A stretch of DNA of 64,000 nt, from positions 29,343 through 93,342 of the forward strand of contig CBFGUO010000018.1 in NCBI GenBank assembly GCA_965652375.1, read 5' to 3'. The notes under the pieces were generated by a model. It was not told the origin of the DNA. It ran no database searches and worked only from the letters and a program-made list of their open reading frames with translations. Below are positions 1 to 64,000 of the stretch, one piece after another (position 1 is the stretch's first letter; the number at the start of each line of letters is the position of its first letter). The stretch is from an uncultured Opitutus sp. Lineage in GTDB: Bacteria > Verrucomicrobiota > Verrucomicrobiia > Opitutales > Opitutaceae. Position numbers and translations under genes: made by a program.

Positions 1-785
1 CTCGGGGCCAGTTCGAGCAGGGCGAAACGGTTGAAGTAGCGTTCGGCCTCCTCGTAGCGGCCGGCGCGCAGATGGGTTTCGGCGATCTCGTATTGGGCGG
101 TGCGGGCGAGCTGGCGGTAGCGTTCCACCCAGGCGTCATCCGGAATGCGCAGCGTCGCCTGCAGGACGGCGTAGAAGCGCGACATGGCCAGGCGATCGGC
201 CCCCAGTGCGCGGTGCAGGCGACCGGCATCGAGCAGGGCCTTGGCGGTGTAGGGCGAGCCGGGGTGGTCCTTGATGAAGCGCTCGAGGATGGCGACGGCC
301 CGGGTGCGTTCGTTCAGGGCCTGGTAGGCTTTGGCGAGGCCGAGCAGGGCATCGATTTCCATCTCGGCCGGGGCATGGTTTTCCAGCACTTTGAAATAGG
401 CCGTGACTGCGCCTTCCGGGTTGTTGGCGGCCGCCTGGCTCTCGCCCAGTCGCATGAGACTTTCCAGGGCAGCCCGGTTGAGTTCGGACGTACTGCGCTG
501 GGTGGCGATGAAGCCGTGGTAGTCGGCCCCGGTGGCGGGGGCGGCGGGCGTGGACGGCGGTTCCGCGGCGGGCGGCTCGGGCTCCGGCGCCATCGGCGTG
601 ACCGGGGTCGGCGTGGCGGGGGCCTCGCGGGTCACGGCGTCCAGCGAAGCGTCGTGCTCCAACGGCGCGGCGTGCAGCACGGCCGGGGCGAGATCCGGGC
701 CCGGACTCGGCTCCGCCGTATCGGCGCGACCCGCGAGCGGGGCGGCGAAGAGGAGGAGGAGCGCGAATCGGGAGCGAGGAATCAT
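1..785 (-). CDS. Exported TPR-repeat protein, partial (C-terminal part lies beyond the left window edge)
   Basis: Absent from the ORF track because no stop lies inside the window. Reverse-strand translation from the ATG at 783-785 reads MIPRSRFALLLLFAAPLAGRA (signal-peptide-like) ... AVTAYFKVLENHAPAEMEIDALLGLAKAYQALNERTRAVAILERFIKDHPGSPYTAKALLDAGRLH ... YEIAETHLRAGRYEEAERYF, which are TPR/YbgF-like helical repeats. ATGA overlap with the stop of the upstream ORF. Confidence 0.6.
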   Translation of the reverse strand, partial: MIPRSRFALLLLFAAPLAGRADTAEPSPGPDLAPAVLHAAPLEHDASLDAVTREAPATPTPVTPMAPEPEPPAAEPPSTPAAPATGADYHGFIATQRSTSELNRAALESLMRLGESQAAANNPEGAVTAYFKVLENHAPAEMEIDALLGLAKAYQALNERTRAVAILERFIKDHPGSPYTAKALLDAGRLHRALGADRLAMSRFYAVLQATLRIPDDAWVERYRQLARTAQYEIAETHLRAGRYEEAERYFNRFALLELAP

Positions 786-1360
786 TGCTTACGGTAGGTC
801 GCCTTGGAGGGCACCGACGGGAGGCGGAAGAAGGGCATGATGTCCTCCGGCCGGGCGCCCGACAGATTGTCCTCGTTGAGGATGATCGGCGGCGGTCCCT
901 TGGGCTTGTCGGCTTCGGCGGTGGCGTCGTTGGCGGTCTGGGCGTCGGGATTGGTGGGTTCGCCGGCGATGGCGGCGTCGAGATCGGAGGTGTTGGGCAG
1001 GGCGAAGTTAAAATCGCCGAATTCGCCGAAGGGGCTGCCGGGCAGACCGGCGGCAGACGCGGCGGGATCGGCGGAGTTGGCCGAGCCGGCCTCGGGATCC
1101 TCGCCCTCGGGTGTGAGGGGGTCGATCTTGAGGACGACGGGCGGTCGCTCCGGCGCGGCAAAGCGTAATGGTGTGGGAACCAGCATCGCCAGGTAGGGAT
1201 GCGTGGACGGCGAGGGCGCGTGAACGGTGGCGCGGCGGGGCACATTCGGATGAGCGAGTGCCGCCGGGGTGGACAACGCACAGGCCGAGACCATCAACGC
1301 ACGCAACGCTGCGCGCAAAGGCGCAGGCGACTTCCGGACAGGGGAAGGCTTGAGAATCAT
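782..1360 (-). CDS. Hypothetical secreted low-complexity (Pro/Ala/Asp-rich) protein
   Basis: 192-aa ORF with a signal-like N-terminus (LRALMVSACALSTPAALA). Translationally coupled (ATGA) to the TPR gene. No family recognised. Confidence 0.5.
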   Translation of the reverse strand: MILKPSPVRKSPAPLRAALRALMVSACALSTPAALAHPNVPRRATVHAPSPSTHPYLAMLVPTPLRFAAPERPPVVLKIDPLTPEGEDPEAGSANSADPAASAAGLPGSPFGEFGDFNFALPNTSDLDAAIAGEPTNPDAQTANDATAEADKPKGPPPIILNEDNLSGARPEDIMPFFRLPSVPSKATYRKQ

Positions 1361-1415
1361 GTGCGGCTGTTTGGGTCGTGGGCTTCACGTGGGTCGATCC
1401 GGTTTCCAAACTTCT

Positions 1416-1443
1416 GAATCGGTCCGGGAGGGCCGGACCTTTA
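1416..1443 (-). promoter_or_regulatory. sigma-28-like promoter upstream of the secreted-protein/TPR operon
   Basis: Reverse strand reads TAAAGGTC-N12-ACCGATTC, against the consensus TAAAGTTT-N11-GCCGATAA. It ends ~55 nt upstream of the ATG at 1360. Confidence 0.35.
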
Positions 1444-1618
1444 GAACGAGTTGCCGGGGGATCCGGAGCGGCTGGACGACCGCGACCGGCAGGCGGACTG
1501 GTTCAAGGGAAAGACCCGCACTCCGTGGGTTGAGGACGGAATGCGGGGCTCGCAGGGTGGTGAGCGACCGGGCAGCGCTGAAGCGAAGCCGGTTTCACCG
1601 AAAGGGAGGGAACGGGGT

Positions 1619-2764
1619 TCAGGCCGTGACGGGTTCGGCCTTTTCGAGGGAGGCCTTGGCGTCCTCGAGCGAGTCGTGGAAGCGCCAGCTGCGGGTGTCC
1701 TCGAAGCCCTTGCACTCCTGCACGATGGGGCCGGAGCCGACCATGGAGAACTGGAGGCCCAGTTCGCGGCAGGTGTTCATGGCGCCGACGAGGAGTTTGA
1801 TGACGTTCATGTCGAGGCGCTTGAGCTCCGAGAGGTCGATGAGGGCCTTCGCGATGCCGGCATCGACCGCGTCGGAGATCTTGGGCTTGAGGTAGGTGTT
1901 GACCTCGTGGATGGCGGAGGCGCCGGTCTGCTCCGGGAGGCGCATGACGAAGAAGTCGCCGTCCTGGGAGAAGTAGCGCTGGGAGGTGTCGAGATTCATC
2001 GCCTTGGCGATCTTGGTCTCCAGCTCGTTGACATCGAGGGGCTTGGTAACCAAGGCGGAGAACCCGACCTGCTGGGCCTGGTTTTGGGCGGCGATGTCGG
2101 TCTTCACCACCAGGGCGAAGATGGGCGTATACTTGGTCTTTACCTGGGTGCGGAGCAGGCGGAAGAGGGTGTAGGCCGACTCCTCGGGCAGCGACAGGGA
2201 GATCATGATGAGGTCCGGCACGGTGCGCCCGCAGAAGTCGATGGCCTCGCCGGTGGTGTGGGTGCCGGTGATCTGCCAGGGGGTGTGCTTGAGGCCCTCG
2301 GTGATCTGCTGGATGATGGCCGGCTTGTCCTCGACGACGAGGATGTTGGCCGGATCGAAGATGGACTTGGCCTTGGTGGGGGCGTCGGTGATGGGCTTGA
2401 GGTCGATGATGCGGCCGACTTTCTCGATGAGCACGTCCTCCTTGAAGGGTTTCACGATGTAGTCGCGGATGCCGATCTTGGCGATCTTGAGGACGTTGTC
2501 GCGGCCGCCCTCGGCCGTGAGCATGACGACGGGGATGGCCTTGGTCTGCGGGTCGGACTTGAGCTTGGTGAGCATTTCGACGCCGTCCATGACGGGCATG
2601 GTGATGTCGAGGAGGATGACGTCGGGCATCTCCTTGGCGGCGGCGGCCAAACCCTCGACGCCGTTGGCGGCCTCGATGATTTCGCAATCGTAGGACTTGA
2701 AAGCCTTCTTAACGATGATGCGGACGGTTTTGGAGTCGTCCACGGTGAGGACTTTGTAGCGCAT
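1619..2764 (-). CDS. Response regulator, REC + pseudo-REC + STAS (anti-sigma-antagonist-like) output
   Basis: REC1 has LTVDDS, VILLDITMP (acceptor Asp) and IVKPF. REC2 (ILVVEDKP...LIMISLSLPEES...VTKPL) has Ser at the acceptor position. The C-terminal ~110 aa are SpoIIAA/STAS-like (ALIDLSELKRLDMNVIKLLVGA...LQFSMVG). Confidence 0.85.
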   Translation of the reverse strand: MRYKVLTVDDSKTVRIIVKKAFKSYDCEIIEAANGVEGLAAAAKEMPDVILLDITMPVMDGVEMLTKLKSDPQTKAIPVVMLTAEGGRDNVLKIAKIGIRDYIVKPFKEDVLIEKVGRIIDLKPITDAPTKAKSIFDPANILVVEDKPAIIQQITEGLKHTPWQITGTHTTGEAIDFCGRTVPDLIMISLSLPEESAYTLFRLLRTQVKTKYTPIFALVVKTDIAAQNQAQQVGFSALVTKPLDVNELETKIAKAMNLDTSQRYFSQDGDFFVMRLPEQTGASAIHEVNTYLKPKISDAVDAGIAKALIDLSELKRLDMNVIKLLVGAMNTCRELGLQFSMVGSGPIVQECKGFEDTRSWRFHDSLEDAKASLEKAEPVTA

Positions 2765-2796
2765 GGTGGGAGCGGGGAGCGGAGGGTTGGTTGTGA

Positions 2797-3321
2797 TTAT
2801 TCGCCTTGTTTCATCAACAGGTCGGCCACGAGGGTGTGGCCGCCGACATCGAAGTGGTAGATGCGGCGGGCGGCGGAGCGGACGGGCTCGATGGTGAAGT
2901 TGCTGCCGCGCAAAATGGAAGGGATGGTAAGCTTGCAGGGGTAACCCACGTCGCAGAGCTGGTTCTTGAAGGCGCCGACGGTCATGTTGGTGAGTTCGCC
3001 GATGGCGTCGTTGACGACCTCGTCCTCACACTCGGCGAGTTCCTCGGGTTCCATGTCGAGCAGGCCGCAGGCGACATCTTCGGCAAAGGGTATTTCGAGG
3101 TAGAGGTAGATGAGGCCGGTGATCTCGCCGATGAAGCCGACGGTGCCGACGATTTGCTGGCCCTTGAGTTCGAGGGCGTCGACCTTGTGGGCGTTGATGA
3201 GCTCCTGCTGGCTGTCCCGCAGGACGGCGGTTTTTCCGAGCATGGTGCTGAAGACATCTTGGACCGCCCGGGACAGGGTGTCCTGGAATACGGCGTCACT
3301 GATTGTTTCGACGAGTGGCAT
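2797..3321 (-). CDS. cheX: CheX-family CheY-P phosphatase
   Basis: 174 aa with CheX/CheC-like signature segments (VGFIGEITGLIYLYLE; DAIGELTNMTVGAFKN). Lies 32 nt upstream of the REC-STAS gene. Confidence 0.8.
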   Translation of the reverse strand: MPLVETISDAVFQDTLSRAVQDVFSTMLGKTAVLRDSQQELINAHKVDALELKGQQIVGTVGFIGEITGLIYLYLEIPFAEDVACGLLDMEPEELAECEDEVVNDAIGELTNMTVGAFKNQLCDVGYPCKLTIPSILRGSNFTIEPVRSAARRIYHFDVGGHTLVADLLMKQGE

Positions 3322-3357
3322 AGGGCGGCGATTCAGAGGTTAATGTAAGCCTTGTTG

Positions 3358-3383
3358 TTATCGGCCACCTGACGGCGAATTTA
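3358..3383 (-). promoter_or_regulatory. sigma-28 promoter for the cheX operon
   Basis: Reverse strand reads CTAAATTC-gccgtcaggtg-GCCGATAA. The -10 is a perfect 8/8 match, TAAA lies 14 nt upstream, and the leader to the ATG at 3321 is ~30 nt. Confidence 0.55.
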
Positions 3384-3411
3384 GGGAAAAAGAACGGAGC
3401 GGGGGAAAAAA

Positions 3412-3556
3412 GAGGGGTGGGGCGAGGGGCGAGGGAGGAGGCGAATGGGACGCATGGAACAGATACGGAGCGGCAGGCAACCGGTCTCATACGTCCTATA
3501 GGTCCCATACGTCCCATCCTAGGATGGGCCCGCACGCTCCTCGCCCTCTCCCCTCC
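3412..3556. repeat. Composite nested repeat: G-rich heptamers / 9-nt GGGAC-GTCCC units / C-rich heptamers
   Basis: 3412-3446 reads gaggggt ggggcga ggggcga gggagga. 3443-3530 holds 9-nt-period units (aatgggacg catggaaca ... gtctcatac gtcctatag gtcccatac gtcccatcc taggatggg, with the local palindrome cccatcctaggatggg). 3536-3556 reads tcctcgc cctctcc cctcctc, complementary to the G-rich arm. Confidence 0.7.
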
Positions 3557-5176
<1,620 letters not shown>

Positions 5177-5248
5177 GCCGGTTGGGGGTGGAGAACCTAG
5201 TGAGGACCGCGCGTGGGTGGAAAGGGGAAAACGGTCCGTAGTTTTTGT

Positions 5249-5275
5249 TAAAGTCTCGGCCGGAGTGGCCGATGC
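5249..5275 (+). promoter_or_regulatory. sigma-28 promoter for the 130-aa unknown gene
   Basis: TAAAGTCT-cggccggagtg-GCCGATGC (7/8 and 6/8 matches, N11 spacing). The -10 ends 16 nt before the ATG at 5291. Confidence 0.6.
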
Positions 5276-5290
5276 CATGGCTTACCCGTC

Positions 5291-5683
5291 ATGCGCCCGC
5301 TCTCTTTTCTCTCCCAAGTCGAAGACACGATCCGCAGCCTGAATCCCGGGGCGCTACCCGGGCAAACCTCGCGGGCGATCGATTTCCGGCAGGGTCTGGC
5401 CCGGCTGCAACTCACGCCGGCCGGGGACATCGTGGCGGTGCAATGCTTCGAACTCGCCGACGGACGCGACTGCCTCAAGGCCGTCATCCACTGGGCGGGC
5501 AGCGAGGTGACGCGCGAAGTCGCGGTCTATCCCAATGAGGTCAATCGCATGACCATTTGGAAGGAATCCGCCACGCGCCTGGCCGAGATGTGGCTGGCGG
5601 GAGCGCCGGGAGCGGCAACCACGACCTCGATCTCGCCGCACGCGATGGTCGAAGACGACGAAGCCCTGCAGGCCAGCGCCTGA
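5291..5683 (+). CDS. Hypothetical protein, 130 aa, predicted sigma-28 regulon member
   Basis: Protein-like composition (MRPLSFLSQVEDTIRSLNPG...VAVQCFELADGRDCLKAVIHWAGSEV...). No family recognised. Strong sigma-28 motif immediately upstream. Confidence 0.6.
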   Translation: MRPLSFLSQVEDTIRSLNPGALPGQTSRAIDFRQGLARLQLTPAGDIVAVQCFELADGRDCLKAVIHWAGSEVTREVAVYPNEVNRMTIWKESATRLAEMWLAGAPGAATTTSISPHAMVEDDEALQASA

Positions 5684-5704
5684 GGGCTGCGGTGAGCGGG
5701 TGGG

Positions 5705-5801
5705 GCCTATAGGACGAATGGGACCTATAGGACGTATGGTGCGTGGCAAATCCGCCAGATTGCCCGGGTCCCATGAGGCCCATGGGACCCATGAGTCCTA
5801 T
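5705..5801. repeat. 9-nt-period inverted repeat (GGGAC/GTCCC family) between convergent genes
   Basis: The 5' arm is ctataggac gaatgggac ctataggac gtatgg. A ~27-nt loop follows. The 3' arm is gtcccatga ggcccatgg gacccatga gtcctat. The arms are complementary at the GGAC/GTCC blocks. Confidence 0.7.
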
Positions 5802-5815
5802 TTCCTGACTGCGCC

Positions 5816-6157
5816 TTACGCGGTGCCGTCGAAGCGGCGCTGCGAGGAAGCGGCCGGGCGCCGGTAGGCATTGCGCGTCGGGCGCAGCCGGGCGCGGGCA
5901 TAGCGCAACTGGTCGAGTTCTTCGCGGGCGGCATCCTGGGCCTGCACGAAGCGGGCGCGGAGGTCGCCGAGAAGCTGGGCACTGCGACGCAGGGCGCTTT
6001 CCTGGCGGTCGGGCCGGGCGAGGAGGGTCGGCATGAGCCGGCCGGCGCGTTCGATGGCCTCGAGGGCGGCCTCCCAGGCTCCGGTGCCCGAGCGGCTGAG
6101 GGCTCGGTGCAGCAGCGACTCGAGGTCGCGGGTGAGCTGGGCGGTGGAGGCCGGCAT
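5816..6157 (-). CDS. Hypothetical helical protein in the FliT position (downstream of fliS)
   Basis: 113-aa Arg/Leu/Ala-rich, predicted all-helical ORF. The call rests only on synteny (fliD...fliS-X). Confidence 0.5.
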   Translation of the reverse strand: MPASTAQLTRDLESLLHRALSRSGTGAWEAALEAIERAGRLMPTLLARPDRQESALRRSAQLLGDLRARFVQAQDAAREELDQLRYARARLRPTRNAYRRPAASSQRRFDGTA

Positions 6158-6164
6158 GAAAAAA

Positions 6165-6199
6165 GGGGCGAGGGACGAGGGGCGAGTGACGATAGGTGG
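6165..6199. repeat. G-rich heptamer array (GGGRCGA x4-5)
   Basis: Reads ggggcga gggacga ggggcga gtgacga taggtgg. The same unit occurs at 3419-3432 and 11875-11930. Confidence 0.65.
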
Positions 6200-6256
6200 G
6201 CGGCGCGGGGAGCCGGTGGTGGCGGGCGGCGCGAGGGGGCCGGACGGCCCGGGAAC

Positions 6257-6670
6257 TCAGGCGACCTGCGCGTTCGGCGATTCCTGGCGGCGCAGCATCT
6301 CGGCCCAACCGTCACGCAGCTCGGTGACCAGGTTCAGGACCTCCTGGATGGCATCCACATCCTTCTTGATGTTGGCCTCGTGCAGCCGGCGCTGGTAGTA
6401 GTCGTAGAGGCGGTCGAGGTTGGCGGCGTAGTCGCCTCCGGCCTCGTGGTTGAGGTTGGACTGAAGCTCGGCGAGGATGGCTCCCGCCCGGCTGAGGGCC
6501 GTATGCACGACCGCGATACGCTGGATCTCGTCATGCTGCGGGGAGAACCCGTCGATGGCTTGGCGAAGAAAACGCAGGGTCCCGTCGTAGAGCATGAGCA
6601 CGAGCTGGCCGGGGGAGGCGCTGAGTACGGCTTGATTCTGATACTGACGAGCGTAGGCGGCTGGCATCAT
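6257..6670 (-). CDS. fliS: Flagellin-specific chaperone FliS
   Basis: 137 aa: YQNQAVLSASPGQLVLMLYDGTLRFLRQAI ... LYDYYQRRLHEANIKKD, a typical FliS pattern. Synteny with fliD. Confidence 0.9.
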   Translation of the reverse strand: MMPAAYARQYQNQAVLSASPGQLVLMLYDGTLRFLRQAIDGFSPQHDEIQRIAVVHTALSRAGAILAELQSNLNHEAGGDYAANLDRLYDYYQRRLHEANIKKDVDAIQEVLNLVTELRDGWAEMLRRQESPNAQVA

Positions 6671-6686
6671 AGGGCGTGGGGGAGGC

Positions 6687-6965
6687 TCAGGCCTCGGCGG
6701 AGACTTTGGTCAAAAGTTCGCGGGCGATGGCGTCGATCACCTCGCGGGGGGGATACTCGGGATCGTGGACGAACGGGCGGGCGCGTTCGATGACTTCGGT
6801 GCGGATTTCGGGATGACGGGCGAGCTCGGCTTTGATGTGAGCGGAGGCGCCGGAGTAGATCTGGTCCTTGCCGGAATCGACGCGACTGGCGGCCCGGTTC
6901 TTGCGGGCCGCGTCGTCGGTGATGGGCACGGACGGGCGGTTGGATGGTGACGTGGAGTGAATCAT
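6687..6965 (-). CDS. Putative anti-sigma-28 factor FlgM-like protein (a FlaG-like protein is the alternative)
   Basis: 92 aa with a disordered N-terminus and a C-terminal IRTEVIERARPFVHDPEYPPREVIDAIARELL that resembles the FlgM C-terminal helix region. It has its own sigma-28 promoter and lies 16 nt upstream of fliS. Confidence 0.5.
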   Translation of the reverse strand: MIHSTSPSNRPSVPITDDAARKNRAASRVDSGKDQIYSGASAHIKAELARHPEIRTEVIERARPFVHDPEYPPREVIDAIARELLTKVSAEA

Positions 6966-7030
6966 TTGTTTGGTCCTTTGATTCGTTGAGGGCGTGCCCT
7001 CCGAAGAGGGAACTATGTTATTTGGAAAGC

Positions 7031-7057
7031 TTATCGGTCCGGACGGGGGCGGGTTTA
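7031..7057 (-). promoter_or_regulatory. sigma-28 promoter for the flgM-like/fliS operon
   Basis: Reverse strand reads TAAACCCG-cccccgtccgg-ACCGATAA (-10 7/8, N11). The ~60-nt leader contains a CCCUC-UUCG-GAGGG hairpin (6997-7010). Confidence 0.55.
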
Positions 7058-7084
7058 GGTCAAATTAACGTAAGGCGGAGCCGT

Positions 7085-7774
7085 TCAGCGGGCGGGGAGG
7101 GTCGCGACCAGGGTATCGGCGGCGTAAGCGACGAAGCGGGCGGGACTTTGCAGAGCGGTCGAGCTGAGGTCGGCGGGCCCGGGCGCGCCTTGGAGCTGAT
7201 GGCGGCGGGCGCCGGCGGCCACGTTGGCCTGGGCGGCGTCGAAAAGCTCATCGGTGGCCCAGAGGTTGGCGCCGGTGTCGAGACGTACGAGACGCGTGCG
7301 CAGGCCCACGGAAAGGGGCGGGTAGGGTGAATAGGAGGTGACGTCGATGAAGAGCACGGCGTCGGCCCCGGTCTGTTCTCGCAGGACGGTGAAGAGGTGG
7401 GCGGGGAGGGCGGAGGTCGAGCCCACGGCCGGTTCCTTCACCCAGGTGCGCAATTGCTCGCGGGAGACGGGTACGGTCTCGAAGCGGGCGGCGCGGGTGA
7501 GCGCGGTGATGAAGGCGCGATCGATGTTGGCCAGGGACGTGTCGTCGAGCGGGCGGGGCGACCAGGCGGGCAGGAGGGCGACCCGGCGCACTTCGATGGG
7601 GAGGATGTCGGGACGGGCCACGTTGGTGGGCTTGTAGGACGGCGTGAGGGGATCGACGGCGAGACGGTCGGGCACGGATTCGCAGCCGGCGGTGGTGAAG
7701 AGCAGGAGGGCGCTGCCCAGAAGCAGCGGAGCGACGCGCTGGACCGCGAAGCGGGAAAAGGGCCGGGAACTCAT
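7085..7774 (-). CDS. Lipoprotein of unknown function embedded in the fliD operon
   Basis: 229 aa with a lipobox, LLLFTTAG-C. The start lies 3 nt after the fliD stop. No family recognised with confidence. Confidence 0.75.
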   Translation of the reverse strand: MSSRPFSRFAVQRVAPLLLGSALLLFTTAGCESVPDRLAVDPLTPSYKPTNVARPDILPIEVRRVALLPAWSPRPLDDTSLANIDRAFITALTRAARFETVPVSREQLRTWVKEPAVGSTSALPAHLFTVLREQTGADAVLFIDVTSYSPYPPLSVGLRTRLVRLDTGANLWATDELFDAAQANVAAGARRHQLQGAPGPADLSSTALQSPARFVAYAADTLVATLPAR

Positions 7775-7777
7775 GGG

Positions 7778-9532
7778 CTACTTCTTACTGCTGGAAGAGC
7801 TGTAAGTGAACGTCGGAATCGAGGCGAGTTGCTGCGACATCAGCTGGATCTCGGACTGGGCGCGTTCCATGGCGATGAAGCTCGCCTCGAGTACTTCGCG
7901 GCGCTGGGTGAGGCGGCGTTCGGCGTCGGCGATCTGTTGATCGATGGACTTGTTGGAGTCGGTGAGGGCCGTTTGCTGGGATTCCAGGTAACCGCCGCTG
8001 CCGTCGTCACCGATGTAATTGGTGAGCACGGCATCGAAGCGGGCGAAGAAGCCGGTGTCGGCGGTGGTGAAGAATTCGGCGACATCCTCGGCGTTGTTGT
8101 TCAACGCATCGTCGAGTTTGGCGCTGTTGGTGATGGAGAGGGTACTGAACTCGGAGGAGAAATCGATGCCGAGATTCTCGAGGCGGGAAATGGTGCCGGA
8201 GAGGCCGCCGACTTCTGCGAAAACATTGGCGCGCAGCTGCCGGCCCCAGTCCTGCACCTCGCGGTTGGAGGAGAGGGTGGAGGTGGCGACGCCGCTGGAG
8301 CTGGTGGTGATCTTGGTGGCGTCGTCGATGTAGCTCTGGACCGCGTTGTATTTGGTGATGAAGGTGTTGATGGCGTCCTTCATCGCGGCGGTGTCGGCCG
8401 AGACGGTGATGTCCTGGGAGGCGACGGAATTGACGGTGAGGTCGAGCCCGGTGATACCGTGGACGTCGGCGGAAAGGGTGTTGCTGGTGCTGGTGAGGGT
8501 GCTGCCGCCGTCGACGGTGAACTCAGCGTTGACGCCGCGCTGGAGGCTGGCGCCGGCACCGGTGGTGAGGCCGAGGGCGGCGAGCAGGCCGCCGGCCGAT
8601 TCGCTGACGCCCAGGCCGATGTCGCCGGTCTTCGTATTGGTGAGCGTCATACGATCGGCGGCGGCGTCGTAGGCGGCGGTGACGCCGGCGCCGGCGGCGT
8701 TGATGCGGCTGATGATGTCGTCGATCGAGTCGTCGTTGACGTTGTAGTCGATCGAGACGCCGTTGATGGCGAAGCTGCCGTTGCCGGAGCCGTCGACTGC
8801 GGTGATGGCGGTCTTGAGGCGGGCGTCGACGAGGGCGGCGTTGCGGTCGGCGGTGCCGAGGCCCGTGGCGGAGGTGACGGTGCCGGTGCCGTTGTTGGCG
8901 AGTTTGGCGACCGTGAGGAAGTTGGAGGTGTCGTTGGCGGCGCCGAGCACGATCTCCGAGCCGCTGGAGAGTGAGATGGTGTCGGTGACGTTGTCGTAGG
9001 CGGCGGTGACGTTGCCGCCGGTGGCGGTGGAGATGGCGTCGAAGACGTCCTGCAGGGAGTCGGCGGTATCGACGGTGACTTGGGCGCCGTTGACGGTGAA
9101 GGTGCCGGCCGTGACGGCGGTGGCGGTGGGCAGGGCCGACAGAGTGACGCCGGAGACATCGGAACTGGTGGCGATGCCCTCGGCGACATCGGCGGCGCCG
9201 CGCTGGGAGGCGGCGGTCGCGAGGCGGGTGACGTTGAAGGTGTGGGTGCCGGTGCTGGCGCCGGCGGAGACCGACGGGCTCCAGGTGGAGGCGGTGGTCG
9301 AGGAGGAGGCCTTGCGGCCCGCGAAAAGATCGGCGTCGTCGAGGGCGTTGTTGGCGGTCTGCAGGGCCTTGAGGCGGGTGCCCAGTTCGGTGAGGGCGCT
9401 GTTTTTGCGGAGGTTGACGACCTGCTCGGTCTCCAGGCGCTGGATGGGCACGCGCTCGAGCGACATGAGGGTATCGACGAGGGATTTCCAGTCGAAGCCC
9501 GAAGCGAGTCCTGCAAGTTGTAGTCCGGCCAT
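7778..9532 (-). CDS. fliD: Flagellar filament cap protein FliD (hook-associated protein 2)
   Basis: MAGLQLAGLASGFDWKSLVDTLMSLERVPIQRLE... N-terminus and a C-terminal ...SIDQQIADAERRLTQRREVLEASFIAMERAQSEIQ. The ORF-track start at 9631 is trimmed to the ATG at 9532. Confidence 0.9.
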   Translation of the reverse strand: MAGLQLAGLASGFDWKSLVDTLMSLERVPIQRLETEQVVNLRKNSALTELGTRLKALQTANNALDDADLFAGRKASSSTTASTWSPSVSAGASTGTHTFNVTRLATAASQRGAADVAEGIATSSDVSGVTLSALPTATAVTAGTFTVNGAQVTVDTADSLQDVFDAISTATGGNVTAAYDNVTDTISLSSGSEIVLGAANDTSNFLTVAKLANNGTGTVTSATGLGTADRNAALVDARLKTAITAVDGSGNGSFAINGVSIDYNVNDDSIDDIISRINAAGAGVTAAYDAAADRMTLTNTKTGDIGLGVSESAGGLLAALGLTTGAGASLQRGVNAEFTVDGGSTLTSTSNTLSADVHGITGLDLTVNSVASQDITVSADTAAMKDAINTFITKYNAVQSYIDDATKITTSSSGVATSTLSSNREVQDWGRQLRANVFAEVGGLSGTISRLENLGIDFSSEFSTLSITNSAKLDDALNNNAEDVAEFFTTADTGFFARFDAVLTNYIGDDGSGGYLESQQTALTDSNKSIDQQIADAERRLTQRREVLEASFIAMERAQSEIQLMSQQLASIPTFTYSSSSSKK

Positions 9533-9555
9533 GGTGTAATGAAGATGTAGGTGCG

Positions 9556-9582
9556 CAATCGGCGCGGGGGGCGGAAACTTGA
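9556..9582 (-). promoter_or_regulatory. sigma-28 promoter for fliD
   Basis: Reverse strand reads TCAAGTTT-ccgccccccgc-GCCGATTG (7/8 and 6/8, N11). The -10 ends 24 nt upstream of the fliD ATG. Confidence 0.65.
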
Positions 9583-9641
9583 GGGGATTCGGGCAAAAAG
9601 CCGCCGGCCGAAGTTTTTCACACAAAGGCAAAATTCCGCGC

Positions 9642-9669
9642 TAAAGCCGCGCTTCAGCCGTCCCGTAAA
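9642..9669 (+). promoter_or_regulatory. Possible sigma-28 promoter for flagellin 1
   Basis: TAAAGCCG-N11/12-(T)CCCGTAAA. The -35 is good but the -10 matches only 5/8. It would give a ~90-nt leader. Confidence 0.35.
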
Positions 9670-9732
9670 CAAGGGCAAGCCCAGCAGTCGCCGGGCCCGA
9701 AGTGACCGGACTTCCCCCTCATCCGGTCCGTC

Positions 9733-9761
9733 GCCCTACGGACAGGGCAACTCATCAAGGA
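9733..9761 (+). promoter_or_regulatory. Flagellin-1 leader: hairpin with ACGGA loop plus AAGGA Shine-Dalgarno (CsrA-type bipartite site)
   Basis: GCCCT-acggac-AGGGC (9733-9748), then catcAAGGAag (9757-9761), 8 nt before the ATG. The GGA-to-GGA spacing is 19 nt. Confidence 0.35.
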
Positions 9762-9768
9762 AGATACC

Positions 9769-10584
9769 ATGTCAGTCGTCATTAACACCAACTCCGCGGC
9801 GTCGGTTGCGTCCAACAACCTTGCCGCTTCGAACAGCATGCTGCAAAAGAGCCTCAACCGGCTCTCCAGTGGCTCCAAGATCGTCTCCCCGGCCGATGAC
9901 GCCGGCGGCCTCGCCGTTTCCATGAAACTTTCGGCAGCCGCCCGTCGCTCGGGTGCGGCAGCGATCAACATCAGCAACACCGTTTCGTTCCTGCAAACGC
10001 AGGACGGCGTGCTCAAGGTTGCCGGCAAGGTCCTCGAACGTATGGGCGAACTGAAGACGCTCTACTCCGATCCGACCAAGAACAGCTCCGACCTGGCCAA
10101 CTACGACAAGGAGTTCACCGCTCTGCAGTCGCAGCTTACGGCCCTCACCAGTGAGAAGTTCAACGGCAACAACCTCTTCGGCACCACGGCCCTGTCCGTG
10201 GCGGTCTCGGAGGACGGCACCAACACCACCTCGATCGCGGCCCGCGACCTGTCGAGCACCTCGGCCGGTGTCGGCGTCCTCGTCGCCTCCTCGGTGACCG
10301 ATCTGGGTGACGTCACGCTGTCCAACATCACGACCGCGCTGCAAAACGTGTCGACCTTCCGCGCCGAAAACGGAGCGGAGCAAAGCCGACTCGGATTTGC
10401 CCAGGAGTTGCTGACCGTCAACAAGGCCAACCTCGAGGCCGCCTCCTCCCGCATCGTCGACGTGGACGTCGCGGAAGAGTCGACCCAATTGGCACGATGG
10501 AACACCCTCGTGCAGGCAGGCACCGCCATGCTCACCCAGGCCAACCAGAGCGCTCAGACGGCGCTCAAGTTGCTCAACGGGTAA
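9769..10584 (+). CDS. fliC: Flagellin (short, 271 aa)
   Basis: N-terminal VINTNSAASVASNNLAASNSMLQKSLNRLSSGSKI and C-terminal AEESTQLARWNTLVQAGTAMLTQANQSAQTALKLL flagellin D0/D1 signatures. The central segment is Ser/Thr-rich. Confidence 0.95.
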   Translation: MSVVINTNSAASVASNNLAASNSMLQKSLNRLSSGSKIVSPADDAGGLAVSMKLSAAARRSGAAAINISNTVSFLQTQDGVLKVAGKVLERMGELKTLYSDPTKNSSDLANYDKEFTALQSQLTALTSEKFNGNNLFGTTALSVAVSEDGTNTTSIAARDLSSTSAGVGVLVASSVTDLGDVTLSNITTALQNVSTFRAENGAEQSRLGFAQELLTVNKANLEAASSRIVDVDVAEESTQLARWNTLVQAGTAMLTQANQSAQTALKLLNG

Positions 10585-10610
10585 GCGTAGCGCCTCCCTG
10601 ATACTGCCCT

Positions 10611-10633
10611 GAACCGGCTCTCCATTCCGGTTC
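10611..10633 (+). terminator. Hairpin downstream of flagellin 1
   Basis: GAACCGG-ctctccatt-CCGGTTC, starting 27 nt after the stop. No U-tract follows. Confidence 0.35.
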
Positions 10634-10637
10634 ACGT

Positions 10638-10677
10638 CCCGCGGGCCATCGTCGATTGGTCCCGACCGGCCCGCGGG
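10638..10677 (+). other. 10-bp GC stem presenting the conserved loop motif ATCGTCGATTGGTCCCG
   Basis: CCCGCGGGCC - 20-nt loop - GGCCCGCGGG. The loop shares 16/17 nt with the loop at 12297-12313. It also reads as a weak sigma-28 promoter (TCACGTCC-N11-GTCGATTG). Confidence 0.4.
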
Positions 10678-10742
10678 GCAGGCCCCCTCCATCGTTCCTT
10701 GGCTTTCCACTAGCAGCCAGCTCCCCCTCGCAGGGTGACATT

Positions 10743-10760
10743 TTGATGCAAATGCATCAA
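10743..10760. promoter_or_regulatory. AT-rich perfect dyad TTGATGCA-aa-TGCATCAA upstream of flagellin 2
   Basis: 8-bp arms with a 2-bp spacer, 77 nt upstream of the ATG at 10837. It stands out from the GC-rich surroundings. There is no equivalent upstream of flagellin 1. Confidence 0.5.
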
Positions 10761-10796
10761 TCGGTGCGGCCCGCGCCGTTCTCCAACGGGCCCGTG

Positions 10797-10825
10797 GCGA
10801 CGACGGACGTCGCATACATCAAGGA
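10797..10825 (+). promoter_or_regulatory. Flagellin-2 leader: hairpin with ACGGA loop plus AAGGA Shine-Dalgarno (CsrA-type bipartite site)
   Basis: GCGACG-acgga-CGTCGC (10797-10813), then catcAAGGAaag (10821-10825). The GGA-to-GGA spacing is 18 nt. The architecture matches the flagellin-1 leader, but the stem sequence differs. Confidence 0.35.
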
Positions 10826-10836
10826 AAGATAATACC

Positions 10837-11652
10837 ATGGCAGTGGTAATTAACACCAACACCGCGGCGTCGATGGCAGCCAACAACCTCGCCGCGTCCA
10901 ACTCGATGCTGCAAAAGAGCCTCAACCGGCTCTCCAGCGGTTCGAAAATCGTCAACCCTTCTGATGACGCCGGTGGTCTCGCCGTGTCGATGAAGCTCTC
11001 CGCCGCCGCGAAACGTTCCGGCGCCGTGCAGACCAACATCGGTAACGCCGTTTCCTTCCTGCAGACTCAGGATGGAGCCCTCAAAGTGGCTGGCAAGGTC
11101 CTGGATCGTATGTCCGAGCTCAAGACGCTCTACAGCGATCCGACCAAGAACAGCTCCGACCTCGCCAACTACGACAAGGAGTTCACCGCTCTGCAGACCC
11201 AGTTGACTGCGGTTGCCGGTGAGAAGTTCAACAGCGTCAGCCTCTTCGGCTCCAGCTCTTTGACCGTCAACACGACCGAAGATCAGACCTCCGCCTCCGT
11301 GTCGTTGGCCGGCCGTGATCTCACCAGCACCTCCACGGGTGTGGGCGCCCTCACCGCTTCGTCGGTGACCGACCTCGGTGACATCGCCCTGTCCGACATC
11401 ACGACCGCCATCCAGAACGTCGCCACTTTCCGTGCGGCCAATGGTGCGGAGCAAAGCCGTCTCGGTTTCGCCAACGAGCTCGTCTCGGTCAACAAGGCCA
11501 ACCTCGAAGCCGCTACCAGCCGCATCACCGATGTGGACGTGGCCGAAGAGTCGACGCAACTCGCGCGATACAACACCCTGGTCCAGGCCGGCACCGCGAT
11601 GCTCTCGCAGGCCAACGGCTCGGCCCAGACGGCCCTCCGCCTCCTCGGTTAA
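10837..11652 (+). CDS. fliC: Flagellin paralogue (271 aa)
   Basis: Same length as flagellin 1 and near-identical termini. Divergence is concentrated in the central Ser/Thr-rich segment. Confidence 0.95.
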   Translation: MAVVINTNTAASMAANNLAASNSMLQKSLNRLSSGSKIVNPSDDAGGLAVSMKLSAAAKRSGAVQTNIGNAVSFLQTQDGALKVAGKVLDRMSELKTLYSDPTKNSSDLANYDKEFTALQTQLTAVAGEKFNSVSLFGSSSLTVNTTEDQTSASVSLAGRDLTSTSTGVGALTASSVTDLGDIALSDITTAIQNVATFRAANGAEQSRLGFANELVSVNKANLEAATSRITDVDVAEESTQLARYNTLVQAGTAMLSQANGSAQTALRLLG

Positions 11653-11706
11653 TCGAGGCAGGTTTCCTAAGTAATGACGTATTGATTCGGTTCCTTCCAA
11701 AGCTAC

Positions 11707-11734
11707 CCCCACGCGGTCTGGACGCCGCGTGGGG
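11707..11734 (+). terminator. Hairpin downstream of flagellin 2
   Basis: CCCCACGCGG-tctggacg-CCGCGTGGGG, a 10-bp stem. Confidence 0.45.
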
Positions 11735-11822
11735 GGATGCTTGGGTGAGCTCCCGGAAAAGAAAGAGCACTGAACGATTTTCCCTCGCTGCCCGCCTCCA
11801 ACGGGACGCATCGGTAAAGAAT

Positions 11823-11864
11823 CAAAACGCGCGTTTGCCGCCCTGTCGGCGAGCGCGCGTTTTG
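11823..11864. terminator. Bidirectional intrinsic-terminator-like hairpin
   Basis: CAAAACGCGCG-ttt-GCCG-ccctgt-CGGC-gag-CGCGCGTTTTG. An 11-bp outer stem is flanked by A-run and T-run. Confidence 0.5.
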
Positions 11865-11874
11865 GCGTACATAC

Positions 11875-11930
11875 GGGACGCGGGACGAGGGGCGAGGGAC
11901 GAGGGGTGAGGGAGACGGGGTGAGGGAGGG
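11875..11930. repeat. G-rich heptamer tandem array, 8 units
   Basis: Reads gggacgc gggacga ggggcga gggacga ggggtga gggagac ggggtga gggaggg. Confidence 0.75.
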
Positions 11931-11938
11931 CGGACGTC

Positions 11939-12045
11939 GGCACGCCCAAGGCGTGCAAGCCTCCGGACGGCGTCGTTTCATCCGGCTTGGTGCATGGGTG
12001 GACTGCGGCACGTCGAAGGCGTGCAATGCAAGCGTCCGGTTGCGG
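11939..12045. repeat. Imperfect direct repeat (~35 nt, two copies 68 nt apart), each with an internal hairpin
   Basis: ggcacgcccaaggcgtgcaagcctccggacggc (11939-11971) versus ggcacgtcgaaggcgtgcaatgcaagcgtccggttgcgg (12007-12045). GCACGCC-caa-GGCGTGC forms a hairpin in copy 1. Confidence 0.55.
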
Positions 12046-12234
12046 TGGAGTGGCGGAGGACGGAGCTCCTGCTCCGTTGGGCGTTGGGCGGGTGACATCA
12101 CCGAGCCACTGAGATCACCGCGTCGGCAAGTTCTGCCGCATCCCGAATTGGGCGGACGCGCACGTTCAACCGCGCATTACGAGCGAACGCTTATGTGGTT
12201 TGTCCCGAAGGTGATGTGCGTCTCAACCGAATCT

Positions 12235-12250
12235 TGGCACGCGGCAAGCA
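12235..12250 (+). promoter_or_regulatory. Weak sigma-54-like -24/-12 element
   Basis: TGGCAC-gcggc-AAGCA has correct GG-N10-GC geometry, but the -12 box is AAGCA rather than TTGCA. It lies ~220 nt upstream of the 12467 gene. Confidence 0.25.
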
Positions 12251-12293
12251 ACCACAGGAAGCGTGACGTGAAGCACCGTTCACTCAGCACCGC

Positions 12294-12321
12294 GTGATCG
12301 CCGATTGGTCCCGGAGATCAC
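12294..12321 (+). other. Hairpin presenting the same loop motif as 10638-10677
   Basis: GTGATC - gccgattggtcccgga - GATCAC. It also reads as a sigma-28-like -10 (GCCGATTG, identical to the fliD -10) with a poor -35. Confidence 0.35.
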
Positions 12322-12380
12322 CCCTGCCGCGAGCCTCCTCGCGGCGGGAGCTGGGAGGTGAGTCACCCGCTTGGCCGTCC

Positions 12381-12463
12381 GCCTTCACTCCCGCCTGTCC
12401 CGCTTCCCCGTTCCTTTCACTTCCCCTGCTCCCTGCTCCTTCCACCTTCCCTCCTTCTCACTC
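12381..12463. repeat. G-poor C/T-rich tract with heptamer duplications, running up to the start codon of the 12467 gene
   Basis: Reads ...cacttcc cctgctc cctgctc cttccac cttccct ccttctc actcaaaATG. In composition it is the complement of the G-rich array at 11875-11930. Confidence 0.55.
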
Positions 12464-12466
12464 AAA

Positions 12467-13366
12467 ATGAACCTTCTTCTTACCGGCGGCTGCGGCTACA
12501 TCGGCTCGGCCTTCACTCAGACTCTCCTCGCTCTCGGGCACGAAGTGACGGTCATCGATGCCGGCTGGCACGGCTGCAACCTGCCGCCGCACCCTTACCT
12601 GACCCTGCAGCTGGTCGAGTTGCATCGCGCGCCGTCCCTTGATCTCACCGGCTTCGATGCGATCGTTCACCTGGCGGGGATCACCGATGCGGAAACCGCC
12701 TCGAGCAACGTCGACCTGGTTTGGGAGACCCAGGTCGGAGTCACGGCGATGCTGGTCGAACAAGCCATCAATGCCGGCGTGCCGCATTTCATCCATTGCA
12801 GTCCGGCGGCTTTGGGTGGTGAGCACGGGCGGGCGATCGCCCACGCCGAACGTCTGCTGTTGGGCTATCGCGACGAGCTCCGGGTCGACATCGTGCGTCC
12901 CGGTTACGTGTGTGGCGTGTCGCCCCGCATGCGCCTGGATCTTCCGCTCAATCTTTATGCGATGCAGGCGCTCACGCGCGGCCGCATCACGGTCGACGGG
13001 GCCACGGTGACCGCGCCGCACACTCACCTGCGGGATCTCATCCGGCTGTTCACGACGCTGCTCGAGCGCAGTTCGCTCCCGGCTGGGGTGCACGACGCCG
13101 GCTTCGAGACCTGCACGCACCTGGACCTCGCCCTGCGCGTCGCCGCCCAGATCCCGGCCGACATCGAACTTGCCGCCGATGCGACGGCGTATCCATTCAG
13201 CTCCGACAACGACAGCGACGTTCTCACCGGCCACGGTTTCCTGCCCACCTACACCCTTGATGACGCCATCTGGGAAATCGCCGCCGAATACCGCATGGGC
13301 CGCCTGCGCGACGAAGAGCGCTACTACAACGCCGGCGCCACCCGCGACCTCTTGCACGCAGCGTAG
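12467..13366 (+). CDS. Atypical extended-SDR (NAD-dependent epimerase/dehydratase fold) lacking the catalytic Tyr-x3-Lys
   Basis: MNLLLTGGCGYIGSAF Rossmann motif. The 299-aa sequence contains no lysine at all, so it has no YxxxK. The ORF-track start at 12371 is trimmed to the ATG at 12467. Confidence 0.7.
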   Translation: MNLLLTGGCGYIGSAFTQTLLALGHEVTVIDAGWHGCNLPPHPYLTLQLVELHRAPSLDLTGFDAIVHLAGITDAETASSNVDLVWETQVGVTAMLVEQAINAGVPHFIHCSPAALGGEHGRAIAHAERLLLGYRDELRVDIVRPGYVCGVSPRMRLDLPLNLYAMQALTRGRITVDGATVTAPHTHLRDLIRLFTTLLERSSLPAGVHDAGFETCTHLDLALRVAAQIPADIELAADATAYPFSSDNDSDVLTGHGFLPTYTLDDAIWEIAAEYRMGRLRDEERYYNAGATRDLLHAA

Positions 13367-13392
13367 GCGGTGTGTTGCCCGTGGCGCGGGCC

Positions 13393-14904
13393 TCAGGCCA
13401 CGGACGGCACCCTTTGCTCGATCGTCGGGGGTGGCGTCGGTTGAATGAAGGTGACCGGATCGACACCGATGCGCTCCGCGACCTGGGCGGCGTTGGCCAG
13501 CAGCTGACGCGAATTGACAGGATCAATGGTGCGCAGGTCGTGGCCGACCTGGGTCATGCCATCGCAGTAGATCCAGGCATCGTCCGCGTCCTTGGCTGCC
13601 TTGGCCGCCTCCACCAGAATTTGCACCGCCAGGATTTTGCGTCCTTGGCGAATCAATGCCTGCGCCTTGGCTCTCATTTTTTGTCGTTCCAGGTGTGCTG
13701 CGACAAACTCCGGATTGGGTGCCTTGTCGGGCGACCAGGCGGCCATGATCTGGGTCAGCGTTTGGGTGCGCTGGCGGGCGATCGTCGCCTTGTCGGGCGC
13801 ATCGCGCAGCCACTGTTTCAAATCTTCCCATAGCACGGGCCCAATAGCGTCGATATGATACCGTTCATCGACCAATGCCGCGGCGCGCATACCGATGGCT
13901 TGTGCCCCTTCCGGATCCTGCATGAGGTCGTACGTTTCACGGGCCAGCGCGGCGGTGTCGAGGTAGGGGACGACGCGTCCGCCGCCCAATTCGCAGAATT
14001 CCGGTCCGCCCCCGGCGCGGTCAAAGCAGAGCACGGGCAGCGTCAGCGCGGCGGCCTCGAGCATGGCGAGGGGGAAAGGATCCTCCCGCGATGTCATCCA
14101 GAACACGTTACCGAGCGACAGCAGGGCGTGGGGATCCGCCAACTCGCCAGCGAAGATCAAAGCGTCGCCCAGGCCGAGTTTCTCGGCGTCGCTGCGCAAG
14201 GTGAAGCGCATGCCGGCGTCCTTGCCCCCGCCGATCCACACGAAGCGGATGTCGCGGTCGGCGCCGGCGAGTTCCCTGAGTTGCTGCGCGGCGCGCGCAA
14301 ATACATCCACGCCCTTGCGCAGGTCGATCGTACCGCAGCCTATCACGATGAAGGCCTCGGCAGGCAACTGGAAGCGAGTGCGCAGGCCTGCCTCATCGCG
14401 AGCCACCGCTCGGCGACGAGCAAGGGTGGCGTCGATCATCTCGTAGTGCACGGCGATGCGCTCGACGGGGACATCAAACCGATGACTGAAGCTGCGGGCG
14501 ACCGCCCGGGCGCACGCGACAAACCGGGTGGTGTGCCGCAGCATGCGGGCGATGCGATGGGCACCGGTCCACTGATAGCCGCAGTCCAGTTCGTGGAGGT
14601 GCGTTACAACCGGCACGTCACCGATGCCGATCGAGTCGATGATCTCACCGCACAGGCAAGTGTTGGCGTAGATCAGGTCGTAGTGCGCCAGCGCGTTGGA
14701 ATGAGTGCGTAGTTCGGACCGATGCAGCACCCGGCCGGTCTCGGCGAAGTCGGCTTCGAGTGGTCCGCCTTTGCCCAGAAGAATCTCAAACTCGATCTCC
14801 ACCTGCGCTGTCCGCAGCCACCGCAGAAAATGCAGCAGGAACATGGGCGCTCCCGTGCGCGTGGCCTCGTGGGAAATAAAAAGGAGGCGCGGTCGCTGGG
14901 GCAT
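13393..14904 (-). CDS. GT4-family (GT-B) glycosyltransferase with a ~120-aa helical C-terminal extension
   Basis: RLLFISHEATRTGAP... and SREDPFPLAMLEAAALTLPVLCF GT4-type signature. The C-terminal segment RAKAQALIRQGRKILAVQILVEAAKAA...DLRTIDP is shared with the 15889-17079 product. Confidence 0.8.
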   Translation of the reverse strand: MPQRPRLLFISHEATRTGAPMFLLHFLRWLRTAQVEIEFEILLGKGGPLEADFAETGRVLHRSELRTHSNALAHYDLIYANTCLCGEIIDSIGIGDVPVVTHLHELDCGYQWTGAHRIARMLRHTTRFVACARAVARSFSHRFDVPVERIAVHYEMIDATLARRRAVARDEAGLRTRFQLPAEAFIVIGCGTIDLRKGVDVFARAAQQLRELAGADRDIRFVWIGGGKDAGMRFTLRSDAEKLGLGDALIFAGELADPHALLSLGNVFWMTSREDPFPLAMLEAAALTLPVLCFDRAGGGPEFCELGGGRVVPYLDTAALARETYDLMQDPEGAQAIGMRAAALVDERYHIDAIGPVLWEDLKQWLRDAPDKATIARQRTQTLTQIMAAWSPDKAPNPEFVAAHLERQKMRAKAQALIRQGRKILAVQILVEAAKAAKDADDAWIYCDGMTQVGHDLRTIDPVNSRQLLANAAQVAERIGVDPVTFIQPTPPPTIEQRVPSVA

Positions 14905-14931
14905 CGTTTGTGGTCGGGTTGAATGCTTCGG

Positions 14932-15873
14932 CTAGGCGGCCTGAGCCGAGGTATCTTCGATTGGCAGTTGGCGGGAATTGCATACGGCCGGTCGTCGCAA
15001 CACGCATTGCACGCTCGTTGTGGAGAGTTCTTCGTCGCTCATTTTTTGGAAGCGAGCACTCAAGTGCTTGCGGAAACCCGCCGGCATGGAGCCACGCGTG
15101 TTGCGATACTCGATGATTTCGAATCCGACGCGCTCAAAGTGAGGACGGATCTCGCACGAGCGCAAACGGTTCGTCAGCCCATCCGACCAGTTCTCATTTT
15201 CGGCCAGGAACGACCAAAAGTGGTGGTGTTTGCTCCCGTAGGCGCGGTGGTCAACGAGATCGATCAGATGAAATGCGACGCCGCCTGGTTTCAGGAGCTT
15301 GAACATGCGGTCGGCCGCCACGCCGAAGTCGAGAAAATGCTCCAATACTGCGCGAGACGTCATGATGTCGAACGATGCCTCGGCAAGCGCTGGACTGTGG
15401 ATGTCGGTCACACAATGCCGCATCGGTGTTCTGGCCACACCTGCCTTGAGGTTCCCAGCTTCCAAGGCGGCGAGATCGAACATGGCCAACCTCCGGAGGA
15501 ACTCTGCTCGAGGCAGATCACTCCAGTGCCAACGGTCGGGAAAAGCGAGGCAATCGCACAGAAGGTCGAAGAGCGCTTCCGCCGCGCGTTGTTCGGGGGC
15601 ATTTTCCAGGTCCAGCCCCAGCGTGCTTTCGGCGCCGTTGAGATACATCGCCGTGGAGATCCCGAACGGATGATACGTGCCGCAGCCGAGATCGCAGTAG
15701 TGTTTCCCGACGAGTGACACGAAGGGGGCGAGGTTGGAATACCCTTCGTAGGCCACCTCGTGAACTCGTCGCGGTGCGTGGCGCCATTCCGGTCGGGATC
15801 GAAGTTCACGGCGAAGGGCGGTGAATATGTTCTCCAGCTGGATCCAATGCATGGATTTGAGGTTCTGTGACAT
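14932..15873 (-). CDS. Class I SAM-dependent methyltransferase
   Basis: Motif I at YCDLGCGT, plus SRAVLEHF and LKPGGV. Confidence 0.75.
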   Translation of the reverse strand: MSQNLKSMHWIQLENIFTALRRELRSRPEWRHAPRRVHEVAYEGYSNLAPFVSLVGKHYCDLGCGTYHPFGISTAMYLNGAESTLGLDLENAPEQRAAEALFDLLCDCLAFPDRWHWSDLPRAEFLRRLAMFDLAALEAGNLKAGVARTPMRHCVTDIHSPALAEASFDIMTSRAVLEHFLDFGVAADRMFKLLKPGGVAFHLIDLVDHRAYGSKHHHFWSFLAENENWSDGLTNRLRSCEIRPHFERVGFEIIEYRNTRGSMPAGFRKHLSARFQKMSDEELSTTSVQCVLRRPAVCNSRQLPIEDTSAQAA

Positions 15874-15888
15874 GGAATGGTGGGTGGG

Positions 15889-17079
15889 TTAGGCGGCTTG
15901 TTTGAGATGGGCTGAGAGCTTGTCGGCCTGTTCCTTGATCAGTAGTGCACGGGTGGGATCGAGTGATCGCAGGTCGAGGAAAACCATCTTCAGGGTTTCC
16001 AGTAGAAAGTGCGGCTCCTTCAATCCGGCTGCGGCCTGTGCGAGCTTGAGAAGCAGATCGACTGCTTCCTCTCGGCGTCGCTGGCGGACGAGTTGCTTCG
16101 CCTGAGCCCGGGCCTGCTGGAGTTGTTGGCGGCAGAGGTCAAGGGGGGAGGGGGCGGGACGGACCAGCGCCGGCCAGATCTTCCGGAAGGCCTCCGGTGC
16201 GAGGCGGCAATCGGCCCCGATCAGGGCTTCGCCGGTTGTCACATCGGTGACGCCATCACGCGGTGCCGCGCGGAATCGTTGGAGGAAAGCCTCCTGTTTC
16301 TGCAACACCTCGTCGGCCAGCAACGCGTTGAGCCGGCCTGGATGCTGCGACCAAGTGGAATCGCGACTCAGTTGCTCGGCCCCGCGCTGCGGCTGGGTGC
16401 CGTGGACGGACAGGCGGGCGCCAAAGGCAAGGGCGTAGGGCACGTGGCTGCCCCAGCCGTTGGTCGTGACGCATTCAAACTGCTCAAACAGGACACGCAT
16501 ACGCACCAACGCGTGGCGGTCGTTGACCTGGGCGCCGTCCACGATGGCGAACCCATAGCGTGAAAATTCGTCGATCCACAGGCCGTTGCGGCGGCAGTCC
16601 GGGTGCACGCAAACGGCGATTTGGTCGAAATCGCCCGCGATGGCGTGGATCTCCTCTGCATAGCGGGCAAAGGCTGTGCGATCGGGGTAGGACTCCCCCG
16701 TCAGTGTGTGGGTCGGCATCACTAGCAGGCTCCGCGGCAAACGGGTGACGCCGGTCGGCCGGGTGTAGGTGATTGGCAAACCGATGGCCTGGGCCCGCTT
16801 GAATCCGGCGGCGCGCAGCAAGGCGGCTTGATCCGGCCGGCCGACCAACACCGGCCGATCCTGCGCCTGCGGGGCGTTGTAAACCAGCGGCTCCGCGGCG
16901 ACGCCGTGCCACGGGGCGAAACACCCGTGCTGCCAGATCGCGCCGATTTCGAAATGCTCCGGCAGCGTCATACCGGCGTAGGCCGCCGCGACGTGCAGGG
17001 CGCCGTAGTGATCGCTCCAGCCGTCCTCATGACGGCCGCGATGGGCGAAGGGAACAACGTCGGGCAGTTGGACGATCAT
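15889..17079 (-). CDS. Unknown enzyme-like protein (possible nucleotide-sugar transferase) with the shared C-terminal helical module
   Basis: 396 aa after trimming to MIVQLPDVVPF (a TGATG overlap with the upstream stop). The central region reads LLVMPTHT...QIAVCVHPDCRR...TTNGWGSHVPYAL. No family recognised. Confidence 0.6.
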   Translation of the reverse strand: MIVQLPDVVPFAHRGRHEDGWSDHYGALHVAAAYAGMTLPEHFEIGAIWQHGCFAPWHGVAAEPLVYNAPQAQDRPVLVGRPDQAALLRAAGFKRAQAIGLPITYTRPTGVTRLPRSLLVMPTHTLTGESYPDRTAFARYAEEIHAIAGDFDQIAVCVHPDCRRNGLWIDEFSRYGFAIVDGAQVNDRHALVRMRVLFEQFECVTTNGWGSHVPYALAFGARLSVHGTQPQRGAEQLSRDSTWSQHPGRLNALLADEVLQKQEAFLQRFRAAPRDGVTDVTTGEALIGADCRLAPEAFRKIWPALVRPAPSPLDLCRQQLQQARAQAKQLVRQRRREEAVDLLLKLAQAAAGLKEPHFLLETLKMVFLDLRSLDPTRALLIKEQADKLSAHLKQAA

Positions 17080-18002
17080 CAGGCGGCGGACGGGACAATG
17101 GCGTTGGCGACCACGGCGTGCTCGGCGCGAAGCAGCGGAATGTCGCGAAGAACTGGATACGCCAGACCGGCGCCTGCGCTTACGTAGGCATCGGGGCCGG
17201 CGGTCACCGGGGTGCCGGTGAGGGGACACTGCCATGGCGACGCGGGAGCCGGGTTGGCGTGGCGCGGAGCCGGTTCGATGGTCACCACGCCACTGGGGTT
17301 GAGCGGGTTGGCCACATGCTCCAGCAGGCGCGGTTCACCGACGCGGGCGCCGAGGGATTGCGCCGTCGCCGCGAGATCGCGCACGTAACCGTGGGAGCGC
17401 ATGCGGGCCTGGGCTTCCGGCGGCGCGAGTTCGTAGATGGGTTCGACGAGCACGACGGCGCGGCGGGCCACCCGCAGCAGTTCACGCAGGGCCGCCTCCT
17501 CGCGGCCGCCATTGGGCTCGAGGGAATGCGAGGTATACACCACATCGATACTCTGGTCCGCGAACGGGAGCGTGAACAGGTCGCCGACGACCAGCCGGGC
17601 GTCGACCCCCTGTTCGCGCAGCCACGCCCGGCCGACGGAGCACCGGGACCAACTCAGGTCGAGACCGTGAACGGTGTCCGGTATCGCGGGGAGCTTATTC
17701 ACGACGCCAGCCAGGGTGGTGGCTTCGCCGCAACCGACTTCGAGCAGGGAGGCGCCGTTTTCCGCCCACGGCGCGAGCAGGTCGGCCAGTTGCCGGGTCC
17801 AACGTTCGGCGTAATCCGGATTGGCGCGCATGCCGGCGACGTAGGAGCCGGCCTGCAGGTCGTAGGCGACGAGGGTGGCGACCATGCTGTTGCTCCCGGC
17901 ACCGGTCGTCGCGCGAGCGAAGGCCATGGCGTTTTCGCCGCGTTGGTAGGCGGCGCGCATGCCGGTGATGAGGTGAGCGAGTTGGGGAGCGTCGGAAGTC
18001 AT
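17079..18002 (-). CDS. SAM-dependent methyltransferase fused to a C-terminal Trm112-like domain
   Basis: LLEVGCGEATTL motif I. The C-terminus reads WQCPLTGTPV...LAYPVLRDIPLL, a Trm112/UPF0434-like pattern. Confidence 0.75.
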   Translation of the reverse strand: MTSDAPQLAHLITGMRAAYQRGENAMAFARATTGAGSNSMVATLVAYDLQAGSYVAGMRANPDYAERWTRQLADLLAPWAENGASLLEVGCGEATTLAGVVNKLPAIPDTVHGLDLSWSRCSVGRAWLREQGVDARLVVGDLFTLPFADQSIDVVYTSHSLEPNGGREEAALRELLRVARRAVVLVEPIYELAPPEAQARMRSHGYVRDLAATAQSLGARVGEPRLLEHVANPLNPSGVVTIEPAPRHANPAPASPWQCPLTGTPVTAGPDAYVSAGAGLAYPVLRDIPLLRAEHAVVANAIVPSAA

Positions 18003-18020
18003 GGGAGGATGCGCGAACGG

Positions 18021-18701
18021 TTAGTTGATTTCCCGCACGAGTTGGTAGGCCTCGGCGGCGGGCAGGTGGGCGACGCTGCCCCAGCGCTGGGCGGCCGCAC
18101 GGATCACTGCCGGAGAGCGCGGATGTGGGAAGGGCTGCACCTCGCTCTCGTAGATGTTCATGGCGGCGATCTTCTTCTCGAGGTGGTCGGCGATGTTAAA
18201 GAACACCTGGGGCTGAAACCGTGGCTCAAACTGCTGAAAACTCCACTCGGTGGAGGAACCGACTTCGTAGGCGTAAACCCGTCGCACCGGACAACGGCCG
18301 GTGGGCCGGGTGGCGGTGAGCGTGGCGCGGAAGGTGATCACGTGATCCTGGTTCAGGTCGCCGCCGTGTTGGGTGAAGACGATTTCGGGCTGCACGCGCA
18401 CGATCTCACGCTCGATAGTCTGGGTCACGTCCAACAGTGGGACGGTGTCCATCTTCTGATCGGGATATCCCGCAAGTTGCACGCCCTGCGCGCCCAGCAG
18501 TGCGGCGGCGCGACGGCTGCGTTCATGGTGCACTTCAAGTTGGCCCGCGTCCCTGGCGGGATCGAAGTCCGCGCGCGAGGTCAGCCCATTGGCAAGAATG
18601 AGCACGTGGATGCTGGCGCCTTCGGCCGCCAGGCGGGCGATGGTGCCGCCGCAACCGAGGACTTCGTCGTCGGGGTGGGCTGCGATCACGAGCACGTTCA
18701 T
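18021..18701 (-). CDS. PIG-L/LmbE-family N-deacetylase
   Basis: MNVLVIAAHPDDEVLGCGG signature. The ORF-track start is trimmed, giving an ATGA overlap with the pseI stop. Confidence 0.8.
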   Translation of the reverse strand: MNVLVIAAHPDDEVLGCGGTIARLAAEGASIHVLILANGLTSRADFDPARDAGQLEVHHERSRRAAALLGAQGVQLAGYPDQKMDTVPLLDVTQTIEREIVRVQPEIVFTQHGGDLNQDHVITFRATLTATRPTGRCPVRRVYAYEVGSSTEWSFQQFEPRFQPQVFFNIADHLEKKIAAMNIYESEVQPFPHPRSPAVIRAAAQRWGSVAHLPAAEAYQLVREIN

Positions 18702-19786
18702 GCCGCGGCCTCCAGGTCGTTCCAGCTCAAGGGAGTGCCCCGCGGAAGGTCGCGGGTGGCGACCCGACCCAACACGGCGTCCCAATGGCGCGGCTCCAGG
18801 CCGTGGGCCGGCCGCACGATGCGCAGGTTGTCGGGGTTGAGCGGTTCACCGGCCTTGACGTCGCGCGCGACGAAGATCGAGCGGCGGAAACCCCGGTTGG
18901 CTTCCTCCTTCGGTGACAGCGCGTAGCTCACGTCCCCCAGGGCCTGCTCGGCGGTGCGCACCGCGTCGACCATGGCGCGGAACTCGGCCGGCTCGAGCGA
19001 GAAGGCGCGGTCCGGGCTGGGATCGAGGCGCGAGAGGGTGAAGTGTTTTTCAATGATGTTCGCGCCCAAGGCCACGGCGGCCACCGGGGCGGCGATGCCG
19101 AGCGAATGGTCAGACAGGCCGGCGACCACTTGATGGGTTTGGGCGAGATCCTGAATCGTCCGCAGGTTCATGGTGTGCACGGGCGCCGGATACGCACTGG
19201 TGCACTTGAGCAGCGCGAGCTGGCGGCCCCCAGCGTCGCGAAACGCGGCCACGGCCTCGGCGATCTCGGCGGGCGTCGCCATGCCGGTTGACATGATGAC
19301 GGGCTTGCCGGTGCGCGCGATCCGACGGATCAGCGGCAGATCGTTGGCCTCGAACGAGGCGATCTTGTGCGCCGGCACGTCCATGTCTTCGAGAAACTCG
19401 AGGGAACTGTCGTCGAACGGAGTCGAGAAACAGTGTAGCCCCAACGATTCCGCCAATGCCTTCAAACGCGGCTGCCAGTCCCAGGGGGTGTAGGCCTCGC
19501 CGTAAAGGTCATGCAGGTGACGCCCGGACCAAAGCGACTCGCCCTGGATCTCAAACAACGGACTGCGCACGTCGAGCGTCATGGTGTCGGCGGTATAGGT
19601 CTGCAGTTTGATAGCATCGGCGCCCGCATCCTTGGCCGCCCGCACGATGTCGGCCGCGCGCGTGAAGCTCTGGCCGTGGTTGCCGGACATTTCGGCAATG
19701 ATGTAGGTCGGCTGCCCCGGACCGATGGGGCGACCGGCGACTGCAAAGGAAGGGTCGCAGGCTGCGACGGGAGCGGTGCGCATCAT
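18698..19786 (-). CDS. pseI: Pseudaminic acid synthase (NeuB family)
   Basis: TYIIAEMSGNHGQS...DAIKLQTY NeuB core plus a C-terminal SAF domain (RSIFVARDVKAGEPL). Assigned to Pse because pseG and pseH are present. Confidence 0.85.
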   Translation of the reverse strand: MMRTAPVAACDPSFAVAGRPIGPGQPTYIIAEMSGNHGQSFTRAADIVRAAKDAGADAIKLQTYTADTMTLDVRSPLFEIQGESLWSGRHLHDLYGEAYTPWDWQPRLKALAESLGLHCFSTPFDDSSLEFLEDMDVPAHKIASFEANDLPLIRRIARTGKPVIMSTGMATPAEIAEAVAAFRDAGGRQLALLKCTSAYPAPVHTMNLRTIQDLAQTHQVVAGLSDHSLGIAAPVAAVALGANIIEKHFTLSRLDPSPDRAFSLEPAEFRAMVDAVRTAEQALGDVSYALSPKEEANRGFRRSIFVARDVKAGEPLNPDNLRIVRPAHGLEPRHWDAVLGRVATRDLPRGTPLSWNDLEAAA

Positions 19787-20505
19787 GGCGTGGCGTGGTT
19801 AAGGGGGACAATCCGCACCGAGGCGGTGAGTTGACCGCGGTGCAGGCGGGCTTGGGTGAATTCGAGCCGGACGTCACCGCGCTCGAGGAAGGCCGGCGGA
19901 TAACCTTCGGCGTCCAACATGCGGATGAAGTCGTAGAGCTCGCCGGCTGGCGCGTTCTCGGGCAGCGCGCTGTCCGCCGGGCGGCGCCGATGAAACACGG
20001 TCACGCGGCCGCGTTGCGCGCGCGGCGTGGGTTGGCGGGTGATCATCGTTTTGATCATGGTCGCGGCGAGTTCGGAGGCGCGCACGAGGATGTCCTGAGC
20101 GCTGCCCCGGAGGTCCAGGCGACGTTTCAAATAGACCGGCCCCGCGTCCATTTCGTCGGTCATGCGCAGGGCGGTCAGTCGGGTCTGGCGATGGCCGCGA
20201 AGAATGAGGTTCTGCAGCGGGCTTCCGCCGCGACCGTAGGGGACGTCGGTCATGTGGAAGCAGACACACTCGAACGCGCTGAAGATCTCGGCCGGCACCT
20301 TCCACGACCAGTGCAGGAAGAAGACGTAGCGCGGATTGATCCGGCCCAGGGCGGCGGGCGTGAGCCGATCCCGCCGAGCGATGAAATGCCAGCGGCCGCG
20401 CAACGTGGAGATGCGTTCGCGAAACACGGTGCGGTTCCACGGTTTGCAGCCGACGACGACGTAGGACGGGGCCGCCGCAGCGGTGGATTGGGTCTTCGAA
20501 CTCAT
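19783..20505 (-). CDS. Formyltransferase-fold (Fmt N-terminal domain-like) protein
   Basis: 240 aa: FFLHWSWKVP...CFHMTDVPYGRGGSPLQNLILRG...DEMDAGPV resembles the Fmt/PurN catalytic domain. 4-nt overlaps with both neighbours. Confidence 0.65.
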   Translation of the reverse strand: MSSKTQSTAAAAPSYVVVGCKPWNRTVFRERISTLRGRWHFIARRDRLTPAALGRINPRYVFFLHWSWKVPAEIFSAFECVCFHMTDVPYGRGGSPLQNLILRGHRQTRLTALRMTDEMDAGPVYLKRRLDLRGSAQDILVRASELAATMIKTMITRQPTPRAQRGRVTVFHRRRPADSALPENAPAGELYDFIRMLDAEGYPPAFLERGDVRLEFTQARLHRGQLTASVRIVPLNHATP

Positions 20506-21242
20506 GCGGTGCTCCCGGCGTCGATGGTGAGTTCGGTGCCGGTGACGCGGGCGGCGTCTCCGGAAAGTAAATATGCGACGCCGCCGGCGACGTCCTCGGT
20601 GCGGGCGAGCGTGCGCAGCGCGGAACGGCGTTCAATGGCGGCGAGCTTTTCGCCTTCGAGGCCGGCCGTCATGTCGGTCTGCATGTAGCCGGGCGAAACG
20701 GCGTTGACCGTGATGCCGGCGCGACCGACTTCGCGGGCGAGCGAGCGGGTGAAGCCGAGCAGGGCGGCCTTGCTCGCGCCGTAAACCGACAGGCCGCTGA
20801 AGCCAGTGGAACCGATGATGGAGGCGATGTTGATGACCCGTCCGGTGCGCTCGATGAGCATGGAGCGCAGGGCGTATTTGGTCAGGACGATCGTGCCGGT
20901 GACGTTGACCAGCATGATCTCAGCGATCTGGGAATCGTGCATCGTCGCCAACACGCCATCGTGGGCGATGGCGGCGTTGTTGACCAGGCCGTAGAGGGGA
21001 CCGTGGGCGTCGGTTACGCCCTTGACGAAGGGGTGCAACGAGGCGGTATCGGCCAGATCCAATGGCGCATAAACGACGCGGTCGGCGGACTCCGCGATGA
21101 AGGCCTCAAGCGGAGCGGTGATCTTTCGGCCGGCTGCAACAACCCGGTAACCGTCGGTCGCGAGCCGCCGCACCAGGGCCAGGCCGAGGCCGCGGGTGCC
21201 ACCGGTGACGAGGACAAGGCGTGTTTCGTCGGACGAGTTCAT
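20502..21242 (-). CDS. Short-chain dehydrogenase/reductase (FabG-like)
   Basis: VTGGTRGLGLAL, NNAA and YGASKAAL (YxxxK). Confidence 0.85.
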   Translation of the reverse strand: MNSSDETRLVLVTGGTRGLGLALVRRLATDGYRVVAAGRKITAPLEAFIAESADRVVYAPLDLADTASLHPFVKGVTDAHGPLYGLVNNAAIAHDGVLATMHDSQIAEIMLVNVTGTIVLTKYALRSMLIERTGRVINIASIIGSTGFSGLSVYGASKAALLGFTRSLAREVGRAGITVNAVSPGYMQTDMTAGLEGEKLAAIERRSALRTLARTEDVAGGVAYLLSGDAARVTGTELTIDAGSTA

Positions 21243-22561
21243 ACGCGCGCGAGTTTGCCGGCTGCGGTGACATCGAGGTCACCGGACCATTGAACGAAGG
21301 CAGGCACTTGGTAGGGCGCCAGGCGGGCCTTGCAGTGCGAGAGAATTGATTGTTTGAGGACCGCGCGGTCGGTGTCGGGCTGCGGCACCACGATCGCCTC
21401 AACCAAGGCGCCCATGATCGGGTTGCGGCGGGCCTGCACCTTCACCTGTTGGACGCCGGTGACCAAACGGATGCAGGACTCGACCTCTTCCGGATAAACT
21501 TTGTTGCCGCCGACATTGATGGCCCCGTTCGCCCGGCCGAGAAAGTGGACGCGATCGCCCTCAAGCTGGACGCGGTCGCCGGTGTTGATCCAACCGTCGC
21601 GATCCGCGAGCGCCTGGTTGGTGCCGAGGAAGCGCTGGACCGTCAGACGTGGGCGCAACCAGAGAATATTCTCCGCGTCGATCTGCAGCTCCACGCCGTT
21701 CGGCGGCTGCGTCAGGAATGCGGCCGGGAATCCGGCGCGGCCATCTGTGACCGAAAAACCGACCCCGGCTTCCGTCGACGCGTAGATATGCGTGATGCGG
21801 GCCGACGGATAACGTCGAGACAACAGGTCGAGAATCGTTGCGTCGGCAACCTCGCCCCCGAGTGTGATGCGGGTGAGAGGCCAGCGCTCGGCGCCTGGTG
21901 CCATCATCAAACGTCGCCATAGGGAAGGCGTGGCCGACAATCCATTGCAGCCCGCCGCGATCAGGCTGTTGAACGTGCGCTCGATCCCGGCGCTGCGATC
22001 GGTGAACACGAGTCGGGATCCACCCAACAGGGCCTGCAACAGCACCTGCAGTCCGGCGAAGCGGCTAAGTTCGTAGACGAGTCCCCAAATGAGGGCGTTG
22101 CCCTTGCCTGGGTCGGTGCGGACAGTGCGAGTGAGGGTGGTGAGCGTATGGGCGACGAGCTTGGGTTCGCCAGTGGTTCCGGAGGTCGGCACAATCCATT
22201 GCGTTTCGAAGCGGGCCGGTGAAACCACGACCGGACCGTATGCGGTCGGACCCGAAAGATCGTTGCGGTCGGTGATCAGTTGGTCGGTCGCGGCCAGCGG
22301 CAGATAGCGGTCCAGTTGTTCCTGGCTCCAACTTGCTGGCACCAGCAGCACCGACTCGCAGCGACCATCCGCCGCCAGCAGGGCAGTGGCCAGATTGTGG
22401 TCATCGCCAAAGGCCAGCGCGAGGCGCTGCCCGCGAATGTCGTCCTGCCACGTCCTCACGCTAGCGCGCACGTCGGCGACGGTTCGCCAGGCGGAACCAT
22501 CGTTCCACAGCGAATCGGCGTCAACGCGTTGCGAGAGAGCGTGAAGGAGAGGCGACATCAA
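21239..22561 (-). CDS. Adenylate-forming (AMP-dependent) acyl ligase
   Basis: IVPTSGTTGEPKLV AMP-binding motif, INTGDRV and INVGGNKVYPEEVE. Confidence 0.8.
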   Translation of the reverse strand: MMSPLLHALSQRVDADSLWNDGSAWRTVADVRASVRTWQDDIRGQRLALAFGDDHNLATALLAADGRCESVLLVPASWSQEQLDRYLPLAATDQLITDRNDLSGPTAYGPVVVSPARFETQWIVPTSGTTGEPKLVAHTLTTLTRTVRTDPGKGNALIWGLVYELSRFAGLQVLLQALLGGSRLVFTDRSAGIERTFNSLIAAGCNGLSATPSLWRRLMMAPGAERWPLTRITLGGEVADATILDLLSRRYPSARITHIYASTEAGVGFSVTDGRAGFPAAFLTQPPNGVELQIDAENILWLRPRLTVQRFLGTNQALADRDGWINTGDRVQLEGDRVHFLGRANGAINVGGNKVYPEEVESCIRLVTGVQQVKVQARRNPIMGALVEAIVVPQPDTDRAVLKQSILSHCKARLAPYQVPAFVQWSGDLDVTAAGKLARV

Positions 22562-22818
22562 GCGTGGGCGTGGGCGGAAAATTTTTCGTAGACGGCCACC
22601 AGCTCACCGAAGGTGCGTGGGTAGTAGGCGTCGGTCATGAGGATGAAGGGATCGTAGCCGAGCTCGCCCTCCAGCCGGGCGATGAGGACCGCGAAGCCGA
22701 GCGAATCGAGGCCGCTTTGCAGCAGCATCAGATCATCGGCGAAGGTGGTGGGAGACGGGGCGCCGGCCTCGGTGAGGGCTTCGGCGAACTGGTGCTCAAG
22801 AGTGGTGCGGATGTTCAT
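22558..22818 (-). CDS. Acyl carrier protein
   Basis: 86 aa after trimming. LQSGLDSLGFAVLIARLE carries a DSL phosphopantetheine-attachment motif. ATGA overlaps on both sides. Confidence 0.75.
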   Translation of the reverse strand: MNIRTTLEHQFAEALTEAGAPSPTTFADDLMLLQSGLDSLGFAVLIARLEGELGYDPFILMTDAYYPRTFGELVAVYEKFSAHAHA

Positions 22819-23387
22819 GATAAAACGGGTGTGGTGGAAGCGGTGAGCAGTTTCTGCAGGGCCGGCCGGATCCGGCCGCGCGCATCCCACCACTCTTCGG
22901 CCAGGACGGAGAGGCGGTGCACATCGACCCAGCTGCCGTCGCGGCGCGCGTGGCGACGTAGAATGCCTTCAAGCTGAAAGCCCATGCGAGCGTGCATACG
23001 CAGCGGGGCTTCGTTGCAGGCCATGACTTCACAGCTGACCTTTTGCAGTCCGAGCGCATCGAAGGCGTGGTCCAGCACCAGAGACTCGGCCGCAGCACCG
23101 ACGCCGCGCAGCCGCGCGCCGGGCACCGCGATATACATGCCAAAGTCGGCGCGCGCGTTTTCCAGATCGATGTCCGTCAGGTAGACCGAACCCACGGGTT
23201 GATCGTCCGCCGCGACGATCCAATGCCGCCGTGAGCGGTCAGTCGGCAGGCGATCAAGCCAGGCGACATGTCGCTCCCAGACCAAGGGGGCCTGCGAATA
23301 CATGTGGCGCGCCACGTCGGGCAACTGCCGCCAGTCGAACAAGCGCCGGGCATGAACCGCCGGATCGATGTCGAGCAACGTGACCAT
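22815..23387 (-). CDS. pseH: GNAT N-acetyltransferase PseH
   Basis: 190 aa after trimming: LFDWRQLPDVARHMYSQAPLVWERHVAWLDRL plus a GNAT core (VSCEVMACNEAPLRMHARMGF). Confidence 0.75.
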   Translation of the reverse strand: MVTLLDIDPAVHARRLFDWRQLPDVARHMYSQAPLVWERHVAWLDRLPTDRSRRHWIVAADDQPVGSVYLTDIDLENARADFGMYIAVPGARLRGVGAAAESLVLDHAFDALGLQKVSCEVMACNEAPLRMHARMGFQLEGILRRHARRDGSWVDVHRLSVLAEEWWDARGRIRPALQKLLTASTTPVLS

Positions 23388-24424
23388 CAGGCCGCGTCCT
23401 CCATTTGGCGAATGATGCGATCGACCCCGGCGCCATCGACGAGACTCCGCGCGCGGTCGGACATGCGCTGGCGTTGCGGCACGTCGGCCAACAGGGCGGC
23501 GACGTGCGGCGCTACTTCGGTCGCCCGCTGGATGTGGCGCACGATGCCGAGATCGGCGAGCGCGCGGGTGGCGGGAATCTGATTGTCGGCCACGGGCAAC
23601 ACCACGGCCGGCAGGCCGAGGTAGGCGAGTTCCCACAGCGTCGTGCCGCCCGCGGTGACCGCGAGATCGGCCCAGCTCATGAGCGTTGGCATGTTGGGAT
23701 CCGCGGTGATGAGCCGCAACCAGTTGCCGACCGTCACGGTCTCGGCGGCGAAGGCCTCAAGTTCGGCGCGGTGGCGGTGCAGCGGGCCGACGATGGCGAT
23801 CACCTCGATACCGAAAATGGTGGCCAGTTCCTGCAGGACCTCGGCCGTTTGATTGGTCGGATCGCTGCCGCCGAAGGTCACGAGTACCCGGGAGGCCAGG
23901 CTGCGCACCTGCGCGCGCGGCGGTTCACGATGCAGAAATTCATCTCGCAGCAACACAAAGGGCAGACCCAGCGCCAGCCGCCCGTCGCCTTCGCGTTTGG
24001 CGTACCAATCGGCGTTGGCCGTTACGTTTTGGTTCACCAGCAGGTCGGCGGCATAGCCGTCGAGATCGCCGCAATCGTCCAACAGCATGAGCCGGATGCC
24101 GGACTGGCGCACGCGGCGCTGCCAGTTTGCACTGAAGCGATAACCATCCGCCACGATCCAAGTCGCCGCGGTCGACCGGGCGATGTTCGCGGTCAGTTCG
24201 GCATCGGTTGCGCTGCCCACGTCGGTGACGATGGTTTCCAGCCTGCAATGGTTGCGGGTCAGCAGCTCTGCGGCGGACTCGGTCCACTCCGCGGCCACGA
24301 CCACGACGCGACCGCCGGTACGGCGCCAGCCCTGGGCGAGTGCCAGGCAACGCATCAGGTGACCGGCCCCGATGTGGGGGCTGGTGTCGACCCGGATGAC
24401 AAGCGTGGACGGGCGTTCAGACAT
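23387..24424 (-). CDS. pseG: UDP-2,4-diacetamido-2,4,6-trideoxy-beta-L-altropyranose hydrolase PseG
   Basis: LVIRVDTSPHIGAGHLMRCLALAQ N-terminus and a GT-B-like C-half (ADLAVTAGGTTLWELAYLGLP). Confidence 0.8.
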   Translation of the reverse strand: MSERPSTLVIRVDTSPHIGAGHLMRCLALAQGWRRTGGRVVVVAAEWTESAAELLTRNHCRLETIVTDVGSATDAELTANIARSTAATWIVADGYRFSANWQRRVRQSGIRLMLLDDCGDLDGYAADLLVNQNVTANADWYAKREGDGRLALGLPFVLLRDEFLHREPPRAQVRSLASRVLVTFGGSDPTNQTAEVLQELATIFGIEVIAIVGPLHRHRAELEAFAAETVTVGNWLRLITADPNMPTLMSWADLAVTAGGTTLWELAYLGLPAVVLPVADNQIPATRALADLGIVRHIQRATEVAPHVAALLADVPQRQRMSDRARSLVDGAGVDRIIRQMEDAA

Positions 24425-25106
24425 GGACGGCGGGAAAACGGGCCTCGGCGACGGCCCAATCTTCAGGAGTATCCAAGTCCTGGACACACTCACGGGGGAG
24501 CTTCACCGCGCGGCAGCGGGCTGCGAACACGATGTCGTGCCGGGCGAAGGCCGCGCGCCGGCCCCAATAGAATTGCCCGGCGTCGTGCAGGGCCTCGGGC
24601 AGATCCTGCGATCGCTTCATCATGTTCTCCGGCCAAATCATCGAGATGGTTCCGTCGGCGGAGGACTTCAGGGCGCGGTGGATCGGATATTCGAATGTCG
24701 TGACGCCGAGGACGAAGTCGGTCTCCGCGTCGGTCGCCAACAGGAAGTGGCCGGCAGCGAATGCCTCGGCCGTGATAAAGGGATTGGCGTAGGCGCAGCA
24801 GGCGAGTGCGACGCGAGAGCAGTTCTCCTCCCACCATGCCAGGGCATGTTCGACGACGGGCAGCGTGGGGGTGAAATCATCGGCGAGCGAGGCCGGGCGG
24901 CGGAACGGCGCCTCGGCACCGTGTTCTTCTGCGATGGTGGCGATCTCCTCGTCGTCGGTCGTCACCACCACGTGGTCGAAAACACCCGATTGGCGCGCGG
25001 CGGCAATCGTCCACGCGATGAGGGGGCGTCCGGCGAACAGCTTTACGTTCTTGCGCGGGATGCGTTTGCTGCCGCCGCGGGCTGGAATGATGCAAAGGGT
25101 CTTCAT
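24417..25106 (-). CDS. pseF: CMP-pseudaminic acid synthetase (acylneuraminate cytidylyltransferase family)
   Basis: MKTLCIIPARGGSKRIPRKNV signature. The ORF-track start is trimmed. Confidence 0.85.
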   Translation of the reverse strand: MKTLCIIPARGGSKRIPRKNVKLFAGRPLIAWTIAAARQSGVFDHVVVTTDDEEIATIAEEHGAEAPFRRPASLADDFTPTLPVVEHALAWWEENCSRVALACCAYANPFITAEAFAAGHFLLATDAETDFVLGVTTFEYPIHRALKSSADGTISMIWPENMMKRSQDLPEALHDAGQFYWGRRAAFARHDIVFAARCRAVKLPRECVQDLDTPEDWAVAEARFPAVHV

Positions 25107-26314
25107 GCGACGGCGAAGGTGCTGTTGGCGGGGGTGGGGTTCAGATCGAGGATGCTGGCGATGACGCGTTGCACGTCTTCGTCGGTCATCGACGGAAACA
25201 GGGGGAGACTGAGCGTGTGACGGTAGTAGTTCTCGGCTACCGGACATTTGCCGCGGCCATAGCCGTAGGTGCGGCGATACCACGGTTGCAGGTGCACGGG
25301 GATGTAGTGCACCTGGGTGCCCACGCCGGCCGCGCGCAGGCGCTGCATCACCTCCGTGCGCGTCTGGCGCAGTCGAGTAAAGTCAAGCTGGGCGACGTAG
25401 AGGTGCCAGGAGGTGAAGGACGCGTCCGCGTTGTTGCGCAGGCCCGGGGTCCTGATCCAGTTGGTCTGGCCAAAGGCGGCGTTGTAGGCGGCAACGATGG
25501 CCCGGCGCCGGTCCAACGTTTCCGGCAGGCGGTCGAGTTGAGACAGTCCGAGCGCGCACTGCAGGTCGGTCAGGCGGTAGTTGTAGCCCAGCTCCTGCAT
25601 TTCGTAGACCCATGGTCCCTCGTCCTCGCGGAACTGCGTGAACTGGACCGGGTCACGTTCCACCCCATGCGAGCGCAGGCGACGGGCGGCGGCGGCCCAG
25701 TCGGCGTGATTTGTCAGCATCATCCCGCCTTCGCCCGTGGTGAGGGTTTTGACCGGGTGAAAACTGAACACGGTAGCGTCGGCCCACGGGTGGCCGCCGA
25801 TCCTGAATATCTGGTCATGGTGGTCGGGGTGGGTGAACGCGCCGCCGATGGCGTGGCTGGCGTCTTCGATGATCACGGCGCCGCGCTCGCGGGCCAGGGA
25901 GGCGATGGCCGGCAGGTCAGCGGTCTGCCCGGCGAAATCGACCGGGATGACGGCGCGGACATCGGGCTTCCAGGTTTCGGCCAGGGCATCGGGTGACAGC
26001 GTGTAGTCGGTCGCGTCAATGTCCGCAAAGTCCGGCGTGGCGCCGGCCATCGCAGCCACGTTGGCCGAGGAGAGGAAGGTATTGGGAGAGGTGACGACAC
26101 GATCGCCCGGCCCGATGCCGGCGACGCGAAGCGCGAGGTGCAGGGCAGCGGTGGCGCTGTTGACAGCGACGGCATGGCGGGCACCGCAAAGTTCGGCGAT
26201 GCGTTGCTCAAAGCGTTCGATCAACGGTCCCTGGGTGAGGTAGTCCGAGCGTAGCACCGCGGTGACAGCGGCGATATCGTCATCGGTGATGGTCTGGCGT
26301 CCGTAGGGAAGCAT
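25103..26314 (-). CDS. pseC: PLP-dependent aminotransferase PseC (DegT/DnrJ/EryC1 family)
   Basis: LPYGRQTITDDDI...YLTQGP... and FSFHPVKTLTTGEGG (PLP lysine). Confidence 0.85.
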   Translation of the reverse strand: MLPYGRQTITDDDIAAVTAVLRSDYLTQGPLIERFEQRIAELCGARHAVAVNSATAALHLALRVAGIGPGDRVVTSPNTFLSSANVAAMAGATPDFADIDATDYTLSPDALAETWKPDVRAVIPVDFAGQTADLPAIASLARERGAVIIEDASHAIGGAFTHPDHHDQIFRIGGHPWADATVFSFHPVKTLTTGEGGMMLTNHADWAAAARRLRSHGVERDPVQFTQFREDEGPWVYEMQELGYNYRLTDLQCALGLSQLDRLPETLDRRRAIVAAYNAAFGQTNWIRTPGLRNNADASFTSWHLYVAQLDFTRLRQTRTEVMQRLRAAGVGTQVHYIPVHLQPWYRRTYGYGRGKCPVAENYYRHTLSLPLFPSMTDEDVQRVIASILDLNPTPANSTFAVA

Positions 26315-26339
26315 CGGGGACCAAGCGTGCGTCGGCGGT

Positions 26340-27446
26340 TCAGGCGACTTGCCAGACTTGCTCGCCGGCGACGGTGCCGGCGGGCTGCGGGGCGCGCAGG
26401 GGGAGGGGGACGGGCTGACCGGTGGCGAGCAGGTGTTCGACGATCATGGTGCGTAGCTCGCCCACACTGAGGAAGTCCTCGTTGGCGCCGCTTTCGTAGT
26501 GAAAGCCCGCCGCCACCCGCGTGCCGTGGTTGGTCTGGCAGTATTGATCGACCGAATACGAGGCACCGGTCGGGAGGATGGCGTAGTAGTCACCGAGGTC
26601 GACGGTGTTGAGGCTGTCGGAAGGCGTGATCATCTCTTCGTGGATCTTCTCGCCGGGGCGGATTCCGATCACGCGGTGTTCACAGTCGGGGCCGATCGCC
26701 TGGGCGAGGTCGGTGATGCGGTAGGAGGGAATCTTGGGTACGAGGATTTCACCGCCCCAGGCGTGGGCGATGCTCCACAGGACCATCTCCACCCCTTCCT
26801 GCAGCGAAATGTTGAAGCGGGTCATGTTGGGGTCGGTGATCGGCAGGACGCCGGTCTTGCGCTTCTCCAGGAAGAACGGGATGACCGAACCGCGGCTGCC
26901 CATGACGTTGCCGTAGCGCACCACCGAAAAACGCAGGTCGCGGCTGCCGCGGATGTTGTTGGCGGCGACGAAGAGTTTGTCGGAGCAGAGCTTGGTGGCG
27001 CCGTAGAGGTTGATGGGCGCGGCGGCCTTGTCGGTCGAGAGGGCGACGACGCGACGCACGCCGGAATCGAGGCAGGCCTCGATGAGGTTGTTGGCACCGA
27101 GCACGTTGGTCTTGATGCACTCGAAGGGGTTGTATTCCGCGGTGGGGACCTGCTTGAGGGCGGCGGCGTGCACGACGATGTCGATGCCCTCGAGGGCGCG
27201 GCGCAGGCGTTTCTCGTCGCGGATGTCGCCGATGAAGTAGCGGATGGCCTTGTGCTCGCGCGGGGAGAACTCCTGCGCCATCTCGAACTGCTTGAGTTCG
27301 TCGCGCGAGTAGATGACGAGCCGCTTCACTTTGGGGTGGCGTTCGAGCACGGTGCGCACGAAGGCCTTGCCGAACGAGCCGGTGCCGCCGGTGAGCAGAA
27401 TGGAGGCCTGGTCGAGCGGGTTCGAGGAGTTCGATGACTTGTTCAT
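26340..27446 (-). CDS. pseB: UDP-N-acetylglucosamine 4,6-dehydratase (inverting) PseB
   Basis: ILLTGGTGSFGKAF, YSRDELKQ and YGATK match the FlaA1/PseB-type short dehydratase. A ~35-aa C-terminal tail follows. Confidence 0.85.
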   Translation of the reverse strand: MNKSSNSSNPLDQASILLTGGTGSFGKAFVRTVLERHPKVKRLVIYSRDELKQFEMAQEFSPREHKAIRYFIGDIRDEKRLRRALEGIDIVVHAAALKQVPTAEYNPFECIKTNVLGANNLIEACLDSGVRRVVALSTDKAAAPINLYGATKLCSDKLFVAANNIRGSRDLRFSVVRYGNVMGSRGSVIPFFLEKRKTGVLPITDPNMTRFNISLQEGVEMVLWSIAHAWGGEILVPKIPSYRITDLAQAIGPDCEHRVIGIRPGEKIHEEMITPSDSLNTVDLGDYYAILPTGASYSVDQYCQTNHGTRVAAGFHYESGANEDFLSVGELRTMIVEHLLATGQPVPLPLRAPQPAGTVAGEQVWQVA

Positions 27447-27465
27447 GAGAATATCGGGCGGGGGT

Positions 27466-28632
27466 TCAGGCGGCGCGGAGGGCGGCCGGGGTGTGGCGGT
27501 CCAGAACGGTAAGGGTGTGGGCGATCATCTGCTCGACGCGGAACAGTTGGCGGGCCCGGGCATGCGAGGCGGCGCCGAGGCGGGCACGCAACGCGGCGTC
27601 GGCGCTCCAGGCGCGGAAGGTGTCGGCCAGCTGGGCCACGGCGGCCGGGGCGCGTTTGGCGGGATCGGGCAAGAGCTGGCCCGTGTCGCCCAGCTCCTCG
27701 GGGATGCCGCTGATGGCGGTGGCGACCACGGGCAGTCCCTTGGCCATCGCTTCCATGATCGCGATGGGCATGCCTTCGCTGAGGGAGGTGAGCGTGAAAA
27801 TGTCGGCGGCGTTCAACCAGGGCGTGACGTCGGTCTGGTGGCCGATGAGGCGGATGCGCTGGGTGAGGCCGAGGCGCTTGATCTCAGTAATGAGTTGTTC
27901 GCCAAGTTCGCCGGTGCCGGCCCACACGCAGACCAGATTGGTGGCGGCCTGCTGCTTCGCGAGGTGGGCGATGGCGTGGAGCTGAATCACGTGGCCCTTG
28001 ACGGCAGACAGGCGGGCGGCGGTGAAGCTCACCACGGCGTCGGCTGGGATGCGGTGCTGGGCGCGCAGGCGTTGGCGGGTCTCATGGTCGCGCGGCGCGA
28101 AGAAGGATTCCGGCACGCCGTAGAAGACGACCTCGCCCTTGTCGGAGGGCAGGCGGAACACGCGGCGCAGCAACTCGAGGTTTTCCGAGGAAACGGCGAT
28201 CACTGCGCGCGCGTGCTGGTATTGGCGGGCAAGCACGGGCAGGCAGGCGGCAAAGCGTTCGGCGAGGTAGGCGGCGACGAATCCGACCGTGATCACGAAC
28301 GGGATCTCGCGAGAAATGGCGACGTGCTTTGCGGCCATGTTGGAGACCGGACAGCAATCGGAGAACAGCACGAAGTCGGGATCGAGCCGGCTGAACGCGC
28401 GCTCGGCGTCGGCGGTGTCGGTGATGGTGCGCGGGAAGTTGGTGCCGGTGTCGTAGCTGATCCACTCGTGGCCGATGCCGAGTTCACGTTGCGCGGCGAT
28501 GACCGGGTGCTCGCTGGGCGTCTGCACGATCGTCACCTGGTGACCGGCCGCCACGAGACCGCGGGCGATGCGGTCGTTGTAGCTGGCCACGCCGCCCTTG
28601 TCGGGGTCGTCGGTGTAGATGGCGATGTGCAT
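27466..28632 (-). CDS. GT4-family glycosyltransferase
   Basis: MHIAIYTDDPDKGGV... and TSLSEGMPIAIMEAMAKGLPVV (E-x7-E). The ORF-track start at 28932 is trimmed. Confidence 0.85.
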   Translation of the reverse strand: MHIAIYTDDPDKGGVASYNDRIARGLVAAGHQVTIVQTPSEHPVIAAQRELGIGHEWISYDTGTNFPRTITDTADAERAFSRLDPDFVLFSDCCPVSNMAAKHVAISREIPFVITVGFVAAYLAERFAACLPVLARQYQHARAVIAVSSENLELLRRVFRLPSDKGEVVFYGVPESFFAPRDHETRQRLRAQHRIPADAVVSFTAARLSAVKGHVIQLHAIAHLAKQQAATNLVCVWAGTGELGEQLITEIKRLGLTQRIRLIGHQTDVTPWLNAADIFTLTSLSEGMPIAIMEAMAKGLPVVATAISGIPEELGDTGQLLPDPAKRAPAAVAQLADTFRAWSADAALRARLGAASHARARQLFRVEQMIAHTLTVLDRHTPAALRAA

Positions 28633-28682
28633 TCGGTGAGGGAGGAAGGAGGAGTAAAAGTGAAAGGGACGTGCTCCAGGTC

Positions 28683-29579
28683 TCAGGCGGCGCGGCGTTG
28701 GTTCAGGCGCGCTCCGATGACGGTGAGGCAGGCGCGTTCGTTGAGGTGCCGGGTCTTGACTTCGGGCAAACCGGTGAGTTGGCCGGCGATGTGTCGCAGG
28801 GAGAACAGCCGGGCTTCGGCCAGCAGGTCGGCGGGCAACACGATCTCGGTCTCGGTATCCCGCGTGAGGACGGTCAGGCGCTCCGCCTCCTGCACGGTGG
28901 TAAAGGTCGCCCGACGGCGGTCCACGCCCCACGGACTGGCGTGGGCGAGATAGGCGTTGCGCATCTCGTTGTAGAGGGGATCACGTTCGATGCGGGCGGC
29001 GACGTTGGAGGCAGGAGCGACGTCAAATTGATTGGAGACGCGCTCCTCCTGCGTGTGGTCGATGAAGTCGAGCAGGTCGGGCGTGATTTCCTCACGCGCG
29101 AATCCGGCAGCGATGAGCCGGTCATAGAAATCCTCATCGTCGCGGCCGTAGGTACGGATGATTTCCGAGTAGCCGTTCACAGCCTCGAACTGGTCCTTGC
29201 TGAAGAAGCACTGGCCGTTGACGGAAGGTTTTCCGACGGCTGAACCCGACCGCCAGTGCCCGGCGCGAAAATGAGCGGCGTCCGGAGTGAGCTGGAGCAG
29301 GCTGGCCTGCGGCAGGCAGTCGGCGTCGCACTTGAGGATGAGCGGTTTGGTGGCGTGCCGGACTCCGATGTTGTAGGCGTAGGAGAGGATCCAGCGCGGT
29401 TCGTCGGTCACGCGCACGATGCGCACCCGCGGGTCGAGGTCGCGCAGGTCGTCGAGCGGACGGTCGTTCGACCAGTCGACGACGATGACTTCGTCGATGC
29501 CCGCCAAGCCCAGCCAGTGCGGCAGCGAGCGGCGGAGGTGCTGCTCGCGGTTTTTGCAGGCGGTGACGAGGGAAACCAT
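28683..29579 (-). CDS. GT2/GT7-like glycosyltransferase
   Basis: VSLVTACKNREQHL..., CDADC (DxD-like) and YGRDDEDFYDRL, as in galactosyltransferase-C-type domains. Confidence 0.65.
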   Translation of the reverse strand: MVSLVTACKNREQHLRRSLPHWLGLAGIDEVIVVDWSNDRPLDDLRDLDPRVRIVRVTDEPRWILSYAYNIGVRHATKPLILKCDADCLPQASLLQLTPDAAHFRAGHWRSGSAVGKPSVNGQCFFSKDQFEAVNGYSEIIRTYGRDDEDFYDRLIAAGFAREEITPDLLDFIDHTQEERVSNQFDVAPASNVAARIERDPLYNEMRNAYLAHASPWGVDRRRATFTTVQEAERLTVLTRDTETEIVLPADLLAEARLFSLRHIAGQLTGLPEVKTRHLNERACLTVIGARLNQRRAA

Positions 29580-29603
29580 GACGGCGGCCGCGGTCGGAAG
29601 AGG

Positions 29604-31967
29604 TTAACCGGCGATTTCGAATCGGCCGTCCGGATCACTCGGCGGCAACGTGGTCAGGAAGTCGGTGACGCGGGGGTCATGGGCGGCGACCTGGTTGAGC
29701 ACCTCGACAATCTGGCCGAGCAGCTCCGTGTGATTCGCATCGCGCGCCAGCTCACCGAGCATGAGCCAGGAATCGAGGTCGGTCGTGTTGAGACGGATGG
29801 CGGTTTCGAGCGCGGTGATGGCGTCGGCCGGGTTGCCCGATTGGGCGAAGGCAGTGGCGAGTTCGCGCCAGATGGCGGCGCCGGCTTCGCCACTCTGAAC
29901 CACGCCGAGCAGATAGAGAGCGGCACGATCGTGGCGCTGCAGCGCGGCGCTGGCTCGGGCCATGATGAGCCGAGCGGTCTCGGATTGAGGCAAAACGCCG
30001 AGCACACGTGATGCCTGAGCGATTGCATCGTCCGGCAGGCCTGCTTCCAGGAGGCTCGCCGCGGTGGCGAGGGCGGTGTCATTATCCTCGTCCAGGCCGG
30101 CCGTCAGGATCTCACGGTTGGCGCGGAATCCCTGAGGACCGGCCTCGCTGAGCGTTTCGTAGGCGTGCATGACCAGGGCGGCGAACGCATCGCTGGCGGC
30201 GAGCGAGTCGAGGAACGCCGGAGTGCCGTTCATGGCAGTGCGGAGCCGTGTGACCAGGGCGGCGCGAGCGCTTTCGTCGGCGGCAAGCGCCGCAGCGCGA
30301 GTGAGGGCCTCGTCGGCGTTCTGAAAAACGCAGTCGTCGAGGTCCAGGGCGCGCAACAGGCCGGCGGTGCGTCGGGAGCGTCGGGTCGGGCCCTCCCGGG
30401 TCAGCACCGGCAGGCGAGCGTGCAGGGCCACCAGGGCGGCGTGATCATCGGCAACCGGATAGGTGTCGAGATAGAGGTCGGCGAGTTGCAGCAATCCGGC
30501 AAGATCGGTGAGCGAATCGGGCGTATCGGTCACGATATGCAGGCGTTCGGCGGTGACACCCACCGCGGCGAGTGCATCCAGAAAGCGTGACTCGAGCTGG
30601 TCGTTGGACAGCTCTTCGGCCATGGGCCGGAAAACGATGAGATGGGAGTCCGGCGTCGCGGCGAGCAGGCGCGCCCATTGCTCTCGAACTTCCGCGGTGA
30701 GGCAGGGCGTGGCAGCGGCGCTGGTGAACACCACGGCATCCGTCGGAATGTCGAGGGCGTCACGGCTCCAATGCGGTTCGCTCGGCTCGTTGAGTTCTGC
30801 GCCGAAGGTGTAGGCCGTGCCCGTGCCGGGCAACAAGGCGAGGCGTTCGCTGTAGTCCGCTCCGGGATCGTCGGTCCGCTCAGTTCGGTCACCGGAAATA
30901 AACAAATCGATTTCCGGCAGGCCGGTGGTGGCGGGGCAGAGGGGAGTGGCGACCTGCAGCGGCGCCACGCGATGGGAGGCGAGCACGGCGAGCTGATCGT
31001 TTGCGGTGCTGAGGTCGCCGGCGAACACCAGCACGTCGAGGCCGGCGAGTTGCAGCGTCGAAAGCTGCCCGGAGAGATCGGTGCCGAGTGGATTGTATTC
31101 CGAAGCCCGCAGGCGGCAGTGGGTCGCGAACTCGTCGTTGGCGTCTTCGAGCGGGAAGAGCGCGAGTTCGAAGCGCTGCGGATCGAGGTTTTCGAACAAC
31201 GGCAGCGTGGCAAAGGTCTCGAATGAAGCGCCGAAGGAGTGGGCGACGAATCCGAGACGCAGCGGCCGACCGAAGAGCGCGAAAGCCTCCGGCGGAATCG
31301 CATTGCGGGCGTCGGTGCTCAGGATGCGCTTCAGGATGCGACCGCGGGCTTCGGCATGTCGCCGCAGGTTGCCGGATCCCGCGATCAGCGGAGTGAGGTT
31401 GCCCACCTCGAGATAGGCGGTGACGGCGGCCCGAACTGCGGCGGAACCGCCGTTGCGCTCCACCCACTTGGCGAGCGACTCCAGACGAGGCAGGATGGCG
31501 TCGGCATAACGATCGGCGTCGCCTACCTTCACGAAGGCATGCGGAGGCGCGAAGGACCAGCGGGCATAGGTTCCCAGCAGCGCGTTGGGCACCGCGTCGA
31601 ACTCGGGGGCGTGGGTCCAGCGCCAGGCCGGAGCCAGCAGCATGCCGGCCACCAGCGAGCTCGCGCCGGAGCCTTGGCAGCGCTCGAGCAGGGCGGCTTC
31701 CTCGGAGTCGTGCGGCAGGTCATGCAGGGGGCTGGTGACTACGGCTTCCAGATTGCCGAGAATGGACGCCGCCAGCGGATCGCGCTCGGTTCCTTCGAGA
31801 ACGGCGCGGGCCAGGTCGAGCCGCGCGGTGCGGAACGTGGCGATGGCGGCTGGATCGGTGGGGGCGGACGCAGCGGCCAGGAGGGCGGCTTCAAAACGGG
31901 TGGTAAGCAGGGACGTGGCGCTGGGCGCAGAGACGACCTTGGAAGCGGCGGCGACGGGCAAAATCAT
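29604..31967 (-). CDS. Divergent GT41/SPY-like glycosyltransferase with permuted architecture (TPRs at the C-terminus)
   Basis: 787 aa. The middle region is homologous to the two neighbours (RLGFVAHSFG...LPLFENLDPQRFEL...; FTSAAATPCLTAEVREQWARLL...), but it has YPVADDHAALVALHARLPVL where they have YHGTTTTCEALWMGRPVV. TPR-like helices occupy the last ~170 aa. Confidence 0.7.
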   Translation of the reverse strand: MILPVAAASKVVSAPSATSLLTTRFEAALLAAASAPTDPAAIATFRTARLDLARAVLEGTERDPLAASILGNLEAVVTSPLHDLPHDSEEAALLERCQGSGASSLVAGMLLAPAWRWTHAPEFDAVPNALLGTYARWSFAPPHAFVKVGDADRYADAILPRLESLAKWVERNGGSAAVRAAVTAYLEVGNLTPLIAGSGNLRRHAEARGRILKRILSTDARNAIPPEAFALFGRPLRLGFVAHSFGASFETFATLPLFENLDPQRFELALFPLEDANDEFATHCRLRASEYNPLGTDLSGQLSTLQLAGLDVLVFAGDLSTANDQLAVLASHRVAPLQVATPLCPATTGLPEIDLFISGDRTERTDDPGADYSERLALLPGTGTAYTFGAELNEPSEPHWSRDALDIPTDAVVFTSAAATPCLTAEVREQWARLLAATPDSHLIVFRPMAEELSNDQLESRFLDALAAVGVTAERLHIVTDTPDSLTDLAGLLQLADLYLDTYPVADDHAALVALHARLPVLTREGPTRRSRRTAGLLRALDLDDCVFQNADEALTRAAALAADESARAALVTRLRTAMNGTPAFLDSLAASDAFAALVMHAYETLSEAGPQGFRANREILTAGLDEDNDTALATAASLLEAGLPDDAIAQASRVLGVLPQSETARLIMARASAALQRHDRAALYLLGVVQSGEAGAAIWRELATAFAQSGNPADAITALETAIRLNTTDLDSWLMLGELARDANHTELLGQIVEVLNQVAAHDPRVTDFLTTLPPSDPDGRFEIAG

Positions 31968-31980
31968 GGTGCGTGCCCGG

Positions 31981-31996
31981 ATGCATGAGCAGTGCC
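31981..31996 (-). promoter_or_regulatory. sigma-54 promoter for the 29604-31967 gene and the downstream operon
   Basis: Reverse strand reads TGGCAC-tgctc-ATGCA with correct GG-N10-GC geometry. The C of the GC lies 15 nt upstream of the ATG at 31967. Confidence 0.55.
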
Positions 31997-32146
31997 ACAG
32001 ATTCTACACGATATGTAAGTGACGGAAAATCAACCGGAAGAAAATCAAACAGCTTGCTCCGGGAGGGCAGAAATCGGCCCGACAACATTCCAAGGACCGG
32101 GATCGGCAGGTTTTGCCTGCGGAGGGGGAAAGGTCGGGGGCGCCGA

Positions 32147-32216
32147 GAATTTTGTCACCTATTGGGTGACAAGCGGCCGGGGGCGGCAGGAATTTTGTCA
32201 CCTATTGGGTGACAAG
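32147..32216. promoter_or_regulatory. Tandem 43-bp repeat carrying two copies of the dyad TTGTCACC-tattg-GGTGACAA (candidate enhancer/UAS)
   Basis: GAATTTTGTCACCTATTGGGTGACAAG occurs identically at 32147-32173 and 32190-32216. The dyads are centred ~170 and ~215 nt upstream of the sigma-54 promoter. The CACC-N5-GGTG core is as in enteric NtrC sites. Confidence 0.55.
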
Positions 32217-32235
32217 GGGTCGGGGGTGGGTGCGG

Positions 32236-34152
32236 TCAGGCGACGGCGACGGCTACGGCGGCGGTCGCTTGGGGGGCGGCGGCGTTGAGCCAGAGGTGGC
32301 GGAGGGTGGCGCCGAAGCGGGCGGCCTGGCCGGCGTGGTCCATGAGCGGGCTGGCCTGCAACTCGGCGCGGAGGCCGGTGCTGAGGCGTGCAAGTTTTTC
32401 TCGGTCGGTGATGAGTTCGCGGGCGATGCGCAGGTAGTCGTCGGGATTGGCGGCGATCCACTCGGGGTGGCCCACGGCATTCAGTAGGGAGACGCCGACG
32501 CGGTTGGCGTGACGGTCGCCGGCGAGCGTAACGACCGGGCGTCCCATCCAAAGGGCTTCACAGGTAGTGGTCGTCCCGTGGTAGGGCAGCGGATCGAGCG
32601 CGACATCGATTTCCCGATAAAGTGCAAGGTGGCTCATCGTGTCGGACGTGCGGCCGCGCAGATCCAGGCGGGCGGTGTCGATACCGTGGGCGGCAAAGCG
32701 GCGGCGCACGGTGTCGGCGAGGTCGGTTTGCTCGAGACCGGCGCTCTTGAGCACGAGGCGGCTCGCGGGGACCTGGTTGAGGAGCTGCGACCAAAGCGCG
32801 ATCGTGGCGTCGCTCACCTTGGTCAAGGCATTGAACGAGCCGAAGGTGGGCGGGCGGGCAGGCGGCACGGCGACGGGCGGCGGTGCGACCGAAGTCTCTG
32901 CCTCGGGCGGCGGCGCGTAGGACCAGAGCGTATCGGCAAAGCGAACGAGTTGTTCGCTCGCTCGCGCCTCGCTGGCGGGCTCGATCGGATCGGTGTAGGC
33001 GTCCACGAGACGGTAGTCCATCGACGAGAGGCCGGTCGTGTCGGGGTAGCCGAGGTAGTTGATCTGGAGCGGGGCGATGCGGCGCGCAAAGACGCCGAGG
33101 CGGTGTAACCCGGTGTGACCGGCGAGATCGATGGCCAGGTGCGGGCGGAGGGCGCGCAGGCGTTGGGTTACGGCAGCGTCGGACTGACCGTGAATGTTTT
33201 CCCAATGGTCGGCGAGCTGGCGGAGGGTTTGGGAAATGTCGTCCTCGAGGTGGTGATCGTGGAGGAGGAGGATCTCGAAGGCGTCGCGATCGAGGTGCTG
33301 GAGCAGCGGCAGGAGAAACCAGGCCACCGAGTGCCGGCGCAGGTCCTGAGAGATGAAGGCCACGCGCAGACGGGACGGGGCGGGAGCGTCGGGTTGCAGG
33401 CGCAGGCTGGCGGTCGTGCGGTCCTCGAGTGGCGCGAGTTGCTCGCCGAAGGCGCGATGCTCGGTGGCGAGCTGCGCGGGGGTGATGTCGTCGAGGTAGT
33501 GCAGCGTGAGCAGGCGTCCGCTGCGGGCTTCGAGGTCGTGCGGATCGAGGGCGAGCGCGGCGCCGAAAGCGGCGGCGGCTTCGGGCAGCCGGTAACTTTG
33601 CTGCAGGAGCAGGGCGCGGGCGGTGTGCGCCTTGGGCAGGGCGGGATCGAGCGTGAGCGCACGATCGAGCGCGGCCTCGGCCGCGGCCAGCTCGCCGGTG
33701 TAGACCAGCGCGATCCCGAGGTTGCACCAGGCTTGCGGCCAGTCGGGGTTGGCGACGGTGGCGGCGCGAAAATGCGGCACGGCGGCGGCGTGCCCGTGGG
33801 TGATCAGCGTGAGCGAGCCGAGCCGATCGTGCGCTTCGGCATGACGTGCATCGGCCTGCACGGCCGCCTGGAATGCGGCGCCGGCCTCGACGAGACGGCC
33901 GAGTGCCTGGAGGGCGATGCCGTGACGCATGGCGCAGGTGGCATCGGCGGGCTTGAGCTGTCGGGCGCGCGCGAGGAGGTCGAGGGCGAGGCGCGGACTG
34001 TTGCGCTGCAATTCCAGGGTGCCGGAGAGGTGCCAGGCATCGAAGGCCTGCGGGGCGAGGCGGCGCACCTGCGCGTAGTCGCGTGCGGCCGCGTCGAACT
34101 GGCCGGCGCGGTGCGCGGCAAAGGCGCGCTGGAGAAGCTGGGCGGGGGTCAT
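32236..34152 (-). CDS. TPR + GT41 (SPY/FlmG-like) protein glycosyltransferase
   Basis: 638 aa after trimming to MTPAQLLQRAFAAHRAGQFD. N-terminal TPRs are followed by YLGYPDTTG, FGSFNALTKV and LDPLPYHGTTTTCEALWMGRPVVTL. Confidence 0.8.
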   Translation of the reverse strand: MTPAQLLQRAFAAHRAGQFDAAARDYAQVRRLAPQAFDAWHLSGTLELQRNSPRLALDLLARARQLKPADATCAMRHGIALQALGRLVEAGAAFQAAVQADARHAEAHDRLGSLTLITHGHAAAVPHFRAATVANPDWPQAWCNLGIALVYTGELAAAEAALDRALTLDPALPKAHTARALLLQQSYRLPEAAAAFGAALALDPHDLEARSGRLLTLHYLDDITPAQLATEHRAFGEQLAPLEDRTTASLRLQPDAPAPSRLRVAFISQDLRRHSVAWFLLPLLQHLDRDAFEILLLHDHHLEDDISQTLRQLADHWENIHGQSDAAVTQRLRALRPHLAIDLAGHTGLHRLGVFARRIAPLQINYLGYPDTTGLSSMDYRLVDAYTDPIEPASEARASEQLVRFADTLWSYAPPPEAETSVAPPPVAVPPARPPTFGSFNALTKVSDATIALWSQLLNQVPASRLVLKSAGLEQTDLADTVRRRFAAHGIDTARLDLRGRTSDTMSHLALYREIDVALDPLPYHGTTTTCEALWMGRPVVTLAGDRHANRVGVSLLNAVGHPEWIAANPDDYLRIARELITDREKLARLSTGLRAELQASPLMDHAGQAARFGATLRHLWLNAAAPQATAAVAVAVA

Positions 34153-34175
34153 GCGAGAGCGGGCGGGGGCGGGCC

Positions 34176-36074
34176 CTAAGCCGCGGCGGCGTGGGCTGGC
34201 AGCTCCGCGACTTCGCCGTGCCAACAGGCTTCGAGGGCGGTGGCGAATCGGCGGGCTTGACCGGCGTGATCGAGCAAGGGCGAGGCCTGCATGGCCGCGC
34301 GGAGCGTGCGCGTTTGCAGGTCGCGCAGGGCGTTGCGATCCGCCGCAAGTTGGCGGGCGAGGTCGATGTAGTCCTCTTCGCTGGCGGCGATCCACTCGGG
34401 GTGGCCGATTGCGGAAAGGAGGGAGGCGCCGACGCGGTTGGCGTGGCGTTGGCCGGCGAGGGTGACCACGGGGCGGCCCATCCACAGGGCTTCGCAGGTG
34501 GTGGTCGTGCCGTGGTAGGGCAGGGGATCGAGCGCGATGTCGATCCCGGCGTAGTCGGCGAGATGGCCGGCGGTGTCGGGCCGGCTGGGCAGAACCTCGA
34601 TGCGCGCGGGGTCGATGCCGGCCCGGCCGGCCGCGGCGCTTGCGGCCTCCGGCGACAGGCCGGGGCTCTTGAGCACGAGGCGGGAGCCGCGCACGGCCTT
34701 CAAAACCTTTGCCCAGACTTCGAGGGTGCGTGGGGAGACTTTGGCAAAGTTGTTGAAGGAGCCGAAGGTGAGGGGTCCGCCGGCGGCGCCCGGTCCGGGC
34801 TGCGGATCGCCGGCTTCGGGCGGCGGCTGGTAGGCCCAGGCGGTGGAGGCGAAGCGCACGCGGGTTTCGGTGGTGTGCGGGCAGGCCTGGTCGGCCGGAT
34901 CGGTCACCGCATCAACGAGGCGGTAGTCGATCGCGGGCACGCCGGTCGTGTCGGGGTAGCCCAGGTAGGTGAGTTGCACGGGGGCGATGCGTTCGGCGAA
35001 GGCGGCGAGACGATTGCCGCCGGTATGGCCGCCGAGTTCGACGGCGAGGTCGAGGGCGTCGGCGCGGGCGACTTTCACGAAGTCGGGTACGGAGAGTGAA
35101 ACGGTTTCACGCCAGACATCGGCCAGCTGCCGGAGCTCGGCGGAAATCTCGTCGGTGATCCCGTGATCGTGGTAGAGCGTGATTAGGAAGCGGCTGCGGT
35201 CGAGGTGGCGCAGGAGCGGCAGCATGAACCAGGCGACGGAGTGCCGGCGAAAATCGGCCGAGACGAAGCCGATGCGCAGGCGACGGCCGATGGAGGAGCG
35301 GGCGGTGAGCCGGTGCGCCTTGGGGAGGGCGGAGCGCCAGGCGGACAGGGCGGCGGCGTGCGCGGCATCGTCGCGCTCGTCGAGGTATTGCCGGCACAGC
35401 AGGCGGGCGCTGTGGGCGGCGAGGTGGCCGGGTTCGCGGCGCAGGTGTTGATCGTAATCCGCGAGCGCCTCGGGCAGGCGGTGCAGTTGCTGCAGGGCGA
35501 TGGCGCGGCCGTAACGAGCCCGCGGATACGGCTGCCGCGCACCGAGGGCGGCATCCTGCGCGGCGAGACCGGCGGCGGGTTCACCGAGCAGGCAGTGGGT
35601 TTGCCCGAGGTTGTAGGCGTACTGGCCGTTGGCCGGCTCGATGGCGGCGGCCCGGCGGTGGCATTCCAGGGCCTCGGCGATGGCGCCACGGGACTTGAGC
35701 ACGATGCCCAGATTGTCCCAGGCCTCCGCCATGGGTGGTTCGGAGTCCGTGAGGGCGCGCAGGCGTTGTTCGGCGGCTTCGAGGCGACCGGCGGCGCGCT
35801 CGGCCAGGGCGAGCCGGAGGAGGCAGACGCGGTCGCGCGGGCTGACGCGGTGCGCGGCGGAGAGCAGGCGCAGGGCCTGGTCGGAGTTGCCCTGCTGAAG
35901 GGCCACCAGGCCGCTGAGATGCAGGGCATCGAAGTTGCGCTGATCCAGACGCAGGACGGCTGCATAGCGGGCGGCGGCGTCGGCGAGTCGGCCGGCCCGG
36001 TGGAGGCGCAGGGCATCCTGCAGCAGCGAGGTCACGGAGGTTGGAGTAGGCACTATCACCCGGGTGATCGGCAC
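34176..36074 (-). CDS. TPR + GT41 (SPY/FlmG-like) protein glycosyltransferase, tandem paralogue
   Basis: Same architecture and a near-identical C-terminal GT region. The ORF-track start (GTG at 36074) lies inside the predicted sigma-28 -10 box, so the true start is probably an in-frame GTG at 36053 or 36035. Confidence 0.8.
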   Translation of the reverse strand: MPITRVIVPTPTSVTSLLQDALRLHRAGRLADAAARYAAVLRLDQRNFDALHLSGLVALQQGNSDQALRLLSAAHRVSPRDRVCLLRLALAERAAGRLEAAEQRLRALTDSEPPMAEAWDNLGIVLKSRGAIAEALECHRRAAAIEPANGQYAYNLGQTHCLLGEPAAGLAAQDAALGARQPYPRARYGRAIALQQLHRLPEALADYDQHLRREPGHLAAHSARLLCRQYLDERDDAAHAAALSAWRSALPKAHRLTARSSIGRRLRIGFVSADFRRHSVAWFMLPLLRHLDRSRFLITLYHDHGITDEISAELRQLADVWRETVSLSVPDFVKVARADALDLAVELGGHTGGNRLAAFAERIAPVQLTYLGYPDTTGVPAIDYRLVDAVTDPADQACPHTTETRVRFASTAWAYQPPPEAGDPQPGPGAAGGPLTFGSFNNFAKVSPRTLEVWAKVLKAVRGSRLVLKSPGLSPEAASAAAGRAGIDPARIEVLPSRPDTAGHLADYAGIDIALDPLPYHGTTTTCEALWMGRPVVTLAGQRHANRVGASLLSAIGHPEWIAASEEDYIDLARQLAADRNALRDLQTRTLRAAMQASPLLDHAGQARRFATALEACWHGEVAELPAHAAAA

Positions 36075-36091
36075 CGCAGGCCCCAGCTTTA
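36065..36091 (-). promoter_or_regulatory. sigma-28 promoter at the head of the glycosylation operon
   Basis: Reverse strand reads TAAAGCTG-gggcctgcggt-GCCGATCA (6/8 and 7/8, N11). Confidence 0.6.
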
Positions 36092-36126
36092 GCGGAAGAT
36101 TTCCCCGAGAAAGTGGCGGATTCCAT

Positions 36127-36153
36127 TCAACCGGGACGGCGGCGGACCGATAG
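36127..36153 (+). promoter_or_regulatory. Weak sigma-28-like promoter for the HDOD/kinase operon
   Basis: TCAACCGG-N11-ACCGATAG. The -10 matches 6/8 and the -35 is poor. Its position favours the ATG at 36191 as the start. Confidence 0.3.
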
Positions 36154-36190
36154 GTCAGGTAGCACCCGGCCCGGCAGGGCCTTCGATCAC

Positions 36191-37117
36191 ATGGTTTCCA
36201 CAGAATTTTCCACCATCCCGCCTGCGACGGGACCGTATCCGGAGGATGAAATCCGGAAACGGCTGGAGGCGTGCCCCAAACTTGCCTCCCTGCAAAGTGT
36301 GAACCGCGCCCTGGCGGGTTTGGTGAACTCGGAGCAAAGCTACAACGCCCAGATCGCGGAGATCATCCGGCGCGATCCGTCGCTGACCACGCGCCTGCTG
36401 CGCATGGTCAACAGCGTGTTCTTCGGGCTCACCGCCAAGGTGAGCAACATCGAGGAGGCCGTCTTTTATCTGGGCGTCCGCCAGATTCGCGAATTGTCGA
36501 TGGCGACGCCGGTGCTGGAGGAACTCGAACGAATCAGCCCGACCGGGGTGCATCTGCCGTGGAGAGAATTGTGGAAACACTCGATCGGTTGCGCGATCAT
36601 GAGCCGCGAGGTGCTGGGCTCGACCGCGCTGATGCTCGATGACGATACGGATTACATCATCGGTCTGCTGCATCACATCGGCAAGGTCGGCATGGCGCTC
36701 GCCTTCCCGGCGGAGACGGCGATGATCACCCGCGGTCTCTACGAGACTCCGGAGGAAGTGGTCGAGAAGGAGCAGGAGCTCATCGGCTGGGACCACGCTC
36801 AGATCGGCGCGGCCTACCTGGAGCGCCACCGGCTTGCCCCCGAAATCGTGGCGGCGGTGCGCTGGCATCACGATCCCTTGAAGGCCGGCGAGCACAGTGC
36901 GTTTGCCGCGGCGGTGCAGTTGGCCGACCACATGGTGCGTTCCGTCGATATCCAGAACGGCTTCGAAAAACTGGCGCCGGTTGAGCCCGGTTCGTGGCGG
37001 GAGCTGCCCGCCTGGAACATCCTGTTCCAAGGTGAAACGCGGGAGGAGGAGATGGCGGAGACGGCGATCAACAATGCCTTGCGCCGGCTCCCGGGCATGT
37101 TGAACGGACTGGTGTGA
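36191..37117 (+). CDS. HDOD-domain protein
   Basis: LASLQSVNRALAGLVNSEQSYNAQIAEIIRRDPSLTTRLLRMVNSVFF and GLLHHIGKV. The start is uncertain (36113 or 36191). Confidence 0.8.
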   Translation: MVSTEFSTIPPATGPYPEDEIRKRLEACPKLASLQSVNRALAGLVNSEQSYNAQIAEIIRRDPSLTTRLLRMVNSVFFGLTAKVSNIEEAVFYLGVRQIRELSMATPVLEELERISPTGVHLPWRELWKHSIGCAIMSREVLGSTALMLDDDTDYIIGLLHHIGKVGMALAFPAETAMITRGLYETPEEVVEKEQELIGWDHAQIGAAYLERHRLAPEIVAAVRWHHDPLKAGEHSAFAAAVQLADHMVRSVDIQNGFEKLAPVEPGSWRELPAWNILFQGETREEEMAETAINNALRRLPGMLNGLV

Positions 37118-39039
37118 TGCCCATGAGCACCGAGATCACAGCCTGCGCCGCGACTCCTCCGGTTGACGCCGGGGCCTTGGTGTCGGCCTGGACCGAGAGC
37201 ATGGAGCTCGCGGTGGTGTGTGATCGCGAGCATGTGATCCTGGCCTGTAATCCCGCTTTTGCCCGCAAGTTCGGCGGACGCGAGGAATGGCTGGGACGAC
37301 GTCTCGACGAGCGGGTGCATCCCGACGACTCCCTCGAGTGGCGCAACGCCGGCACACGCCTCGACCTGCGGCCCTGGCACATCTCGCGCGAGCACCGCTG
37401 GCAGACCGTGCAGGGCTGGCGCTGGATCGCCTGGGAGGAGACCGGTCTGCGCGCCGAGGACGGCGAGGTGTGGGCGGTGCGCATGATCGGCCGCGACGTG
37501 ACCAAGCGCCGCCTGGGCGAAGAACATTTTTCCAAACTGGCGAAGGCCATCGACCAGAGCCCGACCGCGGTGGTGCTTTCGACCCCCGAGGGCCAGGTGC
37601 AGTATGTAAATCCTCGATACACCGAGATCACCGGCCTCACGCTGGAGGAGATCTTCGAGCAGGAGATCGAGGTGCTCGGCCGCGGTTTTGATGATCCCGC
37701 CAAGTACCGCGACGTGCTGGAGCAGGTGCGCCGCGGCGGATCGTGGAGCGGTGAAGTCTGCTCATGGGGGCGGGACGAAAAGGAACTGTGGGAGTTCGTG
37801 CAGATCACGCCCATCCGCAACCATGCCGACGAGGTCGTGCAGTTCCTGTGCCTGCGCGAGGACATCACGCAGCGCAAGACCCTCGAGCTGCAGCTGCGCC
37901 AGGCGCAGAAGATGGACAGCCTCGGCACGCTCGCCGGCGGTATCGCCCACGACTTCAACAACATCATCGCGATCGTGAAGGGGTATACGGAGTTCTGCCT
38001 GAGCCGCACCGAGGATGCGTCGCTGCAGCGTTACCTGGGCGAGATCCACAAGGCCTCCCAGCGCGCGGTGGGTCTGGTGCGCCAGATCCTCACCTTCTCC
38101 CGCAAGGCCGAGGTGAGCACCCGTCCGGTCGACATCAACGCGCTGCTCAACGAGCTCGGTCGCCTGTTTTCCGAGACCTTCCCGCGCACGATCGAATTTC
38201 AATTCAACCTGGCGCCGGACCTGCCGGCCCTGATCGCCGACCCCAACCAGTTGCAGCAGGTCATCATGAACCTGTGTGTGAATGCGCGTGACGCCATGCC
38301 CGACGGCGGTCGCTTGCGACTGGCGAGCTCGCGGGTGCGCGGCAACCAGATCTCCGATCAGCAGAACATCGACCCGAAGCGCGACTACGTGTGCATCACC
38401 ATCGCCGACAACGGTCAGGGCATGCCGCCGGATGTGCGGGCGCGGATTTTCGAACCGTTCTTCACCACCAAGATGAAGAAGGGCGGCACCGGGCTCGGCC
38501 TGTCGGTTGTCTACGGGATCGTGGTCAACCACCAGGGCGCGCTCACGGTCGAGAGTGCGCCGGGCAAGGGCACGACGTTCAAGGCGTACTTCCCCTTGGT
38601 GGAATCGAGGGACAAGCAGGGTGCGGTCGTCGAAACCGAGAAGCGCACGGTCCCGCGGGGCACCGAAAACCTGCTCATCGTCGAGGACGAAGAGAGCCTG
38701 CGCGAGCTGCTGGGCACCGCGATGAAGGAACTCGGCTACTCGATCGAGACGGCTGAGCACGGCCTGGCCGCGGCCGAGCGCCTGCTCAACGGCGGCGGAG
38801 CCGATCTCGATGCGATTCTGCTCGATCTCAATCTACCCGGCATGAACGGCATTGAGGTACTGCGCTCGGTGCGACGCATCCGGCCACAGTTGCCTGTGAT
38901 CATCATCAGCGGCAATGTCGGTCGCGATCATCGCGAACAGCTCGACCAGCTCGGGGTCGGCGACGTGATCGTGAAACCCTACAGCCTGGCGGACATCGGC
39001 CAAAGGCTGCGCGCGGTGCTCGACAAGGCGAAGGCCTGA
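37117..39039 (+). CDS. PAS-PAS hybrid sensor histidine kinase (HisKA-HATPase-REC)
   Basis: H-box LAGGIAHDFNNII, N-box MNLCVNARDAM, G-boxes DNGQGM and GGTGLGLS, and a C-terminal REC (LIVEDEE...LLDLNLPGMNG...VKPY). GTGATG junction with the HDOD stop. Confidence 0.9.
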   Translation: MPMSTEITACAATPPVDAGALVSAWTESMELAVVCDREHVILACNPAFARKFGGREEWLGRRLDERVHPDDSLEWRNAGTRLDLRPWHISREHRWQTVQGWRWIAWEETGLRAEDGEVWAVRMIGRDVTKRRLGEEHFSKLAKAIDQSPTAVVLSTPEGQVQYVNPRYTEITGLTLEEIFEQEIEVLGRGFDDPAKYRDVLEQVRRGGSWSGEVCSWGRDEKELWEFVQITPIRNHADEVVQFLCLREDITQRKTLELQLRQAQKMDSLGTLAGGIAHDFNNIIAIVKGYTEFCLSRTEDASLQRYLGEIHKASQRAVGLVRQILTFSRKAEVSTRPVDINALLNELGRLFSETFPRTIEFQFNLAPDLPALIADPNQLQQVIMNLCVNARDAMPDGGRLRLASSRVRGNQISDQQNIDPKRDYVCITIADNGQGMPPDVRARIFEPFFTTKMKKGGTGLGLSVVYGIVVNHQGALTVESAPGKGTTFKAYFPLVESRDKQGAVVETEKRTVPRGTENLLIVEDEESLRELLGTAMKELGYSIETAEHGLAAAERLLNGGGADLDAILLDLNLPGMNGIEVLRSVRRIRPQLPVIIISGNVGRDHREQLDQLGVGDVIVKPYSLADIGQRLRAVLDKAKA

Positions 39040-39065
39040 GTTGGGGGAGGCGTGAGCGCCACCCT

Positions 39066-39147
39066 CATGGGACCTATGGGACGAATAGGACCTATGGTAC
39101 TCCCGTTATTTGGGCCATCGGTCCCAAAGGTCCTATATGTCCCATGG
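39066..39147. repeat. 9-nt-period inverted repeat (GGGAC/GTCCC family) between convergent kinase genes
   Basis: The 5' arm is atgggacct atgggacga ataggacct atgg. After a loop, the 3' arm is ccatcg gtcccaaag gtcctatat gtcccatgg. Confidence 0.7.
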
Positions 39148-39182
39148 GGAGACGGCGCCCGCCCCCGTCCCGCGTCCCGTTC

Positions 39183-42100
39183 CTACGCGGCCGCGTCTTC
39201 GGCGGTGGGGTCGCCGAGGTAGCGCTTCAGCGCCGCCGCGACCGCACTTTGGTGGATCGGCTTGGGAATGTAGTCGTTCATGCCGGCCTCCAGGCAGCGC
39301 TCGCGGTCGCCCTGCATGGCGTTGGCCGTCATGGCGACGATGGGGATGGCGTGGTTGCGCACCGCCGAGTCGGATGACCGGATGACGGCGGTGGCTTCGA
39401 AGCCGTCCATTTCCGGCATCTGGCAATCCATGAACACGAGGTCGTAGTCGATTTCCTCGAGCACCTTCACGGCTTCGCGTCCGTTGCCGACCGTGTCGAC
39501 GTGGCAGCCGAATTTTTTCACCATGGCGCGGGCGACCTTTTGGTTGACCGCGTTGTCCTCGACCAGCAGGACGCGGAAGGCGTCGTAGCGGTCGATTTTC
39601 ACCGGGTGCGGCGGGCGCGTCGTCGTCGTGCCGGTCGAAGTGTCGAGCATGCGCAGCAGGGACATGAGCGGGTCGCGCCGCACGGGTTTGGCCAGCCGTT
39701 CCTTGTAGACGCCGAGCAGCGACGATTCCACCGGCAGGGTCATCGGATGCATCCACACCAGGCGGATGCCGGGCTGTTCGCTTTCCACCGGCAGTTTGCA
39801 GGCGAAGCGCAGCAATTTGTCCGGCGGCAGTTCGGAGGAAACCAGCACGAGGTCGTAGGGCTGCGCGGTGAGGGCGGCGCGACGCAGCTCCTCGGTGGCG
39901 GCTGCGAGATCGGTCACCTCGTGGTGCCAGAGGACGCACTGGCCGAGCAGGCTGCCGATCTGCAGCCGGGTGGCATCGCGGGGCTCGATGACGAGGGTGC
40001 GGGTATCGACCTTGGGCGGCCGCGGCTGGGCCTTGGCGGCCAGCGGCAGGTCGGCGGTGAACCAGAAAGTGGAGCCGTTGCCGCGTTCGCTTTCCACGCC
40101 GATGTCGCCGCCCATGAGGATGGCGAGCTGGCGGCAGATGGCGAGGCCCAGGCCGGTGCCGCCGTATTTGCGGGTGGTCGAGCTGTCGATCTGGCTGAAG
40201 GGGAGGAAGAGCTGCGACTGGCGGTCCTTGGGAATGCCGATGCCGGAGTCGCGCACGGCGAAGCGCACCTTGGGCACCGCGCCGGCCGGGGCCGGCTGCA
40301 CCAGTGTAGCCGAAACAGTGATACGGCCCTGCGAGGTGAACTTGACGGCGTTGCCCAGCAGGTTGACGAGGATCTGCCGCAGGCGCCCGGGATCGCCCTT
40401 GACCCGGGCGGGGACCGACGGATCGACGTGGCCGACGATCTCGAGTTTCTTCTCGAGCGCGCGCACCGCGAGGACGTCGACGGCTTCCTCGACCGTGTCG
40501 CGCACGTCGAAGTCGATGTGCTCGAGGTCGAGCCGGCCGGCCTCGATCTTGGAGAAGTCGAGGATGTCGTTGATGACCTGCAGGAGGTTTTCGCCGGACG
40601 TGCGCACGATCTCGAGGTAGCTGCGCTGCTCGGCGGTGAGGGTCGTCTGGAGGAGCAGTCCGGTCATGCCGATCACGCCGTTCATCGGCGTGCGGATCTC
40701 GTGCGACATGTTGGCGAGGAAGGCGCTCTTGGCGAGGTTGGCGGCCTCGGCCTGGGCGGCGAGTTCCTTGGAATGGGCGAAGGCTTCCTGGAGCTGCTGG
40801 TTGGTGGACTCGAGATCCTCCTTGGAGCGGTGCAGGCTTTCTTCGGTGCTCTTCAGCTCGGTGATGTCGGCGATGTGGCCATGCCAGAGGGTCGAGCCGT
40901 CGGATTCGCGGGACGGGTTGGCGTGCACCAAGAGCCAGCGCATCTGGCCGGTGGGCGGTATGACGCGGTATTCCTGACGCCAGGGCTGGAGGGTGCGGGC
41001 GGAGGCGTAGATGGCGTCGACCACCATCGCGAAGTCCTCGGGATGAAGGGAGGAGAAGATGGCGGAGGCGTCGTCGACCACCTGTTCCGGGGTGCGACCA
41101 TAGATGTCGCGGATGCCATCGCTGGCGTAGGGCAGGCAGGACGTGCCGTCGGGGCGCAGCTTGAACTGGAACACCATGCCGGGCACGAGGGACGCGATCT
41201 TGTGCAGACGCTGGCTGGCCTCGGTGCGGGCGGCGTCGACGTGGCGACGCTCCGTCACGTCGTAGGCCATCGTGATGTGGCCGGCGAAGTTGCCCTTGCT
41301 GTCATGCACGGGGTCGATGCGCAGGCGCACCCAGTAGGCACGGCCCTCCCGGTTGTAATTGAGCACCTCCTCCTCGATGCTGGCGCCGGCGCGGATGCCT
41401 TCCTCGATGCGCAGCGAGGCGGCCACGTCGGTGGCGGGTCCGCGCAGCAGCTCGGCGATGGGCCGGCCGCGGACCTCGTCGGCATCGTAGCCGGTCAGGC
41501 GGGTGAAACCGTCGTTGACCCATTCGATCTCGCCGTCGGCGGTCGACATGATGACGGCGTTGGTTGTGCGGCTGGCCACCAGCGACAGGCGGCTCATCTC
41601 GGCCTGGGCGATCCGCCGGGCGGTGATGTCCTCCAGAAGGTAGAAGGTGTGGGTGATGGCCTCATGCTCGTCGCGCAGACAGGAGATCTGCGTGTGGGCC
41701 CAGAAGGTTTCATCGTCGCGGGTGCGGTGCAGGACGTCGCCGCTCCAGGCTTCGCCGAGCCGGAGGGCGCGGTCACGGGCGCTCAAAACTTCGACGGGTG
41801 TGCCGGTGGCCTGGATACAGCGGATATGGCGGCCGATGGCTTCCTCGGCGGAGTAGCCCGTGAGGATGGTGAAGGCCGGATTGACCTCGGTAATGTTGCC
41901 TTCGCGGTCGGTGACGACGACGGCGAGCGGGAGTTGGGAAAGGATGCGGGCGACGAGACTTTCGTAGGGACTGGCGGAGGGGGGCGCCTCGAGGGCCGAG
42001 CGATGGGACGTCGCGACGGGGGCGGTCGGGCGCACCTGCAGCAGGGCACCTGTGCCGATGCTCAGGCTGCAGGCGTGAAACGAGATTTCCGCGCCGGGTT

Positions 42101-42452
42101 CAAGGGGGGCTCCGGTGGGCGGCGGGAGAGGGTGCCGGGCCGCGCGGGCGGCTCCGCCCAGCACCCGCGCAAGATCGTCGGCCAGCTCGGAGTTCGCGGG
42201 CCAGAGCTCGGTCACGGTTTCGCCCGGCAGCAGGCGGCGGGGATCGTGTTCGCCGAGGCGCTCGGGGGGGAGGGCGCCCCAGGCGGCGTTGACGCCATGG
42301 AGCACACCGCGGTCGTCGCACCAGGCGGCCGGGAAGGGGAGTGCCTCGAGCAGACTGACGGCATCCGCTCCGAGCGATGCCGATTCGGCGACCGGCGAGC
42401 AAGGCTCGCCGGCGGCGAAGGGCGGCAGGGAGGGAATGGCGGTGTCGGACAT
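39183..42452 (-). CDS. Multi-PAS hybrid sensor histidine kinase with pseudo-REC + REC
   Basis: 1089 aa with several PAS-like modules, H-box [14 protein letters not shown], HATPase ([12 protein letters not shown]), a receiver-like segment without an acceptor Asp ([10 protein letters not shown]), then a canonical REC ([10 protein letters not shown]...[12 protein letters not shown]...PKPI). No Hpt. Confidence 0.9.
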
Positions 42453-42593
42453 CGAGAACGGGTGCGGCCAAACGCCCCGCGACTCCGTTGCAGCGGTGTC
42501 TCGAGGCGTTTTGGGAGCTCCCGCGCGAAAGCGCGGTGAAAGGGAGAAAGGGGATGAAAGGGAAGAAAGTCGGAGCGGAGGACGGGACGCCGG

Positions 42594-43088
42594 TCAGAAC
42601 ATGCGCTGGATCTGCCCCATCTCGTCGCCGCTCACCACCCGGTCGATGTCGAGCAGGGTCTTGACCACCCCCTTGACCTTGGCGAGACCAAGGAGGCAGG
42701 AGGTGTCGAGGCGGGTGCCAAACTCGGGGGTGGGCTCGATGTCGGAGTCGGCCAGGGTCACGACCTCTTCCACATTGTCGACGATGAGGCCCATCTGGTT
42801 GGTGCCGCTGGCCATCTGCACCTGGACGACGACGATGCAGGTGCGCTCGGAGACCTCGGCGTTGAGCCCGAACTTGAGGCGCAGGTCGATGACCGGGATG
42901 ACCCGGCCGCGCAGGTTGATGACGCCCTTCACGTAGTGCGGCACCTGTGGAACCGGGGTTACCTTCTGGAGGCGAATGATTTCCCGAACCTTGAGCACGG
43001 CGATGCCGTAGGATTCCTGATCGAGGAAGACGGTGAGGTATTTGCCGGCGAGCTGGGTGGATTCGATGGTTTCGGTGGCGTTTGACAT
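42594..43088 (-). CDS. cheW: Chemotaxis coupling protein CheW
   Basis: 164 aa after trimming: KYLTVFLDQESYGIAVLKVREI...VKGVINLRGRVIPVIDLR. Confidence 0.9.
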   Translation of the reverse strand: MSNATETIESTQLAGKYLTVFLDQESYGIAVLKVREIIRLQKVTPVPQVPHYVKGVINLRGRVIPVIDLRLKFGLNAEVSERTCIVVVQVQMASGTNQMGLIVDNVEEVVTLADSDIEPTPEFGTRLDTSCLLGLAKVKGVVKTLLDIDRVVSGDEMGQIQRMF

Positions 43089-43109
43089 GGGCGCGGAGGT
43101 GATGGGGCT

Positions 43110-43137
43110 GCATCGGCACGAGGGGCCGGCGACTTCA
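43110..43137 (-). promoter_or_regulatory. sigma-28-like promoter for cheW
   Basis: Reverse strand reads TGAAGTCG-N12-GCCGATGC. Confidence 0.4.
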
Positions 43138-43175
43138 GGGAAAAGTTGGGCCGATTTCTCGTGGTGATTTGGCGG

Positions 43176-43202
43176 TAAAGTTATCGGCCGGCGCGCCGAA
43201 TT
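43176..43202 (+). promoter_or_regulatory. sigma-28 promoter for cheA
   Basis: TAAAGTTA-tcggccggcgc-GCCGAATT (7/8 and 5/8, N11). The -10 ends 36 nt before the ATG at 43238. Confidence 0.55.
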
Positions 43203-43237
43203 CATAAGCCACTTCCTCCAACCGTTTCTTTGCGGCC

Positions 43238-45445
43238 ATGCCCATCTCACAGGAAAACCTCACCGCCATCGACGAACTCAGCAACCGGCTCGCCTCGGAG
43301 AGCTTCTTTATTCAGAGCGGCCGCGACGATGGGCTCATTCCCATTTACTCCCTGCTGGGCGAGCTGATCGAGCTGGGCGGGGACGACACCGAATTCCTGG
43401 CACCCTGCGTCGAGGTGCGGGCGGGACTCGACCTCCTGCTGGACAACGCGCAACCCTTCGACGACGCCAATATCGCGTTGGTCAAACGACTCATCGACTG
43501 GTTGCCGATGGCGATCCTCACGCGCCGGGCCGAGGATGACCTGCCGATGTGGGACGAGGACGCCCTGGAGGAGGCCCCGCAGGACGTGGCCGCCGCGGCT
43601 GCCGCCGCCGGTGAGTCGGAGGACGTCGCGCCGGTGACGACCGCGCCCGCAACCGCGCCCGTGGTCGATACGTCGATCGACACGCTGCTCGACCTCAACA
43701 TGGAGGAAAACGCCGAGCTGCTCGCCGAATTTCACGCCGAAGCCGTCGATCACCTGCAACAGATCGAGGCGGCGTTGCTCGTCCTCGATGAGCACCCCAA
43801 GGACGCCGACGCGATGGCGTCGATGTTCCGTTCCTTCCATACCATCAAGGGCGTTTCCGGCTTCCTGAAACTCACCCCCATGCACACGCTCACGCACGAG
43901 GTCGAGTCGCTGCTCGACCTGGCGCGCAACGACGAACTGGACCTGACGCCGGCGATCATCACGGAGATCCTGCGCAGCCGCGACGCCGTGCAGGCGATGG
44001 TGCAGCAGATCACGGTTGCGCTGGAGCAGGGCGTATTGCCCGAGGAGGTCGTGCCCGTTTCCCATCTCATCGCCGCCGTCAAGCGCGTGGCGGTTCCCCG
44101 CGGCCAGGCGCCCGCCGCGCAAGTGGTTGAGTTCCCCGATGCCACGGCCGGTGAAGCCGAAGCCGCGGAGGCGGTGGCGGCCGCCCCCACCCACGCTCCC
44201 TCGGCCGAGCACAAGGACAAGGAGCCGGCGCGCCACCCGCCCAAGAAGGCCGCCGTGGCCCGTCCCGTCGCCGCGACCGCCACCGTGCGCGTCAACACCG
44301 AGAAACTCGACATCCTCATGAATGTCGTGGGCGAGCTGGTGATCGTGCAAAGCCAGCTCATGGAGTCTTCCCGTGAATCCGCCGGTGACAGCGTCGACGA
44401 CGGCTCCACGCTCACCCGCAACCTCACCCAGCTTGGCCGCATCACCAAGGAGCTGCAGCACACCGCCATGTCCCTGCGCATGGTGCCGGTGAAGCCCACC
44501 TTCCAAAAGATGGAGCGTATCGCCCGCGACCTCTCGCGCGAGTGCGGCAAGAAGGTCTCCTTCCACGTGTCGGGGGAGGACACCGAGATCGACCGCAGCG
44601 TGGTCGAGGAAATTGCCGACCCGCTCGTGCACATGGTGCGCAACGCCATGGATCACGGCCTGGAGGATCCCGATGGTCGCGTCGCCGCCGGGAAGGATCC
44701 CGTGGGCAAGGTTTCCCTCAATGCCTATCACCAGGGCAGCAACATGGTGATCGAGCTCACCGACGACGGCCGGGGCATCGATCCGGCCAAGGTGCTCGCC
44801 AAGGCCCGCAAACAGGGACTGGTGGGCGAGAACCACGGCCTCGAAGAGAGCGAGATTTTCCAGCTCATTTTCCATCCCGGTTTCTCGACCGCCGAAAAAG
44901 TCACCGCCGTGTCCGGGCGCGGTGTCGGCATGGACGTGGTGAAGCGCAACATCGAGAAGCTGCGCGGCAAGATCGAGATCGAGTCCAAGCTCGGCCAGGG
45001 CTCCACCTTCCGCATCATGCTTCCGCTCACCATGGCCATCATCGACGGCCTCGTGGTGAAAGTGGGCGAGGACCGGTTCATCCTGCCGAGCACGTCGGTG
45101 CAGATGGCGCTGCGCCCGAGCAAGGAGATCCTCTCCAAGGTGCAGGGCACCGGCGAAGTCATCGACCACCGCGGCAAGATTCTTCCCATCACCCGCCTGC
45201 ATCAGCAGTTCGGCATTCCCGGCGCCATCGAACAACCGACCGAGGGCATCATGGTCATCGTCGAAGCGGCCGGCCGCAGTCATGCGCTCCTCGTCGACGA
45301 GATGGTCAACAAGCAGGAAGTCGTGATCAAGAGCCTCGGTTCCTACCTGCAGGGCCTGCGTGGCGTTGCCGGCGGGGCGATCCTCGGCGACGGCAATATC
45401 GCGCTCATCCTCGACCCGGGCGAACTGTTCGAAGAAGCCGCCTGA
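43238..45445 (+). CDS. cheA: Chemotaxis histidine kinase CheA with an N-terminal extension
   Basis: Hpt (FRSFHTIKGVSG), dimerisation region, HATPase (DPLVHMVRNAMDHG, DDGRGID, GRGVGMDVV) and a CheW-like P5. About 170 aa precede the Hpt, and no P2 is recognisable. Confidence 0.9.
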   Translation: MPISQENLTAIDELSNRLASESFFIQSGRDDGLIPIYSLLGELIELGGDDTEFLAPCVEVRAGLDLLLDNAQPFDDANIALVKRLIDWLPMAILTRRAEDDLPMWDEDALEEAPQDVAAAAAAAGESEDVAPVTTAPATAPVVDTSIDTLLDLNMEENAELLAEFHAEAVDHLQQIEAALLVLDEHPKDADAMASMFRSFHTIKGVSGFLKLTPMHTLTHEVESLLDLARNDELDLTPAIITEILRSRDAVQAMVQQITVALEQGVLPEEVVPVSHLIAAVKRVAVPRGQAPAAQVVEFPDATAGEAEAAEAVAAAPTHAPSAEHKDKEPARHPPKKAAVARPVAATATVRVNTEKLDILMNVVGELVIVQSQLMESSRESAGDSVDDGSTLTRNLTQLGRITKELQHTAMSLRMVPVKPTFQKMERIARDLSRECGKKVSFHVSGEDTEIDRSVVEEIADPLVHMVRNAMDHGLEDPDGRVAAGKDPVGKVSLNAYHQGSNMVIELTDDGRGIDPAKVLAKARKQGLVGENHGLEESEIFQLIFHPGFSTAEKVTAVSGRGVGMDVVKRNIEKLRGKIEIESKLGQGSTFRIMLPLTMAIIDGLVVKVGEDRFILPSTSVQMALRPSKEILSKVQGTGEVIDHRGKILPITRLHQQFGIPGAIEQPTEGIMVIVEAAGRSHALLVDEMVNKQEVVIKSLGSYLQGLRGVAGGAILGDGNIALILDPGELFEEAA

Positions 45446-45485
45446 GTCCTGTTTCCGTCCGTATCCGATAGAACCCTACGCCCTG

Positions 45486-46361
45486 ATGAGCGAAATCCCG
45501 ACCCTGGATCAAGTTTGCGAGCGCGCGCTGAAGTTGCCGTGCTCACCCTCCCTCATGCCCCGGCTGATTCAGGCGCTGGACGATCCCGAGACCGGTATCG
45601 AAGAGATCGGTGCGATCATCCAGATGGACGCCGCGCTGGCCTCGGCGACCCTGCGATTGGCCAACTCGGCCTACTTCAGCGGCGGCAGTCAGGTCGACAC
45701 CCTCAATGCCGCGCTCATGCGGCTGGGCGTGCGCGAGATCTATCGCCTGAGCGCCCTGGCCCTGGTCGGCCGCTGGTTCAACCAGCCCATCGACGGCTAC
45801 GGCTGGCAGCAGGGCGACTTCTGTCGCCTGTCCCTCGTCACGGCGGTGGCGGCGGAATACCTGGCCGAGTCCACGAGGCTGGCCGAGCCTGGCACCGCCT
45901 ACGCGGCCGGGCTGGTGCACGAGATCGGCAAGATGGCCGTGGCGTATTCGTGCGCCGAATACTTCGGTGACATCCGCGCGCATCAGCGGGAGCACGGGGT
46001 GACGTGGGCGGAGTCCGAGACCGCGGTGCTGGGCTACAATCACATCGCGGCGGGCGCGGATCTGCTGCGCCGCTGGAATTTTCCGGCCAATCTCATTGCG
46101 CCGGTCGAGCACAACCCGCCCTCGCGCGACGTGCCGGAGGCGGATATGGCCCTGGTCATGGTGGTGCATGCCGGCAAATACATTGCCACTTCGATTGGCG
46201 CCGGCGTGGCGGAGGACGGATTCCTCTTCGAGCTCAAAGCCGACCTGCTCGACGAATGGAATCTCGGCGCCGAGGTGCTGGAGAAAGCCTTCCCGGTGGT
46301 GGTCGAGCGCGCCGAGCGCATGCTCAAGGACCGCATGACGACGGGGTCGATCGACCTGTGA
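45486..46361 (+). CDS. HDOD-domain protein
   Basis: SLMPRLIQALDDPETGIEEIGAIIQMDAALASATLRLANSAYF and GLVHEIGKM. Lies 40 nt downstream of cheA. The ORF-track start is trimmed. Confidence 0.8.
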   Translation: MSEIPTLDQVCERALKLPCSPSLMPRLIQALDDPETGIEEIGAIIQMDAALASATLRLANSAYFSGGSQVDTLNAALMRLGVREIYRLSALALVGRWFNQPIDGYGWQQGDFCRLSLVTAVAAEYLAESTRLAEPGTAYAAGLVHEIGKMAVAYSCAEYFGDIRAHQREHGVTWAESETAVLGYNHIAAGADLLRRWNFPANLIAPVEHNPPSRDVPEADMALVMVVHAGKYIATSIGAGVAEDGFLFELKADLLDEWNLGAEVLEKAFPVVVERAERMLKDRMTTGSIDL

Positions 46362-46531
46362 GGCGGTCCGGCTGCCGCGATTCGGGCGTGGCCCGCTGCG
46401 GGAGCAGCGGGATTCCCGGAGCGGACGGCTTTCCTGGGGTGGTGGTCCTGTTGGTATCCGGATAGATCGGCCGCGCCCGCCGCGAGCGTTGTCGCCAGGG
46501 AGGCGTCGGGGGAGGGGGGGCCGTGCGGTCG

Positions 46532-46828
46532 TTAAAGCCGCTCAACCGGCTTGGCGCGGGCAACCCGATCCTCTTCCTCGAGGACAGTGGGCCGGGGAGC
46601 GGTTGCCGTGGGCCTGCGGTTGAGAAAGCGGCGGCGGAGCGAGGGACTGAGCAGGAAGGCACCCGTGCCCACGACGCCGATCACCACGGCAGCGCCGACC
46701 AAGGGGATGAGAATGGCCGCGCCCACCAGGACGGCGACGATGAGCAACAGGAGCATGATCAACGCCGCCAGCACGCGCACGACGGGGCTGCGGACGGGAC
46801 GGCCATTGACGGTCACATTCAAACCCAT
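46532..46828 (-). CDS. Small membrane protein (98 aa, two hydrophobic helices)
   Basis: VRVLAALIMLLLLIVAVLVGAAILIPLVGAAVVIGVVGTGAFLL. Last gene of the cheR operon direction. No family recognised. Confidence 0.45.
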   Translation of the reverse strand: MGLNVTVNGRPVRSPVVRVLAALIMLLLLIVAVLVGAAILIPLVGAAVVIGVVGTGAFLLSPSLRRRFLNRRPTATAPRPTVLEEEDRVARAKPVERL

Positions 46829-46912
46829 GACGCGCAGTGAACACGCGCGCGGCGGTTTGGCGAACCCGGAATGGAGCTTTGCCCGCGGCGGACCGTCTCG
46901 CGCGCCGTGGTC

Positions 46913-47521
46913 TCAGCCCAGGCGGTGCTGGAGATCGCGGCCGGGGAGCTTGAGGCTCACCACGCCGGTCGCGATGTCGAGGTGCACGGTGCGGTTGATG
47001 TTGCCGCCGAGTTCCTCGTAGCTGGCGCGCAGGCCGTAGAGGGAAAGCAGCTTGCGGGTGGTGGCGATGTTGCGTTCGCCGATCTTGAACTGATCGGGGC
47101 CGTTGAGCACGCAGGCGCCTCCGGCCAGGAGGATGTTGACCCGCTGGCGCTCGGCGCGGATGCCGCGCAGCGCGTTGAAGAGCATGGGAATGCCGGTATC
47201 GGCAAACATGGCCGGCTTCTTGGTGGCGCGGTCGGGCGAGAGGGTCGAGTCGGGCAGCATCAGGTGCAGCAGGCCGCCGGCGCGCGCGATGGGGTCGAAG
47301 ACCACGATGCCCACGCAGGACCCGAGCGCGAAGGTCGAGAGGGTGACGTGTTCGACGTTGGAAACCGCCATGTCGCCGACGCCGACCACCACCCGCTGGG
47401 CGAAGGACCGGGCGTGGCTGGCCGTGGGGGAGCCGAAGCCGCCGCGGTTGGGCGCGGGAACCTGGGGCCTGGGGGCGGCGAAGGCGCCGAAGACGTCGTT
47501 GATGCTGGCTGAACCGGCCAT
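46913..47521 (-). CDS. cheD: Chemoreceptor glutamine deamidase CheD
   Basis: VGVGDMAVSN...LSTFALGSCVGIVVFDP...GGLLHLMLPDS matches the CheD signature. Confidence 0.85.
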   Translation of the reverse strand: MAGSASINDVFGAFAAPRPQVPAPNRGGFGSPTASHARSFAQRVVVGVGDMAVSNVEHVTLSTFALGSCVGIVVFDPIARAGGLLHLMLPDSTLSPDRATKKPAMFADTGIPMLFNALRGIRAERQRVNILLAGGACVLNGPDQFKIGERNIATTRKLLSLYGLRASYEELGGNINRTVHLDIATGVVSLKLPGRDLQHRLG

Positions 47522-47528
47522 GGGAAAC

Positions 47529-48836
47529 TCAGTTGTAGACCAGCAGGCGCTGGCTGATGGGGTTCACGTTGTGGTGGTTGCGCAGCTTGGTGATCATCGC
47601 TTCGCTGAGCGCCTGGCCTTCGCTCACCAGCAGCATGCCGTGCGGGCTGTAGAGACCACTGGCGAGCACCATGCCGGGCTGCAGCTCCGAGAGCAGCACC
47701 TCGCGGACGACCCGGGGCAGTTGGAAGCTTTCGGTCACCTTGAGCACCAGGCGCACGGCTTCGGGATCGAGCGCGCGCCCGCTTTCGGCGAGGATGGATT
47801 CGGCGGCCTTGGCCTTGGGCAGGCCGGTCTCGACGAACCACACCGCCGCGCCGAGGCAGCGGGCGGCCCAGGGAATGTGTTCGCCGGCGAGGCCGTCGGG
47901 GAAACCCTTGCCGTCAAAACGCTCGTGGTGGGCGCGGATGATCTCGCCCACGGCCGGTCGCGCATCGACGAAGGAGGCGAGGGTCTGGCTGTAGACGGGA
48001 TGGTGCGAGATGATGTCGCGTTCGCGCTCCGAGAGGCGCTCGGGATGCTGGCGGAAGGCGCGTATGACCTCTCTGGATACGCCGATCAGGCCGAGGTCGC
48101 AGAGCCAGGCGGCGGTGCGCAGCACATCCTTTTCCTCGGCCTCGAAATGGTCGGTCTGGACCATGAGCTGCACGAGGTCGACGAGGGCGCGGGTGCGGCT
48201 GCCGAGGAAGGGATCGTAGGTGGCGAGGATGCGGCTGCACAGCTCGAGCGAGTGCTCGTAGCGTTCGGCGAGTTCCTTGTTGGCGGCGTCGAGTTCGCGG
48301 TTGGCGTGGTCGAGGTCCTTGACGCGGTCGCCGAGGCGCTCGTTGGCGACGGAGAGCTGGGTGTTGAGCCGTTGCGACTCCTCGAGCAACTGGGTGTTCT
48401 GTTCGAGCAGTTCGAAGCGCTGGCGGGCGTTGTCGACCGTGGCGATGAGCTCCTCGCGCAGCCAGGGCTTGGCGATGAAGCGGAAGATCTCGCCGCGGTT
48501 GATGGCGGCCACGACGGTGGGCAGGGAAAGGACGGCGGTGATGAGAACGCGGGAGGCGTTGGGCTGCATCTCCTTGCAGGCGACGAGAAACTCGAGGCCG
48601 GTCATGTCGGGCATGCGGTGGTCGGAGATGATGATGCCGAACTGCTGGTCGCGGACGAGTTCGAGAGCGCGCAGCGGGTGTTGCGCGGTGGCGACGTGGT
48701 AGCCTTCGCGCTCCAGGGTCTCGCGCAGGGCGATGAGCGCGGCGGCCTCGTCGTCGACCGCGAGCACGCAACGACTGAGGTCGGCGGGAGACTTGGCGGT
48801 CGCGGGATCGGGCATGGTGGCGAGGGATGAGGGCAC
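47529..48836 (-). CDS. Response regulator, REC + coiled coil + degenerate HD-GYP domain
   Basis: REC (VLAVDDEAA...IISDHRMPDMTG...IAKPW). HHERFDGKGFPDGL is present, but the HD dyad region reads AAWLCDLGLIG. The start may be the second Met (48815). Confidence 0.8.
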   Translation of the reverse strand: MPSSLATMPDPATAKSPADLSRCVLAVDDEAAALIALRETLEREGYHVATAQHPLRALELVRDQQFGIIISDHRMPDMTGLEFLVACKEMQPNASRVLITAVLSLPTVVAAINRGEIFRFIAKPWLREELIATVDNARQRFELLEQNTQLLEESQRLNTQLSVANERLGDRVKDLDHANRELDAANKELAERYEHSLELCSRILATYDPFLGSRTRALVDLVQLMVQTDHFEAEEKDVLRTAAWLCDLGLIGVSREVIRAFRQHPERLSERERDIISHHPVYSQTLASFVDARPAVGEIIRAHHERFDGKGFPDGLAGEHIPWAARCLGAAVWFVETGLPKAKAAESILAESGRALDPEAVRLVLKVTESFQLPRVVREVLLSELQPGMVLASGLYSPHGMLLVSEGQALSEAMITKLRNHHNVNPISQRLLVYN

Positions 48837-48849
48837 GGGAAGCGCGGGG

Positions 48850-50049
48850 TCAGGCGTGAGTGGCGGCCATCGGGCGCTGCACCGGTTGTTCGAGCAGACC
48901 CATTATGTGGCGCGGGATCGAGCCCAGACTCACCTGGCTTTCGGAACCGCCCTGTTCCCAGGCGGCCCGCGGCATGCCGTAGACCACACAGGACGCCTCA
49001 TCCTGCGAGAAGGTGCGGGCGCCGTGCTGGCGCAGGATGCCGAGTCCTTCGGCACCGTCCTTGCCCATGCCGGTGAGGATACCGCCGAGCGCGTAGGGAC
49101 CGGCGCTTTCGGCGATGGATTTGAAGAGAACGTCGACGGCCGGGCGCTGGTGCCAGACCATGGGGCCGTTGATGACGTGGGCGACGTAGCGGGCGCCGTT
49201 CCAGCGCAGGGTGAGGTGGAAGTTGCCGGGGGCGACGAGAGCCAGGCCGGGCGTCAGTACGTCGCCGTCGCGGGCCTCCCGTACCTCGAATTTGCAGATG
49301 GCGTTGAGCCGGTCGGCGAAGGCGCGCGAGAAGGTCGGCGGAATGTGCTGCACGATCGCCATGGGCGGAATATCGGCCGGGAGGTTGATCATCACTTCGC
49401 GCAGGGCTTCGGTGCCGCCGGTCGAGGCGCCGAGGAGGATGAGGCGCTTGGGGTGGTGTTTGCGGATGTCCGGTACGGCGCGCAGCGGCGGCGGAGCGAG
49501 GGGTCGGGCGGTGGCCGGTCCGGGACGGAGGGCGCGTGAGGCCGGCGCCGGGGAAGCGTCGGGCGCGGGCGAAGGGGAGGCCGGGGCGGCGGCGGTCGGT
49601 GCGGGTGGTGCGGGTGATGTCTCGTGGAGGTCGGCCGCCGGACGCGGGCGGGATACGGCGGCGGCGCGGATCTTTTGCACCAGTTGCGGGCCGAGGTCGC
49701 CGATGGAGTAGGAGCCGTTGGGTTTGCCCAGGACTTCGACGGCACCGAGGCGCAGGGCCTCGAGCGCGTGGTGGGAGCCGGCCTGGGTGAGGGAACTCAT
49801 GATCACCACGGGCAAGGGCCGTTGCTGCATGATGATGCGCAGGAAGGTGAGCCCGTCCATGCGCGGCATTTCGAGGTCGAGCGTGATGACGTCGGGGTTG
49901 GTCTCGATGATTTTGTCGCGGGCGAAATAGGGATCGATGGCCGTGCCGACGACCTCGATATCGGACTCTTTCGCGAGGACATCCTGCACCACGCGGCGCA
50001 CGACGGCGGAATCATCGACGATGAGGACGCGAATGGGACGGGGAGGCAT
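48850..50049 (-). CDS. cheB: Chemotaxis methylesterase CheB
   Basis: REC (IRVLIVDDSAVVR...ITLDLEMPRMDG), a ~90-aa Pro/Ala linker, and the esterase domain (LILLGASTGGTEAL, AIVQHIP, GILTGMGKDG). The ORF-track start at 50511 is trimmed. Confidence 0.9.
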   Translation of the reverse strand: MPPRPIRVLIVDDSAVVRRVVQDVLAKESDIEVVGTAIDPYFARDKIIETNPDVITLDLEMPRMDGLTFLRIIMQQRPLPVVIMSSLTQAGSHHALEALRLGAVEVLGKPNGSYSIGDLGPQLVQKIRAAAVSRPRPAADLHETSPAPPAPTAAAPASPSPAPDASPAPASRALRPGPATARPLAPPPLRAVPDIRKHHPKRLILLGASTGGTEALREVMINLPADIPPMAIVQHIPPTFSRAFADRLNAICKFEVREARDGDVLTPGLALVAPGNFHLTLRWNGARYVAHVINGPMVWHQRPAVDVLFKSIAESAGPYALGGILTGMGKDGAEGLGILRQHGARTFSQDEASCVVYGMPRAAWEQGGSESQVSLGSIPRHIMGLLEQPVQRPMAATHA

Positions 50050-50087
50050 GACGGCGGGAGACGGTGAAATCGGGGCGGGCCGGGCGA

Positions 50088-50909
50088 TCAGTCGGGTTTG
50101 CGGTAGATGGCCGGGGCGACGCCCTTGAGCTTGTGGTTGATGGCGGTGAGGCTCTCCGAGTGGCCGACCATGAGATAACCGCCGGGGACGAGCAGGCGGG
50201 TGAGCCGGTTGACCAGTTCCTCCTGGGTGGGCCGGTCGAAGTAGATCATCACATTGCGGCAGAAGATGACATGGAACGGCTCGGAGTAGGGAACGGCGGC
50301 GTCGAGGAGGTTGAGCTGCCGGAAGGTGATGCGTTTCTGCAGCGAGGACTTGATGCAGTACTTGCCATCCTGGGGACCGAAGCCGCGCAGGAAGTAGCGG
50401 GCGACCAGGGACCGCTCGATACGGTCGACCACGCTGGCGTCGTAGATGCCTTGGCGGGCGCGGGCGAGGATGCGATGGGAGATGTCGGTCGCCTCCATCC
50501 GCCAGCCCCATTTGTCGCGCGCCTCGAGTTCGGCGAGGGTGATGGCGAGGGAGTACGGTTCCTCCCCCGAAGAGCTGGCGGCGCTCCAGATGGCCAGGTG
50601 CGGCCAGCGCTGCTTGGCGGCGCGCTCGCGCAACTCGGGCCAGGCCCGGTCGCGGAGAAAGTCGAAGTGGGCCGGCTCGCGGAAGAAGAAGGTATGGTTG
50701 GTCGAGATGACGTCGATGAGATGCGACAACTCGTCGGTATCCGACTGGCCCTGCAGGAAGCGGCAGTAGTCGGTTATCGTGGCGATGTTCGTCGCGCGCA
50801 GACGCTTGCCCAGGCGCGCGGAGACCAAGGCCTTTTTATCCGGCCCCAGGTTGATTCGACTGTGGCGGTAAACCAAGTCGCGGATGAAATCGTAATCAGT
50901 ATCGAGCAT
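50088..50909 (-). CDS. cheR: Chemotaxis methyltransferase CheR
   Basis: TNHTFFFREPAHFDFL, IWSAASSSGEEPYSLAI and IFCRNVMIYFD. Confidence 0.9.
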   Translation of the reverse strand: MLDTDYDFIRDLVYRHSRINLGPDKKALVSARLGKRLRATNIATITDYCRFLQGQSDTDELSHLIDVISTNHTFFFREPAHFDFLRDRAWPELRERAAKQRWPHLAIWSAASSSGEEPYSLAITLAELEARDKWGWRMEATDISHRILARARQGIYDASVVDRIERSLVARYFLRGFGPQDGKYCIKSSLQKRITFRQLNLLDAAVPYSEPFHVIFCRNVMIYFDRPTQEELVNRLTRLLVPGGYLMVGHSESLTAINHKLKGVAPAIYRKPD

Positions 50910-51126
50910 ACCTGACCAGAGGCTAATTCGGTTCGCCGCCCCCGGACTGAAGAGGGAATCGTGAGGCGCGGCAAAAATAGCTGCGGCCGCTGAAATCCGC
51001 CGGCGGGGAAATTCTTGCCGGGCGAGTCGACGAGCGCGACAGCCGCAAGGCGTGCGAGCCGAATTGGGAGAAAGAATGAGTTTTAAGCCGCTGATAAAAA
51101 GAAACTAACGGCTCCCATCGCAACGT

Positions 51127-51142
51127 TGGCATCGGGCCTGCA
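51127..51142 (+). promoter_or_regulatory. sigma-54 promoter for the flgB operon
   Basis: TGGCAT-cgggc-CTGCA with GG-N10-GC geometry, preceded by an AT-rich stretch (51061-51110). The C of the GC lies 16 nt upstream of the ATG at 51157. Confidence 0.5.
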
Positions 51143-51156
51143 TCCGATGGGTCGTC

Positions 51157-51540
51157 ATGATCAGCCCCGTATCGCAATCCACCAATTTTGCCCTCGCCGC
51201 CAAGTTGCTCGATGCGGCGGTGATGCGGCAGGAGGCGATCGCCACCAACATCGCCAATGCCGAGACGCCCGGCTACAAGCGGCTCGACCTCAATCCCGAT
51301 TTTGCGCGGGAACTCGAGGCGCGCATGAGCCGGGGCGGCACGGTGGCCGAGATCGCCGGACTCCACCTCGAACTGAAGCCCGACGTCAACGCCCGCTCGA
51401 TGCGCCAGGACGGCAACACGGTCGAGGTCGAGAAGGAGATTCTCGAAATGAACCGCAACACCGTGACCTACGAATTCCTCACCGACTACGTGAGCGGCAA
51501 CTTCAAGGCCCTCAAGTTCGCCATCACCGGCCGCGGCTGA
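51157..51540 (+). CDS. flgB: Flagellar proximal rod protein FlgB
   Basis: ATNIANAETPGYKRLD motif, 127 aa. Confidence 0.9.
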   Translation: MISPVSQSTNFALAAKLLDAAVMRQEAIATNIANAETPGYKRLDLNPDFARELEARMSRGGTVAEIAGLHLELKPDVNARSMRQDGNTVEVEKEILEMNRNTVTYEFLTDYVSGNFKALKFAITGRG

Positions 51541-51587
51541 CGCCTTCCGCCCGCCACTCGCTTCAACCGTTTCCCCGCACCGCCGCC

Positions 51588-52001
51588 ATGAACCTGATCT
51601 CCGGAGTCGACGTTTCCGCCAGCGCCCTCAATGCCCAACGCACCCGCCTGGACATCGTTGCGCAAAACATCGCCAATGCTCACACCACCCGCGGCCCCAA
51701 CGGCAAGGCCTACCAGCGCCAGGTCGTCGCCTTCGAAACCGAAATGATGCGGACCGGGAACGGCCCCGCCCTCGCAGGCATCCGCATCGCCGGCATCAAC
51801 CGCGATCCGACCCCGGGGCAGCAGGTCAACGACCCGCAGCATCCCGATGCCGATGCCGACGGCATGGTGACCATGCCCAACGTCAATCTCGCCTTCGAGA
51901 TGGTCGACCTCATCACCGCCTCCCGCGCCTACGAGGCCAACCTTTCCGTCGTTCGCAACGCCAAGCAGATGGCCATGAAGGCCCTGCAGATCGGCCGCTG
52001 A
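51588..52001 (+). CDS. flgC: Flagellar proximal rod protein FlgC
   Basis: LDIVAQNIANAHTT and C-terminal MVDLITASRAYEANLSVV. The in-frame ATG at 51588 is chosen within ORF 51126-52001. Confidence 0.9.
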   Translation: MNLISGVDVSASALNAQRTRLDIVAQNIANAHTTRGPNGKAYQRQVVAFETEMMRTGNGPALAGIRIAGINRDPTPGQQVNDPQHPDADADGMVTMPNVNLAFEMVDLITASRAYEANLSVVRNAKQMAMKALQIGR

Positions 52002-52033
52002 CCCCGTCGCTCCTCCCCACTCCCGCGCCCGCC

Positions 52034-52378
52034 ATGTCGCTCATCAGCTCCCTCGGATCCATTGCCGGCCCCTTCGGTCCGCGCCATCCCACGCTCACCC
52101 GGATCGACACGCCGCAGCCGCCGCCGCTGCGCACGGCGAGTCCGACCAGCCTGCCCGGCGCGGACACCGCGAGTTCGTTCAGCAAGCTCATCGATGCGGT
52201 CGAGTCCAAGCAGCTCGAGTCCGCCGCCGCCGCCCGCGACGTGATGCTGGGCCGCACCGACCAGATCCACCAGAGCGTTATCGCGATGCAGGAGGCCTCC
52301 GTCTCCCTCTCCCTCATGATCGAGACCCGCAACAAACTCGTCGAAGGCTACCAGGAACTCATGCGCATGCCCGTCTGA
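52034..52378 (+). CDS. fliE: Flagellar hook-basal body protein FliE
   Basis: FSKLIDAVESKQLESAAAARDVMLG...QSVIAMQEASVSLSLMIETRNKLVEGYQELMRM. Confidence 0.85.
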   Translation: MSLISSLGSIAGPFGPRHPTLTRIDTPQPPPLRTASPTSLPGADTASSFSKLIDAVESKQLESAAAARDVMLGRTDQIHQSVIAMQEASVSLSLMIETRNKLVEGYQELMRMPV

Positions 52379-52439
52379 TGCCGCGCTCCCCCGCCGCCCC
52401 GATCCCGCCGCCTGATTTTCCTCCCCATCGCTCCAATCG

Positions 52440-54008
52440 ATGAAGTCCTTTCTCTCCTCCCTCCTCGGCCTCTGGAAAGAACTCGGTGTCAACCAACGCG
52501 TCTCGATCGTCGTCGCCGCCCTTGCGGTGATCGGCGGCCTCACCGCGCTCACCGTGTGGTCGAACCGCCCCGACTACCAGTTGCTCTTCGGCCGCCTCAG
52601 CGAGAAAGACGCCGCCGCGATCGTGTCCAGCCTGCAGGGGCAGGGCATTCCTTATGAGGTGTCGAGCGGCGGCACCGCCGTCTACGTGCCTTCCGAGCAC
52701 GTGCACCGCCTGCGCATGGACCTGGCCTCCCGCGGTCTGCCCTCCGGCGAGGGCGTGGGCTTCGAGATATTCGACAAGAACCAGTTTGGCCTTTCCGACT
52801 TCATCCAGCGCACCAATTACCTGCGCGCCCTGCAGGGGGAACTCGCCCGCACCATCGCGCAGCTCGACGGCGTGCGCGCCGCGCGTGTCATGATCGTCCA
52901 GCCCGAGAGCCGTCTCCTGCTCACCGAGCAGGGCATCCGTCCCAGCGCTTCCGTTTTCCTGGAGATCTCCGCCAATCGGCTCGACACCGAGGCCGTCAAT
53001 TCCGTGCGCCACCTGGTCGCCAACGCCGTCCAGGGCCTCGTGCCCGACGAGGTCGCCGTGATCGACCAGAAGGGCCGCGTCCTCTCCGCCGAACTCGAGG
53101 AGGACCCCATGCTTGCCAACGCTTCCTCGCAGATCCGCTACCGCCAGCAGGTCGAGGACTATTTTGCCAAGAAGGTGGAGACGATGCTCAAACCCGTGGT
53201 GGGCGAGGGCAACGTGGTCGTGCGCGTCTCGGCCGACATCGACACCGAGGCGGCCACCCTCACCGAGGAGCGTTACGATCCCGAGGCCCAGGTGGTGCGC
53301 AGCCAGACCGTAACGGAGGACTCGAACAATTCCCAGGAAGCCCGCGCCGGCGGCAATGTGGTGGGCATCAGCGCCAACACCCCGGAAGCGTCCGGCGTCC
53401 AGGGCAACAGCGGCGGCCCCACCTCCATCAACGAGCAGTCCCGCACCACGCGCACGACCGCCTACGAAATCAACCGGGTTCTCACCAACATCACCCGCAC
53501 GCCCGGCACGGTGAAGCGGCTCACCGCCGCTGTATTCGTAGCGCCACTACCCGCGGGGGCCGACGGCACCGCCGTTCCCCGCACCGAGGAGCAGCTCACC
53601 GAATTGCGCCGCATCGTGATCAACGCCCTCGGCCTGCGTGCCGAGGAGGGCCAGAACCTCGACGAACTCGTCACCCTCACCGAAATGCCTTTCGCCGCCT
53701 CCCCGATCGTCGAGGAGGTATCCCGTCTCGAGGAGGTCACCCGCCTCCAACCACTCATCGACCTGGGCATGCGCATCGGCGGCTTCGCTCTCGCCGGGCT
53801 GCTCATGCTCATCTTCTGGCGCCAGCTCAAGAAGGCCCGGCCGGAGCCCGTGCCGCTCGAGGTCCTGCGCTTCGCCGAGGAGGCCCACGCCAACGCCAAC
53901 AAGACCGGCACACTCACCCCCGAGCTCCTCACCGAACTCATCCGTCAGAAGCCCGCCAACGTCTCCACCGCCCTCCGCGACTGGGCCGGCTCCTCGTCCA
54001 AGAATTAA
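52440..54008 (+). CDS. fliF: Flagellar MS-ring protein FliF
   Basis: 522 aa with an N-terminal TM, DYQLLFGRLSEKDAAAIVSSLQGQGIPYEV, NYLRALQGELARTI and a C-terminal TM. Confidence 0.9.
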   Translation: MKSFLSSLLGLWKELGVNQRVSIVVAALAVIGGLTALTVWSNRPDYQLLFGRLSEKDAAAIVSSLQGQGIPYEVSSGGTAVYVPSEHVHRLRMDLASRGLPSGEGVGFEIFDKNQFGLSDFIQRTNYLRALQGELARTIAQLDGVRAARVMIVQPESRLLLTEQGIRPSASVFLEISANRLDTEAVNSVRHLVANAVQGLVPDEVAVIDQKGRVLSAELEEDPMLANASSQIRYRQQVEDYFAKKVETMLKPVVGEGNVVVRVSADIDTEAATLTEERYDPEAQVVRSQTVTEDSNNSQEARAGGNVVGISANTPEASGVQGNSGGPTSINEQSRTTRTTAYEINRVLTNITRTPGTVKRLTAAVFVAPLPAGADGTAVPRTEEQLTELRRIVINALGLRAEEGQNLDELVTLTEMPFAASPIVEEVSRLEEVTRLQPLIDLGMRIGGFALAGLLMLIFWRQLKKARPEPVPLEVLRFAEEAHANANKTGTLTPELLTELIRQKPANVSTALRDWAGSSSKN

Positions 54009-54012
54009 AGAA

Positions 54013-54158
54013 CTCAGATCTCAGATATCAGCCCATCTCCCCCGCGCGCACTTGTCTCCGTCTCTCTGACCTCTGACCTCCGACCTCTGACCTCCGACCT
54101 CCGACCTCTGATCTCTGATCTCCGACCTCCGACCACTGACCTCCGAAATCTGACCTCC
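54013..54158. repeat. Heptamer tandem array (CTCYGAC x13) filling the fliF-fliG gap
   Basis: 54064-54158 reads ctctgac ctctgac ctccgac ctctgac ctccgac ctccgac ctctgat ctctgat ctccgac ctccgac cactgac ctccgaa atctgac ctcc, followed directly by the fliG ATG. Two related CTCAGAT units (54013-54026) sit just after the fliF stop. Confidence 0.85.
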
Positions 54159-55181
54159 ATGGCCGACATCGACTACAGCAAACTCAACAAGCAGCAAAAG
54201 CTCGCGCTCTTCCTGATCGTCATCGGTCCGGAAGCCGCCGCCGAGGTCCTGCGTGAGTTCGACGAGGTGGAAATCGAGGCACTCTGCCGCGAGATGAACC
54301 AGTTCACCATGGTCTCCGACGAGGTGCGCCAGCAGGTCGCCGAGGAATTCACGCCCGTCGTCGGTCGCAGCGTCGTCGCCACCCGCGGCGGCCTCGAATA
54401 CGCCCGCGAGACCCTCATGCGCTCGCACGGCGACTACAAGGCCAACGCCATCCTCGGCCGCGTCGGCCTCGCCCCCACCGGCACCACCGTCGACATGGTC
54501 AACGACCTCGGTGAGATGGATGCCCGCCAGATCTTCAACCTCATCAAGCACGAGCAGCCACAGACCGTTTCCTTCATCCTGTCCTACCTGCCCGGCAGCA
54601 AATCCTCCGAGGTCTTCAGCCTCTTCGGTCCCGAGCAGCGCGAGGAGGTCCTCGAGCGTCTCGGCATCATCGAGAGTACCTCGGTCGAACTCGTCACCAA
54701 GATCGTCCGCAACCTCGGCAAGCACTTCGACAAGAAGACCCAGCCCAGCTACCACAACAGCGGTGGCGTGCGTTCCGTGGCCGACCTGCTCAACGGCCTC
54801 GACAAGGAGACCTCCAAGAATCTCCTCGGCCGCCTCGAAGAGCGCAACCCGGCCCTCGGCTCCGCCATCCGCCGCAAGCTCTTCAGCTTCGACGATCTCG
54901 GCCGCCTCACGCCGTCCGACCTGCAGCGCGTCCTGCGCGAGGTCGAGTCGTCCAGCCTCGCGGTCGCGATGAAGTCCGCCCCCGAATCGCTGCGCGAAAA
55001 GATCTACGGCGCCATCTCCAAGCGCGCCGCCGAGTCCCTCAAGGACGAGATCGACATGCTCGGCCCGGTCCGCGTCAAGGACGTCGAGACCGCCCAGGAC
55101 GGCATCATCCAGATCGTCCGCCGCCTCGAGGAGGAAGGCGCGATCGCCACCGACGGCGCGGACGCCGCCGTCGTCACCTAG
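54159..55181 (+). CDS. fliG: Flagellar motor switch protein FliG
   Basis: 340 aa: KLALFLIVIGPEAAAEVLREF... and DDLGRLTPSDLQRVLREV... match the typical three-domain FliG. Confidence 0.9.
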   Translation: MADIDYSKLNKQQKLALFLIVIGPEAAAEVLREFDEVEIEALCREMNQFTMVSDEVRQQVAEEFTPVVGRSVVATRGGLEYARETLMRSHGDYKANAILGRVGLAPTGTTVDMVNDLGEMDARQIFNLIKHEQPQTVSFILSYLPGSKSSEVFSLFGPEQREEVLERLGIIESTSVELVTKIVRNLGKHFDKKTQPSYHNSGGVRSVADLLNGLDKETSKNLLGRLEERNPALGSAIRRKLFSFDDLGRLTPSDLQRVLREVESSSLAVAMKSAPESLREKIYGAISKRAAESLKDEIDMLGPVRVKDVETAQDGIIQIVRRLEEEGAIATDGADAAVVT

Positions 55182-55221
55182 TCCCTCTCATTTCAGCATT
55201 TTCAATTTCAGCGTTTCTCCC

Positions 55222-55803
55222 ATGTCCACCTCGACCCTCATCCGCTTCGACCGCCCCCTGCGCGGCGCCCGCCTCAAGGGCCAGCTCGCGGCGGTCTCGC
55301 ACGAGGACATGGAGAAGGCGCGCACCGAGGCGTATCAACAAGGCCAGGACGCCGCTCGCGCCTTTGCCGACCAGCAGCTGGTCGAGATGCGCAGCGACCT
55401 GCAGGAGCTGCAGAACGGTCTCTTCAATGCCGTGCGCGACCTCGAGCCCGCGCTGGTCCAGCAGGTTCGCGAAGCGTTGCCGGAACTCGTGCTGGAAGCC
55501 ACCCGCCGTCTGCTCGCCGCCTTCGAACCCGATGCCGAGCAGGTCAGCGCCGTCTGCCAGGACACGCTCGATCAACTCTATCCCGAGACCAACGGACTCG
55601 AACTGCGTCTCAGTTCCCGCGACGCCGACCTGCTCGAGACGCTCAACCCCGGCTGGATGCGCCGCTATCCCGACCTGCGCCTTACCCGGGACAGCCACCT
55701 GCGCGCCGGCGACTGCGTCGTCCACAGCCGTTTCGGTGTCACCGATGCCCGGCTCGACGCCAAACTAGACAACCTCGCCCACGAACTGAGGGGCGCCAGC
55801 TAG
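55222..55803 (+). CDS. fliH: Flagellar export ATPase regulator FliH
   Basis: 193 aa with a helical N-half and C-terminal GDCVVHSRFGVTDARLDAKLDNL. Synteny fliG-X-fliI. Confidence 0.75.
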   Translation: MSTSTLIRFDRPLRGARLKGQLAAVSHEDMEKARTEAYQQGQDAARAFADQQLVEMRSDLQELQNGLFNAVRDLEPALVQQVREALPELVLEATRRLLAAFEPDAEQVSAVCQDTLDQLYPETNGLELRLSSRDADLLETLNPGWMRRYPDLRLTRDSHLRAGDCVVHSRFGVTDARLDAKLDNLAHELRGAS

Positions 55804-55808
55804 ATCAA

Positions 55809-55913
55809 GTAGGATGTATGATGTTGGATGTATGAAGTAAGCCTTCCCGCCCGCCGACCACCTGCCCAACCGCATCATACATCTCACATCCTACATCAAA
55901 CATCTCACATCCT
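55809..55913. repeat. Heptamer-unit inverted repeat filling the fliH-fliI gap
   Basis: The 5' arm is ggatgta tgatgtt ggatgta tgaagta. After a GC-rich loop, the G-free 3' arm is catcata catctca catccta catcaaa catctca catcct, followed directly by the fliI ATG. Confidence 0.8.
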
Positions 55914-57239
55914 ATGACACCCTCCGCCGATCTCCGCGTATTCGTCGACGCCCTGCGCACCCAGGTGAAGCATGCGCCGGTCTCGCGCCGCGTCGGTCGG
56001 GTCACCGGCGTCACCGGTCTGGTGATCGAATCGGACGGTCCCAATGTGGGACTCGGCGAACTTTGCCGCCTGACCTCGGACCGCGGCGACTTCGGCGTCA
56101 CCGCCGAGGTGGTGGGCTTTCGGGGCGAGCGCGTGCTGCTCATGCCGCTCGGTGAGACCGCCGGTCTGCACGCCGGTTGTGAGGTCACGGCCTGCGATCG
56201 TCCCCCTCTGCCCAAGCCCGGCCCCGGGCTGCTCGGTCGCGTGGTCGACGCCATCGGCAAACCTTTCGATGGTCTCGGCGCCATTCCCACCATGCGGGGT
56301 GACGCGGCCGCCGCCAATGTGCCGCATCCACTGCGCCGCCAGCGCATTCGGTCGCCCTTCGTCACGGGTGTCCGTGCCCTGGATACGTTCACACCGATGG
56401 GCAAGGGCCAGCGCGTGGGCATCTTCGCCGGTTCCGGCGTCGGCAAGTCGACCCTGCTCGGCATGATCGCCCGCAACTGCGAGGCCGACGCCGTGGTCAT
56501 CGCCCTCGTCGGCGAGCGCGGTCGTGAAGTGCGCGAGTTCATCGAAAAGGATCTCGGCGAAGCCGGCCTCGCCCGCTCGGTCGTGGTCGTCGCCACCTCG
56601 GACACGCCCGCGCCGTTGCGCCTGCGCGCGGCCTTTACCGCCACCGCCATCGCCGAGCAGCTACGCGACGAGGGCAAAAACGTGCTCCTGCTCATGGATT
56701 CCGTGACCCGCTTCGCCATGGCGCAGCGCGAGATCGGCCTGGCCATCGGCGAACCCCCCGCCACCCGCGGTTACACGCCTTCGGTCTTCGCCATGCTGCC
56801 GCGCCTGCTGGAGCGCACCGGGGCAGGGGAGCGCGGCGCGATCACCGCCCTTTACACCGTGCTCGTCGAAGGCGACGACATGAACGAGCCCGTGGCCGAC
56901 GCCGTGCGCGGCATCCTCGACGGCCACGTCGTGCTCTCGCGTGCCCTCGCGCACGCCAACCACTTCCCGGCCATTGATGTGCTGGAAAGCGTCAGCCGAC
57001 TGGTCGGCGACGTGTGTCCACCGGAGGACGTCGCGGCCGTGGCCAAGGCCCGCGAACACCTCGCGGTTTATCGCAAGAACGAAGACCTGATCACCGTGGG
57101 CGCCTATCAGAAGGGCGCCAATCCGGGACTCGACGCGGCCGTGCAACGGCAGCCTGGCATCGTGAAGTTTCTGCGCCAGGGCATCCACGAGCACACCACC
57201 CGCGCCGTGTCCTTCCAACAACTCAAGGAAATCCTGTGA
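55914..57239 (+). CDS. fliI: Flagellum-specific ATP synthase FliI
   Basis: Walker A at IFAGSGVGKSTLLGMI and Walker B at VLLLMDSVTRFA. Confidence 0.95.
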   Translation: MTPSADLRVFVDALRTQVKHAPVSRRVGRVTGVTGLVIESDGPNVGLGELCRLTSDRGDFGVTAEVVGFRGERVLLMPLGETAGLHAGCEVTACDRPPLPKPGPGLLGRVVDAIGKPFDGLGAIPTMRGDAAAANVPHPLRRQRIRSPFVTGVRALDTFTPMGKGQRVGIFAGSGVGKSTLLGMIARNCEADAVVIALVGERGREVREFIEKDLGEAGLARSVVVVATSDTPAPLRLRAAFTATAIAEQLRDEGKNVLLLMDSVTRFAMAQREIGLAIGEPPATRGYTPSVFAMLPRLLERTGAGERGAITALYTVLVEGDDMNEPVADAVRGILDGHVVLSRALAHANHFPAIDVLESVSRLVGDVCPPEDVAAVAKAREHLAVYRKNEDLITVGAYQKGANPGLDAAVQRQPGIVKFLRQGIHEHTTRAVSFQQLKEIL

Positions 57240-57694
57240 TGAAACGTTTCAGCTTTCCCCTCCAAGCCGTGTCCACCGTCCGCGTGTGGAAGGAAGCCAA
57301 GGCCCGCGAGGCCCTCGCCGTCGCGGTGCAGGCCTACGTCGACGCCGAGGAACACCTCGCCGCGCTGCGCACCGAGGCCGACGAACTCGAAGGCATCGTG
57401 CGTCGCGCCCGCGAAAACCATTTCAAACCCGCCGATCAGGCCGCCTTCCTGCACGCCTACAGCGTCGCCGCCAACGCCGTCATCGACGGCGAGCGCGGGG
57501 TCGCCGAGGCCAACGCCGCGCTCGAGGAGGCCCGGTCCGACTGGCGCGACGCACGCGCCGCCCTCAAGGCCGTCGAGTCGCTCGAGAAACGCGCCCGCGA
57601 ACGGCATCGCCTCGACCAGGCCCGCGAGGAACAGGCAATGCTCGATGAGCGCGCCGCCACCCTCCACGCCCGCTCCGGAGGGCTGTATTCATAA
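57239..57694 (+). CDS. fliJ: Flagellar export chaperone-like protein FliJ
   Basis: 151-aa coiled-coil protein (MKRFSFPLQAVSTVRVWKEAKAREALA...). TGATG overlap with the fliI stop. Confidence 0.75.
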   Translation: MKRFSFPLQAVSTVRVWKEAKAREALAVAVQAYVDAEEHLAALRTEADELEGIVRRARENHFKPADQAAFLHAYSVAANAVIDGERGVAEANAALEEARSDWRDARAALKAVESLEKRARERHRLDQAREEQAMLDERAATLHARSGGLYS

Positions 57695-57742
57695 TTCCGA
57701 TATACGGCCGCCGGTCGCCGGCGGCTCCCGCACCCTGCTGCC

Positions 57743-58351
57743 ATGAAAAAACTCCTTCCTGCTCTCACGATCCTGATCGGCGCCGGCCTCGGGCCCAGCG
57801 TTGGCCTCTTCGTGTTTGTGAAGGGTTCCGCACCCTTCATCCGCGAGGCGGTGGCTCGCCAGCAGGAGAAGACCGAGGCTGTTGTGATTCCCAAGAAGCC
57901 GTGGGATTTCTGGACGGTCGAAATCGACAAGCTGGCGGATGAACTCGAGGCGAAACTGGAAAACCTCGCCGACCGTGAGGCCGACCTCGTCGCCCGCGAG
58001 GCCCGCATGGCCGCGGCAATGGAGGAACTCAATCAGGCCCGCGCCGAGATCGATGCGCTGCGCAACGAACTCACCAAGCACGTCGGCCAGCTCAAGGAGT
58101 CGGAGATGAAAAACATCCGCGCCTTGGCGGCGACCTACGGCGACATGAAGCCGAGGGCCGCGATTCCGCTCCTGCGCACGCTCTCCGATGATACGATCAT
58201 CAAGATTCTCGCCGTCTGGAAGCCCGACAACGTGCGTCCGCTCCTGGACGAAATTTCCAAAAACGCCGCCACCGATCCGGAGATGGTGCAGCGCGCCGGC
58301 GTCTGGTCCGAGCGTCTGCGCCTGCTGCCGCGCACCCCGGTCAGCGGCTGA
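57743..58351 (+). CDS. MotE/YlxF-like flagellar protein (TM + coiled coil + MgtE-N-like domain)
   Basis: N-terminal TM, a coiled coil, and IRALAATYGDMKPRAAIPLLRTLSDDTIIKILAVWKPDNVRPLLDEI. The position between fliJ and fliK matches Bacillus ylxF. Confidence 0.65.
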   Translation: MKKLLPALTILIGAGLGPSVGLFVFVKGSAPFIREAVARQQEKTEAVVIPKKPWDFWTVEIDKLADELEAKLENLADREADLVAREARMAAAMEELNQARAEIDALRNELTKHVGQLKESEMKNIRALAATYGDMKPRAAIPLLRTLSDDTIIKILAVWKPDNVRPLLDEISKNAATDPEMVQRAGVWSERLRLLPRTPVSG

Positions 58352-58361
58352 CGCCGACGGC

Positions 58362-58462
58362 GAGTGAGGAGTGAAAGGGATAAGTGAAACGGTCCCCTAC
58401 TTCGTCCGTCCCTTTCCCTCTCACTCTCACTCCTCCCTTTCACTTTCCCTCTCACTCTTCAC
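58362..58462. repeat. Heptamer-unit inverted repeat in the gap upstream of fliK
   Basis: The 5' arm is gagtgag gagtgaa agggata agtgaaa. After a loop, the pyrimidine-rich 3' arm is ccctttccctctcactctcactcctccctttcactttccctctcactcttcac. Confidence 0.75.
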
Positions 58463-58524
58463 GCCATTTCCCCCTGGGAGCCACGGACGGCACCCGCGAT
58501 TTGCCCAAGACGGGCCAGCCATGA

Positions 58525-60564
58525 ATGAATTCGTCGTCCACTCCCACTTTGTTGCCGTTCGGTCCGATGCCGTCGGCCGATTCGCCCGGTGCCGGGCAAG
58601 CTTTGCTCACCGGCTCGCGGGCTGACGCAGCGCTGCTGGCCGGTTTCGCTTCGACGCCCGAGGGGTTGTTGTTCGAGGGCTTGATGCCGCTCCAGCCGGT
58701 GTCGGCCGACGCCAAGGCACTCGCTGCCGCCATCCTGGCACCGCAGGCGATCACGATCGACGGCGAGGCGAAGCCCGTCGCGGCGAACGACTCGACCCTA
58801 TTCCCGCGCCGTCCGCAGGGGATTGAGTTCCCGCAACTGTCGGTGTTGCCCGGCGATATCGCCCAAGGTGAACCGTCGCTGGGTCGAGCAGCGCCGGGCA
58901 TTCCGGGCTCGACCGCTGCGCCCCGCCGCGCAGAGGCGAACGCGGTGCCCGAGGGCGACGTCGCCGGGTTGCCGGTGCCCGTCCCGGCGGAACCGGAAGC
59001 CGGCGTTGAACCGGAAAAGACGGAGGCCGAAGGTCCGCGCCAGCGCCCGCAGGAGCTGTCGCTTGAGGGTCAGGAGGGGGCGCAGCGTGCCCCCGATCGC
59101 GTCGACCTCCCCGTCGTTGCCGCGCCGGCCTCGAACCCGACTGCACCGGTCGTCACTCCGGTGGCACGGCCGTCCGCCCGCTCGTCCGTCGTTGGCGCTG
59201 CCTCACCGACGACGGCGGGATCCGTTTCTCAATCAACGGACGAAACGACCCGCCAGCCTGGTGCCGCTGGTCCTGTGTCCCGTCCCGCTCCGGGTGACGG
59301 TGCTTCGGTTGCCGCCGCCCTTGTCGTCGCCCCGAGAGCATCCGCCGCAGCGGCGGAGGGTTCGGCTGAGCCGGTCGATCTGCCCAAAACAGCGATGGTG
59401 CGGGAAGCGTCCAGCCCGGAAGGCTCACCGGCCGCCGCTGCTGATCGATCGGCTCCGGCTCCGTCCGTCGTTGCGCCTGGTGACCTGCAGCGGGATTCGA
59501 TCCAGGAGCCTATGGCCGTAGTCGCGGCGCAGAACCGTCCGGTTCCGGGCCAGACGGCCGTCCGGTCGCGGGCGGTTTTTGGTCCGGCAACGTCGGAGCC
59601 CACCTTGACCGTCGATGCGCCGACAGCACAACAAGCCCGCGTGAGCCCGGCAGCCGTGGTGGCGCCCGCCAACGGGCCGACGGCGGCCGCGATGCCGGCG
59701 ACGCCGCACGTCCCGGTCGGCTCAACGGACGCGGCGGTGATGCCTGCGCCGAGCTCGACGGGTTTGGGCGGTGCCGCCTCGGCGCCGCATGCCGCCCCGG
59801 GGGCGGTTGCCTCTCCGCCCGCATCGTCGACGGCGTCCGTCCCCCTCTCGCCGCCGCCGGGTGAGCCCGCTTCCGTGCCCGCGCGTCCGGTGGCCGAGCC
59901 TGTGGCGGACGCTGCGGTCGCTCGCACGGCAGATGTTGCCGGGCTGGTGGATGACTCCCCGGCCGTAGCCTTGCCGCAGCAGGTGGAAGGATGGAAAAAA
60001 CTTTTATTAAACGCGTATAAACAACGAGTAAAGTCAGACGCTGAAACGGTTGGCATCAAAGATGCAAAAGTCGACGGCGCCATGCCCGCTCTGCTCACCA
60101 CCCCCTTCACCTCCGCCCCGTCCGCCGTCACGGCCGCGGGAACGCCGGAGGCGGCTTCCAGCCTTCCGGCGGAGTGGGTCGAGAAGCTCACCCAACTCAC
60201 GGCCCGCGCCGAGCGCCTCGCGCCGGCCCGGCTCGAAGTGTCGCTCCCGATGCAGGGGGCGGAGGACCTTCGCGTGCGGGTTTCGTGCCGCGGCGGTCAC
60301 ATCTCCTGCGAATTTCACAACGCCTCCCCGGAGATGCAGCGGCTCTTTCTGCGGGAGTGGCCGGGACTCACCCAGCTCTTCGGACGCGAAAGCCCGCTGC
60401 GGGTGGAGCAACCGACCTTCGTGAATCTCAGCGATCCCCAGGATCGTTCCGGCGGTGAGTCGCCCTCCCGCCGCGAGCGGGAAGAGCGGGCCGCCCGGGA
60501 CGAAGACGCCGCCATCGCCGCCTTCTTCGCCGGGCAACGCAAGTCCCATCGCCGCTCCGCCTGA
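58525..60564 (+). CDS. fliK: Flagellar hook-length control protein FliK
   Basis: 679 aa with a Pro/Ala-rich central region and a C-terminal hook-length-control domain (RLEVSLPMQGAEDLRVRVSCRGGHISCEFHNASPEMQRLF). Confidence 0.8.
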   Translation: MNSSSTPTLLPFGPMPSADSPGAGQALLTGSRADAALLAGFASTPEGLLFEGLMPLQPVSADAKALAAAILAPQAITIDGEAKPVAANDSTLFPRRPQGIEFPQLSVLPGDIAQGEPSLGRAAPGIPGSTAAPRRAEANAVPEGDVAGLPVPVPAEPEAGVEPEKTEAEGPRQRPQELSLEGQEGAQRAPDRVDLPVVAAPASNPTAPVVTPVARPSARSSVVGAASPTTAGSVSQSTDETTRQPGAAGPVSRPAPGDGASVAAALVVAPRASAAAAEGSAEPVDLPKTAMVREASSPEGSPAAAADRSAPAPSVVAPGDLQRDSIQEPMAVVAAQNRPVPGQTAVRSRAVFGPATSEPTLTVDAPTAQQARVSPAAVVAPANGPTAAAMPATPHVPVGSTDAAVMPAPSSTGLGGAASAPHAAPGAVASPPASSTASVPLSPPPGEPASVPARPVAEPVADAAVARTADVAGLVDDSPAVALPQQVEGWKKLLLNAYKQRVKSDAETVGIKDAKVDGAMPALLTTPFTSAPSAVTAAGTPEAASSLPAEWVEKLTQLTARAERLAPARLEVSLPMQGAEDLRVRVSCRGGHISCEFHNASPEMQRLFLREWPGLTQLFGRESPLRVEQPTFVNLSDPQDRSGGESPSRREREERAARDEDAAIAAFFAGQRKSHRRSA

Positions 60565-60599
60565 GGAGCCTCCACCCCGAACGCCCAACCCTTCCCGTC

Positions 60600-61052
60600 A
60601 TGCCTTCCGTCAACTCCACCACCTACCTGCCGGCCGCCGGTATGAGCCCCGCGGATACCGGTCCCCTGCGCGCGCCCAAACAGGTGCTCGGCCAGGAGGA
60701 TTTCCTGAAGCTCCTCACCGTGCAGATGACCAAGCAGGACCCGCTCAAGCCCATGGAGGACACCGCCTTCATCGCGCAGATGGCGCAGTTCAGCTCGCTC
60801 GAGCAGATGAATTCCCTCACCCGCGACTTTGCCCTCCTGCGGGCCGACCAACAGATGACCACGGCCGGCAACCTCATCGGGCGCGAAGTGACGATCGACG
60901 ACGGCGAGTCCTTCATCACCGGCACCGTTGATGCCGTTGATTCCTCCGACGAGAGCGGCGTGACCCTGCTCGTCAACGGCCAGAGCTACGACCTCTCGAT
61001 GGTGCGTCGCATCACCACGCCCGCCCCCGGCGCCAACGCCGACCCTCTCTGA
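60600..61052 (+). CDS. flgD: Flagellar hook assembly/capping protein FlgD
   Basis: LGQEDFLKLLTVQMTKQDPLKPMEDTAFIAQMAQFSSLEQM. Confidence 0.9.
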   Translation: MPSVNSTTYLPAAGMSPADTGPLRAPKQVLGQEDFLKLLTVQMTKQDPLKPMEDTAFIAQMAQFSSLEQMNSLTRDFALLRADQQMTTAGNLIGREVTIDDGESFITGTVDAVDSSDESGVTLLVNGQSYDLSMVRRITTPAPGANADPL

Positions 61053-61102
61053 ACGAAACCCACAACCTCCACCACACTTCCACCGCTTAACCTCCTCCGA
61101 CC

Positions 61103-61975
61103 ATGTCTCTTATCGGCACCCTTACCTCCGGCGTTTCCGCGATGCGCAGCTTCACCAAAGGCCTCGAAGTCATCGGCAACAACATCGCCAACGTGAACAC
61201 CACCGGCTACAAGGCCTCCACCGCCTCCTTCTCCGACAGCTTTTCCAACACCCTCCAGGGCTCCTCCCCGTCCTCCGGCACCTCGTCCAACACCGCCGCC
61301 ATCCAGGTCGGCACCGGTGTGCGGCTGGCGCAGATCAACGCCCGCTTTACCCAAGGCGCCCTCACCACGACCGGCAACGGCACCGACCTCGGCATTTCCG
61401 GCGCCGGCTTCTTCGTCGTGGAGAATCCCGTCGATGGCGCGCAGTTCGCCACCCGCGCCGGCAACTTCCGCACCGACGACCAGGGCTACCTGGTGAGCTC
61501 GCAGGGCTACCGTGTGCAGGGTCTCACGGGCGGCACCTCCCTGGCCGCCCCCGCCACGCTGGGCGATGTTCTCATCGGCGCCAACCCGCCCGCCGGCGAG
61601 ACCCTCAAATCCTTCGCCATCGACAAGCTCGGCAACATCCAGGAATTTTACTCCGACGGCACCTCCGTCATCACCAACCGCGTCCTCCTGCAGAACTACA
61701 ACGATCCGAGCGCGCTGCAGAAGGAAGGAGACAACCTCTTCTCCGGCTTCGCCGCCGCCGGCATCGTGGGCAACACCCCCATGGACGCCACCACCAACGG
61801 CCCGGGCGAGGGCGGCCTCGGCTCGATCCAGGCCGGCACCCTCGAGCTGTCCAACGTCGATCTCACCGAGGAGTTCGCCAACATGATCACGGCCCAGCGC
61901 TCCTTCCAGGCTTCCTCCCGCCTCGTCACCGTGTCCGACACCGTGCTCGAGGACATCGTCAACCTGAAGCGGTAA
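61103..61975 (+). CDS. flgE: Flagellar hook protein FlgE (short form, 290 aa)
   Basis: GNNIANVNTTGYK N-terminus, GAGFFVV, and the C-terminal EEFANMITAQRSFQASSRLVTVSDTVLEDIVNLKR. Synteny flgD-flgE. Confidence 0.8.
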   Translation: MSLIGTLTSGVSAMRSFTKGLEVIGNNIANVNTTGYKASTASFSDSFSNTLQGSSPSSGTSSNTAAIQVGTGVRLAQINARFTQGALTTTGNGTDLGISGAGFFVVENPVDGAQFATRAGNFRTDDQGYLVSSQGYRVQGLTGGTSLAAPATLGDVLIGANPPAGETLKSFAIDKLGNIQEFYSDGTSVITNRVLLQNYNDPSALQKEGDNLFSGFAAAGIVGNTPMDATTNGPGEGGLGSIQAGTLELSNVDLTEEFANMITAQRSFQASSRLVTVSDTVLEDIVNLKR

Positions 61976-62010
61976 GCCCTGCCCGCCGCCTCGCAGCCCA
62001 CCGTATTCCC

Positions 62011-62568
62011 ATGGCCGATACATCCGACGCCTCCGGAGCCCGCGCCGCCAGGAGCGACAAGATGCCCGTCATCGCGTTGCTCGCCTCGCTGGTGCTCGCG
62101 CCGGCGCTCACCTTCGCGGTGGCGCAGTTCGTCCTCATCCCCGCGCTCAAGGCGGAACTCAACCCGGGTGCGGCCGATGAGGAAAAGCCCGCCGACGAAC
62201 TCGCTGCCGAGGGCGGTGACGCGGCGTCGGGCGCCGCGCATGGGGAAAAAGGCGCGCTCGCCGGCGATCCGAAGTCCTACGTCTTCGAAAACATGGTTGT
62301 GAACCTCGCCGGCACCATGGGGACGCGTTACCTGAAGTGCTCCTTCGTGGTCACCGGCCGCGACGCCGGACTGCGCTCCGCCTTCGAGGGGCGCAAGATC
62401 CAGCTCACCGACGTCACCCTCAGCGTGCTCTCCTCGCTCTCCCTGGTGGAACTCGAGGAGGCCGGCGCCAAGAATCTCCTGCGCGAACGCCTGGTCAATT
62501 CCTACAACCAGGCCCTCGGCAAGGCCCTCGCGGAGCAGGTCTACTTCTCCGACTTCGTCATCCAGTAA
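62011..62568 (+). CDS. fliL: Flagellar basal-body-associated protein FliL
   Basis: A single TM, then FENMVVNLAGTMGTRYLKCSFVV...FSDFVIQ. Confidence 0.85.
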   Translation: MADTSDASGARAARSDKMPVIALLASLVLAPALTFAVAQFVLIPALKAELNPGAADEEKPADELAAEGGDAASGAAHGEKGALAGDPKSYVFENMVVNLAGTMGTRYLKCSFVVTGRDAGLRSAFEGRKIQLTDVTLSVLSSLSLVELEEAGAKNLLRERLVNSYNQALGKALAEQVYFSDFVIQ

Positions 62569-62607
62569 GGCCGCTCCCGCGACCCGAAGCCCGCAACCCG
62601 CAGACCC

Positions 62608-63672
62608 ATGGCCGACGACGACAACATCCTGTCCGACGACGATGGCGGCAACCCGTTCGACATCCTCGACCAGAGCGAGATCGACAAGCTGCTCAATTCG
62701 TCCGAGGTCGTTGAGGAGCAGGTCATGCTGCGGGCCGACGGCACCCGCGTCACCGGCGGGGTTCTGCCCAAGGTCGAGGATTACGATTTCCGCAATCCGG
62801 TCTTCCTCACGGAGGTCGAGCTGCGTCGGCTGCGCCTCATTCACGAAGAGTTCATCCGCTACCTGCAGGCCCGCCTCTCGCTCGTGCTGCGCATGGAGTT
62901 TTCGCTCAAGATGGCGAAGCTCACCACGCTCACCTATACCAAGTTCTGCGAGTCGCTGCCCAACCCGACGCACCTTTGCCTGTTCAAGGTCGACCCGCTC
63001 ACCGGCGTCGGTGTGCTCGACTTCAACACCCGCCTCGCCCTCACCGTCGTCGACCGTCTGCTCGGCGGTCGCGGCCACTCGGTCAAGGCCGAGCGCTACC
63101 TCACCGAGATCGAGATCTCGCTGCTCGAGGACGTCATCAAGGAGATCCTCGACCAGTGGTGCGGCCAGTGGAAGTGGGACAAGGAGATGCACCCGCACCT
63201 CATCGGCCACGAGACCAACGGCCGCTTCCTGCAGACCTCCCCGCGCGACGCGATCGTGCTGCTGCTCACGATGGAGGCCGCCTTCGGCGACTGCTCCGAG
63301 GCCATCACCATCGGCGTGCCGTATTACATGATCGAGCCGATGGTGAAGTCCATCCACGCCCGGCGCGCCAAGGACACCGCGCCCGCCGCCGTGGTCATTC
63401 CGGACGCCATGTCGCCCTTGTGCGAGCACATCACCATGCCGGTGCGGGCGGAATGGCCGGCCTTTGAGACCTCCCTGCGCGAGCTCATGGCCCTGCGGCC
63501 CGGCGATCTGCTGCAGCTGCCCACCGCCATCACGGAGGAGACGCACATCACGCTCAACGGCACCCCCAAATTTGTTGGCCAGGTCGGTCTCGAAAACGAC
63601 CGCGTGGCCGTGACCATTACCAAAAACCTGCCTGCAGAGGAAATCTCCCGCCATGCCCGGAACAATGGATGA
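62608..63672 (+). CDS. fliM: Flagellar motor switch protein FliM
   Basis: N-terminal LDQSEIDKLL CheY-binding-type motif and a FliM middle domain (YTKFCESLPNPTHLCLFKVDPL). 20-nt overlap with fliN. Confidence 0.9.
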   Translation: MADDDNILSDDDGGNPFDILDQSEIDKLLNSSEVVEEQVMLRADGTRVTGGVLPKVEDYDFRNPVFLTEVELRRLRLIHEEFIRYLQARLSLVLRMEFSLKMAKLTTLTYTKFCESLPNPTHLCLFKVDPLTGVGVLDFNTRLALTVVDRLLGGRGHSVKAERYLTEIEISLLEDVIKEILDQWCGQWKWDKEMHPHLIGHETNGRFLQTSPRDAIVLLLTMEAAFGDCSEAITIGVPYYMIEPMVKSIHARRAKDTAPAAVVIPDAMSPLCEHITMPVRAEWPAFETSLRELMALRPGDLLQLPTAITEETHITLNGTPKFVGQVGLENDRVAVTITKNLPAEEISRHARNNG

Positions 63673-63922
63673 CAAGACCTTCGACCTCGTGCTGGACGTG
63701 AAAGTGAAAGTCACGGTCCAGCTCGGCCACTGCCAGCTGCCCATGCGCGAGGTGCTCGACCTCTCGCCGGGGGCCGTGATCCAGCTCAACCAGCACGCGA
63801 CCGACCCGGTCGGTCTCTACGTCAACGACAAGCTCATCGCCTACGGCGAGGTCGTCGTGGTCGAGGAGAGTTTCGGCATCAAAATCACCGAGCTTGTCGG
63901 TTCGAAGCCGCCCGCCTCGTGA
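63653..63922 (+). CDS. fliN: Flagellar motor switch protein FliN (SpoA domain only)
   Basis: 89 aa: VKVTVQLGHCQLPMREVLDLSPGAVIQLNQHATDPVGLYVNDKLIAYGEVVVVEESFGIKITELV. Confidence 0.9.
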   Translation: MPGTMDDKTFDLVLDVKVKVTVQLGHCQLPMREVLDLSPGAVIQLNQHATDPVGLYVNDKLIAYGEVVVVEESFGIKITELVGSKPPAS

Positions 63923-64000
63923 CCGTTCTTTGCCCAATTTTTCGTCGCTTTACCAGCGTCACCCGCTGGCTGCTAGTGGTAGCCGGCTGCACTGGATTGG

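Follow-up and report, generated by a model that had tools for sequence, protein, structure and literature searches.

The question raised by this locus is what is directed by the long gene block that adjoins the two flagellin genes in an uncultured Opitutus sp. (Opitutaceae, Verrucomicrobiota). In the window, that is, the whole stretch of 64,000 nucleotides that was analysed, positions 12467–36074 were found to hold 21 genes, as judged with a GC3 filter and the translations. All of g02 to g21 are on the minus strand and only g01 is read from the plus strand, in line with the original prediction of 21 genes, 20 of them co-directional. Overlaps were seen at 10 of the 19 minus-strand junctions, seven being of the ATGA type (4 nt), two of the TGATG type (1 nt) and one of 8 nt. 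The fliS, fliD and two flagellin genes adjoin the block on one side, and HDOD and che genes and flgB-fliF-G-H-I lie on the other. The sole plus-strand gene, g01 (12467..13366), is convergent with g02 and encodes a 299 aa short-chain dehydrogenase (SDR) of the NAD-dependent epimerase/dehydratase family (Pfam Epimerase, E 2.9e-14) that matched no NCBIfam equivalog. This 24-kb block most likely equips the flagellar filament with a complex glycan that includes pseudaminic acid (Pse).

The flagellins encoded at 9769..10584 (A) and 10837..11652 (B), both on the plus strand, are presumed to be the target. Each is 271 aa long; flagellin A matched Pfam Flagellin_N and Flagellin_C, and flagellin B, recognised from its translation, is 80% identical to it by BLASTP. 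Both proved to be as rich in Ser and Thr as had been predicted, with a Ser+Thr share of 22.5% in A and a range of 22.5–22.9% across the two, and the central 71 residues include 21 and 25 Ser+Thr, the latter in flagellin B. No experimental data on verrucomicrobial flagellins were found in the literature. From its position and gene content, it is very probable that the island modifies flagellin.

A complete pseB-C-F-G-H-I set had been foreseen, and all six proteins scored above the cut-offs of their NCBIfam equivalog models. These are, on the minus strand, PseI, the pseudaminic acid synthase (g07, 18698..19786; TIGR03586, 464.5 bits against a cut-off of 340), PseH (g12, 22815..23387; TIGR03585, 125 against 93), PseG (g13, 23387..24424; TIGR03590, 193.5 against 153.6), PseF, the CMP-pseudaminic acid synthetase (g14, 24417..25106; TIGR03584, 282 against 205.7), PseC (g15, 25103..26314; TIGR03588, 467 against 423.5) and PseB (g16, 26340..27446; TIGR03589, 520 against 407.8). 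Pfam and NCBIfam profile searches also recovered the other enzyme functions originally named, the exceptions being a third TPR+GT41 protein and a 396-aa protein, both discussed below. Overall, the gene content is that of the flagellin-associated glycosylation island that had been proposed, in which a full route to CMP-Pse5Ac7Ac is accompanied by tailoring enzymes and by several soluble glycosyltransferases.

The tailoring genes are likewise on the minus strand. Two encode SAM methyltransferases, g03 (14932..15873, 313 aa; Pfam Methyltransf_23/11) and g05 (17079..18002, 307 aa; Pfam Methyltransf_25/11), and g06 (18021..18701, 226 aa) encodes a de-N-acetylase of the PIG-L family (Pfam PIG-L, E 1.4e-26); the order PseI, PIG-L, g04 is kept in the loci L002, L086, L088, L089, L090 and L093. 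The product of g08 (19783..20505, 240 aa) is a short Fmt-like protein (Pfam Formyl_trans_C_2, E 2e-20) with a strong match for the C-terminal domain and a weak one for the N-terminal domain, its nearest solved structure being 1ZGH (E 1.3e-60). Reading of the sequence by eye placed a Cys (VCFHMTD) where the catalytic Asn of formyltransferases would be, and g08 is presumed to be an N-acyl or N-formyl transferase. Next to it are g09 (20502..21242), an SDR of the FabG-like 3-oxoacyl-ACP reductase type (Pfam adh_short, E 1.8e-51) scoring under the NCBIfam FabG equivalog cut-off, and g10 (21239..22561, 440 aa), an adenylate-forming ligase (Pfam AMP-binding and AMP-binding_C) which in the PDB is matched best by DltA (E 6e-15), the ligase for the D-alanyl carrier protein. 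An acyl or peptidyl carrier protein of 86 aa is encoded by g11 (22558..22818); its Pfam PP-binding match (E 0.0013) is slightly below the cut-off, yet the translation contains the phosphopantetheine motif GLDSLG, and an 85-aa homologue occupies the equivalent position in L002. These enzymes suggest that the N-acyl group is probably remodelled: an amine would be exposed by the PIG-L deacetylase, the g10 ligase, the g11 carrier and the g09 ketoreductase would together furnish a small hydroxy-acyl or aminoacyl unit, and g08 would transfer this unit. Methylation would be due to g03 and g05.

Four further minus-strand genes encode candidate glycosyltransferases for extension of the glycan. The product of g18 (28683..29579, 298 aa) is GT2/GT7C-like (Pfam Glyco_transf_7C, E 7e-9; Glycos_transf_2, E 4e-8), while g17 (27466..28632, 388 aa; Pfam Glycos_transf_1 and Glyco_transf_4) and g02 (13393..14904, 503 aa; Pfam Glycos_transf_1) encode GT4 enzymes, the latter with a C-terminal helical tail. 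The fourth, g04 (15889..17079), encodes the 396-aa protein that had been described as an unknown, enzyme-like protein. It had no match in Pfam or NCBIfam, and its AlphaFold2 model (pLDDT 94) matched in Foldseek the GT-B enzymes SenB, TagF, SdgB and UDP-GlcNAc 2-epimerase with a probability of 0.99, in support of the enzyme-like part of the description. The word unknown no longer fits, as g04 falls into a large family, with 1292 cluster representatives found at E<=1e-3, for which there is no Pfam or NCBIfam model and which is enriched beside nonulosonate genes. Among 29 long g04-family loci, 13 contained NeuB-type or cytidylyltransferase genes, compared with 3 among 65 TPR-GT41 loci (Fisher p = 7e-6); the g04-family set includes a polysaccharide locus of the Wzt/ABC type in which flagellar genes were not detected. 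When the proteins of the window served as probes, no nonulosonate gene could be detected in roughly half of the long loci of this family. Fusions of g04-type domains with GT4, methyltransferase and GT41 domains also occur. The protein ends in a TPR-like four-helix tail, of which residues 321–378 are 34% identical to residues 408–465 of g02 (E 4e-5), and g02 comes after g04 in the relatives L088–L093. On these grounds g04 is put forward, tentatively, as the pseudaminic acid transferase.

The flagellins could carry a single, heavily tailored Pse, N-acylated and methylated, with the extra glycosyltransferases inactive, redundant or serving other substrates, as the flagellins of Shewanella and of Aeromonas group I bear single large Pse derivatives (PMC7874193; bioRxiv 10.1101/2023.12.03.569772). 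ACP, ligase and reductase genes accompany those single derivatives, and one transferase-like protein of the island, g19, already appears non-catalytic. However, g18, g17, g04 and g02 retain intact family signatures and are translationally coupled or tightly packed, and in Aeromonas a large number of glycosyltransferases in the island goes together with an oligosaccharide glycan (PMC7874193). A single residue is therefore regarded as unlikely, and a glycan exceeding one Pse as the probable product.

Neither the island nor the rest of the window contained MAF_flag10, Wzx/Wzy/Wzz, ABC transporter or initiating-transferase domains in the domain search, and in the island no 19-residue hydropathy window exceeded 1.65, nor was there any strongly hydrophobic segment. 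The predicted lack of Maf, wzx/wzy/wzz, lipid-carrier and export genes was thus confirmed and extends to membrane proteins, which disfavours a lipid-linked route. These absences also bear on the idea that the operon g19–g02 makes a cell-surface glycan (LPS or capsule), or a donor for general protein glycosylation, and that flagellin is not its target. Pse is found in capsules and O-antigens, genes of the g04 family occur in two polysaccharide loci that are not flagellar, L003, which has a Wzt-type ABC transporter, and L004, and in some Aeromonas strains the flagellin glycosylation island is also used in O-antigen synthesis (PMC7874193). Apart from the missing initiation, polymerisation and export functions, this idea has against it the flagellin synteny kept across Opitutaceae, the TPR modules borne by the transferases and the island promoters, whose sigma-28 and sigma-54 types match those of the cheX, fliS and flgB operons in the window; it is considered highly improbable.

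TPR or TPR-like helical modules are present in five of the seven transferase-like proteins: N-terminal TPR in g20 and g21, C-terminal TPR in g19 and the common C-terminal tail in g04 and g02. The tandem genes g20 (32236..34152, 638 aa) and g21 (34176..36053), both on the minus strand, encode an N-terminal TPR region followed by a GT41 domain of the SPINDLY/OGT type (Pfam GT41, E 4e-35, with TPR, and E 3e-42, respectively). They are 48% identical to each other, and g21 matches SPINDLY in the PDB (E 1.6e-105). Their GT41 domains, very close to that of plant SPINDLY, retain the Lys and the HGTTTT motif which in OGT bind the diphosphate of an NDP-sugar; CMP-sugars have one phosphate. No demonstrated case of a GT41 enzyme acting on flagellin was found in the literature.

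Three TPR+GT41 proteins had been predicted; g20 and g21 are canonical, and the third, g19 (29604..31967, minus strand, 787 aa), is not. Its N-terminal region is helical and is followed by a degenerate GT41-like domain (Pfam GT41, E 1.4e-7; 28% identity to the GT41 domain of g21) and, at the C terminus, by a TPR. The domains are in the reverse order, and the motifs for nucleotide binding, both HGTTTT and the Lys of FNNFAK, are missing. Of the three GT41-like proteins, g20 and g21 alone look catalytic. Homologues of g19 are fused to g17-like GT4 domains in L011 and L015 and to a g04-like domain in L102. From these features g19 is a probable non-catalytic scaffold or adaptor, or else a glycosyltransferase with a changed donor.

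The two promoters proposed originally, one at the block head and one internal, were both recovered; they differ in type, and both are conserved in two related genomes (L165 and L166). Upstream of g21, on the minus strand at 36065-36091, there is a sigma-28-type promoter, TAAAG-N14-GCCGATCA (= TAAA-N15-GCCGATCA), with one mismatch to the consensus; the motif occurs six times in the window, where chance alone would give 0.96, and the -10 element GCCGATC is kept in L165 and L166. The g21 reading frame extends to GTG 36074. As the -10 element overlaps this codon, the real start is probably GTG 36053, in agreement with L166, where the corresponding GTG is followed by a stop codon, which puts the -10 element outside the reading frame. 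The internal sigma-54-type promoter, TGGCAC-N5-ATGCA (31982-31997, minus strand), is 14 nt before the ATG of g19, the first gene of its operon, and is conserved in position and spacing before the g19 orthologues of L165 and L166; sigma-54-like sites precede g19 homologues in L063 and L026 as well, and flgB is headed by one with the identical 14-nt spacing to the ATG. No terminator-like site was detected on the minus strand between g21 and g18.

The predicted duplicated dyad was found as two perfect 19-bp palindromes, TGTCACC-N5-GGTGACA (32153-32171 and 32196-32214), each within an exact 27-bp repeat, the copies being 43 bp apart; they are presumed activator sites. The dyads are conserved, with one perfect and one imperfect copy in L165 and three copies in L166, and a second dyad pair is present in the relatives upstream of hldE, with no obvious sigma-54 site. 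The sequence occurs nowhere else in the window, the flgB sigma-54-like site included, nor in the remaining fetched loci (about 2 Mb). The activator therefore need not be flagellar, and the dyad may be read by a regulator other than a flagellar enhancer-binding protein. Of the claim that the island is wired into the flagellar hierarchy, the promoter types stand; with the dyad absent elsewhere in the window, which also lacks fliA and rpoN, the wiring itself is a suggestion.

A synteny comparison, called for with the original prediction, showed that in Opitutaceae the stretch from HDOD to flagellin is a conserved slot in which the GT41 pair is the core and the sugar-synthesis cargo varies. The recurring frame consists of HDOD, one to three TPR-GT41 genes, a g19-like gene, GT4, PseB, PseC and others, the flagellins, FliD and FliS. 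TPR-GT41 genes directly adjoin flagellin genes in L001, L002, L024, L043, Terrimicrobiaceae and one Desulfobacterota locus. With the closest relatives, Actomonas aquatica and a related MAG, identities are 88–95% for HDOD, 78–84% for g21, 72–77% for g20 (the range found in L165/L166) and 43–44% for g19. Past g19 the Actomonas-type islands diverge, and genes of the GmhA, HldD and HldE types (ADP-heptose type) are found where the window has its GT2, GT4 and Pse genes. No PseI of A. aquatica or the related MAG was among the best 120 matches, no Pse genes were present in the 10-kb flank, and no g04 homologue from Actomonas-type genomes was among the matches listed.

These data bear on the donor used by the GT41 pair. 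To our knowledge, all nonulosonate flagellin systems characterised so far, among them those of Campylobacter, Aeromonas, Shewanella and Caulobacter, use the nonulosonate as the sugar that links the glycan to the protein. This is described for these four genera (PMC7874193; bioRxiv 10.1101/2023.12.03.569772), and the Caulobacter protein FlmG, whose TPR plus GT-B architecture equals that of g20 and g21, is both required and sufficient for the transfer of Pse (PMC7591256). In the original prediction the TPR+GT41 proteins had been equated with FlmG. In a FlmG-like model, g21 and g20 would themselves be pseudaminyl-transferases attaching tailored Pse directly to Ser/Thr, perhaps one per flagellin paralogue or for different sites, and g18, g17, g04 and g02 would extend from Pse as in Aeromonas Fgi-1. 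L001 and L002 have a single TPR-GT41 gene beside the flagellins together with nonulosonate genes, and in the Opitutaceae loci L008, L013 and L015 PseB/PseC lie a few genes past the GT41 genes. Nevertheless, the proteins are of the SPINDLY/OGT type with the diphosphate-binding residues kept, their orthologues are 72–84% identical in relatives with heptose cargo, Nibricoccus L024 has two GT41 genes and zero cargo from HDOD to the flagellins, and FlmG is reported to be restricted to Caulobacterales (bioRxiv 10.1101/2023.12.03.569772). The equation with FlmG is not supported by this evidence, and direct transfer of Pse by the pair is rated as somewhat less likely. In the preferred scheme the pair would prime the protein with a sugar taken from a common NDP-sugar, and Pse would be transferred by g04; the linking role of the nonulosonate and the direct transfer of Pse by FlmG count against this assignment.

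The reading that is favoured, with moderate confidence as a whole, is a two-tier island for cytoplasmic O-glycosylation of flagellin, with a conserved GT41 core and swappable cargo. The first tier would be g21 and g20, transcribed from the sigma-28-type promoter, whose TPR would bind the two Ser/Thr-rich flagellins and start glycosylation. The second would be the 18-gene operon g19 to g02 under the sigma-54-type promoter and its upstream dyads, in which the six Pse enzymes would produce CMP-Pse5Ac7Ac, an N-acyl group would probably be remodelled and the soluble g18 (GT2), g17 (GT4), g04 (GT-B) and g02 (GT4) would lengthen the glycan directly on the protein. In this arrangement g19 would most likely be a scaffold delivering the cargo transferases to flagellin.

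Large, hypervariable loci beside flagellins are known in Campylobacter jejuni/coli, where pse and many tailoring genes lead to diverse N-acyl Pse/Leg; unlike in the window, the transferases are of the maf family and the glycans are monosaccharides. We know of no GT41, GT4/GT2 extension set or internal sigma-54/sigma-28 split in the Campylobacter locus. The original prediction knew of no characterised system with such a complement, but a very similar one is found in the Aeromonas group II island (A. piscicola AH-3), located downstream of the flagellins and including pse genes, ACP, 3-oxoacyl-ACP reductase, an AMP-dependent synthetase (AMP-ligase), many soluble glycosyltransferases and methyltransferases, with content highly variable between strains; its product is a heptasaccharide on a Pse derivative (PMC7874193). 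Aeromonas belongs to a different phylum and has Maf-type (GT-A) transferases and luxC/luxE, neither of which is in the window; in their place the window has the two SPINDLY/OGT-type TPR-GT41 proteins, the degenerate GT41-TPR protein, the g04 GT-B enzyme, the Fmt-like protein and PIG-L. FlmG of Caulobacter crescentus (PMC7591256) and Brevundimonas subvibrioides (bioRxiv 10.1101/2022.03.25.485807) is likewise soluble, with N-terminal TPR and C-terminal GT-B, a partner Pse or Leg pathway and several flagellin paralogues as substrates, and the TPR of FlmG and of Maf-1 is the flagellin-binding element (PMC7591256; bioRxiv 10.1101/2023.12.03.569772). In contrast, g20 and g21 are clearly GT41 (SPINDLY-like), form a tandem pair and are kept in heptose-cargo relatives, and Caulobacter has only a monosaccharide Pse derivative and dispersed genes. 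With Arabidopsis SPY (PDB 7Y4I/8DTF), human OGT and Xanthomonas XcOGT the pair shares TPR plus GT41 and the conserved motifs GYPxTTG, FGSFNNxxK and HGTTTT; SPINDLY/OGT enzymes O-glycosylate Ser/Thr of soluble proteins directly from a nucleotide sugar, and a GT41-family Ogt of Synechococcus targets pilin (PMC9306852). Here, by contrast, the GT41 genes sit in a flagellar locus, coupled to nonulosonate and glycan-extension cargo. The kind of system is thus already known, and what is unusual is its combination of plant-SPINDLY-like enzymes with a swappable cargo of sugar genes.

Since the G+C content of the window is about 66%, raw ORF lists were crowded, and genes were called by combining a third-position GC filter with translations and start-codon trimming. 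The island obtained in this way comprises 21 genes, g01 to g21, between positions 12467 and 36074. The gene g01 (12467-13366) lies on the plus strand and is convergent with g02, and the other 20 genes all lie on the minus strand, where overlaps occur at 10 of the 19 junctions (ATGA at seven, TGATG at two and an 8-nt overlap at one) and the single long gap, of 268 bp, separates g20 from g19. This arrangement is the one described in the original prediction, which was made from the sequence alone and had counted 21 genes, 20 of them co-directional, with many overlapping junctions. The island begins 815 bp from the end of flagellin B, one of two 271-aa flagellin paralogues, and the glycan and transferase genes are thus physically linked to the flagellins in a flagellar locus. 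The flagellins share 80% identity and are rich in Ser and Thr, as predicted (22.5-22.9% overall, with 21 and 25 such residues among the central 71). A response regulator, CheX, a sigma-54 activator, FliS and FliD are also encoded on this side, and on the far side are found genes for an HDOD protein, two PAS histidine kinases, CheA, CheD and CheR, followed by flagellar genes (FlgB-like rod protein, FliF, FliG, FliH, FliI, FlgD, hook/rod protein, FliL and FliM). Two HDOD-domain genes (36113-37117 and 45360-46361) flank the PAS histidine-kinase/CheA block, and the first of them forms a divergent pair with g21, a pairing kept in most of the Opitutaceae loci examined. The 815-bp gap between flagellin B and g01 (11653-12466) is non-coding and contains hairpins at 11697-11744 and 11823-11864, G-rich short repeats at 11875-11930, a 31-nt direct repeat (11928, 11996) and, at 12235-12250, a weak sigma-54-like site. 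No Rfam family reached the gathering threshold in the whole window, this gap included.

The pathway to CMP-Pse5Ac7Ac, the activated pseudaminic acid (Pse), is complete, as PseB (g16), PseC (g15), PseH (g12), PseG (g13), PseI (g07) and PseF (g14) all score above the curated equivalog cut-offs of the NCBIfam models (TIGR03589, 03588, 03585, 03590, 03586 and 03584, respectively). Pfam placed g02 and g17 in GT4, g18 as GT2/GT7C-like, g03 and g05 among the SAM methyltransferases and g06 among the PIG-L deacetylases. The product of g08 is a short Fmt-like protein whose nearest solved relative, 1ZGH, is uncharacterised, g09 encodes a FabG-like reductase, g11 a carrier protein with a GLDSLG motif, and g10 an adenylate-forming ligase with DltA, the D-alanyl carrier protein ligase, as its top solved relative. 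These Pfam and NCBIfam profile searches agree with the functions originally assigned, namely a full pseB-C-F-G-H-I set, two GT4 enzymes, one GT2/7-like enzyme, two methyltransferases, a PIG-L deacetylase, an Fmt-like protein and an ACP/ligase/SDR trio. The expected lack of wzx/wzy/wzz, lipid-carrier, export and Maf genes was borne out as well: the Pfam scan detected no Maf, flippase, polymerase, ABC-transporter or initiating-transferase domain in the island or in the rest of the window, and the MAF_flag10 (DUF115) GT-A domain had no match among the 49 window proteins scanned. The transferases form a soluble set, most of them with helical-repeat modules, and no convincing transmembrane segment was seen in the island proteins. 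A cytoplasmic route is indicated, because Pfam domains of lipid-carrier initiating transferases, flippases, polymerases and exporters are absent from all 21 island proteins and the highest 19-residue hydropathy is 1.65.

The genes g20 and g21 encode full-length paralogues (48% identity) with TPR repeats at approximately residues 1-230 and a GT41 domain of GT-B type from about residue 260 to the C-terminus. Both match PF13844 (E 4e-35 for g20 and 3e-42 for g21), and among solved structures Arabidopsis SPINDLY ranks first (E 1.6e-105), ahead of OGTs from bacteria and humans. The motifs GYPxTTG, FGSFNNxxK and HGTTTT are invariant in the alignment of g20/g21-type sequences, and each of the features by which GT41 membership was judged (PF13844, the Lys of FNxxxK, HGTTT and preceding TPRs) was found in both proteins. 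Three TPR+GT41 proteins had been predicted; g20 and g21 are of this type but g19 is not, as it has its TPR at the C-terminus, behind about 220 N-terminal residues of unknown type and a central domain with 28% identity to the GT41 domain of g21. It reads VADDHAAL where GT41 has YHGTTTTC, and SAAATPC where GT41 has SFNNFAK, so that the GT41 catalytic motifs are lacking; in an alignment with homologues from related loci HGTTTT is missing from the whole g19 family, and the Lys of FNNFAK is also missing from the g19 of the window. In OGT structures HGTTTT and this Lys bind the phosphates of the sugar nucleotide, and because these elements are lost g19 is probably non-catalytic or uses a different donor. 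Rosetta-stone fusions of a g19-like and a g17-like GT4 protein in one ORF occur in the related loci L011 (13021-16629) and L015 (3160-6600), and in L102 (3770-7096) a g19-like protein carries a fused g04-like domain, which ties g19 to the transferases encoded downstream of it. In L043 (1081-7881) a 2261-aa ORF has an N-terminal part that is GT4/GT2-like by eye and a C-terminal part that matches g19.

The best matches to g04, g21 and PseI came from Opitutaceae and other Verrucomicrobiota, the nearest genomes being a MAG (L165) and Actomonas aquatica (L166, CP139781). In both, the CheA/histidine kinase/HDOD/g21/g20/g19 stretch is collinear with the window, and where it is conserved the nucleotide sequences are about 80-87% identical. 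Protein identity to L165 and L166, respectively, is 95% and 88% for HDOD, 84% and 78% for g21, and 77% and 72% for g20, and falls to 43% and 44% for g19. Past g19 both genomes carry genes of an ADP-heptose-type pathway (GmhA-, HldD- and HldE-like) together with one methyltransferase gene and one GT4 gene, at the position occupied in the window by g18, g17 and pseB. With the islands read 10 kb along, no PseI from these contigs was among the best 120 PseI matches, and none of the 66 g04-family matches came from them. The top PseI match (75%) is on an unrelated 11-kb contig, and the nearest relatives of other genes of the window's g19-g02 operon are found elsewhere, with the PIG-L protein 80% and g09 79% identical in a metagenome relative (L002) and PseB 77-79% identical in L008, L013 and L087. 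A frame recurs throughout Opitutaceae, in the order HDOD, one to three TPR-GT41 genes, a g19-like gene, GT4, PseB, PseC and further genes, flagellins, FliD and FliS. In Nibricoccus sp. IMCC34717 only two TPR-GT41 genes lie between HDOD and four flagellins, and TPR-GT41 genes also adjoin flagellins in Terrimicrobiaceae, another Verrucomicrobiae MAG and one Desulfobacterota locus. No TPR-GT41 gene was found within 21 kb in L087, whose Pse/g04 island ends at flagellins, and this locus may stop short of the far end of the island. A protein of 349-365 aa with no Pfam match is encoded between the g04/GT region and the flagellin side in L002 (11271-12344), L001 (Lacunisphaera, 13666-14763) and L087 (13837-14886), and has no counterpart in the window.

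Because this frame recurs and the genes past g19 differ, the comparison points to a conserved slot in which the GT41 pair g21-g20 is the stable core and the g19-g02 operon an exchangeable cargo. Strict Pse specificity of the pair appears to be argued against, as orthologues with 72-84% identity stand beside heptose-type cargo in genomes from which no PseI was among the best 120 matches. The model favoured here, in a tentative way and at somewhat less than an even chance, has the GT41 pair attach a common sugar as primer and gives the transfer of Pse to g04, since the pair is nearly unchanged beside heptose cargo and closely resembles SPINDLY/OGT enzymes, which use NDP-sugars. Nearly as likely is that the GT41 enzymes themselves transfer Pse, in the manner of FlmG, the flagellin pseudaminyl-transferase of Caulobacter, with which they had been equated; the TPR/GT-B layout speaks for that equation, but the nearest relative by sequence is SPINDLY and the cargo of the relatives is of heptose type.

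Transcription of the core and the cargo is predicted to start from two types of promoter. A sigma-28-type site, TAAAG-N14-GCCGATCA, heads the block at 36065-36091(-), with one mismatch to the consensus used (TAAA-N15-GCCGATAA), which, with up to two mismatches allowed, occurs six times in the window (0.96 matches expected by chance). Further intergenic matches precede the cheX/response-regulator operon (3358-3384(-)) and an operon with a 92-aa ORF and fliS (7031-7057(-)), and on account of these sites several late flagellar and chemotaxis operons seem to use this consensus. Both sigma-28 hexamers are conserved in L165, with a different spacer, and in L166 the -10 element is conserved and the -35 is degenerate. 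The GTG overlapping the -10 is followed by a stop codon in L166, so that the GCCGATC upstream of g21 is non-coding there, and its conservation merely as N-terminal coding sequence was therefore rejected. For this reason g21 probably starts at the GTG at 36053, about 4 nt past the expected transcript start.

Upstream of g19 a sigma-54-type site, TGGCAC-N5-ATGCA, is located at 31982-31997(-), 14 nt before the ATG, as judged from the core GG-N10-GC (TGGCAC-N5-TTGCA) with dyad sites expected about 100-250 bp upstream. Two perfect TGTCACC-N5-GGTGACA palindromes, 43 bp apart and each inside an exact 27-bp repeat, lie 155-230 bp upstream of it. The g19 orthologues of L165 (one perfect and one imperfect dyad) and L166 (three dyads) have kept the promoter, the 14-nt distance and the dyads, and sigma-54-like sites also precede the g19 homologues of L063 and L026. 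Thus the two promoters of the original prediction, sigma-28-type at the head of the block and sigma-54-type with a duplicated dyad inside it, were both recovered as putative sites and have conserved elements in the relatives. No further copy of the dyad was found in the fetched loci (about 2 Mb), and it is absent from the other promoters of the window; the sigma-54 activator encoded at 3557-5278 is a candidate for binding it, simply because it is located nearby. Read-through from the sigma-28 promoter is possible, as the minus strand showed no terminator-like site from g21 to g18.

In L166 (CP139781) the g20-g19 intergenic region measures about 1.2 kb and contains three tandem units of about 270 bp (14100-14990) with one TGTCACCCATTAGGTGACA dyad each. 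A second, related dyad pair, 53-56 bp apart, is found just upstream of the hldE-like gene in L165 (18446-18517, TGTCACTTAG(C/T)AAGTGACA) and L166 (19179-19253, TGTCACGTATTACGTGACA); no sigma-54 core is obvious after these dyads in either locus, and L165 has a GCCGATCT element 8 nt before the hldE-like ATG. The flgB gene of the window is headed by a sigma-54-like site (51127-51142) with the same 14-nt spacing. At three places (31967-31997, 36053-36091 and 51127-51159) a promoter-like site is close to the start codon, both sigma-54 sites being 14 nt from the ATG and the sigma-28 -10 ending 11 nt before the GTG at 36053, and near-leaderless transcripts would be expected; these fit the leaders of the island genes, which are C-rich and devoid of Shine-Dalgarno motifs. 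In contrast, both flagellin genes share a purine-rich leader just before the ATG (ATCAAGGAAGATACC at 9750-9768 and ATCAAGGAAAGATAATACC at 10815-10836), which looks like a Shine-Dalgarno or CsrA-type A(N)GGA site. Neither flagellin gene is preceded by a clean sigma-28 match; upstream of flagellin A there is just TAAAG-N14-TCCCGTAA.

The 396-aa product of g04, originally listed as an enzyme-like protein of unknown type, indeed has no Pfam or NCBIfam match, but a GT-B fold is predicted for it. A genome-collection scan with g04 alone gave no relative and the exact sequence is not on record; the family was reached through a protein search and a metagenome scan. An AlphaFold2 model built from a 34-sequence alignment (mean pLDDT 94) matched GT-B structures only in Foldseek (SenB, TagF, SdgB, UDP-GlcNAc 2-epimerase, MGD1 and WaaA), with probabilities up to 1.0 and TM-scores that are low (0.25-0.32), as expected for two-lobed folds. 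The relationship is visible by fold comparison only, and a family profile run against PDB sequences gave chance-level helical matches. A hidden Maf was also considered and rejected, given a fold that is GT-B and not GT-A sialyltransferase-like. The last 85 residues form four helices with 34% identity to the C-terminal tail of the GT4 enzyme g02, and recognisable TPR repeats occur in the corresponding tail of one family member (P0043). A profile search of 1.84 billion cluster representatives returned 1292 members (E<=1e-3), of which 495 reach E<=1e-30; multidomain members are fused to GT4, methyltransferase and GT41 domains, the same partners that neighbour g04 in the window.

Homologues of g04 are found in the nonulosonate islands of L001 and L002, with a TPR-GT41 gene and flagellins adjoining, in a Wzt/ABC polysaccharide locus where a NeuB-type gene precedes the homologue and flagellar genes were not detected (L003), and next to a NeuB cluster in an Oligoflexia contig (L004). 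With the window proteins as probes, NeuB-type or cytidylyltransferase homologues were detected in 13 of the 29 g04-family loci of at least 8 kb (drawn from 80 metagenome loci) against 3 of 65 TPR-GT41 loci (Fisher p = 7e-6). Nonulosonate genes lay less than 1.5 kb upstream of g04 in 6 of 40 cases, a low count under a rule that drops short contigs beginning inside NeuB, and for this reason the whole-locus count is preferred; several short contigs start with NeuB immediately 5' of g04 (L089, L090, L118, L119, L134 and L160). The order PseI, PIG-L, g04, g02-like GT4 is repeated in the nearest relatives (L088-L093), and the window has this module with two methyltransferases placed inside it. In our reading g04 is a glycosyltransferase-like enzyme with a tendency to accompany nonulosonate pathways and, by hypothesis, the best candidate in the cargo for Pse transfer, a role put no more strongly because about half of the long loci had no nonulosonate gene detected with the probes used. 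In L001 two tandem g04 paralogues of 402 aa each (8769-11209) lie between HisH/HisF-like genes on the upstream side and the gene of a GT4-GT2 fusion protein; the same island has an ATP-grasp ligase and a Gfo/Idh/MocA oxidoreductase, and its nonulosonate tailoring genes form a different set.

We regard the feature as a real island for flagellin glycosylation, with flagellin as its probable target. It is proposed that g21 and g20 would recognise flagellin via their TPRs and, under sigma-28, begin O-glycosylation at the late stage when flagellin is expressed, and that the sigma-54 operon would supply CMP-Pse. An amine of the sugar may be re-tailored, with PIG-L stripping an acetyl group, g10 loading a small acid on g11, g09 reducing a 3-oxo group and g08 transferring the acyl group, so that a 3-hydroxyacyl or aminoacyl substituent would be the kind of product expected; g03 and g05 may add methyl groups. 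The glycan would be extended on the protein by g18, g17, g04 and g02, with g19 acting as an adaptor. A wider reading, to which we give rather less than even weight, is that Verrucomicrobia possess a third flagellin glycosylation machinery, neither Maf nor Caulobacterales FlmG, in which a tandem SPINDLY/OGT-type GT41 pair would prime and a plug-in cargo (Pse here, heptose in Actomonas) would be recruited by TPR-like modules and a dead g19 scaffold, g04 representing a GT-B nonulosonate transferase family (about 1300 cluster representatives) that would also serve non-flagellar polysaccharide loci.

A few Proteobacteria and Firmicutes have well-studied flagellin glycosylation, with Maf and FlmG as the two known classes of transferase, and large tailored islands are unsurprising in themselves; to a specialist, the GT41 link and the cargo swap are noteworthy. 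The OGT/SPINDLY family performs nucleocytoplasmic O-GlcNAc and O-fucose signalling in eukaryotes, and to our knowledge the substrates of its bacterial members are largely not known. Such enzymes, rather than Maf or FlmG, may serve a whole phylum of bacteria abundant in the environment, and if flagellin is the substrate, bacterial GT41 enzymes and TPR-based targeting become directly testable. The core/cargo layout offers natural experiments, such as Pse versus heptose cargo behind near-identical core enzymes, and, together with the g04 family as a candidate new family of nonulosonate transferases, could be useful for cytoplasmic protein glyco-engineering. A literature search returned no report of flagellin glycosylation in Verrucomicrobia and none of a GT41/SPINDLY enzyme acting on flagellin, the nearest case being a cyanobacterial Ogt that modifies pilin (PMC9306852).

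Taken as a whole, what the original prediction had observed was confirmed, and its interpretation stands as regards a glycosylation island with a full CMP-Pse pathway and two promoter types but not as regards the identity of the GT41 proteins with FlmG. FlmG is the closest known system in transferase architecture, its TPR plus GT-B arrangement (PMC7591256) being shared by g20 and g21 (N-terminal TPR, C-terminal GT-B), and its transferase domain is classed in the FlmG papers as 'GT-B' only (PMC7591256). Because FlmG is described as confined to Caulobacterales (bioRxiv 10.1101/2023.12.03.569772), g20 and g21 were set apart from it by description and not filed as its members; no locus from Caulobacter came up when genomes were scanned with the GT41 alignment. 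By sequence, g20 and g21 are closest to SPINDLY/OGT (GT41). Maf-type systems differ in having a Maf GT-A domain, whereas the window has no MAF_flag10 match and the model of g04 is GT-B. The original prediction knew of no characterised system with this gene complement, but the Aeromonas group II island is similar (PMC7874193): it includes pse genes, an ACP, a 3-oxoacyl-ACP reductase, an AMP-synthetase and many transferases and methyltransferases, and its product is a heptasaccharide on a Pse derivative (PMC7874193). It is the closest characterised analogue in gene complement, as compared by the description in PMC7874193, with the pse genes (g07, g12-g16), the g11/g09/g10 trio and the transferases g02, g04, g17 and g18 in common. 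The Aeromonas system uses luxC/luxE, maf-2 and the marker transferase fgi-1, whereas no LuxC-, LuxE- or Maf-type domain was found by Pfam in the island of the window and g18 is GT2-like. The present island is distinguished by its SPINDLY-type core, its degenerate GT41-TPR partner and a GT-B family without a Pfam or NCBIfam model, and further by the cassette-like exchange of cargo and the conserved sigma-28/sigma-54 pair, whose transcripts would be near-leaderless.
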